DNA from: Antedon mediterranea
Lineage: Eukaryota; Animalia; Echinodermata
Reading direction: 5' to 3'
DNA: 64,000 nt
Assembly: GCF_964355755.1 (NCBI RefSeq)
Contig: NC_092676.1
Span: 19,114,871 to 19,178,870 of the forward strand
Part shown: piece by piece, positions 1 through 64,000 of the stretch
How positions within the stretch are numbered: position 1 is the first letter of the stretch
Layout: every line of letters starts with the position of its first letter
Position numbers and translations under genes: made by a program
The notes under the pieces: generated by a model
Database searches by the model: none
What the model saw: only the letters and a program-made list of their open reading frames with translations
Told to the model about the DNA's origin: nothing

Positions 1-110
1 TCTGATTTGAATACTTGATGTCTAGGAACTTGTTTTACTAATACAAATTTTGACTTTTTATTTAGTAGAATAGTTTTTATAACAAAAATTTTTTAATTTT
101 CCATAGTCAC

Positions 111-948
111 CTTTTTTAGAGAGTTGATGTTTAACAATGTCCAAAGCCTTTTTCACTTGGTCATCACTGGTGACGTCCAATTGCAGAGTGACCAGTCGAT
201 TCGAACAATTGGCTACAAGAGCTTGTTCACCATCGCCACCTTTCTTTAGACACCCAGCGAACACCCGGAAGCCGAGGGCATCCAGTTGTTTAGCCGTCTC
301 ATAGCCAAACCCACTATCACATCCTAAGTAACAAAATTGTTAATAATTGTTACTGTATCAATCATCATGTCTGCACAAATGTATTCATTATTTTATAATT
401 ATGATTTATTATATGATCATTTTCATTTCATTATAAAAAATGGCCTTAGGAATGTAATAATTGCCATATTCAAGTGAATTGGAAAACCTTATGATCTACA
501 GAAAATATTAAAATGTTCAAAATGCTATGACTATGTTAAGCAATGAAATGATTATAATACAGTACTTTATTTTAATTAAATACTTAACTCAAATATGCCA
601 TACTGATAAATTATAAAATACAGCTAAATAATTTTAGTTCTTTTATTAAAACTTAATAAATAAAAAGCTGGTATTACCTGTAATCAACACCGCTTTCTCT
701 TCAACTGGAAGATATCCCTGAGGAAGATTATTAAAGATGTAATAGCAAGCAGTTGCAAAGACAATCAGGCCAAGTATGCCTCCCAAGATGAACTGGCTAA
801 GAGGTTGGAGAACAGTAGGTAAGATGAGGAGCAAAATTGATGGGAAATTTAACTCTAGTTCATTACTTAGATAGCGAGATAAAGCCGCACCGCTAAACAC
901 TATCGTTATCGTCGAATACGATAATAGATATAAATGATACAAAGACAT
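111..948 (-). CDS. Short-chain dehydrogenase/reductase (retinol dehydrogenase / D-beta-hydroxybutyrate dehydrogenase / 17-beta-HSD type 2/6-like), first two coding exons; gene continues beyond the window start
   Basis: Exon 948-678 (MSLYHLYLL...hydrophobic N-terminus...EEKAVLITG) joins exon 323-111 (CDSGFGYETAKQLDALGFRVFAGCL...LQLDVTSDDQV) across a phase-1 GT-AG intron. The join rebuilds the Rossmann motif VLITGCDSGFG typical of the RDH/BDH1/HSD17B clade. Confidence 0.9.
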
Positions 949-1393
949 TATACTTAAAATATTAATAAGTTTTTCTACAAACAAAAATAGCTAGCCTAGC
1001 TAGGCCTACGAACACGAACCAACTGAAGTCAATCGCGGTAAATAAACCAGCGATTATCTAGAAATACCATGGTTCACTAAGCACGAATACTTATTTTTAG
1101 AACAACGAACTTCCGGTATTTACGTTCTACAATTCGTATGGCGCGCCAGGCCCGTCTTTCACAAAAATACTTTTTAAGTCGCGGGTAATATCGGTTATTT
1201 ATTATAATTTATGTTAATACGACAATAATTTGTAATAATGTGCTTGTCGAAATAACATCGTGATAATATTAGTAACTTTAAAAAGTATATTTAAAGTATT
1301 GACATTTGTTTATAGTAAGGTAGTTTCGGCGTGTAATCACATCTATTTGCCCTAGTTGGAGTTTTGTTTTCATCGTCATCCGTATATGGTACC
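949..1393. promoter_or_regulatory. Bidirectional (head-to-head) promoter region between the SDR gene and the protease-inhibitor gene
   Basis: Divergent ATGs at 948 (-) and 1394 (+) are only ~445 bp apart. A CpG-richer patch contains an ETS/GABP-type ACTTCCGG (1109-1116) and a YY1-like ATGGCG (1138-1143). Confidence 0.55.
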
Positions 1394-4300
1394 ATGGCTA
1401 GATTAAATGCATTATTAATCATTTTGTCATTACTTGTAGTAAGTATTACTTTATTATTAATATATAGTGATATATTCAAAATTGTTCATTTTATAATCAG
1501 ATTGATAGTTTAATGATTATTTAATAAATATTTTTGGAAATAGCTAGGCCTAACTAAATGATATTAATTTCTAGGCCAAAGTAGTTGTTGATTTCAGAAG
1601 TTGTTTCGCCAGAATTATTTGCCACTAAGTCGTTTCGCCCCTATCTATTGCTTATAAATACATAAACTCACTTATGTTAAACAGAATCATCCATGAACCG
1701 GCGTGAAGTTGGTTACTTATTCCTTATTCGATATTCAATTTTTTTTGTGAAGTTGGATCCTTATTCGACATTCACATTCACATGTATGGGGCGCAATATG
1801 TGTAATATTTTAATTAAATGATTTTATACTTACGGCTTAGATTTACTAGGGCTATGATTTATAGGGCTATAACTTCGTTATAAACAGCATGGACCGGGAT
1901 GACGATACATGGGTTGGGGCTAGTAGGGTCCAGTCGTTTCAGAAAATACCACTTGCCCCGGTCCATGCCGTCTAGCTGTCATTTTACGCCATTTTAAAAC
2001 CTTACTACAATTTAACGTTTTTTAAAATAAAAAATGCAATATAACCGGATGATTTATAGTGCTATAATTACGTGATAAACGGCATGGACCGAGATGACGA
2101 TACATGGATTGGGGCGAGTAGGATCTAGTCATTTCAGAAAAATACCACTTGCCCCTGTCCATGCCGTCTAGCTGCCATTTTACGCCATTTTAAACGTTAC
2201 CACAATTTAAGTTTTTTTTAATAAAAAATGCAATATAACCGTATGATTTATAGGGCTATAATTACGTTATAAACGGCATGGACCGGGATGACGATACATA
2301 GGTTGGGGCTAGTAGGGTCCTGTCGTTTCAGAAAAATACCACTTGCCCCGGTCCATGCCGTCTAGCTGCCATTTTACGCCATTTTAAAACGTTACTACAA
2401 TTTAAGTTTTTTTTAAATAAAAAATGTAATATAACCGGATGATATAATAGGGCTATAATTACGTTATAAACGGCATGGACCGGGATGACGATACATGGGT
2501 TGGGGCGAGTAGGGTCCAGTCATTTCAGAAAAATACCACTTGCCCCGGTCCATGCCGTCTAGCTATAATTTTACGCCATTTTAAAACGTTACCACAATTT
2601 AACGTTTAAAAAAAAAAATGCAATATAACCGAATGATTTATAGGGCTATAATTACGTTATAAACGGCATGGACCGGGATGACCATACATGGGTTGGGGCT
2701 AGTAGGGTCCAGTCGTTTAAAAAAAATACCACTTGCCCCGGTCCATGCCGTCTAGCTGTCATTTTACGCCATTTTAAAACGTTACTACAATTTAACGTTT
2801 TTTTAAATAAAAAATGCAATATAACAGGATGATATATAGGGCTATAATTACGTTATAAACGGCATGGACCGGGATGACGATACATGGGTTGGGGCGAGTA
2901 GGGTCTAGTCATTTCAGAAAAATACCACTTGCCCCGGTCCATGCCGTCTAGCTGTAATTTTACGCCATTTTAAAACGTTGCCGGTACTACAATTCAATTT
3001 TTTTAAATAAAAAAATGCAATATAACCGAATGATTTATAGGGCTATAATTACGTTATAAACGGCATGGACCGGGATGACGATACATGGGTTGGGGCGAGT
3101 AGGGTCCAGTCATTTCAGAAAAATACCACTTGCCACGGTCCATGCCGTCTAGCTGTAATTTTACGCCATTTTAAAACGTTGCCGGTACTACAATTTAATT
3201 TTTTAAAATAAAAAATGCAATATAACCGAATGATTTATAGGGCTATAATTACGTTATAAACGGCATGGACCGGGATGACGATACATGGGTTGGGGCGAGT
3301 AGGGTCCAGTTATTTCAGAAAAATACCACTTGCCCGGTCCATGCCGTCTAGCTATCATTTTACGCCATTTTAAAACGTTACCACAATTTAACGTTTAAAA
3401 AAAAAAAATGCAATATAACCGAATGATTTATAGGGGGCTATAATTACGTTATAAACGGCATGGACCGGGATGACGATACATGGGTTGAGGCGAGTAGGGT
3501 CCAGTCATTTCAGAAAAATACCACTTGCCCCGGTCCAGGCCGTCTAGCTGTCATTTTACGCCATTTTAAAACGTTACTACAATTTAACGTTTTTTTAAAT
3601 AAAAAATGCAATATAACAGGATGATATATAGGGCTATAACTACGTTATAAACGGCATGGACCGGGATGACGATACATGGGTTGGGGCGAGTAGGGTCCAG
3701 TAATTTCAGAAAAATACCACTTGCCCCGGTCCATGCCGTCTGGCTGTAATTTTACGCCATTTTAAAACGTTGCCGGTACTACAATTTAATTTTTTTAAAT
3801 AAAAAATGCAATATAACCGAATGATTTATAGGGCTATAATTACGTTATAAACGGCATGGACCGGGATGACGATACATGGGTTGGGGCTAGTAGGGTCCAG
3901 TAGTTTCAGAAAAATACCACTTGCCCCGGTCCAGGCCGTCTAGCTGTCATTTTAGGCCATTTTAAAACGTTACTACAATTTAACGTTTTTTTTTTTATAA
4001 AAAATGCAATATAACCGAATGATTTATAGGGCTATAATTACGTTATAAACGGCATGGACCGGGATGACGATAAATGGGTTGGGGCAAGTAGGGTGCAGTC
4101 AATTCAGAAAATTACCACTTGCCCCGGTCCATGCCGTCTAGCTATCATTTTACGCCATTTAAAACGTTACTACAATTTAACGTTTTTTTAAATAAAAAAT
4201 GCAATATAACAGGATGATATATAGGGCTATAATTACGTTATAAACGGCATGGACCGGGATGACGATACATGGGTTGGGGCGAGTAGGGTCCAGTCATTTC

Positions 4301-7300
4301 AGAAGATTTTCTCTTGCCCCGGTCCATGCCGTCTAGCTGTCATTTTACGCCATTTTAAAACGTTACTACAATTTAACGTTTTTAAAAATAAAAAATGCAA
4401 TATAAATGCATGATTTATAGGGCTATAATTACGTTATAAACGGCATGGACCGGGATGACGATACATGGGTTGGGGCGAGTAGGGTCCAGTCATTACAGAA
4501 ACATACCACTTGTCCAGATCCATGCCGTCTAGCTGCCATTTTACGCCATTTTAAAACGTTACTACAATTTACGTTTTTTTAAAATAAAAAATGTAATATA
4601 ACCGGATGATATATAGGGCTATAATTACGTTATAAACGGCATGGACCGGGATGACGATACATGGGTTGAGGCGAGTAGGGTCCAGTCATTTCAGAAAAAT
4701 ACCACTTGCCCCGGTCCATGTCGTCTAGCTGCCATTTTACGCCATTTTAAAATGTTACTATAATTTAAGTTTTTTTTTGTAAAAAATGCAATATAACCGG
4801 AAGATATATAGGGCTATAGTTACGTTATAAACGGCATGGACCGGGATGACGATACATGGGTTGAGGCGAGTAGGGTCCAGTCGTTTCAGAAAAATACCAC
4901 TTGCCCCGGTCCATGCCGTCTAGCTGGCATTTTACGCCATTTTAAAACGTTACTACAATTTAACGTTTTTTTAAATAAAAAATGCAATATAACAGGATGA
5001 TATATAGGGCTATAATTACGTTATAAACGGCATGGACCGGGATGACGATACATGGGTTGGGGCGAGTAGGCTCCAGTCATTTCAGAAAAATACCACTTGC
5101 CTCGGTCCATGCCGTCTAGCTGTCATTTTACGCCATTTTAAAACGTTACCGGTACTACAATTTAATTTTTTTAAATAAAAAATGCAATATAACCGAATGA
5201 TTTATAGGGCGATAATTACGTTATAAACGACATGGACCTTGGTGACGATACATGGGTTGGGGCTAGTATGGTCCAGTAGTTTCAGAAAAATACCACTTGA
5301 CCCGGTCCATGCCGTCTAGCTGCCATTTCACGTCATTTTAAAACCTTACTACAATTTAACGTTTTTATAAAAAATGCAATATAACCGGATGATATAAGGC
5401 TATAATTACGTTATAAACGGCATGGACCGGGATGACGATACATGGGTTGGGGCGAGTATGGTCCAGTCATTTCAGAAAATTTTCTCTTGCCCCGGTCCAT
5501 GCCGTCTAGCTGTCATTTTACGCCATTTTAAAACGTTACTACAATTTAACGTTTTTAAAAATAAAAAATGCAATATAAATGCATGATTTATAGGGCTATA
5601 ATTACGTTATAAACGACATGGACCGGGATGACGATACATGGGTTGGGGCGAGTAGGGTCCAGTCATTACAGAAACATACCACTTGTCCCGATCCATGCCG
5701 TCTAGCTGCCATTTTACGCCATTTTAAAACGTTACTACAATTTACGTTTTTTTTTAAATAAAAAATGTAATATAACCGGATGATATATAGGGCTATAATT
5801 ACGTTATAAACGGCATGGACCGGGATAAAGATACATGGGTTGAGGCGAGTAGGGTCCAGTCATTTCAGAAAAATACCACTTGCCCCGGTCCATGCCGTCT
5901 AGCTGCCATTTTACGCCATTTTAAAATGTTACTACAATTTAAGTTTTTTTTTGTAAAAAATGCAATATAACCGGAAGATATATAGGGCTATAATTACGTT
6001 ATAAACGGCATGGACCGGGATGACGAGACATGGGTTGGGGCTAGTAGGGTCCTGTCGTTTCAGAAAAATACCACTAGCCCCGGTCCATGCCGTCTAGCTG
6101 CCATTTTACGCCATTTTAAAACGTTACTACAATTTAAGATTTTTTTTAATGAAAATAGAATATAACCGGATGATATATAGGGCTATAATTACGTTATAAA
6201 CGGCATGGACCGGGATGACGATACATTGGTTGGGGCGAGTATGGTCCAGTCATTTCAGAAAAATACCACTTGCCCAGGTCCATGCCGTCTAGCTATCATT
6301 TAACGCCATTTTAAAACGTTACTAAAATTTAACGTTTTTTTTATAAAAAATGCAATATAACCGAATGATTTATAGGGCTATAATTACGTTACAAACGGCA
6401 TGGACCGAGATGACGATACATGGGTTGGGGCTAGTAGGGTCCAGTAGTTTCAGAAAAATACCACTTGCCCCGGTCCATGCCGTCTAGCTGTCATTTTACG
6501 ACATTTTAAAACGTTACTACAATTTAACGTTTTTTAAAATAAAAAATGCAAAATAACTGGATGATATATAGGGCTATAATTACGTTATAAACGGCATGGA
6601 CCGGGATGACGATACATGGGTTGGGGCGAGTAGGGTCCAGTCATTTCAGAAAATTTTCTCTTGCCCCGGTCCATGCCGTCTAGCTGTCATTTTACGCCAT
6701 TTTAAAACGTTACTACAATTTAACGTTTTTAAAAATAAAAAATGCAATATAAATGCATGATTTATAGGGCTATAATTACGTTATAAACGGCATGGACCGG
6801 GATGACGATACATGGGTTGGGGCGACTAGGGTCCAGTAATTACAGAAACATACCACTTGTCCCGATCCATGCCGTCTAGCTGCCATTTTACGCCATTTTA
6901 AAACGTTACTACAATTTACGTTTTTTTTAAATAAAAAATGTAATATAACCGGATGATATATAGGGCTATAATTACGTTATAAACGGCATGGACCGGGATG
7001 ACGATACATGGGTTGAGGCGAGTAGGGTCCAGTCATTTCAGAAAAATACCAGTTGCCCCGGTCCATGCCGTCTAGCTGCCATTTTACGCCATTTTAAAAC
7101 GTTACTACAATTTAACGTTTTTTAAAATAAAAAATGCAATATAACAGGATGATATATAGGGCTATAATTACGTTATAAACGGCATGGACTGGGATGACGA
7201 TACATGGGTTGGGGCGAGTAGGGTCCAGTCATTTCAGAAAATTATCTCTTGCCCCGGTCCATGCCGTCTAGCTGTCATTTTACGCCATTTTAAAACGTTA

Positions 7301-10300
7301 CTACAATTTAACGTTTTTAAAAATAAAAAATGCAATATAAATGCATGATTTATAGGGCTATAATTACGTTATAAACGGCATGGACCGGGATGACGATACA
7401 TGGGTTGGGGCTAGTAGGGTCCTGTCGTTTCAGAAAAATACCACTTGCCCCGGTCCATGCCGTCTAGCTGTCATTTTACGCAATTTTAAGACGTTACTAC
7501 AATTTAACGTTTTTTAAAATAAAAAATGCAATATAACAGGATGATATATAGGGCTATAATTACGTTATAAACGGCATGGACCGGGATGACGATACATGGG
7601 TTGGGGCGAGTAGGGTCCAGTCATTGCATAAAAATACCACTTTTCCCGGTCCATGCCGTCTAGCTGTCATTTTACGCCATTTTAAAACGTTACCGGTACT
7701 ACAATTTAATTTTTTTAAATAAAAAATGCAATATAACCGAATGATTTATAAGGCTATAATTACGTTATAAACGGCATGGACCGGGATGACGATACATGGG
7801 TTGGGGCTAGTAGGATCCAGTAGTTTCAGAAAAATACCACTTTACCCGGTCCATGCTGTCTAGCTGCCATTTCACGCCATTTTAAAACCTTACTACAATT
7901 TAACGTTTTTATAAAAAATTCAATATAACCGGATGACATATAGGGCTATAATTACGTTATAAACGGCATGGACCGGGATGACGATACATGGGTTGGGACG
8001 AGTAGGGTCCAGTCATTTCAGAAAAATACCTCTTACCCCGGTCCATGCCGTCTAGCTGTCATTTTACGCCATTTTAAACGTTACTACAATTTAATTTTTT
8101 TTTAATATAAAAAATGCAATATAACCGGATGATATATAGGGCTATAATTACGTTATAAACGGCATGGACCGGGATGACGATACATGGGTTGGGGCTAGCA
8201 GGGTCCAGTCGTTTCAGAAAAATACCACTTGGCCCGGTCCATGCCGTCTAGCTGTCATTTTACGCCATTTTAAAACGTTACTACAATTTAACGATTTTTA
8301 AATTAAAAAATGCAATAAACACGTATGATTTATAGGGCTATAATTACGTTATAAACGGCATGGACAGGGATGACGATATATGGGTTGGGGCGAGTAGAGT
8401 CCAGTCATTTTGGAAAAATACCATTTGCCCTGGTCCATGCCGTCTAGCTGTCATATTACGCCATTTAAAAACGTTACTACAATTTAACGTTTTTTTTAAT
8501 AAAAAATGCAATATAAATGGATGATTTATAGGGCTATAATTACGTTATAAATGGCATGGACCGGGATGACGACAAATGGGTTGGGGCTAGTAGGGTCCAG
8601 TCGTTTCAGAAAAATACCACTTGCCCCGGTCCATGCCGTCTAGCTGCCATTTTACGACATTTTAAAACGTTACTACAATTTAACGTTTTTATAAAAAATG
8701 CAATATAAACGGATGATATATAGGGCTATAATTACGTTATAAACGGCATGGACCGGGATGACGATACATGGGTTGGGGCCAGTAGGGTCCAGTCATTATA
8801 AAAAAAGACCACTTGCCCCTGTCCATACCGTCTAGCTGCCATTTTACGCCATTTTAAAACGTTACTACAATTGAACTTTAAAAAAAAATGCAATATAAAC
8901 GCATTATTTATAGGGCTATAATTACGTTATAAACGGCATGGACCGGGATGACGATACGTGAGTAAAATGACTGGACCCTACTTGCCCCAATCAATGTATC
9001 GTCATCCCGGTCCATCCCGTTTATAACGTAATTTTAGCCCTATAAATCATGCGTTTATATTGCATTTTTTATTTAAAAAAAAGTTAAATTGTAGTAACAT
9101 TTTAAAATGGCGTAAAATGGCGGCTAGACGGCATAGACCGGGCAAGTGGTATGTTTATAAAATCACTGGACCATACTCGCCCCAACCTATGTATCGTCAT
9201 CCCGGTCCATGCCGTTTATAACGTAATTATAGCCCTATAAATCATGCGATTATATTGCATTTTTAAATTTAAAAATCGTTAAATTGTAGTAACGTTTTTG
9301 GTTTTAAAATGGCGTAAAATGACAGCTAGACGGCATGGACCGGGGCAATTGGTATTTTTCCGAAATTACTAGACCCTACTCGTCCAAACCCATGCATCGT
9401 CATCCCGGTCCATGCCGTTTATAACGTAATTATAGCCCTATAAATCATACGTTTATAGTGCATTTTTTATTTCTAAAAACGTTAAATTGTAGTAACGTTT
9501 TAAAATGGCGTAAAATGACAGCTAGACGGCATAGACCGGGGCAAGTGGTACTTTTCTATAATGACTGGTCCCTACTCTCCCCAACCCATGTATCGTCATC
9601 CCGGTCCATGCCGTTTATAACGTAATTATAGCCTTATATATCATCCGGTTATATTGCATTTTTTATAAAAACGTTAAATTGTAGTAAGGTTTTAAAATGG
9701 CGTGAAATGGCAGCTAGACGGCATGGACCGGATCAAGTGGTATTTTTCTGAAACTAATGGACCCTACTAGCCCCAACCCATGTATCGTCATCCCGGTCCA
9801 TGCCGTTTATAACGTAATTATAGCCCTATACATCATACGTTTATATTGCATTTTGTATTTTAAAAAATTAAATTGTAGTACCGGTAATGTTTTAAAATGG
9901 CTTAAAATGACAGCTAGACGGCATGGACCGGGGCAAGTGGTATTTTTCTGAAATGACTGGACCCTACTCGCCCCAACCCATGTATCGTCATCCCGGTCCA
10001 TGCCGTTTATAACGTAATTATAGCCCTGTATATCATCCTGTTATATTGCATTTTTTATTTAAAAAAACGTTAAATTATAGTAACGTTTTAAAATGGCGTA
10101 AAATGACAGCTAGACGGCATGGAACGGGGTAAGAGGTATTTTTCTTAAATGACTGGACCTTACTCGCCCCAACCCATGTATCGTCATCCCGGTCCATGCC
10201 GTTTATAACGTAATTATAGCCCTATATTTCATCCGGTTATATTGCAATTTTTATTAAAACGTTAAATTGTATTAATGTTTTAAAATGGCTTAAAATGACA

Positions 10301-13300
10301 GCTAGACGGCATGGACCGGGGCAAGTGGTATTTTTATGAAATGACTGGACCCTACTCGCCCCAACCCATGTATCGTTATCCCGGTCCATGCCGTTTATAA
10401 CGTAATTATAGCCCTATAAATCATACGTTTACATTGCATTTTTTATGAAAACGTTAAATTGTAGTAACGTTTTAAAATGGCGTAAAATGACAGCTAGACG
10501 GCATGGACCGGGGTAAGAGTTATATTTCTGAAATGACTGGACCCTACTCGCCCCAACCCATGTATCGTCATCCCGGTCCATGCCGTTTATAACGTAATTA
10601 TAGCCCTATAAATCATTCGGTTATATGGCATTTTTTATAAAAAAAACCCGTTAAATTGTAGTAACGTTTTAAAATGGCGTAAAATGATAGCTAGACGGCA
10701 TGGACCAGGGCAAGTGGTATTTTTCTGAATTGACTGGACCCTACTTGCCCCAACCCATGTATCGTCATCCCGGTCCATGCCGTTTATAACGTAATTATAG
10801 CCCTATAAATCATACGTTTACATTGCATTTTTTATGAAAACCTTAAATTGTAGTAACGTTTTAAAATGGCGTAAAATGACAGCTAGACGGCATGGACCGG
10901 GGCAAGTGGTATTTTTCTGAAATGACTGGACCCTACTCGCCCCAACCCATGTATCGTCATCCCGGTCCATGCCGTTTATAACGTAATTATAGCCCTATAT
11001 TTCATCCGGTTATATTGCATTTTTATAAAAACGTTAAATTGTAGTAAGGTTTTAAAATGGCGTAAAATGGCAGCTAGACGGACGGCCTGGACCGGGTCAA
11101 GTGGTATTTTTCTGAAACTAATGGACCCTACTAGCCCCAACCCATGTATCGTCATCCCGGTCCATGCCGTTTATAACGTAATTATAGCCCTATAAATCAT
11201 TCGGTTATATTGCATTTTGTATTTAAAAAAATTAAATTGTAGTACCGGTAACGTTTTAAAATGGCTTAAAATGACAGCTAGACGGCATGGACCGAGGCAA
11301 GTGGTATTTTTATGAAATGACTGGACCCTACTCGCCCCAACCCATGTATCGTTATCCCGGTCCATGCCGTTTATAACGTAATTATAGCCCTATACATCAT
11401 ACGTTTACATTGCATTTTTTCTGAAAACCTTAAATTGTAGTAACGTTTTAAAATGGCGTAAAATGACAGCTAGATGGCATGGACCGGGGTAAGAGGTATA
11501 TTTCTGAAATGACTGGACCCTACTCGCCCCAACCCATGTATCGTCATCCCGGTCCATGCCGTTTATAATGTAATTATAGCCCTATATATCATCCGGTTAT
11601 ATTGCATTTTTTATAAAAACGTTAAATTTTAGTAAGGTTTTAAAATGGCGTGAAATGGCAGCTAGACGGCATGGACCGGGGCAAGTGGTATATTTCTGAA
11701 ATGACTGGACCATACTAGCCCCAACCCATGTATCGTCATCCCGGTCCATGCCGTTTATAACGTAATTATAGCCCTATAAATCATTCGGTTATATTGCATT
11801 TTTTATTAAAAAAACCGTTAAATTGTAGTAACGTTTTAAAATGGCGTAAAATGATAGCTAGACGGCATAAACCGGGGCAAGTGGTATTTTTCTGAATTGA
11901 CTGGACCCTACTTGCCCCAACCCATGTATCGTCATCCCGGTCCATGCCGTTTATAACGTAATTATAGCCCTATAAATCATACGTTTACATTGCATTTTTT
12001 ATGAAAACCTTAAATTGTAGTAACGTTTTAAAATGGCGTAAAATGACAGCTAGACGGCATGGACCGGGGTAAGAGGTATTTTTCTTAAATGACTGGACCT
12101 TTCTCGCCCCAACCCATGTATCGTCATCCCGGTCTATGCCGTTTATAACGTAATTATAGCCCTATATTTCATCCGGTTATATTGCATTTTTTATAAAAAC
12201 GTTAAATTGTAGTAAGGTTTTAAAATGGCGTGAAATGGCAGCTAGACGGCCTGGACCGGGTCAAGTGGTATTTTTCTGAAACTACTGGACCCTACTAGCC
12301 CCAACCCATGTATCGTCATCCCGGTCCATGCCGTTTATAACGTAATTATAGCCCTATAAATCATTCGGTTATATTGCATTTTGTATTTTAAAAAATTAAA
12401 TTGTAGTACCGGTAACGTTTTAAAATGGCTTAAAATGACAGCTAGACGGCATGGACCGGGGCAAGTGGTATTTTTCTGAAATGACTGGACCCTACTCGCC
12501 CCAACCCATGTATCGTTATCCCGGTCCATGCCGTTTATAACGTAATTATAGCCCTATACATCATACGTTTACATTGCATTTTTTATGAAAACCTTAAATT
12601 GTAGTAACGTTTTAAAATGGCGTAAAATGACAGCTAGACGGCATGGACCGGGGTAAGAGGTATATTTCTGAAATGACTGGACCCTACTCGCCCCAACCCA
12701 TGTATCGTCATCCCGGTCCATGCCGTTTATAACGTAATTATAGCCCTATATATCATCCGGTTATATTGCATTTTTTATAAAAACATTGAATTGTAGTAAG
12801 GTTTTAAAATGGCGTGAAATGGCAGCTAGACGGCATGGACCGGGGCAAGTGGTATTTTTCTGAAATGACTGGACCCTACTCGCCCCAACCCATGTATCGT
12901 CATCCCGGTCCATGCCGTTTATAACGTAATTATAGCCCTATAAATCATTCGGTTATATTGCATTTTGTATTTTAAAAAATTAAATTGTAGTACCGGTAAC
13001 GTTTTAAAATGGCTTAAAATGACAGCTAGACGGCATGGACCGGGGCAAGTGGTATTTTTCTGAAATGACTGGACCCTACTCGCCCCAACCCATGTATCGT
13101 TATCCCGGTCCATGCCGTTTATAACGTAATTATAGCCCTATACATCATACGTTTACATTGCATTTTTTATGAAAACCTTAAATTGTAGTAACGTTTTAAA
13201 ATGGCGTAAAATGACAGCTAGACGGCATGGACCGGGGTAAGAGGTATATTTCTGAAATGACTGGACCCTACTCGCCCCAACCCATGTATCGTCATCCCGG

Positions 13301-16300
13301 TCCATGCCGTTTATAACGTAATTATAGCCCTATATATCATCCGGTTATATTGCATTTTTTATAAAAACGTTGAATTGTAGTAAGGTTTTAAAATGGCGTG
13401 AAATGGCAGCTAGACGGCATGGACCGGGGCAAGTGGTATTTTTCTGAAATGACTGGACCCTACTCGCCCCAACCCATGTATCGTCATCCCGGTCCATGCC
13501 GTTTATAACGTAATTATAGCCCTATATATCATCCTGTTATATTGCATTTTTTATTTAAAAAAACATTAAATTGTAGTAACGTTTTAAACTGGCGTAAAAT
13601 GATAGCTAGACGGCATGGACCGGGGCAAGTGGTATTTTTCTGAATTGACTGGACTCTACTTGCCCCAACCCATGTATCGTCATCCCGGTCCATGCCGTTT
13701 ATAACGAAGTTATAGCCCTATAAATCATAGCCCTAGTTAATCTAAGCCGTAAGTATAAAATCATTTAAATAAAATATTACACATATTGCGCCCCATACAT
13801 GTGAATGTGAATGTCGAATAAGGATCCAACTTCACAAAAAAAATTGAATATCGAATAAGGAATAAGTAACCAACTTCACGCCGGTCATCCATGAGTGTGT
13901 TGCTATATAATTTGTATTTCCTATTTCTTGGGCTTATAATTTTTTTCAGACTGTAGAATGTTACAGAAATCGTGAAATTCAAATTGGTATGTCTTTTTTT
14001 TTCGTTTTTTTTCAGTTGCAGCATTTTTCACTTTTTATTCTGCGCTACTGGAGGAAATAATCAATAAATTTATTTATTTCCTCCTTGCGTTCCTCGTAAC
14101 AAAAAAGAGGCATTGCACATCTTTACATTTATACATATGTGTATAAATATAGCGCCCTCTATATAATGTGTTGTATATTTTTATTGTTATACTACCCTCT
14201 ATATAAACTTTACATCTCTTTATTTACTTCATATCCTATACAATGAGGAAAACAATTTTTATTAATAAAATAATAATTATTATTATTTTTCAGTGAGTAA
14301 GGAAGGACGTTGTCCAGATGTGTCGGATGGTCAAGTTGGCATCTGCGCTATTACATGTGACAATGATCTGAGCTGTGACAATGAAAGGAAATGCTGTGGG
14401 AATGGTTGTGGAGGTTATGACTGTATGCAACCTATTGAAGGTTACAATAAAATTAGTTTTTTTTAAAGATGAATCAGTGCATGCATGTAATTGTGTTATG
14501 AGGAAAATATCTTCCACCCACTCAGACCCAAAAGCTTATTTATGATTTTCCAGCCATCATAATTGCACCATCCATTCCAAGAAACCTCTAGGTAGCTGAA
14601 AATATTGTTTTATTTTGTTTATCTCATTACATCTCTCTGTCTGTGTGTAACATGAAAATTGTTATTACATAGCACTAACATAGTACAGTAGAACCTTTAT
14701 TTCACGTATGGTACGGGACCGAAAGGCGTACGTAAAGCACGGGATTCGTAAAACACAGGTTCTACTGTACTGTACTGTACTGTACTTGTTTAAATCCTTC
14801 TGATCCCCAATTGAGCTTGGGCAGCTGTACTTTTACTGTATGTCCACTGTTTTATTTCATAGTACCCTATTCCGCTTTATTTTTCCTTTTTACAAAATAT
14901 AAATTTGCCAATTTTATAGTACTTGCTTTGTTTGTTTGTTAGCATGATAGCGCCCACAATTGTCAAGTTATTCTGAATTTTTCGGTGTAAATAGCTATTT
15001 ACTTACAGAACATGCCTATTGAAATTCATTAATAACTTTAAGCAAAATTTGTATTTTTTCAACATGAAATATTAACATTCTGTGGCAATATTATTACATT
15101 TTCAACTCATTTTACACTTATTATTGAAGATTCTGCAATATAAAATAATGAAACAGTTTGGTCTGATAAAGTCCCAAAAATTCTCCTTTTGACTGCCGGA
15201 ATAACCACAAAAAGCTCTATCTGGCCCTTTGTCTAAAAAAGTTGTGGACACATAACATAAGGAGTTTAGTCAATAGTTTTACTGCATATTTTCATTGTCA
15301 TTTATTTGATTAATTCTCAGAGAGAATGTGTCATATTCCTTGCCCAAGGATATATGAACCTGTGTGTGGTTCGGATGGCCAGACGTACAGTAGTGAATGC
15401 ATGCTAAACTTCACAACATGTTCACGCAATCAGGAGTTTGTACACAGGGTGCATGATGGTACATGCCAAGAAAGGGATTTGAACCGAGGAAGTGAAGCCC
15501 TCCTGCGTAAGTAGATTGGATTTTAATGTTATTCCTACGTACTTTACACTTAAATACAAATGCTTACCGTATTTATTCGAGGGAGGAGTGTATTCGGGAG
15601 CAGCATTTATTTCTTTGGGTGTTATATGGTAGCATGTATTATAATCAAATAAATAAATATGAAAAAATACAACACATTTAATATTGAAAAGTGAAAAAAT
15701 GCAGTAAAAATTGTATCAAAATTATTGGTAAATTGTAGATCATGAATTCTACTACAAATAGAAATGTGTGGTAATACAGTATTGTGTATATATGCATGTA
15801 GTGGGGTGTTTATTCGAGAAATAAATAAAGGCCAAGAGCGTTTATTCGAGGAGGCATTTATTCCAACTGATATTCTATGGGGGGGGGGGGCGTTTATTCA
15901 AAATGATGTTCTATGGGGGAGGGGGGGGGGCGGCATTTATTCAAAATGATGTTCTATGGGGGGCGTTTATTCATGCTGTTTAAAACTTTTGCAGGTGGTA
16001 CATGTGAAAGTAGAAGAAAGGAAGCTGAGAAAAAGCCAATGATTGGAGCACAGGTACCACAGTGTGACAGTGATGGTAATTATGAAGCAATGCAATGCTG
16101 GGGGTCTGTTGGTAAATATTAATACATAATATGGTTTCTTTATATTTATAACATTTTTACCAGAACACAAATTCTGAGATATATATATATATATATCAGT
16201 GTACCATGTCCCGCATACCTGGCTCAATGTTTTATGCCAGTTCTGCGGTACATTTCATTTTGAAACCTGAGCTGTACTGACGAGATCTAATAAGATCGAA

Positions 16301-17281
16301 ACAATACTGTCTGCAGATTAGATATATATATATATGGTAACAGGACGATTCGGCCCTTGGACCATTCGGCCCGGGACGATTTGGCCCTGAGACGATTCGG
16401 CATACTTAAATTTAACGGCTTTGATATGCATTTTATAAAATAAGCTTTTACCCAAACTTTATTTTCAGAAACACGATAGGGTAGTCCTACTAGGAATAAA
16501 GATGCAATAAAGCAAACATTTTGAAAACATTGTCGAAAATGATCATTTTTTAGTCACGCGAACGATGTAAACAAGTTACGCCCTCTGTTGGCCGCAACAG
16601 AAACAAGGTTTTCGAAGTAATAAATTGAATATAAAATTACGGTTTTTTAATTTATTATATATATTATATCAAGATTGTCAATATCAATAAAATACGGATT
16701 GTTTTAAACACCTTTAAAAACTTGATAAATACCAACAAAAATTAATATGAATTTGATCTAAAGTGAGACGTTTCGGCCCACAAAGTGGGATGTTTCGGCT
16801 CAAAAGTGGGCCGAATCGTCCCATCAAAAAGGCCGAATCGTCTTATGGCCGAATCGTCCTGGAACCATATATATAGAGGAGTGAGTGGCCAAGTGTTTTT
16901 GAACCGTAATCTGTATCCCGATGGAGGAGGCTCACTCGTTCCATGGTTCTGGTGGTAAACGAGTCTTTTCGAATAAGGACTATAAACCGTAGGTCCCGTG
17001 TACACACTTTAAAGAACTTGGTACATCTTAGAAGATGAATAGAATGTTACCCTGGTGTAATAGCTCATACAACCACTGTCATAGACAGACAAAGAAGCAT
17101 GTAGTTGAATAGTGTAACATCTAAGTCCACAGCGCCATGAGCAATTGGAATTTCTAATATTTTCTCAGGTATGTGTTGGTGCGTTGATGAGCAGGGGGAG
17201 AAACTGTCTGAACCAGAGAGAGGTACACTTTCAGCTGAACATTGCCAGAAATTGAGAAACAAACTTGAAAACAGTCCTTAA
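1394..17281 (+). CDS. Secreted multidomain protease inhibitor: signal peptide + WAP (four-disulfide core) + Kazal + thyroglobulin type-1 domain, 214 aa, 6 coding exons
   Basis: Exons: 1394-1438 ([15 protein letters not shown], accATGG context, gtaagt donor); 13950-13986 ([12 protein letters not shown]); 14294-14440 (WAP, 8 Cys: [37 protein letters not shown]); 15321-15506 (Kazal: [28 protein letters not shown]); 15995-16111 and 17169-17281 (TY: [34 protein letters not shown]). Intron phases (0,1,1,1,1) are compatible and the total is 645 nt. Exons 3-6 are firm; exons 1-2 are inferred from splice sites and signal-peptide character. Confidence 0.85.
1855..8957 (+). repeat. Left tandem array of ~194-200 bp units (about 36 copies)
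   Basis: Unit TATAGGGCTATAATTACGTTATAAACGGCATGGACCGGGATGACGATACATGGGTTGGGGCGAGTAGGGTCCAGTCATTTCAGAAAAATACCACTTGCCCCGGTCCATGCCGTCTAGC...TGCAATATAACCGGATGA is repeated head-to-tail. Copy number is estimated as length divided by unit size. Confidence 0.95.
8966..13725 (-). repeat. Right tandem array of the same ~195 bp unit in inverted orientation (about 24 copies)
   Basis: After ...GATGACGATAC|GTGAGTAA| at ~8957-8965 the sequence switches to the reverse complement of the unit and stays inverted up to the right TIR. Confidence 0.95.
14686..14767. mobile_element. Tc1/mariner-type MITE (82 bp)
   Basis: TA|CAGTAGAACCT ... AGGTTCTACTG|TA: terminal inverted repeats with a TA target duplication. Confidence 0.6.
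16336..16866. mobile_element. Non-autonomous DNA transposon with subterminal GACGATTCGGCC repeats, inserted in a (TA)n tract
   Basis: Left end GGTAACAGGACGATTCGGCC; right end GGCCGAATCGTCCTGGAACC. There are 3-4 subterminal copies of the motif at each end and (AT)n on both flanks. Confidence 0.75.
16875..17060 (+). mobile_element. SINE relic with a Meta/Deu-type conserved central domain
   Basis: GTAAACGAGTCTTTTCGAATAAGGACTATAAACCGTAGGTCCCGTG...TTAAAGAAC...GAATAG..TGTTACCCTGGTGT resembles the conserved SINE core as recalled; there is an A-box-like GTGGCCAAGTG at the 5' end. Confidence 0.45.
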
Positions 17282-19433
17282 ATCTGCAACAGAATTATGC
17301 ATCCAGAATTCAATACTTGTCAATGTCCTAAATTAACAAAATTGATCGCTACAATATATTTTCTAGCTTATTAACTATATATGGTGTATAATTATAAATG
17401 TAAAATGCAGATAACCAAATTTCAAATTTTTAATTAGGAGATCTAGATAGGATGGCAAGTCTACCTTGAAAGTAATTTTAGTTGTACATTATGTATGAAT
17501 GTCATACGTGAGCGTTGATGCAAGTTTAACTATAGGTATGACACGCCATCTATGCCAAAATGCTTCTCTTTTTACAAGTATTAATCTACAACTTAGACTC
17601 TAGGCATTATTATTCACTCTACTATTTATACAATTACTGTATGTAATATTCTGGTGATTTTAGGTGATAGTAGCCTACTGTGTTAAAGGGAGGTCTTATT
17701 ATACATTGCACACCTCCCAACCCTCCAGATGGCGGGACTCTCCCAATATTTTGAGTCATCTCCCGCTCTCCAGTTAAAATGCAAGTTCTCCCGATATTTT
17801 GGATAAACCAAAACAATTGCCCGATATGCATAAATTCTAATACTCTAGAGATTGGATAAGGGAATAAAAAAGATACTAATATCGGTAATATTAACTTTAA
17901 TAAGTGAATATAATGCCCTTGGCACGCCTAACATGCCCTTGTTTATTAGATACCAATATTTTTAGCTTTTATATAGCGCCCTCTATGGTTTGATATACTG
18001 TTATAGCACCCTCTATAATTTTATAAAACCTCCCATCATTTTTCCGAGCTGGATGGTCTGACATTGCCAAATTGTCGATTATACGAATGTTTTGATTGCA
18101 TACAAAAGTATAGAAAAAGATTTTTAATAAATTTTACCGGCGTTTTGGTATTTTTTTTTTTTTTAGATAAGTTACTGTATTTCTTGTAGATTTTATGTTG
18201 AGGTGCAATAGGGAATGCCCTAATTTATAATAATACCTGCTACTTTATAGTAATAAAAGTATATTTCTTAAAAAATTAATATTGTACGAGTCATTTTTCG
18301 CGCCGCTGCTCTAGCCAGCTATGTCCCATGAGGACATTATTCATTAATAAGCTGTTATCTTAGACCGACAGTTTTGCGAATTTGGAAACTCGACTATAAT
18401 TTATAGGTCCCAGCTGCTGGACCCAAAAAACGTCTGGGAAAAGACAGTCTATGAGGTATCACGGTTGAACAATTTTGGATTCTTGCCCTTTGATTGGTTG
18501 ACGCGAATCAGCAGATTGTAGAAGAATTTTCACTTGTACCACACACGTTGTCTCTTCAGTTGCATGCCTAGAAACAGTTCAGGTTCGGGTTGAGGTCACA
18601 CACAAACAGGCTACAGCACATTTAAGTTCAAAATTGACCATTTTTAAATGCCATTTTTGAATTAGTAGATTAATATTTGTTGGCAAGTAATACATTGTTG
18701 GAAATGTACAGGTACTTTCAAATGCTGTGTATACAATTAACTAGTACAAAAATGGGCATGTGATTCATAATTAAATAACTATCTGTGATTTGTATGTATT
18801 TTTGCGATTAAAGGACATCTTTTTAATACTTAATAATAAATTAATCAAAAGAAAAATGATTAATTTTAAAATGTCTAGCGGCGTTTTTTGTAAGAAATAT
18901 TACTTGTTTAACCAATGTTAATATGTATTATATGACTCACTGTCTCTGTATTCTAGAAAAAAAAGGTAGAGCTTTCATTGCATAAAATTCTTATTTGTAA
19001 AAATAATAGTATCATTCATTTGTATATTATAGCAAAATATTATTGTGTATTTCCTTATACTTATTTTACACCACAGTACAAGTAAAAATGTGTTGAGTTG
19101 ATCCGGAATTGTGTAGCCCTAATTCCGGATTAATAAAGTAGATGTAACAAATTCATTCATTCATTCACATTTATTTAGTTTTACATAAAAATAAAACACA
19201 GCCTAAATAAAATAACAATCTTGAAACGGGTTTATTTTAGATCGGCAATGTAACAGATTAACTGATTGAGAAGGAGTCCCAGTTAAAGCTTAGTTCACAC
19301 TAGAAGAAAATTCTGCCGCAACGTAAGAATATACTCTTCTACCAATTTCGCGTTCCCTCTTACGAGAAGTTGAATCTTCGAAGCAGAAAACGGTGTTCAA
19401 TATAATACAGTACGTCTACCGGCACCGTGTTTA

Positions 19434-20232
19434 AAGCGTGGTTCCCACTAGAGCGCAACGCAGCGACGTATATCGACGCAAAGTGCTGTATTGCGTAATC
19501 ACAAGTGGGAACCGACGACGCAATAGTGCTGCAAACATCGAAGGTTTGATTTCACGCAGGCGGGGGAAAACACAATTATTGGAATGGTATTTTCTTACGT
19601 TGCGTAGGTTGCGTCGCTAGTGGGAACCAAGCTTTACGTTGCGTCTAGGTCTTCTTGGTTCCCACTAACAGGCTTACCCCTTTCACACCAAAACTCCGCA
19701 GTGATCTCCGGAGACAACCCGAGATTTTTGATCATCAAGACGTCGATAAACTTCGCAACGCAAGGACAATCACAACGCAAGCGAGTTGACCAATCACAAG
19801 TGACTGTTCCAATAATGAATCACTTGTGATTTTTTAAGCTTAGTTCCCACTATGACGCAACGCATGGACGCAAACGTGTTGACCAATGACAAGCGACAGT
19901 CGAATAAATCCATCGCTTCGCTTGGTCAAATCCCTTAAGCGTGGTTCCCACTAGCGACGCAACACAAGGACGTAACGCAACCCAAGTGAATTGACCAATC
20001 ACAAGCGATGGCTTATTCGCTTGTGATTGCTAACTGTCTATAACTTCGCTTTTCATTGATTAAAACGTTCGCGTTGCGTTTACGTCCTTGCGTTACGTTC
20101 TAGTGGGAACCACGCTTTACGTTGCGTTACGTCCTTGCGTTGTGTCTCTAGTGGGAACCAAGCAATTGTTTACGTTGCGCTAACGTCGTTGCGTTACATC
20201 CCAGTGGGAACCAAGTTTTTAGTGGGAACCAA
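19434..20232. mobile_element. Cluster of nested PIF/Harbinger-like palindromic MITEs (TIR AGC(G/T)TGGTTCCCACTAG)
   Basis: Several left ends (about 19434, 19657, 19838, 19938) and right ends AGTGGGAACCA(A/C)G (about 19633, 20117, 20163, 20215, 20232). Internal ACGCAACGCAAG / GACCAATCACAAG palindromic motifs; TTA/TAA flanks. Confidence 0.75.
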
Positions 20233-20580
20233 GAAGAAGGCTACTCATATATATAGGCCTATATATACCGGTACAGTATATATATATTGCATATCAAGTA
20301 GGCGGTCTGAGTTCGAGTCTCGGCTGGGGCGACTTTTTCTCATTCTCACAGATTTCCTCATCTTTATCGTTTCAAATTAATTAATTAAATTTCAGTATAT
20401 CATCACCGGGCGGTTTCGAATTATTGTTCATTGCCTAATGTGTTTATATATAATATATGTAAAAGGTGGAATTGCTTAAAGTTTATGGCAATGGCTTAAC
20501 CTTCCTGACTTGCATTCAGATTGAAATGTTGAGAAACAATGTTTTGGTATGTTTAAAAAAATGATACGCTGTGCTAAATC

Positions 20581-20713
20581 CTTTTGATATTCAAATCTTA
20601 TTGTTAATAATCAGTATAAGTATAACGTCGTTGTCAATGCAGTCCTGTTGGTTCAACACACTGATACTAGCGCTTCATTCCTGTTACTCCGACAGTCTCC
20701 TCAATTGTAAAAG
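20581..20713 (+). promoter_or_regulatory. Promoter and non-coding first exon of Cys-loop peptide gene A
   Basis: CTTTTGATATTCAAATC motif, TATA-like TATAAGTATAA, then donor AAAG|GTAAGAG at 20713. Homologous to the blocks at 23752-23865 and 36568-36699. Confidence 0.6.
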
Positions 20714-20932
20714 GTAAGAGATACGATTTTTTTATTCCAAAAACTTCTTTAAAAGTTGTAACAACTGTGCGTGTAGGAAAAGGAAAGCAAAAATTGTCAA
20801 ATATAATACAGAGACCGAAAATAAATGGAATAGAATTATAATGGCCTTACTTACACATGTATTTATAATGTAAATATAGGTTTAAGCAATCTACTGTTTG
20901 CTTCGTCATATCATAATAGGCCTATATCGTTA

Positions 20933-21119
20933 AGGCCAATTTACACAGACGAGCGGTAAGGTAAGCGTGATTGTCTCGCGTAGAATCTGTATCAAGCGCC
21001 CGTCTGCTCCGTGTTTCGTACGCGTCATAAGAAATAACATAATAGAGGAAATATATACATAGATTCTATATTTTTGTTGTCCGCTTTAGCTTTACCGCTT
21101 GTAATGTGTAAATTGGCCT
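20933..21119. mobile_element. PIF/Harbinger-like MITE (family 2)
   Basis: TTA|AGGCCAATTTACACAG ... TGTGTAAATTGGCCT|TTA. Related copies at 32045-32228 and, partially, from 28650. Confidence 0.75.
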
Positions 21120-21795
21120 TTACAAATGACTTCATACTGCTCTGACGAGATGTATGGCTAACGAATATTCGATTTCTATAGGCCCTATGTGCCTTATTTG
21201 ACGAAAAAGTTTAAAAGAGTTATCTAATTTTTGTTTTTAATTATCATTAGTACATCATGTCTGTCAATGCAGTCCAAGTTAAGAGTTCAGTACGTACGAA
21301 TACGAACTATAATCTATACTTCTTCGATATACGTAATTGTTGGTTTGATAAATTATATAAATCATTTTCCGTAAATCTATTCATATTGGTATTTCCAAGG
21401 CCGGATAACATACACTTTTCTGGGATTTACATATACAATACAATAATAAACATAAAAACCAAAATGCATAGGGGTATAGAAGGAGATTAAGCCACGTCAA
21501 GACCTGCAGTACGTTAACATTTTTCACATTTTATGATGGAAATTGTTGTCATCATGAAGGACTCTACACATTTTTCTGGCTGTTTTACTTTATCGTTGAT
21601 TTAGCTGTTTCATTCTGTATATTCATTGAGATTCAGCCACTGATACCCACAGTATTGTCGGGTTTTCCCACAGTTATTTGCCTTTTGCAAACAAGTAGTA
21701 ATATTTTTAGATATAGAAATTGCATATTATACAATTATTTGTATATCAACACTCTTTCATTTACAGTTGGCTAGGCCTAAAGAAGATTAAGTGAA

Positions 21796-23091
21796 ATGGA
21801 TGTCCGAATAACTGTTTTATGCGTACTATTAGCACTGGTTTTTGTGGGCGTACAAGCCCAACCCCCGCCAGGCTACTGTAGGTAAGTAGGCCTAACCATT
21901 TTTATTATACATTGACGGTGGCGAATCAAGGATTGTAAGGGGGTTTGGTGTGGGTTTCTTTAGTGCCTTTTGCATTTAATAAAAAATATCAAAATATTGA
22001 AGTTTAATTGAACATATTTAATGTTTGTGAGTAGAATGCTTATTTTCAACTAGCGAAAATTAGAGCTGGTTACGGTGGTTGATTCCCATTGAAAATAAAA
22101 TGTTGATCATGTAAAATTGGATTTTGACCACTGGAGTTGGTTTCCTCTAAGCTAAGCTCAATTGACGATGGTTTTGACTAGGACGCAACAACCCCACGAC
22201 GTAAGCGCACCGCAAGTAACTTGACCAATCACGACGCGCTGGATTATTTGAACTGTCGCTTCGTGATTGGTCAACTCACTTGCGTTGCGCCTACGTCGTG
22301 CGTTGCTCCTACATCGTCGTGTTACATCCAAATTGAAACCAATCTTAAGTAGACTGGTAGATTGTTGCATTGTTAAAATGGGAGATAAAAAGAAAGAGAA
22401 AAAATAGACATGTGATATGAAAACTTAACAATGGTAAAACTTAAAATATATATGATACGAAATTAACTTAACAATGGTAAAACTTAAAATATTTGATACG
22501 AAATTAACTTAACAATGGTAAAACTCTATTATATGGGAACCTACTATCTTTTCCGTTGGCAATGTTTTGACCGGGACTAAAATGGAATAGCCTTTTTCAA
22601 GGATGCTGTCTATGTGGCTAAAATTTTTTTCTCGAGAATACGAGCCGTAGTGATCTAATAATGTATATACTAATTATACAAGACGTGTTTTTTACTTCAG
22701 TTTTTTTTTTACTTTTATCAGTGGCATCACCGGCAATCGCCCACCAGAATGCACTGGTCTGATAGGTAAAAAGAGTCTATTACACGCATTACTCCAAAGG
22801 TTCGTCACAATTTTTATTTCAACTTAACCGATTAAACAACGATTATTTGGATAGATATTTTAATTTGGTTGAACTTCTTATCAAACATAATCAAAATATT
22901 TTAGGTTATTGGAAAGACAAGAGGAGGAGGAAGAGAAAGAGGAAAAAGAGGAGCGTAATGCACCGGTAAATGAAAGACATTACCATGCCCAAGACACAAG
23001 AGAATATGACGTTGAACAAGAACAGGAAATTCGTCTTTTAGATTTTCTGCTTGCCAACAATGGAAAGAGAAACTTCTATAAAAAGAAGTAA
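21796..23091 (+). CDS. Secreted prepropeptide A (116 aa): signal peptide + disulfide-looped amidated peptide QPPPGYCSGITGNRPPECTGLI(GKK) + acidic C-terminal region
   Basis: Exons 21796-21881, 22722-22799 and 22905-23091, with two phase-2 GT-AG introns: MDVRITVLCVLLALVFVGVQA-QPPPGYCSGITGNRPPECTGLI-GKK-SLLHALLQRLLERQEEEEEKEEKEE...QDTREYDVEQEQEIRLLDFLLANNGKRNFYKKK*. Two paralogs with the same exon layout lie in the window. Confidence 0.85.
22155..22345. mobile_element. Degenerate Harbinger-like palindromic MITE (same family as 19434-20232) in an intron of gene A
   Basis: GACGCAAC..GACCAATCACGA..TCGTGATTGGTCAACTCACTTGCGTTGCG internal palindrome. Confidence 0.55.
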
Positions 23092-23751
23092 TGAGATCAA
23101 ACAAAAGTATACCAAGACACTAGACAATCTGACGATAGATACTTTTATTCACAGATAGGACATTTTGATGAACTTTTTGTTGAAGAAATATCATCTTATA
23201 GTATACATTTCATTAATATATGAAATTTCTTCTTGGTGGTGGGAACGACTAAGGTAAAAGATTCGAAGTGTTACTATTTTTGTGTTTATTTGACACGGCA
23301 CAGTGCTTGAATGTATTGACAATCATCGATATATTTGTAGCTCATATCAACTCTATTTTATTTGGTCAAAAGGCCCAACAATGAGAACTTTTAACTGTAA
23401 AATCCTAATACTTATATGTTTATAATTATTATAGGCCTATATTTCCTAAATGTATCCGTTACTGTATTTTAACCATCCTGCTATTGGCGTTGGGTTTTGT
23501 AATTTAAAATTTCGAAAATAAAAATGAAAAACAATCATTTTACATTAGACAACTTTCTATTTGTTTTAACGGGGCTTCTTTAATTTAGAGGTTAGCGCAC
23601 CTCTGGCGGAGATATGGCTGAGATTTCCTATACATTTAGGTTAATGCAAAACTCATTTTAGTATTCCAAAATTGCTTTGGATGACGTAAGCAGTTTTGGT
23701 GGAAAGTTCAGAAACGACTTGTATGGGTAGGATACACACCTGTACTGAAAC

Positions 23752-23865
23752 CTTTTCATATTCAAATCTTATTGTAAATGATCAAAATATAACAGTCGTC
23801 CTATTCGACACACACTGGTTCTGTGTCATATCCCGGTTGGCGGTTGCGTTCTAAACTCCTCTCAG
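23752..23865 (+). promoter_or_regulatory. Promoter and non-coding first exon of Cys-loop peptide gene B
   Basis: CTTTTCATATTCAAATCTTATTGT..AATATAACAGTCGT ... CTCAG|GTAAGAGATA. The downstream intron also aligns with that of gene A (TGCAAATTGTCAAATATA). Confidence 0.6.
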
Positions 23866-24776
23866 GTAAGAGATAAAGACGTATTTTTTTTAAATTCAAA
23901 ATGTCTTTAAAATGTTTTCGACTAATTGTAAAGACTGCACGTATAGCAGTAAAGTGCAAATTGTCAAATATATACACAAATAAAACGTAAAGTAACGCAC
24001 CCCCTACAGGATAGTGGAATGAAAATGCATTGATAATGTAGGCATATATGCAACATTTCAAGCCACTTTCTTTTAAAGAACGCTTTGTCGTAGGCCTATA
24101 TTTTACTTCTGGTTTCGTGTATCTCATTTGTATTATATATTATATTGTATAAGTATACAGTGCCTAATGGTAATGTGAAAAGAATATTTGATTTTTATTG
24201 TAGAACTATCAACTAAAAAATGGTTTCTTAAGGCCCATGGCCTACACAACGATTGACGATAAATAGGCTAGATAAACATACATTTTTGTTGAATAAAACA
24301 AAGGAAATTAGAACAGTTTTCATTCTAGAACTATAGGATAATCGTGCATGCTGTATTTGATAAAAATAATATTTTTGAAAATCCAATCAAATGACGTCCA
24401 TCTATAAAACTAAAATCGTTGTATTGTAACTGTAGTATTGCTCTTACTAATCATGACGTCATTTGATTGAACGTGTGTAAATATTATTGTTTAAAATGTA
24501 TATTTCTTATTATAAATATAAACGTTTATATATTATAATCGCAATAATAACTTCTTTAGTTCGTTTGCTCGTAAATCGCACGGGAAAAAAAAATGGTAGA
24601 TTTAAAAAAACCGATACAAAACGTAAAAACTACAAAAAAATCATGTGACAACACACATAAATAGTATACTAATGACCAAATAATTTGAAGTTACCATTCA
24701 TTTTTTTTTTGTCTTGAAAAATATTTAAATAATCATGGACCACTGTTTCATTGTACAGTAAAGAAAATCAAGCAAA

Positions 24777-26196
24777 ATGGATTTTAGAATAATTGTTTTG
24801 TGCGTAGGCCTATTAGCTCTGGTTTTTGTTGGCGTAGAAGCTCCACCTCCGCCAGGCTGGTGTGGGTAAGTATAAAGCCTGTTTTCCTGTCGACGTTATT
24901 CGACACTATTGTCGTTGATCGATAACGACGATCGTTTGTAAACGATCAAGTTGAAATGATAATGATAGCGGGTACCTTTTCCTGTAAATCGTTAACAATT
25001 CAATGTTTACGTAGAAGATCGCCGATTATTGTTAACGATAACGTCGAATAACGTCGACAGGAAAACAGGCTTAAGATAAAAATACATCTTCAATGTATAT
25101 ATTTATATTGCTGAATAAAATACCATACTGAAGTCTAAAGCTATGTCGTATCAAACTATTTTTTGATATACAGTATATACTGTTTTCCCAAATATGGTAG
25201 TTATATTTGACGTCATCGTGTCCGTATATGTACACATCACTTTTTTGTTACATACAAGTTTGATAGTGTAGACAGACCTTAATGTTTCATTCAATTAAAA
25301 TATTAAAGATAATATTTAAGTTTAATTAAAGGTAATAATATTAAATAATGTTTATGTATGAGTTAAATGAACGCAAAATATTCGAATAACCAATACAAAA
25401 CACCCATTCATTATTTTATGTTTAAAAGGGTGTTTTTTTTTTTTTTAGAATACGAGATGTATTTTTATTAATGTATGCACCATTATCCATTATCATTTTT
25501 TCTTTTGTTAACAGCGGCATCGCCGGGCATCGCCGGCCAGGATGCACTAGTCAGTGGGGTAAAAAGAGCACATTAGACGCATTAATTGAACAGTGAGTGT
25601 AGGCATGTTTATTTCAACCTATATATTACTTAAAGATGTATTGTCCCCAAAAACCTACAGATTAATAATTAGAATTTGAGTATACTATTAATCACTTCCG
25701 TAGAAAAAGTAATGTTTTCACTTATAAAATGACAAAATAAATGGTTAAATTCAACCAAAAACCCATTTACGCGCAGCTAATTTGACTATATTTTCTTTAA
25801 ATTACATACATAAATACATTCTTTTTCAATCCTATTTTTTTTTAAATGGCATATTCAACAATAACAATAATAATCATTTTTTCAGGGGGACAGTATATCT
25901 TTAATAATGATTAACGACAATATAACTATATATAATTGGTTGGACATAAACTTATCGAAATCTAATCAAAAATATTTTTGTATAGATTAATGGCAAGAAA
26001 AGAAGTGTTGGAAGAAGACGAAAAAGAAGCAGCAGCAGCGAAGGATCGTGATGTGGTAAATGAAAGAAAGGGGTTGAATGAACCGAATTACCAAGACACC
26101 AGAGAATATGACGTTGAACAAGAAAAGGAAATTCGTCTTTTAGATTTTCTGCTTGCCAACAATAAGAAAGACCTAAATTATGAAAGTAAAGATTAA
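24777..26196 (+). CDS. Secreted prepropeptide B (125 aa): signal peptide + PPPPGWCGGIAGHRRPGCTSQW(GKK) + acidic C-terminal region
   Basis: Exons 24777-24865, 25515-25592 and 25986-26196, phase-2 introns: MDFRIIVLCVGLLALVFVGVEA-PPPPGWCGGIAGHRRPGCTSQW-GKK-STLDALIEQLMARKEVLEEDEKE...YQDTREYDVEQEKEIRLLDFLLANNKKDLNYESKD*. Confidence 0.85.
24876..25071. mobile_element. Harbinger-like hairpin MITE (196 bp) starting 10 bp into the intron that splits the gene B peptide
   Basis: TAA|AGCCTGTTTTCCTGTCGACGTTATTCGAC ... GTCGAATAACGTCGACAGGAAAACAGGCT|TAA: long perfect TIR and TAA TSD. Confidence 0.85.
25634..25900. mobile_element. TTAA-target MITE (Kolobok-like)
   Basis: TTAA|AGATGTATTGTCCCC ... GGGGGACAGTATATCT|TTAA. 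Same ends as 54591-55132; relics near 55430 and 56285-56560. Confidence 0.7.
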
Positions 26197-26406
26197 TAAA
26201 ATTAACCAAAGGTATAGGCCTTCCAATATACTAGAAAATATTACCGTATGGACACTAATTTACAGAAATATGCCTTTTTAATAAATGTTTGGAGATTTAA
26301 TTTAATATTTTACCTACCATTAAATTTCTTTTTGGTGGTGGGACCGAAGTGGTCCACTGCGCTTTTTTGATACAGTGTTTATATTGTAAACGCGCACCAT
26401 ACGTGA

Positions 26407-26572
26407 AGCTTGGTTTCTACTTGAACAACGCAACGCAAGTTTTACACGCAACGCAGGCAATTTACCCAATCCGAAGCGAAGGACTTTTTACTGTTGCTTG
26501 TGATTGATTAAATTACGCGCGTCGCGCGTATGTCCATGCGTTGCGTGCTAGAGTGGGAACCAATCAAGCTTT
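26407..26572. mobile_element. Harbinger-like palindromic MITE (family 1)
   Basis: AAGCTTGGTTTCTACT..ACGCAACGCAAG ... GCGTTGCGTGCTAGAGTGGGAACCAA. Confidence 0.6.
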
Positions 26573-27174
26573 AGTGTAATAATCCCTATTGCACGGCTCA
26601 AACGAAGCTTGCTTTACTGGGATTAGGTGCAAGTGCAGTCCCCCATAACGGCTGTAATAACAAGTGGCTGAATTTGAATCAGAAAACCCTTACCATTTAT
26701 ACGCTGCAGGTTTTAGTTCAAAGTCGGTGTTATACAAGTTACATTTGGACTTCATAGCATTTGGTATTGTTAAGCCTGCTATGATTAGTATAGTAATACA
26801 ATACTAAGCTTACCGTATTTATTATTACATTAGTAGTATTGTAACACTATGGGGTGTACATGCACTATAAGCCATAGTTGGCCTAATCATGAACTTTACA
26901 GGCCACGTCTGTAGCAAGCATGTATCTGATGTGTTAGTGGTATAGCGCTCGTGCTTTAAATCGTATTAGGCCTACAATTATTACCAACAAATAAAAAAAA
27001 AAATTTCAAATTACAAACGCATTTAAAAAGGATGGTGGTGAAATTAAATGCGACTATTGGAAGTAACTATGCAATGTTTGAAAAATTAAGATGGAAAAAT
27101 AAATAAATAGCTTTGATATTGTTTTTGTATGATTTATGAAATGCTTTACTTCAATTGCTTCCATTGGTATGTGT

Positions 27175-27283
27175 TATATCGGAGGTACATCGGATATATC
27201 GGCCGACATCGGAGTTATATCGGAGGTAGGGCCTACATCGGATATATCGGCTGACATCTGAGTTATATCGGAGTTATATCGGC
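27175..27283 (+). repeat. Short ATCGG-based minisatellite
   Basis: Repeated TATATCGGAG / ACATCGGA motifs. Confidence 0.6.
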
Positions 27284-30200
27284 GTTTAGATTTGCCTTAA
27301 GTCTGTAGTTTTTATGTTTCAGTCTTTTATTCCTTTTTCGTGGAATTTATTCAACACATAACATAATAGACTAAACTTAAGATACGTAGTCCACCAGCCG
27401 ACGTCTGGACACTACAAAATACGAGCTCACGTATAATACGTATGAAACGCTACATGTGCCAAAATATTTCTCTTTTTACTCACTGCGGTCTAGAACCTAG
27501 ACTAATCAGAGTTATAAGAGAGTTAACCGATATAACTCAGATATGTTTATGATCGGTTTAACTCCGTTCTATGATGCGTCCGTTCGTATTGACTGCAGCA
27601 CCGCCCTCCTAATACAGGAGTGCCGTTAAAATTGTGAACCATTATCATCCTGTTATTTCACACACACCTATCTCCGATTTTAGGTGAACTTATACTTTGT
27701 TGGTCAAATCATTATTTTATATTCTCGTGTCATTCAAATAAATATAGGCCAAAGTACATTTATCTATTAATGATTTCCACTTAAGTGCTGATGTCATTTA
27801 GATAAAAATAACGGACACATCTTCATAATGTATATAAAAAGATAGAATACAGGCTAACCTATATAAAGTATTGAGTTGAATCTTATTTAAATCGACTTTG
27901 TTTTGTGTTCTGATGTTTACGTAATACTAAACTAGTTTAAAGAGCAAAACAATGTTAATTGTATTTAGTTCGTTTCGTTTTTATGATGCTGTTATTTTTT
28001 ATAGGCTAGTATTTATATTTTTTGACTATCAGTTAGCTGTTTAAAATGTTGTAAAATTCCAAACAATGTGTGTTTTAAATGCGCCATTCTTCCTTTGCAA
28101 CACTATTCAGAAAGCGGCAATCCAGTGTGCTACCCACATTGTAGTCTTAAAAAACGCACAACCCACGGATTGACCCCTATCAATTGTATTTTTATTTGAC
28201 TGGCACTCGAGTGTTACCAGTTTATTTGATAAAGGAGGGCAAAATTCTAGATAACAACCCGACCTTGTTAAACATAATAATTCACAAAGACAACAGTTTT
28301 CCAACGGATCCATGGCATAGTTAATTTCCTATGACTTGCCAGCAGATATAAAACATTCACCCACGATTATGTCCTTTAAAGCTATAGATACAGATCTCAT
28401 TTCTTTTCATAACACATTTGCATATTATATAAGTATACAATATAGGGTAGCCCTACTCCTTGCGCAAAAGTATTTTACTCCAAGACACGCATACAAAATC
28501 AGTGCAAATTTAAGTACTGAAATCTCATATCTTAATCGTATATTCAGTGCTCTATAATAGCTGAGGTGGATTTAAAAATGTTGCCTAACATAAGTTGTAC
28601 GAAAGATGATGGTACCGTTTGTAGGCCTATAATAATTGTAAACATTGTAAAGGCGAATTTACACAGACGAGCGGTAACGGTAAGCGGAAAACCACGTAGC
28701 TTGTCCCACGTAGAATCTTTCTGTCCTGAGAAACCGTTCCGTCCGCAGATGGCCGCGTTGAGTCTTTCAAATGGATGTGTCTTTATAATATTAAACAATC
28801 TATTATTTTCAGTACTACAATTATTATTCCCCAAAAGTGGAGTCTTATTGGAAAGAATATTATACTTCTAAATTTAGACCCTTATCCTCATTGCACTCAT
28901 TGTCAGGGTAGTTAATATTCTCGATGTGTAGATTTTTAAGGCCCTGTTTAGACCCATAAATAGCTTTAAATTCCGTTCTTCCTCTTTCAGATGATGTTGT
29001 TTTGATAAACAATGTTTTTGTCCTGTATTGCATCATCTAAAATAATTATTTATTTAATAACTTGACATTCCATGTTTCTATCATAAATAACTTACATAGT
29101 GAACACACATACTTATGGTTATAAAACAAATGTTCTCCCCTCTCTTGTTGCCAAAAATACCGCGAAACGCGTAGAATGTGGGCGGAAATTTGATTTGAAG
29201 TACTCGCATACATCCCTCTTATTTAAACAAACGATAACATTCAAGTGAGTGAGAGGGTTATGCCTACGTAATCGGTTAAAAATGATGTGATGACTTTGAA
29301 ACCCACTAGGTTATCGATGAATTGCGTTGAATTTAGGCCTCGACGGATAGGCGTACGTGATTGAAATATAGGAGAGATGAAGAGGAAGGGGCAGGTTTAA
29401 AAGAACAAATAAGAATATTCCACTCAATTCTGCAGCTGACTGACTGTTGCAAGTCATTGAGATACGTGTCTAGGTGCATTAAATACGTTAAGTTTTGTAC
29501 TTAATGGCAGCTCTGCAGAATTGGGTGGATATTCTTCTGTGATACTTTTTATTTATGAACAACGAATATCTATCAGTATACATTTCAAAAATAAACAAAT
29601 GTATTTTAATTCATCTAGAAATATTTACGTGGGCGTTGATGTACCAACTACTAAATGGGTTATAACAACAAAAACTTGTTAGTTTTTAAGTTCAAGGTAC
29701 TCATCCATCAAAGCTTATTATTATTTTGACATGTAGCAAAATAAAAGCTTCTCGTTATTTTTTAAAATGGTATGTTTAACTGATTTTAAGTCCGTTTCCG
29801 TGAAGTTAGTCTGTATATATTCCGGTATGTGGAGGTGTAATGTATAACAAAGGACTTAAGGTTGAGTTCAGCATTTTATTTTGACAATGTTTATGCTCTA
29901 GGTCGGAAGTGACGGAAAGCGACTAACTTATACATAGACCTGTAAATAACTATATGATTATTAAACGATAATATTCTTTATTTTAATCAGACATCCCATT
30001 GATGTTCAATGAATGCTTTTCATTGGTCAAAAGTTTTTGATACGCAGCACGTGATTAATACGGAAATCTAGATAAATACTTCTTTATAAACATTGCGTCA
30101 TTTAATCTAAAAATAGATTATACTACCTTGAAATCAATTAAGGAATGTTTGTATTTTGTTAATTGATGACGTCACGCATTTAAATTTAATCCATGCAGAA

Positions 30201-30287
30201 ACACAGTGCAACGAGTGAACTTGTAGGATCATAATGCCGAATTATTTTAGGTTCGTTCGTTATTAAAGATCCTATCATACCCTCTAA

Positions 30288-30543
30288 AGCTCTGTCTACA
30301 CTATCAAACTAGTTTGACAAAAAAAGTGTTATATCATCATCATCATCATCATCATCAATAATATATTTATACAGGATAAAACAATCAGATAACAGTGTAT
30401 CTGTTTTACATTGTGGTCCTGTCTTATATGCCCAAATATGGTAGTGATATGCCCAAATATGGCAGTGATATGACATCACCAAAGTACATTATGGGCACAT
30501 CACAGTTTTTGTCACATTAAACTTTGATAGTGTAGACAGAGCT
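30288..30543. mobile_element. Harbinger-like MITE (family 3) with a nested reverse-oriented retroposon 3' tail containing (CAT)n
   Basis: TAA|AGCTCTGTCTACACTATCAAACT ... TTTGATAGTGTAGACAGAGCT|TAA. Shorter copies lacking the (CAT)n insert lie at ~25138-25280 and ~49657-49770. Confidence 0.7.
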
Positions 30544-32044
30544 TAATGCATGTTCTAAAAGTGTCAATCTCCGCGTGATGGACGATTAAAATTACATGAA
30601 ATGGTGGTGGGGGGGGGGGGGGGCGTATTTCTAAAAGGTAGTGAAATTGAATGACTAAAGGAAGTTACCCGTCGTAAACTATTAATTAAAATGTATTAAA
30701 GTAGAAACATAAAGTATTATATATCGTGTCATACCACTGCATTACTATTACTATACGTAAATAGAAGTGTAGACAGTGCAGTATTATATATACTGTACAT
30801 TATTTCGGTATATGTGACTTTCCTCGTATAGTATCGCGGGATACAATGTAGACGCTTGTATACAAGCAAAGGCGCACCATATACACACAACAGGATGCTA
30901 AGAAATGTGTTTATTAGTACTAATATAACACCTTAGAAAACAGACATAAAGGGAAAAGTAATACACGAATAAGTCTATTGGACACATCTTTTCAGTAAAA
31001 TCAGACGCATGGCTAACCGCAACTTGCAGCAAATAACTCTGTAATTAAATTTTACCTTTTGTGTGTTACCCTTTGTGTTATTTCTATTTGCGACACAGGC
31101 TGCCCGAGGTCTAGATAAATAGTTTTTGAGAGTGCTTGAATGGTACAGAAGGTAAGCCACAATTACAGGATTATAGTATAGTAAGTATGTCGATATTTAA
31201 CTTTTTAGTTCTTTTTTTTTCTCATAAAGTTATGAATATGGTAGGTAGTAACACATGACTTAACATTTAGAAATACATAAACCAGACCTGGATTACCGGT
31301 GTAGTTAGACTTTCCGTCTAATAATTTACTGTACTTTTTTAAAGGCGCGATTAAGTAAGAGTGGTTAGTTCCACCAAAGCGGTGTAGGAAATATTGATTT
31401 GATTTTAAGGGCGTACAATTAACAGATCTTTTAAGGTGTTAGACTCTTTAGATATAATCACCGCATATCTACATAAGTAACCGCAATTACAGGACTCTGA
31501 TAGGACATTCATTATTTAACTTATTTTTTATATTGTATAAGTTTTGAATAAGTCAATTTATGTTTAGCATGATATAATCATAATAATAATAGTCTATTGA
31601 TGATCTCGGGATTAAAGTTAGGCTCTCTGCCACATCAAATGGATTTTGTGTACTTTTCTAAGGTTCAACTGAGAAGTGTTAGTTCTGCCCAGTGGCACAA
31701 TATTTGATTTTAATGACGTATAAATCGCAAATTGTCTGTAGGCCTATTACTGCTAAATAGCGGGAAGACGGTGAATAACAAGTACCAAACATGGAATACC
31801 GGAAATCAGGAAATGCTAGAAGTGAAATCTTTGTTTACCTATACCTAGTTTGATTATTTTTTGTTGTTGAAATGAAACTGATAAAAACAACGATAAGTTG
31901 TTAAGTTTCTCAAGTACGTAGAAACTCTTTCATCAAAGTTTAAACATCTTTGTTAGCTATTATTATGCAGTGTTAATTTATAAGCTTTATTCCCTAACCT
32001 GAGATGATACGACATTTTTTCAGAAAGAATAAGAAAGCGTATTA

Positions 32045-32228
32045 AGGCCAAGTTTCACAGACAAGCGTTGACGGTAATAAAAATATAGAATCTATGTTGT
32101 TCCTTATGACCAATTACAACGTGGAGCAGATGGGCGGTTTCCGGTCACCAGGACAGATACGGATTCTACGTGGGACAAACTACGCGGTTTTCCGCTTACC
32201 GTTACCACTCGTCTGTGTAAATTCGCCT
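32045..32228. mobile_element. Harbinger-like MITE (family 2)
   Basis: TTA|AGGCCAAGTTTCACAGAC ... GTCTGTGTAAATTCGCCT|TTA. Confidence 0.7.
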
Positions 32229-33608
32229 TTATTAGGTCCACCAGCTATTTCATTGGTTAGTGTTTAATGTGATATGTGTCCCTAAGTCTTGTTCAATGCA
32301 TTAATCTGAGGATTAGAAATCAGTCGAATCGAATATTTAGCCTACGCCTCCAATGCTTGGTTTCACCTCGAGATGACGCAAGCGCAACGTAAGCAATTGA
32401 TCAGTCAAAAGCGATAGATTATTCGAACTATCGGTTGTTATGGTCCACTTGCTTGCGTTGCGTCTTTAATGGGAACTGAACTTTAACCTTTTACATGTTA
32501 CTGGCTGGTTTAACACTACACCATGTCCCACTATGTTGACCTTTGTAAAAGTGTTGCTCATGACACAAAACAGCAAATGTTTGTCTTATTCTTCTTTAAC
32601 GTTTTTTGAGGATGTGTTCAATTATCAGTGCATTTTGAAAGAGGTTTCAGTGTTGATTGTATAGTTTCAAAGCGATAAATACACAGTTCAGAAAAAAGGA
32701 ATAAAGTATTGTGTTTTTTCTTTCGTAGGCCTACTATTTAAATTTCAATAAATGCGACAATACAACGTTTGTAAACAAATCGTATATTAAAGATAATACA
32801 ACTGTCCTCTTTGAACAAATATTTTTTTTCTGTATTTTCAAAGAAGGAACATTTAGTTTTAATTTTCACGGTTAAGTAAAATTAATACAATACTCGGCAT
32901 ATGCTTTCAATTCAAATCAGTTTATTAATTAAAACATTATTGTCACACAAAACCACATTATTATTGGGCCGTTACTGAAATAAAAAATAAGAAAATATTT
33001 TAAAATCAGTCACTTACCAGATGTATTAATCATATACAAGTACTAAAAGTAAACAAAATATTGCCGCAAACAACTAACGAAAATAGTTACAAACTAAAGG
33101 TTACTGTACAAGTATATATTTCATTAAAATTTTTATATAAATAAATTTCAAAGTTCGTCTTTAATCAGGTAGGCATGATAGTCAGTAAAAATAATAAACT
33201 CGATATCGCAATTGTTCAAGGCATTGTAATTCAAATAATTGGTTAAATGAAGCTTAGGATCTTAATAGTCTGATGTCTGTTGATTCCTCAAAATATAATG
33301 CCAAGGTTAGATTGCTAATGAAGAGATCAAAGGTCAAAGTTAAAAAGTCAATTGTACAGTGACATATAGGAAAACTATCCCCATAGAGCCCAAACACATT
33401 AGAAAGAAAGGCAACCTTGCAAGTTTCGTTAATAGCTAAATTTCGATTTGGAATGGTAGAACTGTTAATCTACGCATGCGTATACACATTTCATTTATTA
33501 TCGTAATTTTGTTGATCAACTTACGTTCGTCTGATGTCTACCGTACTGAAGCGAAAGCTCTCTAGATATCAGAGCGTAAAATATAACGTTTTTAACTTAC
33601 CTTATTTG

Positions 33609-33747
33609 TTTTTAGTCGCGTGGACGCGACTCTATAGTTCACTATGTCGGTCGGTCTGTCGGTCTGTCTGTCGGTCTGTCCGTCTGTCTGTCGGTCCGGT
33701 ATCACTATGCATTGTAGCACGCGACTTAATGGCTGTTGGCCTTGTTT
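33609..33747 (+). mobile_element. Helentron-associated non-autonomous element (HINE / DINE-1-like)
   Basis: TTTTTAGTCGCGTG...(GTCG/GTCT)n microsatellite...CACGCGACT subterminal inverted repeat...GGCCTTGTT end in T-rich flanks. This is the DINE-1/HINE architecture. Confidence 0.7.
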
Positions 33748-35579
33748 GAGATAGCTTTGATGTTCATTTTTCCATTTATAATTTCAATGCTCTGGTACTA
33801 TAATATAGGCCTAACAAAGTTTTAATTTTGAAAAAAAAAACAGAAGTTATAAAGAAGCTAAAGTTTAAAAAAAAAGACCCCTTCAGTGAAATGTGTGTTC
33901 AACATTCAAACAATTCCTGTTTTAAATTGTTTGATTCCAAACGCAAATAAACACTTTTATTTTTAGCTCAAATTCAAAAGAAGTTTTAATTTGGAATTTG
34001 AAATGTTGTACTATTTTGTATGTTTTATAGTATTTTAAATATGTTTATACGTATTTTAGCCTAAAGGTATTTTAATATCTTTTGAAAAAATTAAAGTGTC
34101 TTAATAATAACTTATATCTATGTCTATATTGAATTGCTATATTCCACAGTATTCATGGATGATTGATTTTATTAATTTCGATCGTCACTACTTTGCCCAT
34201 CTTGAAAATGTTATTACAATTTTAAAAATATTGAAATGAATCTATTATTAAATTACAGAAACCAAATTAGGCAAGCGTGTTTTCCCGGAAACTACGTCAT
34301 GCATTTTTTATCACAACGCATTCCAAGACTTACAAAAAAAATGTCCGGAACAAAATTCCATATATTGTACAGTCCATTTAAATTTAAAATCTCTAAGCTA
34401 AACTTTAAATGCGGTATTATTGCAACATGCCTAGCCTAGTTCGTGTTATTGTTTGCTTCTTTCGTGGGAGTTCTACAACCCGCCTCCAATTTTCTTCATA
34501 TAATTTTAAAGCATATGTCAAAACAAGATTTAGTTATTTTTTAGGATTTTTTTTATCCATTATTAAAGACGAAAATTGTTTGCTAGTACGTAAAAAACAA
34601 AATCAATGATAGTTCCATGAAAAGTTACATAGAAGCCTACGATTTGTAAAATGAAAGTAACTTAAAGGCCAGGTGCGGGCAAACAATTTCTATTGATCAT
34701 ACATTCCAATAATTATCGATCTATAGTTTCCCCTATGTTTCATAATGTTTGGGATTTTATTTGTGTTACTTGAGCTTTTTAAAAATAAGCACTTTCTTAT
34801 CAGTGGGGGGATAGTTCAAATTACACAGTAAAATCTCTATTCTTTTGTACACAAATTTTGTAAAAAGAGAGGCATTTTAAAAAGCTATGAAAAATAAACG
34901 GTGTGGTAAAAAATGTTATCAGATGACTAAATATAGGTAATATAACTTGAATTTTACATTACTGGTATTTTTATTCAACTTCAGATTTTTATTTTCATGC
35001 TATAGCAGAAATTATCCACCGTATATCCACCATCTTTTTTCACCTTCTAGAAAGTCACTAGACATGTTATTACATTAGGTTAAACTACCTAACTACTGAA
35101 AAAAAGTCTTCCTGGTTTTTATAGCAGAATTTTTCCAAATTTTGTATTTGACCATATTAAGGGAAATTCATGCTTTTTTCGTTTTGATTTCTGTTACAAA
35201 TATTTGATTTATGTACAATTAACCAGATATTATATTTAAAATTCATGCCTGTATCTGAGCTTTAAAGTTGATCCATATTTTCAGAAAAACCAACAAATTC
35301 AATTTCATTGAAAAAATTGCGATCTAAAGTTTTGAGAATTTCAGTTACGGTTTTTATTGGAAAAATAAGCAAGTAGATAAATATACTATATGTGGGTGTA
35401 TCACATTATCTTCCATGGTTTGGATGTAAATCTCGATTTATATAATTAATAATATTTTATTGGCATAATATGCATATTAAACAATAGAATAGATTTGAAA
35501 TTGACTTGCTATGTTCTGTTAATACAAATATGTTTGGTACACTACCTCCTATTATAATTTCAATTTAAGATTAGCCTGC

Positions 35580-35830
35580 ATTTATTATTTATTCATTTAT
35601 TTAACATCTTTATTACACAATAAGGTAAAATAAAAAACTGTTTTGCATTGTGTTCCTTTCTTAAAAAATACAAAATAAATCGGGCGAAAAAAAAATTATA
35701 TTTTATTTTAAAAATGAGATAGATATCTAGCTTTGAATGAAGCATTTTTTTGGAGAATATTTAATTTCAGTTTGTAAGCTATTCCATACGGTATTTTAGC
35801 GCCTGCAATCAACTCAATTTTGTTTTATAA
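35580..35830 (-). mobile_element. Decayed 3' end of a CR1/L2-like LINE
   Basis: The minus strand reads GAK..WNSLQTEIKYSPKNASFKA-like (with frameshifts), followed by an AATAA-rich tail. A similar LPADIKHSPTIMSFKA relic lies on + at ~28336. Confidence 0.4.
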
Positions 35831-36567
35831 TATCGTTGGCGCAAGGCCGTGAACACATTTAGACAAGCTAGGGATAGATTTCTAGAATTGGCAGCAGGAC
35901 GGTCCAACAACACCCTTTCCCCAAGAGGTACTGTCTGAATCTTAAAAAGATTGTTGACTTATTCAATGGTTTCAAGACCTACTGGTCTTAATTATGCCAA
36001 CCATTTGTGAAACCCGCCAGATTCACAAACTTAATAATAACTGAAATACTAAAATAATATGAGAGCTATTGACCAACAACATAGTACGCATGGTCGTCGT
36101 CTGGGGGCCTAAAATCAAGAAGAATTCGAGTCAAGAGGCATACAAATGTCTACAATAAATTAATATGACGTAACTAGGTCTAGAATTCTGGGTGGGGGTT
36201 TGTCTTTTGTCGAGATCAAAGACCACCTTCACACATAAAAGTATTGTTCAGTGGTTTATACATATTTATTATAAATAATTTTGTTATTGGTGGTAATTGG
36301 GAACTATATAACGGTCGGTTACGCGCTTTATGTCATAATTATTAAATTGGATTTGAAAAATGTATTGAAATTTAAGGTAATTTATAGGCTATTGCCACAT
36401 TTAAATTTTGTTTGGAGTGTATGCCGGGGGCGAGCGGTACTAAATGGCCCGTCACAATATTTGAACATTGATAGTCTTTACCACACAATGTCCCGTATAC
36501 ATTCCATTTCTCAACCCAAAAACTTATCACAAACACCCACGCTATATCTACACTTAAACAAGCACGT

Positions 36568-36699
36568 CTTTTGATATTCAAATCATTTTGTTCGTGATCA
36601 AATTTATATACGTCAATTTGTTTGACCCGTGTACCTATTGGTATTCTGATTTCTCTGTGGACGTGTAACACTTTTTATAGTCTCTCTTTAATCCGAAAG
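36568..36699 (+). promoter_or_regulatory. Promoter and non-coding first exon of Cys-loop peptide gene C (first intron ~6.5 kb)
   Basis: Same CTTTTGATATTCAAATC 17-mer as gene A, TATA-like TTTATATA, then GAAAG|GTAAGA donor at 36699 at a comparable spacing. Confidence 0.55.
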
Positions 36700-36949
36700 G
36701 TAAGAATTCTAAAAAAAATTCTCGTTTTTTTATCCACCGATAAAATCTTAAGTGGAGATTCAGTGTAGTTGCAAAGACACGCTTAATAAATGGTTACAAA
36801 TTTGTCACCGTTTTTATTCTTAAAAGATTAAAATACTTATTATATAAAACGGTTATTAGACCTATGTATTGTTGTATTAAGTTGCTGTACAATTTGTGTA
36901 AATGATAAAGCTTCTCTTTGACATTACATAGCTTAGTTTGAGAGTGGTT

Positions 36950-37700
36950 TAATTAATTTAGTTACCTTAGTTAACTTAGTTTGTTAATTTAGTTACCTAT
37001 TTAACTTAGTTTGACTTTAGTTTAGTTAATTTAGTTACCTATTTAACTTAGTTTGACTTTAGTTTAGTTAATTTAGTTAACTTAGTTCGACATTAGTTTA
37101 GTTAATTTAGTTATCTTAGTTAACTTATAGTTTGAGATTGGCTTACATAAAGAGGAAAGTACTCTATTTGAAATAACATAAATAAGTAAAAACAATATCT
37201 TAATAGGTCTAATTGATATAAGTGCCGCTGTCAGAACATATTATTTTGTAAATGTTAAACTGTTCATTGCCCTTTTTAAATTAGTTTGCCTTTAGGTTTT
37301 AGTTAATGTAGTTAGTTACCTTAGTTAACTTAGTTTGCCTTTAGGTTATAGTTAATGTTCCCTCCTGTAAGTGGTGAACCATGAGCTCACTGTTGGTTGG
37401 GAAATGAATAAATAAAATAAAATAAATAAAAATGTAGTTAGTTGCCTTAGTTAACTTAGTTTGCCTTTAGGTTATAGTTAATGTAGTTAGTTACCTTAGT
37501 TAACTTAGTTTGCCTTTAGGTTATAGTTAATGTAGTTAGTTACCTTAGTTAACTTAGTTTGCCTTTAGGTTATAGTTAATTTAGTTAGTTACCTTAGTTA
37601 ACTTAGTTTGCCTTTAGGTTATAGTTAATGTAGTTAGTTACCTTAGTTAACTTAGTTTGCCTTTAGGTTATAGTTAATGTAGTTAGTTACCTTAGTTAAC
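36950..37700 (+). repeat. TTAG(T)-rich minisatellites: 42-bp unit (36950-37130) and 49-bp unit (37280-37700)
   Basis: The 49-mer AGTTAGTTACCTTAGTTAACTTAGTTTGCCTTTAGGTTATAGTTAATGT is repeated about 7 times and interrupted at ~37360-37432 by a short insert ending in (AATAA)n. Confidence 0.85.
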
Positions 37701-38787
37701 TCAATTTTCGTATGAATAATGTTACGGCGCTCTACATAGGATTGCTAAAATAATATGTCTAGTGTTGGACATACATACTGTATATTGTTTTATAGACATA
37801 CATTTAGTAATGGCCTTGATAAATCCTGTGCTTATGTTAATTATTTTCAATATGAACAATAAAAAAGTATCATTTTGATGTTAATAATTGTTGTAAAAGT
37901 GCCGGTGATTATCATTATTATTTTTCTTAATGTAAATGTTAAACTGTTAACTTTGCACATTGCGTTATGTTGCCTCGTTCGCTTTCTCGTATTCCAAGCA
38001 TATTATTTCGGTACCAGTATTAAAAAATTAGTGTATTATCAAAATGTATATTAGCTATGTTACGATGTACTTCCAGAAAGTGCAAAGTACATGGTATAAT
38101 GATTGATCTATGCAAACAGAAATGTAAGCCTACTGTGTACATTTTGACAATGTATACATCTATATCAACTATTTCAAACAGTTCATTACTTTGGAGTGTA
38201 TTTTGATGCATTGGTTCATCTAAGTTTTATTCATAACAAAATATACCAATTAATGTTTTTTAGGCCTAAGGATTTTTAGAAATTTGGCTTTTACAATTGA
38301 GATGTTTTTCTTATTATACATTTTTTTTTCGTTTCTGTTTACCTTTTATATAATAAGATTAATATGTTTGTCAAGATTTCATTGCTTTAGCAGGCCAAGA
38401 AATCATGTAAATCAAGAAACTCATATCATGTTTCAATCCGTAAATACATTGAAATAGAATAATTTTTAAAATAAATATACCTTTGGGGGACTTGGTTACT
38501 GTCCGTATTGTTATATAAGTTTGTACTAAAAGGCTCCAAACCAATGTAAATAATGCGATGTAAAGAAATTTCTAAATTAAGAAAAGTTACCGGAGTAACT
38601 TCAAGTAAAGTAACAGAACACATTGGAAATTTGACGTTATGATCGAATTCCCAATTCTGTCTCTTAATTTGGAGTTATAACCATTTTTGTTCGTCTGAAA
38701 TTATTTAGTCAGCTTCTGGTAAAATGTGTTTGTAGAGAAAGAAACATACCAGGATGAATCAGCTTATTTCCATGGGCTCATATTAAA

Positions 38788-38987
38788 CAAGGCAATCTAA
38801 CAACAAGACGATGAGCTCCAAAGATCAAAGGGTTTATCTGTGGCTGCAACACGATCAGTTCCACGCCCCTTAACAGACAAAAATATGTACAAATGATCTT
38901 GCTATTTGTCGCAGACAGATATAATATCAAAGGACTGTTCCTATCTTGGCAAGGCGAGCTTATCACCCTGTTGTTAAATTGCCTTGT
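38788..38987. mobile_element. MITE with AAGGCAATCTAACAACA termini; second copy in opposite orientation at ~56993-57175
   Basis: AAGGCAATCTAACAACA ... TGTTGTTAAATTGCCTT. The internal TTATCTGTGGCTGC segment appears reverse-complemented in the 57-kb copy. Confidence 0.6.
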
Positions 38988-39161
38988 GTATTAAACAAGC
39001 AATTGAAGTTACCTAAAATACATACATTAAAACATGTTTTATATTTCTCTCTATACTTATGATTAACGGTGTGTTTGGAGCAATACTTTCCTTTTGATAG
39101 GTGTTAAACGAACGTCAGTATGGTATTTAGGACGATAACATTCACCACAATATAAATACCG

Positions 39162-39912
39162 TTTTCAGTCGCGTGGAAGCGACTCTATAGTTCACTATGT
39201 CGGTCGGTCGGTCGGTCGGTCGGTCTGTCGGTCTGTCGGTCTGTCGGTCTGTCGGTCTGTCGGTCTGTCTGTCGGTCCGGTATCACTATGCGTTTTTTCG
39301 CTTTCTGACCTTATCTGGATATCAGTTTAATCTAGCTAAGTCAATTTTTCAAAGTATATTCCTTATGGCCAGGAATCGATGTGGTTATGTTTTCACGGTG
39401 CGTAATAAAAAATTACGTGGTCTACGCACGATTTAACGAAATCACGTTTGTAATCATATCTTCACAACCATGAATCACAATTAAATAAAATTTGGTACTC
39501 ATAAATTTCAGGGCATAAATCATCATATGGCAATACAATTACGTGCGTAGCGCATGTAACGCATGCGTACGCGCGCTTAAAATGTTCAAAATTTATTTTC
39601 GATTAAATAAGAGTACGTTTCAGGCAATTTTAAGCGTTTACAAAATTGCCATGAGTGCGCAGATTTTGCTTAATGTTATTGCGCACTCTTTTTGCCCGAT
39701 TTCTGTTTTCTTGACTTACTTTTCAACTCGAAATTACGTTATACGAGCACGTCAAAAGTGACAGGCTACGCACGTGTAAATTAAAAAAATATAACTGTTT
39801 TTAAACATTTCAACATTTTTAAACATGTTCAGTAATTTCGGTCAGTTGGTAGGTTGGTCGGTCGGTCGGTAAACACTAAGCACGCGACTGCAGCCATCTA
39901 TATGGCCTTGTT
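39162..39912 (+). mobile_element. Longer HINE / Helentron-associated element (same family as 33609)
   Basis: TTTTCAGTCGCGTGGAAGCGACTCTATAGTTCACTATGTCGG(TCGG/TCTG)n ... GCACGCGACTGCAGCCATCTATATGGCCTTGTT. Confidence 0.7.
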
Positions 39913-40298
39913 ATAAATTGACTCAGTTCTAAATCTTATCAATCTGCAGTAAAAATAAATATGTTCCTATTGTATATGTGATACAATGCGCTATAAAATA
40001 AGCAGAATAACATTCAATGGAGAAACGGTTGTCAATTCACATTACAATTCGGCATAGTCATGAAAAGTCAATGGTCATGGTAGAAACAACAATAAGTGTT
40101 GGGTCTTGTTGGGGCATTCCTTTCCCTTTGTTAGAAGCAGAACTGCAGTTAGTACTGTTGTGTATTTCCTTCCAGAATGTTTGAATTGATCACGAAATAG
40201 TATGTGTACAACTACTACTTACTACAACAACTACCACAAGTAAAATGTTGTTACTGTGTTGTTGTTGTTATTTTTTGTTGTTTAAAAGGTGAAAACAG

Positions 40299-40403
40299 TT
40301 TTAGTCGCGTGTACGTGTAACAGCAGCTCACTATGTCGGTCGGTTGGTCGGTCCGTAAACACTAACTTGAGCACGCGACTGCAGTCATGTATATGGCCTT
40401 GTT
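40299..40403 (+). mobile_element. Short HINE copy
   Basis: TTTTAGTCGCGTG..TCACTATGTCGGTCGG..GCACGCGACTGCAGTCATGTATATGGCCTTGTTT. Confidence 0.65.
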
Positions 40404-43182
40404 TGGGTTAGGCCACCACCTAACAGAGCTAAGAAATGTATTTGGCTCACACATCCTATGTTATGAGTTTACTGTGTACATACTTTCTCAATCACGCATT
40501 CGCTAAATAAACAATCAAAAGGGCCAGTCATATTCATTAGCCTACTGATGCCTTCCACGAAAATACAAAATTATTCTGTCTTCGGCTTTCTAAACCTACA
40601 TTTTAACAATTTCTGTAGGTCTAATTTATGAATTTGTAAATTATATTTCATTGTATAGGCCTATTTATGTTTATGTCCTTGCCTTCCAGTAACTATACTT
40701 CTATATTCGACAATATATTTCTATTAATTTTTTTTTGCTTGCGTGCTAACTTGAAACAAATTGTTTTAAATGTTTCGGTCCAGCTAGTCTAGATGCCAGG
40801 ACTCTCTCGATTACCTACAAACAAGAGAGTGTTGGACACTCGTAATTCCTTCAAGACGTGCATACGGGGACGTTAGTTTAGGATAGTATAATTTTAATCC
40901 AGACCTTTTTATTTGAATTGCCCCGTGTGGGATGATTAACGATTTTTTTTTAATTGAATTGTATTAAATTGTATAAGAAAAGACTTATTATTTCGCTTTT
41001 TATTCCATTTTTCACATTTTTTTTTAGTTATTTCAAGACATAAATTCTTGTTGAATTGAAAAAGCTATACTGGACGATAAACAAACCTTCGTGATTTTAA
41101 TTATCTTCTATAAACATATAGGCTTGTTTGTATTATGTTTGTTATTATTTCAAATACCTTGATTTGTAAGAAAATGTATTGTAGGATCAGAAATCAAAAA
41201 TTATTAATTTCACCTATTTAAAACATAGTATACGATCAGTCAGGTGTAGGCTAAATCGTGTTACAATAATTATAAAGGTGTGGAATGCAGGTAAATACAC
41301 GTATTATTAAAAACATGTATACAATATAAAGAATTCTGCTAATAAAACTAAATCATATGAATTTAAGTTGTGAATTGTTGAATCATCTAAAGAAAATTAT
41401 ATGACAACGCAGGCGCACCCACGATTATTTTTTAAATCGGCTTAGTATGGCATTTTTACGACTTTAGGAGTTCTGATAATGGAGAATTGTGAGTATACTA
41501 AAATCAGTGTGTATACAATAGACCTACCACAAAGACAGGATAATATTCTTAATATTCTTAAACATCATTATCCTTACCCCCTCACAAAACGTCGCAAAAT
41601 AAACATTCATTTAGTCATAATTATTATCCATAAGGTGTGACGTAAGAATTAACTACAATTCGCTAATGCAAACAATTTTTGTCAAGCCATCTGCGTAGTC
41701 GATGTATGGGGTTCGAATCGATCCCATAACAAACTACTTTTTACTTTATAGTGAGACAGATTATTTAGAGGGCTAGGTTAAGTTATTAGGGAGTAGTTCG
41801 GCTATCTTTCACATAAGGAGTCCCCAACGTATGTACGAAAACAAATCTCCCCCGGTCCACACTCTTTTTATGATGTGGTTGCAATAAGGTCAGGACAAAG
41901 TCTACGTAGTTTTTATTCGCTATTTCCCAAACGTATTTCAAAGTTAACTCAAAATTTAACTTCAAAATTAACTTAAGAGTCGATTTGGACAAATAAAGAA
42001 ACGGGAATTAGTGTAGAGAGCCTATAGGGTCATTAGGTTCGCCATTTCTATTAGAGTAGAACCGACGGTAAAGAAACAGAAACATATGTGTGTAGGCCCG
42101 GTAACTCTGATTTTAATCCATAGCACGGGTTGAATTCCTTTACAGCACGATCTTTAACAGAACCGTACATTGTAGTACTGTAGTATGAATATCGGCAGAG
42201 ATACCACGCGTTACCATTGGCCGACCATGCACGTCGGGAGTAAACTTTCTTAATCCCGCCATTCTCTGTTGGATTTCATAACACAATACAGGCGTTGAAC
42301 GAGATAACTTAATTTGAAAGCATGCCAGACACGCTTTGTAAAATTATTTCACATTGTGTGTTAATGGGTGTCATCAAAGCTTATGATAATAACTTGAATA
42401 TAAATCTGTTTTATTTTGGCGCCAACAAAAGACAATCGCTTCAAAGTACAATTATCTGAAGCGATCATCTGAATGATCGCTGTCATAAAGGCATATTAGT
42501 GTTGAATAGCTTTGCATTTATACTTGCTAATCCATAATAAAAATGTGTGGTTTAATTTATAAATACTAAATTTTGTTTTATATGAAAGTAAAACTCATTC
42601 AATTTAACACAGGCCTACATCCAATTGTCATACAGTTCAAACGTAAACATTTCACCTTTAAGATTCAAGATTCAATTTTATTTTGCCAATTAAAATGGAA
42701 ATAATATGCCCAATGTAACGGTATTTTTTAAATATTTTGTACGTTCCTATTATAACCAAGTTTTACATGTGGAATAAAGTGTACAAAATTGGGACTGGAT
42801 AACCACGAGTTCATGCAGGGTCTTCATTAAGATTGTGTAAGATTCTTCATAAACTTTTTTGTGGTTAACCACCATAAACTTGATCAAATAAATGTTAGGG
42901 TGCGTTCAGGTGTAGTTAACTACTTGACAATGTTATTTCATGGGCACAATTAGTAACCAACTTACCTGAGTAAATAAAGTCTGAACGAGCCCTGAGATGC
43001 ACGCTACAACCGCCATGATTAATTTAATGTTAATTATATTTTGGTTAAAATCCAAAAGTTTTACATTTTTTTGCAGAAAATGTAAGCCTATGTCGGCCTT
43101 CTTGTTTTTTACTACCGTACTTTCGTATGCAGTTTATTGTCAATTAATTGTCTTTGTTTTTTAAAATAGAAATTGACACAAA

Positions 43183-44228
43183 ATGGATCTTCGAATTACT
43201 GTTTTATTCGTGTTGGCACTGATGTTTGTAGGTACAGAAGCTCCAGCTCCACCAGGTTGCAAAAAGTAAGTTAATTAACATCTTCTACATTGATGGTGTG
43301 ATACTACGAAAACAATTTATCGGGGATACAGGCAACAGACAGACACCTGATTATCATAGGCAAATCCGTAATACAGCTTCTCATGTGCCTGTTAGGTTAA
43401 GGATGATACGGGCATCACATGAGAAGCACATGAGATGCTGTATCACTGATTTGTACTATGATATTGGACACATTTATACAGTACCGATATTTATATACCG
43501 TTTTACATTCACAGCGTCATTGCTTAGTGTCGAGTTTCGACTTTTGAATCTAAAGTTATATACAATTCTATGTGTTTTAATTGAAATAACCACCCTAGGC
43601 TCTAAAGATTTACAATACTGTTTTCTCGTTGTTTTCAGTGCAGGCGTTTCCGGACAACGTCCACCGGGTTGCGGTGGTCAGATTGGCAAAAAAGATAAAC
43701 TACTAAACACATTACTCGAACGGTGGGTAGCCAAACATATTCCTGTAATACTTATCACTAGAAGCTGTTTTCAATAGATTACAACACCACTGATATTCAA
43801 ATCACTTTAAAACAGGAAAATGATTGTAGAATCATGATATTTTTCAGCTCTGTATCTTTGTAACATATTTATATAACAAATACACGAAGTTCAAGTAAGT
43901 TAAGTGAAGCTGTTGATCATTGTAATAAATGTATGTATTAACTTTCGCAACGTACGTTTGTACTAGTAAAATACATTTCGAAATGATTTCATGATAATGT
44001 TTATTTTGTAGATTATTGGTAAGAGAACTCGAAGCAGAAGTAGCCGAGGAAGAGCAAGCCCTTAAAAGGAAGGCAATGGATAACCCACAAGCCCCAGAAG
44101 CGAGAGAGCTTGACAATGAACAAGCCCAAGAATTGAGGGACTTAGATGCTGATGAAAAACAACAAGAAGAAACTCGTCTTTTGAATTTACTGCTTGGTTT
44201 AAATGGTGAAAGAGATATCAAAAAATAA
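43183..44228 (+). CDS. Secreted prepropeptide C (127 aa): signal peptide + PAPPGCKNAGVSGQRPPGCGGQI(GKK) + acidic C-terminal region
   Basis: Exons 43183-43265, 43639-43722 and 44012-44228, phase-2 introns: MDLRITVLFVLALMFVGTEA-PAPPGCKNAGVSGQRPPGCGGQI-GKK-DKLLNTLLERLLVRELEAEVAEEEQ...EETRLLNLLLGLNGERDIKK*. Confidence 0.85.
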
Positions 44229-47200
44229 ACAAATTATATTGGACACTACGTGGTCAGATTTGAATCTGTGTGCGTTCAAAGCAACTCTCATGCACGTGAT
44301 TAACCATTCAACCATGATTGAACACGTGAGAGTTTTTTTCACATGACTCAACGGATTGACTACGCGGAAACTTACTTGTACACTAAACATATTATATCAT
44401 ATACAAAATGGGATACTCTTTAAATTAAAACTCTAAGAGCGATTCCAATCATTTTTTCTACTTTCCGGCTAAAATATGTATATTTTGCAAATTTCCAAAA
44501 TTATATGGACGTATATGTTACTTTGACAATAGCTGTACATTAATTTTTATATTTTTAAAATATTTTATCGAATGTATAGTATGAATCAAAAGTATTTTAC
44601 CTTACGTTTGTGCGTAATAACTGCACTGTATGCAGATATGTTAAATAAGTGCAGTTGTAATTTCTCTATCGGAAGATAACTAGGTTGTTATACTAAACAT
44701 CGTACAAAAATGTCAAAAATTGTCCTCAAAATATACCATGTGATATAAGTGAGTTGTAAAGAAGGTGGCCTTAATTAAAAAGTGCCCCCTGCGTGTATCT
44801 GAATAAATTCCATGCATTTATTAAAGAATATTAATAATTCTTCTTAGTCAGCATTTTGTTTAATAAGATGTAACGATACAATACCTCTTTCCTATTTTTA
44901 AACGAGTTTGTTTATAAAGGCCAATATTTTAAGATATTCAAAAGTGACTTAAGAAAACACTACAAAACTTACTACAACAAAATAATTATTTGTCTCGAAG
45001 AACATCAAATTAAGATTCTTTGTAAAATTGATTAAATTGCCATAATTATATAAGATGTGTTATTTATAATTAAATAAAACAACTAAGTTACGCTATACAA
45101 GTTTCGTAATTGTTGCAGTATTCACCTGATATCCCTTCCCTTTCACACCAGAGACATTCCGGAGTTGAAAGGGGTATTATATTGAGCCTACCTACAGACG
45201 AATCAATTCGCACAAATCAAACTCTCAGCTTATGCGCATGCGTATTCATATTTCCATCAAAGTCTTCTTCTTCTTCTTCCAACAAACGCAACCACAGAAG
45301 GCCTACAATGACTTCTGGGTCCATAGCAACGTACATGAGCAATGGTTGTTGAAATGGCGATAGACATTATCATTATTAGCCTATGCATGCGCATTTTCTG
45401 TTTCTTCATGAATGTTCGATTGAAATAAAAGTGAAAAAAACCCCAGAATATACATCCCATTTACCAGTTTGGATTTTTGTAGGCCTATATATCTCGTCCG
45501 GCCGGCCTTCTTATCATTATAACATAAGCCTATTCCTTTATCTTAACATTTTAAACATAAATCAATTCATTCTTATGTCTCTGGACGGTAATATTTTACT
45601 GGTCATGGGTTCGATTCTTCCTTGCTTCCTCCTCTTTATTTATATTAGGCATGTATAGGCCTACCAAGAACATTACGTAATGTAAACAAAACGTTGTTCC
45701 ACGTCCGTCGTTAAAATACGCATGCATGATTTAGCGCTGGACGACTAAATGAAAACATTGAATTTAACTTTGTCCGTAAAACGTCGAATAGGCAATGCAC
45801 TTGTAAAGCTAAGAATAAAGACAAATTATATTGAAAGGTTAAACGGTTACGTCAGTGGCATAGCTTGAAATTGACAGCTGTTAGCAAGAATGACGGTAAC
45901 AGTGTAATTTAACTGTTCAGTTATAACGTAACGGTAACGTTATGCTGATGTACCTGTGGATATAAGCAGTAGGCCTAATGATTGAAGCGAATGATAGTCA
46001 AAGATTTTGCCTTTGGAATATAATGATACACCAAATAACGAAAACGTAGACCTTGGAATATACAATGCACCAAATAGAGAAGCTTAGACCCATCGAATAT
46101 AATAACAAATAGCGAAGGCTTCGGCCGATGGAAATACTATTATAGTATAGTATAATACTGGAGGTTTTATGTTTAAAGCTCAAGTATACAAACTGATATG
46201 TGCTTGACATTTTCGGTGAGTAATTGTTGTTTATTATATTCATTGTAGGCATGACTAATGTCCATTCTTCTGTGCGATGTCTTTCATCGGCCTAAATCTG
46301 CATATTCATTTTAATTCGGTTTTAAACAACGTAAACAAAAACAAGCATGCCTCGCAAATGCTACAGGTGGTATGTACGTAAAAAAAATCATGTCGAGTAT
46401 GATCAGACAAAAGTTTAAATAAATTTTCCAAAATTTCTTCAATCAATATTTACGTTAATTTTTTTATATAACCACGACAATATGGAATTTCAAAGTACTA
46501 ATTATAATTATTATAGTGAATTAATGTAAATTCATGTGTATTCATGTGTAGGTGAGTAAATAAGGAACTAAATAACAAATTGTATGCTCGCTGACGTCAG
46601 ATAATTAAATTCTTTAAAGTAAGAACCCGATTCTGTTGCTGTCGCTAGCCTGTATCTAACTAACTATTGCAAGTCAGTTAAATACAAGTCTATGTGTGTT
46701 TTAATACACATGGACTTGAATTTTAAAATAGTTTTAATATATCCTATCCTTAATTCTTATGGGACATTCTGATTATTCTATTGCATATTAATGTTATTAT
46801 AACTGTAATAGGGCATGCATCACTTTTTGCAACCTGAATATGTGACGTGTAAAGATAAATTTGCCGAACTCGTGTTCGGGCGTTTGAATAGGAAAGTGCC
46901 CAATCGCGAACGTCGTGATTATCGGCCCCGTGGTTTTATATTTAGAAAGAAGTTAGATTCGTTATTTATTTTTCGAAAACAAAATATACAGCAGTGCTGA
47001 CAATTAATGACTCAAACTTACACATTGATTGATGAATTCTATGAAATATTATTGAAATACATTTTTTATTAAGCTTTAAACAACGAAATTGCTTGAGCTA
47101 ATTTACTAACGACATGATGACTACTATTTTGGCCTACAATCGACTAACGTTCTATAATGTCTGATGTACAGTACCCGTTTTTGCATTTAATAAAAATATA

Positions 47201-47825
47201 TACTATAAATTGCAAATGTTAATTCATAATGTGTATATAGCTCCCATTAATAATGAATATGCTACATCTATTAAAAAGTAATCATTGTGTGTGTGTGTGT
47301 GTTATAAATTAATAAAGAGTGACCTAATAAACGCGGCACATTTTGTAAGAATGGAAACGTCATCTTTGTTCTATTTCCATAGATCGTATTATTAAGTTTT
47401 ATTTAATATTCGCACATCTTCTGGACGTAATGTATGATATTTAGTAAATTTAGGCCTAATATAGGCCTAGTTCTCTCGTCACTTAGATGAATAGTAGGCC
47501 TAACTATCTTTCATTTGAAATAGGTTATCTTTGAATCGTACATTTTAGAGCCTCAACACAAGTGTGACTTTGGTAGATTTGAAGTTTTCATTGTATGTGA
47601 GATACAGACAACCTTTCATTCTAGCAACATAACACTTAGTTAGTTTAATCGTTGCTTATGCAAAGTAGACCAGAAAACCCCATCAAAATCATAGCATATT
47701 GTTGCAAGCGTTATGCTTAACATCGTATATTACATTCCTCAAAAAAACAAAATTATGTCGAATATTTATGTGGATGTCGCCGCTGTTACTAAGAGGTCAA
47801 AGTTCATAAATCATCATGTTCTTGT

Positions 47826-50800
47826 TCAAAAATCATTTGTTTCCTGTTGCCGTAGAATATCCTCAATGTAGTCACTCTCGTCAAGTTTAGATGGTTGCCC
47901 AGTTAATCTGATAATATAAATAAACAATTACTGTTTATGTGCAATGTTTATTCATAAGCACAATCTGTAATAACGAGTTCTATGTTGCCAAACCCGACCA
48001 AACCCACAGTTTGTTAAAAAAAATATAGGGTCGTCTTACACCCAACACCCTTTTAGCAGCCTATATACCCTCAACATCCTCACTGGGCACCTACGCAATA
48101 CATTCTTATATAGCACTACCATCGACATTCTCTTTTAGCAATACCACAACGTCTTCTTAGCGTCTACCCTTAACACCCAATTAGCGTCTACTCAATACCC
48201 TCTTAACGCCTACCCTTAACACTTACAAATGTATAAGAATGACTTACGTTGAATCTTGATTAACAATCGCTTTCAAAGAAGCCAAAACTTTAGGATCACG
48301 GTACAAGTCTTTTAATGTATTAATGTAAAACTGCTCACCTCTATAAATAAAGTACCATAAAAATCATTGTTATAGTTTAAATTAATCTAGGCGTTGACAC
48401 ACACCAAACATAATAACATAAATTGTTTGGTCGTGTGAATTGCTTTTGGGGGCGATTTTGATTGTTTACACTGATTCAATAGTTTCAGCCAATCAGAAGA
48501 GAGCAATAAACTAGGTCCCAACCTGAAGGATGAATGCTTAGCGCTAGACATTAACAAACGTATGGACTGGGAGATCAGATAGTAGAAACATTTGTAATAA
48601 CCGTCTGACAGTGGTCACGCAATACAGTCATTACAAAACAAACTTACGTAGCGGTTCTCTTTCCTGTCTCTGCAATTGCACTCATCCTATCATTATTTTG
48701 GAGTACACTTCCCATTTTAGACCAAATAGTTTGATGTGCATTTGGTCGTTTCGCCCTATTGGATAACACACATTTATACATAAATATCCGGTTTGCGATA
48801 GCAGGCAGAATGCACAAACAACATTATCAATAAACCCCGAATCTTTAAACGCAATCATTATTAGGCCAAACTGGTTATGGTACTACAGTAATTATTAGGA
48901 AGACCATTCCACGGTATCATAAAAAAAAGTGTGTTATAGCAGTTAGTTAGGCCTACAGGTATTTCTTTGGAAGAAGGAAGTCTTTCCTTCACAGTACAGA
49001 TGTGATTCCCATTTTCTGCTGGTCGAGTCGATTGACGTAGGCTACTTTATGCATTTGTAAGAGGCCATCTTGATATCGCTATGTTGTAGGCCCCCTAATT
49101 CTACTTGTGATACGGCATAATGGTACTTACATTGCTCTTTTCCCCGAATCACTTAGTGAAGTGACACGGTCATCTGTGGCATCTCCTACCATAGTCCATA
49201 AACGTTGCTGGGAATCAGCTTTCTTTCTGTATTGCCTAGGTAACCTAGGTCCAAAAAGTAGTACAAAATCATTCAAAATGGAAACAAAATAAAATCAGAC
49301 TTTGAATAAGCCATTTCGCAGTTCTATCAAGTTACTCACTTCCATACAAAAAATTCAGTTATAAAAAAGACAAAACAAACGGTTAAATTGAACTGGCAGA
49401 CAATTCGATTATTTACACTTTTGAACCAATTTTGGTAAAAATGATTATGAAAACTATTATGTGGCTGTATTGCCTAGGTAACCTAGCTTGAAAAAAAAAA
49501 TATCCATCAATCAGTAGTTTCAAGTTATCGATGTTTTACGTTTTAATTTACATAATTAAGTTAATTTGCATATACATTTTAGCCGGTGGTAGGAGTGTTA
49601 TTGTTTAAATTCTGTTCTTGAATCAGATCATGCTTTTCTTTATGTAGTAAGTGTTAAACTCTGTTTACACTGTCAAACTAGTTTGACAAAATAGTGTGAT
49701 GTGCCTTGATTGTATAGTGATGAAATGATTACATCCATTATATGGGGACATCACATTTGATAGTGTAGACTATTTGAATTGTGGTACAAGTGTTTCTTTG
49801 AATAAAAACTCTTTCTTCCACTGGATGGGCAGATCTTCTTAATTTACTACAAAATACAGACGACGTGATTCCAATTGTATTATTTCATTGACTTACGCTC
49901 TTTTCCCTGAATCACTTAGTGAAGTGACACGGTCATCTGTGGCGTCTCCTACCATAGTCCATAAACGATGTTGAGAATCTGCTTTCTTTCTGCAATGGAA
50001 AAACAGTATACGGTGTAGGCCTATATGCATCAGAGATGGTTAGTCTAAACAATTTGTTCAGTCCTCAGTTAGAAACATCGTGTTATAAATTAATCGTATT
50101 AAGCATAGCTAAAACGGTACTGATGATATGTGAGTTTGTCAGTAAATAAACCTCTGCAAAATTGTAGCTTTCTTTAATTATGACGCACCATTTTGTTTTA
50201 ATTGCATCAAATGTTTTTGGTAAATTTGTTTACAAGATATATTCAAAATGTCGTCGTCATCTACAACCCGAACTAAACTGTTGTATGCAATGGCCCCTTT
50301 GCCATTGACATACTTAATGTAATGTCTCATCTGAACCCCGTGTCCAATTGTGTTTACCTATCTCTAACATAATTATAATTTTGAGGATAATATTGAGGTA
50401 CATACGTTGTTTTATGTGACGGTAAATATGGATATTCTAATTGTTCTGCTTCCATAAACCTATAATAACAAAACATGTAAACAAATATTATAGTACTTTT
50501 CAGAGGGAATGATTCTGGTAAGGATTACAAGGAACCGTTGGGTATAAGTGTTTCTTTATATTTTTTTGGGAATTGGTACCGTAGTAATATGTAATAATGT
50601 TGGTGGTGTATGTCGATAAAATATTATTATAGGGACTAGAATAGTCACAATTCTGTATTTTGTCTAGACTAGATGGCGCTATATTACAAGAAGACAACAC
50701 TAATGATAATTGAATGTAATGATAGCTTAATAATGTCGTCAGTCATCCGTACCAACAGATAATTAAATATAGTTTAGCAAAATATCAACTGTTAATATTT

Positions 50801-53800
50801 ACCATGGAGTGCGTTTACCGGTTTGCCTTAAAGAGCTAATACTATCGCTACCTGTGCGTACCTTCCCCAATTTGCTCCACAATATGTGTTGAGAATTTTG
50901 ACGCTTCCTTTAACAGAAAAATTAAAATAATAAGAAAATATTTGATTAGGCCTATATCTGTATATTATAGTTACGTAATACCAAATGGCAGCCAACCATC
51001 TTAGGTAATAGGAACGTGTTCCGCAGTTGTCTGTCCTTCTCGTAGTTTACTGCAATCTTATGTCTTTTATCTTTTGGAAGAAATATTATTAAAGAAAGAG
51101 TCGTAGCTAACAACCCTGCTAGTTAAATACATTTTTCTTAAATACAGAAACCACATTAGCGGCCCTATGTTTCAATTGGTCTAAACAGAACTAAAAAAAC
51201 AGAAACAATAACTAATTCTAATACATTTGAATCATCATCAATATTAGGTCTTATTATTATGTAAACATTACTTACAAAAATATTCAGCAAAATGCTTAAT
51301 TTAATTTACTTCAGGCCGTACTTTCTGTTTATTAAAACGTGGATCAGAAATATTTTCAAACTTCTTGGAATATTTTATTCTATTTTCTAATTCGATCATT
51401 TATCATTCAAAGTTATATATTTTGACAGTCGTACTATTTTAAATTAGCTCAACTTCATTAACCTTCCAAGCTCAAAGGTATTGTTTAATTTCCTTCTGTA
51501 TGATTGCTAAAAAAATTATTATCTTTCTCATAATTTATGAGATATCCTTAAGATGGCGTGCGTCGTATACTGATGAGTTGAGATTGAAGTGATTGTCATG
51601 CCCGTCATTGCGCCATAATACGAAATATATAAATGTACAGGCAAATGCTAATTGTGCCTAAGAAATGTGTGTTCAGCATCATCACTCACTTGATCATTTA
51701 GGTGGCTTAAGGTTTTTAGACACAAAGGGTCAGAGGTCAAGTCTTGATCGGAAAGAATGTTTAACTTTCGTAGATGTTCCCATCTGTACCGTTCACACAT
51801 TGTGATTACAGCTGTCTTGGCAGTCCTCCTAGACTGGTTAAGGTTGGTGATAGTGGTGCGTGAAGGATGTACAATGGTTCACTTGCATCATATTGCTAAA
51901 GCAGAGGAATTCCTAATGGCTTAAAATCCCACCCAATTTCTTCTTTTAATTGTTCCAAAAACAACTGAACTCAATCCGCTGAGAAACGGTTCCGTCAATA
52001 ACTTCATTTTTTCTTGCGATGTGATATCCTTTTTCGATTTTCCAGTTATAAGTTCTTCTTCCATGTGTAGGCCTACCTTCCCAGGCTAAGTAGTAGGCTA
52101 CACCATCCGCAGAAAAGGGTTAAATCTGATTGCAGTTTCGTATGATACCTCGTGTTGATATCATTTATTCGGCTTGTTGATTCTAAACTTCAATTTTCAA
52201 TCCAAATTGTGTCTGATAACAGAAATATTTACTCTTTACTAACTTAAAAGACGATTAAAGAAGAAAAGATGCGATACTTACAGCTTAGGATTATTTTCTG
52301 TTTCTAGCATTGCATTGTTGTATACTGGATGTTCCTTCCATAGCAAATCTTCACGAAGCTGTTGCAATCTAGACCATTGAATGAAAGTGTAAAAAGGATG
52401 TGACTGTCAAATTACGTGATTATTATTCCTAGGTGTTAGAATTTTCAACTGTACCTAAGGTACTGAATTAAAATAGACCCACGGTTTATCGGTACTGTAT
52501 CTAGATTTCTTCAGTATCACAGTACAATTTTTTAATACAGCACAATTGACATAAATATAATACTATGGAAAGTTTGGTCATTTAAATTTGAAATTCTGTA
52601 AGGACACCAGATTCTACCTACAAGCATCTTTTTGGTTTATCGAATAATAGCCTAAATTTCAATTTAAAACTATTATTTCTTATACTTAGACCCTAGGCAC
52701 AATAAGATAAAAATTCATGCATCTTCTTGTCTTCACAAGGTAGAATAGCTTGAATACAGTCTTGGAGATCTTACTAACTAGTAATAACCACTTAAATGTA
52801 ATTCAATGACATTTGAGTTCAATTTAGTTCAAAAACGGCTAAAGCCTTTTGAATAAAATGTGCAGATAAAGCCGAATGTATTTATCAAATTACAACACGT
52901 GACTTAGAAGGCAAAATATTAAGACTTTTTTCAAACCTGTGTGATTATATTACCTAGTAAATGTAACTTACGATTTATGTTCTTCGTTTTTAATTTCGTT
53001 CAGTAAATCGAGAATGTCTTCTTTAACACCGTTTCTGAAACAATTGTGGACAGAAATGTTGTAAAATATAGGTCTATTAAGCTGGTAATGCTACATACGA
53101 TATTGCCAGTCTTAAAACAAAGACTAAGTGAAACAATGATAATAATAGTACAGGGTATATAATATTTAATTACTGTTACTGGAAACTGCTAATAAACAAA
53201 GCTAGTGGGGAATATTCGTTCTAAAACTTCAGTGAATTTGCTGTTTGATGCTATTCATTTTTATTTGTTAAAATTGTTAACAATAATAAAGATAAATAAA
53301 GAACAAGGTAACAAGCAATTGGACTACTCGTGAAAGGGAGTAAATATCATATAAAACTACAATAAAATTAAGCAGTATGGTCGACGTTTGTCGAACGATA
53401 TTGTCAATTAGTTTTACATTTATCCGAATGATAGATGGAACTAAGACAAGACAGCACATTGATGGGTTCTGTCAGTGATCAAGGGATTATTTTGTCCAGT
53501 GTCCACCTTAACCAGAGGAAAGGCATGAGCCAATATTTCTGAGAAAAATACTAGATGCAGGGGCTACCATAATTGCCTGATGGGACACCTTGCTCCATTA
53601 CAACACCAGATATTCTCAGATTCCAAGATCTAACCGCGCCCAACTTTCCTTAACTTCGATGATCTGTGGAGAACCGGTGTTTCAACAAGGTAAGGTAATT
53701 AATTAAACACTAAAATCAGAACAATTAGTTTGTTTTTAATTTATTATTTAGGACTAAATATATTAGTTCATTAACCCAGTGGTTTGCCCGCCTATAAACT

Positions 53801-56800
53801 TATGATTTGTCTAGACAGCCACTATTGATAGTATCTTACAATTATTTTACATTACATTACACAATTACTTTGTTATTTATGATGTACATATCACTGTTAT
53901 AAGCGGATCAGAATTGTATTAAGTCTAAAAAATGGATCTTACAAGAAACACATAAATTTGATATTGTATGACAACATAAAGGGATTATGATCAATGATAA
54001 CTGTAATTCTTCGATGATATCTTAAAACATTCGAATGTGTTTAGTACGCAGAGAAATGATTTTAATGTTTGTTTTGCTTGTCTGTAAAAATATCAGAGAT
54101 ATAAACAGCAAAAGTGCTATGACTTCACGGATTACTTAAGTAGGCCAAAACAATAATTATAGAAATAACAAGACAGCCGCGCTTTATCAATGTTTACTAG
54201 CCTATAATATATAGCAGTGACTGTGCACAATTGCGCAGGTTCCCGTTTTTAGAATATAATCATTAGGCCTATAATCGCGACCTAAAGTTTTTACCACGCG
54301 CCACTTTATTGAGTAAAAAAAAAATTATTATGCGCATGCTTACAACAAATTACAATTTGCTCAATAGTTACATTATGCGTTGTAAAAACGTCTTTAAAAC
54401 TGGTGCTCTTGAATAAAAACGTCAATATCAATTTGCGTTATTTTAAGTAAAAGTTTTTGTAAAATTGTTCTCTACCAATCCATGTACAGAACATGGGAAT
54501 ACCAATGGCTATAATATACAGTGTTAGTGATGAGAACTGTGATCAGTAATAGTAATTATGTTGTTATTAACTCTTGCAATAATATCTTAAAGATGTATTG
54601 TCCCTTTGACTAATTCCAAAAAAATCAAAAATGTTATATTTCGAAAAAAAGTGGGTCATTTTAAAGTATCATAACAGTTATTAACTTTCACCTAAAATTA
54701 GTCGAAAAAAAAATCATTTAACTGAAATACAGACGTTTTTTTGATCAAAAAATAACTTTGACTTCCAGTCAAAGTTTTCGATCAAAACATATCTCATAAT
54801 GCAACACGCTTGTTGGCTACTCTGTATGCATAATCATAAAACTTCCTAGCGATCTGTGTGAAAACACCTTCTCAACCGTGACGGGTGCTAAACAATCAAA
54901 ATTAGCATCATGCATAAAATGCATTGTGGTTTGAAATCTTTGTTTACTTTTGCTAGCGACGATTTTCCAGAAGAAATGTAATCTATTTAATTTACCTGTT
55001 AATTACGTAAACTTATTGTTTTTGGCTCAAATTTTCGACTTAAAGTGAATTTTTAATATTACTTTGATATGGCCAATTTAAATTTAGAATATTTTGACCT
55101 TCATTTTTTGTGTTTCAAGGGACAATACATCTTTAAAGAAATACTAGAATAAAAAATGAAACGGTTTTTGTGTGATTTATATTATTTGTAAGCTATGTGG
55201 TAACGTGGCTCAAACATTTATACTAATAACTATTTTGGCTTTGACCACTTTGACTTTTAATAATGACGTCATACTTTCTAAATATCTCATTACTGTTAAT
55301 TGTTTGATACAAATTGTGAGTTGTGTATAGTAACAATTAGAAATGGTCGACCTTTTTAAAGGTCAACGTGAATAATTATTATGGAACATTAAAATGGCAT
55401 ATTAAACAAAGAATTTAACATTATTTTTCCAGGGGGACAATATATCTTTAATAAAGTAATAAGTATCAATATGATATTGTTTTATTTATAGTTATTTTGT
55501 AATTTAAGCTTGGGGTTAGGGTTAATTTTTAAATTAAAAAATAAAAATTGGAAAAAAAAAGTTTCTAGCCCACTGGACTCGAACAATCTAATAACGGTAG
55601 GATGCCTGCATCAAGTACAGAATTTGAGTCTCGTGAAAGACAATCTATTAAAAAAATGAGAAGGAACCGATTGATCAACTAATTAGAGATAGTAAGGTGT
55701 GAGTCGTTAAACCAATAGGATATGTTACCTTAGTATAGTCTTAACAGCAGCCTACGCACTCGGAACAAACTGCTCATAATAGTTATCCGTCAAATGGTGC
55801 TATTAATCTACTATATAGTTTTGTCGGATTAAACACACGTTTGTTTTACTCTTAATGGTGCGTCTATAAATTTGATTCAATAAATCGACATTTAGTAATT
55901 CTGTACTAGTAAATAATACCGTTTTTCCTAAATTACAAACGTCATTGTCGATAAATCTAAGTTACTGGTCAAACCTCAAAGGGGTAAGATTTATCAAACA
56001 TGATTAGCAAAGAAATCATCTTATCCACATACATCACTGAATCCTAAATAATATTATTTTTCAAATTTCATTGATTTTTTTCAATCGGTTTATTTTTTTT
56101 ACTTTTTTTTTTTCTTTGTGATTAAATTTTGGCGATTTAGGCCTATAATGTATTTATCACAAACTCTATACATAGGCCTAGAAAAGAAAAGAGAAATAAA
56201 TGTTTCTAAAATAAAAATGATCTTCCTTATTTTTGTCAAATTTTTTTTTTCTAATTTAAAGATAATTTTTTTCTAATATAATATATATCTTAATTGTCCC
56301 CCAACAAATAATTCTTACAAAATGTTTTGTTGAATATGCCATTTTAATGTTACATGATAGTTATTCACTTTGACCAAAATTGGATAAAAAAAAACTATTT
56401 ACCTAAAAAATATATTTTAAATAATAAAATACTCGAATTGGCTGCCAGCCAATGTGGTTTTTGGTTGAAAGTGAATAACTTTATTAAAACTAAATAACCT
56501 ATTCAAAGTCTGATTCAATTAATCTTTATTTGTTATGTTTTTTGGAGACAATACATCTCTAAATGAATATTCTATGAGATAAAAGGAACTGGTTTAATAA
56601 ACAATCAGACATCAGGTTTTCAGTTCTTAACTCTCTCGGCATAGTAACAATAAGTCCAACTCATAATTGCTGTTGCTTTTCTCGCATATCTCGCGAGTGT
56701 AAAAACGCGTCTAAACGGTGAAATCACTGTAATTGACTATATCCAGTCATCCAGTTGTGTTTCAACCCGAAATATAAAAAGTATTGATAAATACACTTAT

Positions 56801-59800
56801 ATTGAATGTATTTAATAAGTAATATAATCAATTAATTATATCTACCTGTAGGTATGGATAAAACATTGTTTATACTTTCCTACTACATTTGTTTAATCGT
56901 TAGGCCTATACAAAACGATATAATTAAAAAAAAGAGATGCATTTAGACCTACTGTTATTTCGTCATCAATTATCTATTACAGTAGGTCTAACCAAGGCAA
57001 TCTAACAACATGACACTGAGCTCGCCTTGCCTAGATAGAAACTCGAACAGTCTTCTGATCTTATGTCTGGCTGCGACTATACGAACACGTGGAGACGTAT
57101 GTTAAGGGAATGATCGTGTCGCAGCCACAGATAAGCCCTTCGATCTCCGGCGCTCAGCTTGCTTTGGTCTAACTTAGTCTACGTGTTTTAGTGTGTGAAA
57201 CAAGTAACGAGGAAGGTTGCACTATTAACAGGGTAGAATTTTTACAACTCAATTCAATTCAATTTTAACCTATCGGTGTAACACATTGACATAGAAACAA
57301 GTAGGCCTACATGAGTTACAATAAATAGTTTTAGCCATTTCCGTTATACATCGGACTATATATTTCCTGTGGGAAAACACCGTCCGATCAACTCGTCAAT
57401 AAAATATAAACTATGGTCAATTTTTTGGCAGGTCATTTACGACAGTGTATCCGCCTTTGACAATATGATTTCCCTTGGTGAAACATCTGTCAATTATTGA
57501 TATCGATAGTGCACATGCGCAAGTATGATTAAGAAAGCGCCCTCTATTTTACGAACTCTTTCTACTTGTTGAGACTTCGAGTAAAAAACTGCCTAATAAT
57601 TGAAATGTAGAAATATTATACTAGTTGAAATTAATATGACCATATCATAACATTTTTTACAGTTTTGTCGATGAATCTGACCTCAATGTTATAAACAGAC
57701 GATAACGTCACTTATGTTTAGTTTTTGGTACTTCACTGCGCATGAATGGGGGTTTACCATCTTTTCTTCTGCTTAATTCGATTCTGTATACTATCGGGCG
57801 GTAAATGATGGTTGGAGTTTATGAGCAGACAAAGGCCTAATTTTCTTCTTCGTCCAGTTTAGTTGTTGGTACTTCCCCTGCGTATCAAGTCTTAAGCGGA
57901 TCAAATAGTGCAGACAAACATATTTTTCTGCTGTTTACTTTGTTTAGTTGTTGGCTCGCCCTGCGTATCAGGTGGTAAATGGTGCTTTATGCGGAAAAAA
58001 TATCATTTTTTTTTTCTATTTTAGTTTCGTATTTCTCCTGCGGTAATCAGGCGGTAAATAGTGGTTAGTGGTTTTGAGCAGGCAATATTCTTTCTTTCCT
58101 TGGGTTTAGTTTTTTGTACTTCCCCCTGGCGCTAAATGGTGCTTTATGAGCAGACATCATGATTTTTCTGTTCCTCACCTAGGTTTATTGTCTATTCTAA
58201 ATAATTTACGTACATCCATATACTTGTCACGTTTGTTTATATCATCTCTTAATGTAAGTAAACTCAGAATGCTGTGTCATCGCCCAAGATGCATTGATTA
58301 TCAATCGTTATATTAAATTGATGTGTCGTATGTTGTAAGAAATAATCTTATTAGCTGGATTATCCTGCCATACTTTGTAAATGTGTTCTAATCGGCTGCT
58401 TTGAGTGATCGTTTTCGTGTCACTCACCATGATAAATTTACGAACCATACAATTAAACATTTATCAATACAAGTATGTTGAACGTGAACGAAGTTGGGAA
58501 GGATGTGCGTATAATAAATCCGATATTTTACTTAGAAGGTTACATTTCAGTTAAGTATCAAGTCCTTTGAATTTATATTTTGTGTTTTTATACTTTGATT
58601 TTTATTTCGGTGGGATGGCCTAGTGGTACGAATCTTATTATTAAGTTGGATTAAAAACTACAATGTAATACTGCCCATATAAAACACGATAGGGCCATAG
58701 GCCTACATACCTATTATAGAACCATCCATCTAGTTCGTGCCCACAGATGGTTCTCGAATACACAGTAATTTCAGCGTAACAAAACTGGCGATTTCAAATG
58801 TACGTACCGCAGGACTATAATACATTGTCGTTTACAGAAACGAATAAATAGACACGATGATTTATGTAGTCAACTAAAATTAGCAAAGCAAATTAGCAAA
58901 AAGAGCAAAGGTACAAAGAGGAACAATTTTTAAATATATTCTTTATCCACTCAGTAACGAAATATTTTTTCCATGTTTTATAGGCCTATAAATAATATAC
59001 CTCTAAATACAGTAAAACATTTGCGATTTAATACTTTGTTTATTTTATTTATTTATTTATTTATTTTTTTTTTTTTTTATATTCATTGTACACTAATTTT
59101 CCCCGTGTATGGCAAGAGATTCCTAATTATATTAGAGAACATTCTTTATTTAGTTTAGTTAAAACTGTTACTGTCATAATCGATTGAAATATTAAAGTAC
59201 ATGTCACGATACACCACTACGACGTTTATATTTTTGGTAATTATTAATTAATACAAACGTTGAGAAAGAACTGTCAGTATAAAGTTTATTTGTATATAAT
59301 AATGTGTTTATATATCTAACAGTAGAGCCTATCCACAATCTCAGTAATAAAGTTTATTTGTATATATTTTTATATTACATCTAACAGTACGAACATTCAC
59401 AGTAAGAAATGTTCCATTCAAATGAGGACCAAAAATAGTTAATAGGTATTTACAGTATTGTCAAAGTATTGCAAGTTTATTCTCAAAAGGCCCATATATT
59501 TACCTACCGTATGTGTTAAACCAAGGGCTCATAAATTTACCTACTTGTGTTAAACCAAACTCTGGCAGACTGAGAGATTGGGATGTTCCATTCATCGCAA
59601 ATCAATACATTTGTATAATCGTATATTAAATCTATCAAAATAGTATTTTTTTAAGAAAATCGGCCTGTCTTCAACATTATGATGGTGTACTCTAGCTGTT
59701 CAACCGGTTTTTAAACCGGCTATTAAAAACAATTATCGTAGGAGGAGATAGGAAAATGCGAAGCCTCATCGCATTTTTGTGGCGGGTATTTTTCAAGACG

Positions 59801-62800
59801 GACATCCATTAGACAGTGTATACCACGATCGGAAAACACCCCTGGGGAAAATCGTTGAACGTAAATTCGTTTTAATCGTCAATAACTAATTATCTAACTT
59901 AATTTAATTAGTAAACAGGGTTACATCAGGTGGTTAAAATAAGTATCGAAAGTACGAACCAACTTTATATACAATCGAGTAAAAATTCTAGAAGTAAGGC
60001 GCGATTTACCGAATTTTGCCCTTACGTAAATTTATATATAGAAGCAATCATTTATCAAAATGACAATGATATAATAAAACAATAATAAGAATATTAATCA
60101 TTAAAAAAAATAATAAATATTCGACGCGTATATCTATTTGAAATTCTCGAGGGCATTTATTTATTTTTTATTAGTACCATATTTCATCATCGAGGCCTAC
60201 GTACACGTATCGTATGTCATTACACTTGATGCGATGAAAACAATTTTTATTAACGTTCGTAATTGCGGTACTAATAAAATGTATCGAATATAATAACATC
60301 TTAATAGATTTACTGCTATTGTAATTATTAATATATCTATACTAATAATTATGTTTATTGTATGATGTATGGCAGTGTCTTTTTTTTCTATCCACGTTTC
60401 ACAATCGACATAACACGTGTTATTCATTTCGTCTGTTTTTTGCGTTTAAGTGATCACTGTCTTCATCATAATTATTTCATACGACAAAATGTTGAACACC
60501 ATTATTATATATATCAGTAAATGTAATACCGTATAAAGTGTTTTTTTTAATGACTTTATGTTTGTGATATGCTTGTAGGCAGTGTCGGGCAAATGTTGAC
60601 AAATCCAATCATAAAACTTGAATTGACGTAGCGCAAGGACGTAAGAAGCGCAGAGTAACGCTTAGTTTCCACTAGAGATGCACGCAAAAGACGTAAACGC
60701 AACGTAAGTGATTAGACCAATCACAAGCGATGTATTTTTCAAACTGTCTCTTGCCAATGGTCAAAACGCTTGCGTTACATCTACGTCGTTGCGGAACCAA
60801 GCTGAAATAATTTGACAAATCATGACGTGATTATCCGAACCGTGATTGGTCAACTCACTTTCGTTGCGCCTACACCGTTAGCTTGGTTCCCACTTGGACG
60901 CAATGCAAGGACGTACGTAAACTCAAAACAATGAGTTGACCAATTACAAGCGGCAGTTCCATCGCGTTGTCTCTTGAGTTGCATCCAAGTGTGAGCCAAG
61001 CTTACGTTATCGCGTTGCGGGTATCGTTATGACGCAAGTATCGCACTTGTTAACGTGTTTTCTAGGTATCATAGTAATCTTTCAGTTATCCTAAAACCTT
61101 TAATCAATTCGAATTACCTCTAGAATTTATAAGCGATATACTGTCGATCATTGAGATTTAAAGTACCTATAGTGCTGGTTCTTCACGTCATTTTAAGTGG
61201 ATCTAATTAATCGTTAGATCACTACACAATCTTCATCCATGTAAATTACGCTGGTGTCGAGAAATAAGACAAAAGAGAACATCACTATGCAACGTTTCCA
61301 AGCCCGTATGAAGATTCTAGGTGGCTAGCTGCCACTCGGCAGATCCGGAGTATAATTGCCTTAATGGATGTACAATTACCCAACTCATTTGCTACAGCTA
61401 TGCTTACTATGCTAGTTTGATTACGGGTTAGTGTTCTAATTGCTTTAACAACAGGAATCTATTTATTATACGTTTAAACAGGACGGACCACTCTTGGAAT
61501 AGCCATTAATTTACTTGTATATACAAAGTAATGACAGCTTACTGATCAGAATAATGTATACATTAGTGAAGTGTTGCAACATCCTTAATTGTGAGAAGGG
61601 CTGGTTACAGGCAGGTTATCTCTTTAAAAATAATCGTTACCAAAATTATCTTGATTGTAAAGTCCCCGTATGTAGCACTAAAGCATAAAGCTTGAACCTC
61701 ATTTTGACGCAACGCAAGGACGACGTAAACGCACTATTGACCAATCACGACACTGATGGATTAATGCGCGCACCCGAACTGTCAGTTGTGATTGGTCAAC
61801 TCACTTGCGTTGCGCTTACGTCGATGATTTGCATCCAATTAGGAACCCAGCCTATACTGATGATGAATGATGATATATTGATTGAACTTGATATTTTGTC
61901 ATGTCAAAATATTAATTTCGAATTATTGAACACCTCACGATTCTGTGAATAAACAAACATGACCTGGATTCAATTCTTCGAGTTTCAAATCATCTGTTAA
62001 ACAATTATTGATTGTAGAAACATGATGTATAACTTATTTCAATTTCAAGACAATCGTAAAAGTATCTTTGCCATGAATTTTATTTTCCATTAAATTTTAA
62101 AATCATAAAGTGTTATTCGAAAATTGAAAGCATTTATTAAATTGTCTTGTGATCGTTATATAACAGCTTTTGTGAAGGCATTAAACAGTGAGTTCACTAT
62201 TAACTGGTAATGTTGAACACTAAAAACTGTTAAGCCTGCTCTTCTCTGTCAAATTAGGTTGAGGTCTGGTTGGTTTCAAAGTTCTTATTGTCACAAAAAG
62301 TAGCGTTATTTGCTGAAAGTTTATTGTAAAAAAAAAAAAATATAACAGTAGAATATTAAAGTCCGTTAGGGCTGAAACAAGGGTGTTCAGTTTTTTCAAA
62401 AACACCAAATTTGGTATATAGGTTTTTTTCTACTCTCTACCAATTTAATTTTTGAAGGGCGCCAAGCAAAACGACCTAATTGGCATAATTTAAAAGGCGT
62501 ACTTTTTAACTTAAATACTCTGTATCTTTTTAAACTACTGGTCATGGAAAGTTTATGATAACAACAAAAGGCATTCCTATTTACTTATTCTTGAATAATT
62601 AAAACGGACTGGAAGTACCATTTTTAAGACATTGTCATATCTCAGGAAAGAGTTTATTTTGGTGTCAAATTATTCAGAATATATAATAGTTACTTTTGTA
62701 AATGAAACACTTTCTTGAAGCGTGTCAATATTTATTGATAATACTTTTCAAACATGTAATTGGCCCACTATGACTAGAACCTAGATAGCTTTAAACAGTG

Positions 62801-64000: not shown

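Follow-up and report, generated by a model that had tools for sequence, protein, structure and literature searches.

Tandem PCNP3 precursor genes of the crinoid Antedon mediterranea and a possible link to elevenin

PCNP3a and PCNP3b of Antedon mediterranea were catalogued by Aleotti et al. (2022; PMC9793003) as orphan precursors with no assigned function. PCNP3 is also present in Florometra serratissima and Anneissia japonica, for each of which one gene is listed, and those authors found no relatives in other echinoderms or in other phyla. Apart from this single relevant paper, no publication naming PCNP3 or "predicted crinoid neuropeptide" was found. The elevenin neuropeptide system is bilaterian. 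Its peptide has been reported only in protostomes, and receptors of elevenin type have been reported in echinoderms, hemichordates, and amphioxus; in Saccoglossus and Branchiostoma such receptors are known but no precursor has been predicted. In starfish, ten further receptors of the group that comprises the elevenin, CCHamide, bombesin, and endothelin types (ArBNR2-11) lie outside the clade with a known ligand. The legend to a supplementary figure of Veenstra (2014) gives, as an invariant mark of elevenin genes, an intron that begins 2 nt past the codon for the first Cys. Our literature searches returned no deuterostome elevenin peptide. No proposal of an echinoderm elevenin peptide was present among the titles listed for elevenin, echinoderm, and receptor, with coverage confined to journals outside subscription, and elevenin is not mentioned among the crinoid papers from 2022 onward that were listed.

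The stretch of A. mediterranea DNA analyzed here (the window) comprises 64,000 nucleotides of contig NC_092676.1 and contains three spliced tandem paralogues, all on the forward strand (Table 1). As described in an initial annotation made from the sequence alone, they share one exon plan; all six coding introns are in phase 2 and have GT donors and AG acceptors. That annotation had assigned the family to positions 20581..44228, where the three genes are indeed located, but gene 3 extends past this limit to approximately 45007. Each of the three genes has one copy of a conserved 17-bp 5' element, which occurs nowhere else in the window and in none of 100 shuffles. The pattern C-x4-G-K-[KR], sought in six frames of the window, has three occurrences; in 30 base shuffles it was present 0.3 times on average and at most 2 times. 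A tBLASTn search with early precursor models detected no fourth copy in the window.

Table 1. Features of the three PCNP3 genes (window coordinates)
Feature	Position	Strand	Remark
Gene 1 17-bp element and non-coding first exon, up to donor	20581..20713	+	published cDNA joins exon to 21767 (by eye)
Gene 1 conserved 17-bp 5' element	20581-20597	+	within first-exon segment
Gene 1 exon 2: ATG 21796, signal peptide, peptide N terminus, Cys1; donor 2 nt past Cys1 codon	21767..21881	+	
Gene 1 exon 3: ring, Cys2, amide-donor Gly, KK, tail start	22722..22799	+	
Gene 1 coding part of exon 4, with acidic tail, leucine-rich motif, and stop	22905..23091	+	
Gene 1 coding exons	21796-21881, 22722-22799, 22905-23091	+	116 aa
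Gene 1 AATAAA	23517		
Gene 2 17-bp element and non-coding first exon, up to donor	23752..23865	+	
Gene 2 conserved 17-bp element	23752-23768	+	within first-exon segment
Gene 2 exon 2: ATG 24777, signal peptide, Cys1; donor 2 nt past Cys1 codon	24759..24865	+	
Gene 2 exon 3: ring, Cys2, Gly, KK	25515..25592	+	
Gene 2 exon 4 coding part	25986..26196	+	whole protein = XP_071955290.1
Gene 2 coding exons	24777-24865, 25515-25592, 25986-26196	+	125 aa
Gene 3 likely non-coding first exon, GT donor at 36700	36568..36699	+	splice to 43170 predicted
Gene 3 copy of 17-bp element (third in window)	36568-36584	+	
Gene 3 first coding exon: ATG 43183; donor 5 nt past Cys1 codon	43170..43265	+	
Gene 3 ring exon	43639..43722	+	
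Gene 3 last exon: tail, stop 44226-44228, 3' UTR to ~45007	44012..45007	+	protein = XP_071955515-7
Gene 3 coding exons	43183-43265, 43639-43722, 44012-44228	+	127 aa

On the basis of residue identity, genes 1 and 2 are identified as alleles of PCNP3a and PCNP3b, respectively: gene 1 agrees with published PCNP3a at 100 of 104 residues and gene 2 with PCNP3b at 111 of 112 (both counted by eye). The published Antedon sequences end at the leucine motif, whereas the genes in the window are complete. The initial annotation recognized no named family and held that a clear match to a described one would refute it; such a match exists, as the family had been described as PCNP3, although as an orphan (PMC9793003). 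Gene 3 is a PCNP3 paralogue that is missing from the published list, as far as the available part of that list extends; it is 42% identical to gene 2 (E 1e-22) and gave the best alignment, by eye, with the Florometra precursor. The models of genes 2 and 3 match their RefSeq proteins letter-for-letter, the latter being labeled uncharacterized. In Anneissia, the PCNP3 gene has coding exons of 83, 75, and 184 nt, with two phase-2 introns at places matching those of all three window genes. The tandem layout, the exon plan, and the family link considered below are absent from the available portions of Aleotti et al. (2022; PMC9793003) and are given here.

Spliced transcripts, which the initial annotation presupposed, were seen for genes 2 and 3 in sequencing run X1, which is RNA-like by its behavior and has no RNA annotation on record. 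For gene 3, this run joins 43265 to 43639 and 43722 to 44012 at GT..AG boundaries with a depth of 272, as compared with 0-7 in purely intronic bins; run X2, unlike run X1, is continuous across both introns. For gene 2, a contig of run X1 connects 23862 with 25986, and its 188 unplaced letters equal the exact sum of the intervening exons (3+107+78). Run X1 also has a loose end of 28 letters before 43168 that has no match within the window.

The precursor type proposed in the initial annotation (secreted, with a single disulfide and an amide signal) is correct. The gene models contain the three peptides that it listed, each followed by GKK and a tail with the leucine-rich motif, and they reproduce the rings of 10, 10, and 12 residues (genes 1, 2, and 3) with four residues after Cys2. 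The published Florometra and Anneissia peptides each have 11 residues between the cysteines. A Gly precedes the dibasic site in all five crinoid PCNP3 peptides, from which a C-terminal amide is predicted. The rings are rich in Gly and Pro and contain no aromatics, and the peptides of the window have only one or two basic residues. Signal peptides were predicted by hydropathy only (best 12-residue mean, 3.1-3.4). Signal peptidase disfavors Pro directly after the cleavage site, and the predicted N termini of peptides 2 and 3, which begin with Pro, are therefore uncertain. In the maturation that we envisage, the signal peptide would be removed from each precursor, a convertase would cleave at KK, the Gly would be converted to the amide, and the two cysteines would close a disulfide ring of 10-12 residues, the acidic, leucine-rich tail being a putative propeptide. 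One ringed, amidated peptide would then be released per precursor, from neurons, and its receptor would most likely be the orphan receptor of elevenin type. On balance, PCNP3 peptides are probably cyclic neuropeptides that act on a GPCR of the elevenin/CCHamide/bombesin/endothelin group.

Genes 1 and 2 are separated by a dS of ~0.6 and either one from gene 3 by a dS of 0.9-1.1. Gene 3 would appear to have changed least and to be nearest to the single gene of Florometra, and genes 1 and 2 to be a younger pair with altered tails. The precursors are most alike in the signal peptide (identities of 18/21, 15/20, and 15/20 across the three pairs). In the mature peptide, 12 of 21-22 residues are kept in every gene pair, and when either gene 1 or gene 2 is set against gene 3, conservation is stronger in this region than in the tail. 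The dN/dS ratio of the mature region, a check proposed in the initial annotation, gave a divided answer: ~1.0 between genes 1 and 2 (dN 0.32, dS 0.31), from 22 codons only, and ~0.3 against gene 3 (21-22 codons), where the tail has values of ~0.45 and 0.54. An exocrine role, in which the locally triplicated genes would be diversifying as pheromones, toxins, or antimicrobial peptides, would account for the tandem arrangement, for a signal peptide that is the best conserved part, for the near equality of dN and dS in the mature region of genes 1 and 2, and for a polymorphism within the mature peptide of gene 1. However, that equality comes from the 22 codons, the mature region evolves more slowly than the tail relative to gene 3, and only single genes are listed for Florometra and Anneissia. 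Typical antimicrobial peptides are richer in basic residues than the PCNP3 peptides. This suggestion, which was also made in the initial annotation, finds little support in the retained mature residues, and we consider it quite improbable.

No PCNP3 relative outside crinoids was found in homologue, Pfam, PDB, or ESM Atlas searches. The full gene 3 protein retrieved only itself among 42 candidates, and a full-library protein search with gene 3 returned the protein itself and one unrelated repeat protein. With the last exon of gene 3, there was no homologue among 3 candidates; with the last exon of gene 1, searched against longer proteins, only gene 2 was present among 18. Pfam gave 0 families for genes 3 and 2, the PDB gave 0 matches, and the best ESM Atlas score was 0.78, below the lead level, with TM below 0.5. 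Little weight can be placed on these negative results, since the searches did not recover even the Anneissia member already described: the last exon of gene 3 as query recovered neither gene 2 nor the Anneissia protein. Comparisons of the window genes with the sequences published for Florometra, Anneissia, np25, and elevenin were made by eye.

The feature that points to a described family is the position of the first coding intron, which in genes 1 and 2 and in Anneissia, three of the four PCNP3 genes whose structure is known, lies exactly 2 nt past the Cys1 codon. The exception to the elevenin rule is gene 3, whose donor is one codon off, an offset equal to the additional Lys codon that it carries within a run of A. 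The chance that one of two introns falls at one named position is 0.52-0.57% if introns are placed uniformly, which they are not, and it rises to roughly 2% because intron data from four families were compared. Five residues separate Cys2 from the dibasic site in all five crinoid peptides, as in the elevenin precursors examined, but this register is common to CCHamide/excitatory peptide (EP) and np25 and does not single out elevenin. Pro occurs two residues before Cys2 in four of the five, as in elevenins. The intron position may be a hint that PCNP3 is the missing deuterostome elevenin. Tentatively, and at somewhat less than even odds, we read PCNP3 as the elevenin orthologue, the first in deuterostomes; the orphan receptors of elevenin type reported from echinoderms, hemichordates, and amphioxus would have PCNP3 as their ligand. 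The Cys1+2 nt intron and the Pro-x-Cys register would then have been kept while the ring grew to 10-12 residues, an amide was gained, and the gene was triplicated in tandem in Antedon. A true elevenin would be expected to have counterparts in starfish and urchins, and our searches, as noted, found no PCNP3 relative outside crinoids.

That outcome, together with the same result in Aleotti et al. (2022; PMC9793003), is what would be expected if PCNP3 were a neuropeptide family restricted to crinoids with a receptor outside the group, the intron match with elevenin being a coincidence; the ring size, amide signal, and ring chemistry also differ from those of elevenin. We regard this as unlikely, since short peptide precursors routinely escape such searches and an intron match exact to the nucleotide, combined with a matching precursor plan, is unlikely to have arisen by chance. 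A rather unlikely alternative is that echinoderm np25, or ophiuroid CCHamide-like 1 (Arnp25, Ajnp25), is represented in crinoids by PCNP3, the ring having grown from 7 residues, its size in brittle stars and sea cucumber, to 10-12 (PMC4772807, PMC5627052, PMC6586643). The np25 precursors have the same plan, in which the peptide directly follows the signal peptide and Cys2 is followed by four residues and Gly and then KR; their peptides are also predicted to be amidated, and by eye the third residue before Cys2 is Pro and a leucine-rich motif resembling that of PCNP3 lies close to the C terminus. The term np25 has 0 matches in the sequence table of the crinoid paper and CCHamide has 0 in its text (PMC9793003), leaving the crinoid slot empty. 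Against this, PCNP3 is missing the conserved His-Pro-amide ending of np25, and in the np25 gene of the sea cucumber, coding nucleotides 37 and 343 are each followed by a phase-1 intron, neither of which lies within the peptide, whereas PCNP3 has two phase-2 introns, one of them inside the ring. For gene structure, the comparison with np25 covers the sea cucumber gene (PMC4772807, PMC5627052, PMC6586643).

Because the gene family was already catalogued, the third paralogue is a small addition, and the main value of the locus is the family link: the match in intron position between PCNP3 and elevenin genes is new here. PCNP3 provides three concrete peptides for the elevenin-type receptor and a gene-structure rule for locating counterparts. 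If the elevenin assignment is true, the ligands still missing from starfish, urchins, acorn worms, and amphioxus would be traceable by a rule combining intron and architecture. It would also follow that a single family can vary in ring size and amidation, a point relevant to the kinship of elevenin, CCHamide, bombesin, and endothelin.

Among other known systems, echinoderm bombesin-type precursors have, as in PCNP3, a first intron within the peptide and an amide signal (PMC12002301). They were rejected because their peptide intron is in phase 1 and is followed by phase-0 introns, whereas those of PCNP3 are all in phase 2; the starfish peptide is also without cysteines, of which PCNP3 peptides carry two (PMC12002301). 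Also set aside were the DREP families derived from cone snails, in which the peptides are longer or a phase-1 intron lies in the loop; the MCH, vasopressin/oxytocin, calcitonin, and orexin families, for which separate crinoid members are listed; and somatostatin. In somatostatin precursors, unlike PCNP3, the peptide sits at the C terminus.

Protostome CCHamide and EP have a single disulfide, an amide, and four residues after Cys2, as PCNP3 does, but PCNP3 peptides do not end in Gly-Gly-Asn-amide or Gly-(Gly/Ala)-His-amide as theirs do (PMC12969411), and the rings have 8 residues (EP) or 6 (termite CCHamides) rather than 10-12. The initial annotation had pointed toward this neighborhood, correctly as to direction, by means of a C-x-G-x-x-amide motif that is not conserved. 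Only two of the five crinoid peptides have this ending, and an allele of gene 1 (22756 G>A) changes its Gly to Ser (Gly41). Within the same neighborhood, the intron position makes elevenin the better lead. Elevenin (L11, SNET-1) of protostomes is likewise a single two-cysteine peptide near the signal peptide, but its conserved Asp, Phe, Arg, and Gly are mostly missing from PCNP3 (PMC10175484, PMC4237046, PMC6585902). Of the residues that matter for Aplysia elevenin receptors, the acidic residue before Cys1 (the conserved Asp) is present in one of the five crinoid peptides, the Arg after Cys2 in none, and the Gly at +2 after Cys2 in two; the ring aromatic (Phe) occurs in none. Elevenins are unamidated and have 8 residues between the cysteines in every case, whereas PCNP3 carries an amide signal and a ring of 10-12.

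A six-frame motif scan of the window located the signal-peptide exons, the ring exons and the motifs of the acidic, leucine-rich C-terminal tail in all three tandem paralogues (genes 1–3), where the initial annotation had placed them. After splicing by coordinates, the precursors are open, with lengths of 116, 125 and 127 residues and a pair of phase-2 introns per gene, and the three peptide sequences (peptides 1–3) and ring sizes of 10, 10 and 12 residues proposed earlier are reproduced exactly. The pattern C-x4-G-K-[KR] occurs 3 times, whereas 30 shuffles averaged 0.3. For genes 2 and 3 the models are identical to RefSeq proteins XP_071955290.1 and XP_071955515-7, respectively, annotated as "uncharacterized protein" of the feather star Antedon mediterranea, the latter being three accessions for one identical sequence. 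In sequencing run X1, which is not recorded as RNA and has splice joins as its RNA-like feature, both coding introns of gene 3 are joined at GT..AG (depth 272 versus 0–7 in purely intronic bins), and a single contig connects the first and last exons of gene 2 with 188 letters between them, the exact sum of the intervening exons. Run X2 is unbroken through both coding introns of gene 3. By eye, the published cDNAs span all three introns of genes 1 and 2. The tandem cluster is real and transcribed.

Features of the window and their positions
Feature	Position	Strand or orientation	Remarks
Short-chain dehydrogenase exon	61-990	-	adh_short, E 1.2e-08
Likely N-terminal hydrophobic exon of short-chain dehydrogenase	649-990		
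~196-bp satellite, 36 copies	1854-8957	one strand	
~196-bp satellite, 24 copies	8965-13728	opposite orientation	directly after first block
Exons for WAP domain, Kazal domain, thyroglobulin type-1 repeat	14295-17280	+	
Short dispersed and inverted repeats, many	19400-20220, 22170-22310, 60600-61850		high-copy MITE-like family, around genes
17-bp element	20581, 23752, 36568		
ATGs of genes 1, 2, 3	21796, 24777, 43183	+	
Two abutting X1 contigs	23030-23865		abut at 23579-23581
Arg-Arg pair in peptide 2 ring, then Pro	25515-25592		
Likeness to Florometra 5′ UTR	~31060-31152	+	13-letter common motif at 31103
Possible micro-exon	43078-43082		

The family to which these genes belong is already known, but it is an orphan. 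By-eye comparison with the supplementary sequences that accompany Aleotti et al. 2022 (PMC9793003) identifies gene 1 as the crinoid precursor PCNP3a (100/104 residues identical) and gene 2 as PCNP3b (111/112); the initial annotation had recognized no named family. The authors characterize PCNP3 only as related amidated two-cysteine peptides and list a single gene each for Florometra and Anneissia. They report nothing related in the rest of the echinoderms or in other phyla, and recommend that mass spectrometry and in situ experiments follow. The gene 3 motifs have 0 matches among the Antedon entries of the same supplements; gene 3 is a new member that by eye corresponds to the Florometra gene. 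Coding exons of 83, 75 and 184 nt in the Anneissia gene give the same two phase-2 introns.

Genes 1 and 2 are separated by a dS of 0.59, and gene 3 lies farther from both (0.92 and 1.11), which makes the first two the closer pair. Each gene pair keeps 12 of 21–22 mature residues, and mature-region dN/dS, which rests on very few codons, is ~1.0 for genes 1–2 and ~0.3 versus gene 3; at that codon number neither measure gives a clear sign of the toxin-like diversification considered initially. The Gly following the second ring cysteine (Cys2) is a polymorphic position in gene 1, with Ser in run X3 and in the published protein. The Ser allele removes the C-x-G-x-x-amide motif from which a link to CCHamide had been drawn.

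A 17-bp element is present in exactly three copies in the window and in 0 of 100 shuffles, with a GT donor downstream of each copy. The first exon of gene 3 is likely at the third copy, 6.5 kb upstream of the ATG, so that the 17-kb gap after gene 2 would partly be the first intron of gene 3. A segment resembling the Florometra PCNP3 5′ UTR by eye, with a GT donor after it, is possibly an alternative first exon. Just upstream of the first coding exon of gene 3 lies a possible micro-exon, a few bases between AG and GT, and an X1 loose end before 43168 has no match anywhere in the window. The two abutting X1 contigs (depths 116 and 98) run from the 3′ end of gene 1 to the first-exon donor of gene 2, the second beginning ~170 bp upstream of the 17-bp element of gene 2, and the gene 1 protein was not among the protein-search matches to its own last exon. 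Both observations would be compatible with transcription continuing from gene 1 into gene 2 (read-through), although contigs cannot prove a single transcript.

Upstream of the cluster, the two satellite blocks form a 12-kb imperfect palindrome (1854-13728), which may exist in the genome or result from an assembly join. The WAP-Kazal-thyroglobulin exons form the 3′ portion of a multi-domain, protease-inhibitor-like gene that stops ~3.3 kb short of gene 1; the exons upstream of these would fall within or beyond the satellite.

The hydrophobic leader (best 12-residue hydropathy 3.1–3.4) would direct the PCNP3 precursor to the secretory pathway; KK would be the site of convertase cleavage, the Gly before it would be converted to the amide and the two cysteines would close the ring. 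Signal cleavage directly before Pro is disfavoured, and the predicted cut would leave Pro first in peptides 2 and 3, so that their N termini are uncertain. The ring of peptide 2 holds an Arg-Arg pair followed by Pro; Pro in this position usually blocks convertase cleavage. According to the literature, ligands of the elevenin/CCHamide/bombesin/endothelin receptor group typically bear a disulfide, which Aplysia elevenin needs for receptor activation. Among the eleven group members that starfish possess, a ligand has been shown for ArBNR1 only, which leaves room for PCNP3-like peptides. PCNP3 is built like a ligand of this group.

Sequence searches found no relative outside Antedon; they are weak, having also missed the Anneissia member. 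Gene structure was compared next, following its use for distant neuropeptide kinship in the bombesin paper (PMC12002301). Bombesin-type genes have a phase-1 intron within the peptide and then phase-0 introns, and were rejected because these phases disagree with the phase-2 pair of PCNP3. Sea cucumber np25 (ophiuroid "CCHamide-like 1" group) looks like PCNP3 in its plan and tail when compared by eye but has phase-1 introns and an uninterrupted peptide. In the portions of the literature searched, no statement of CCHamide/EP intron positions was found. Elevenin, known from protostomes (PMC10175484, PMC4237046 and PMC6585902), has genes with an intron within the peptide, its donor 2 nt past the first Cys codon (Veenstra 2014, from the supplementary figure legend, without the species covered). 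The donor lies exactly 2 nt after the codon of the first ring cysteine (Cys1) in genes 1 and 2 and likewise in the Anneissia gene. In gene 3 it lies 5 nt after, with one additional Lys codon within an A run; since the Florometra peptide is without this Lys, an insertion in gene 3 would be the simple reading. The chance of an intron at one named position is 0.52–0.57% with uniform placement and ~2% across the four families compared.

Further comparison drew on these and other sources (PMC5627052, PMC6586643, PMC4772807, PMC12969411, PMC5818035, PMC11004728, PMC6188537, PMC13311285 and bioRxiv 10.1101/2022.08.05.502922). Among the five crinoid peptides (three from the window, Florometra and Anneissia), four have Pro two residues before Cys2 and all five have five residues from Cys2 to the dibasic site. 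Termite, locust and beetle elevenin precursors share both the Pro position and the register, but the register is also common to CCHamide/EP and np25. Elevenin-type receptors are reported in echinoderms and, without a predicted precursor, in Saccoglossus and Branchiostoma. The elevenin ring, however, is always 8 residues, unlike those of peptides 1–3, and elevenins carry no amide, whereas PCNP3 peptides are predicted to be amidated. Arg and Gly after Cys2, the elevenin residues most important for the Aplysia receptors, are found in 0/5 and 2/5 crinoid peptides, respectively, and no PCNP3 counterpart is known from other echinoderms in these sources. Because of the ring size, amide, residue, register and missing-counterpart objections, PCNP3 is not assigned to elevenin. 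What is new is one unlisted PCNP3 member and a testable link to elevenin, orthology with which is the leading hypothesis, one that we regard as plausible but somewhat short of probable.
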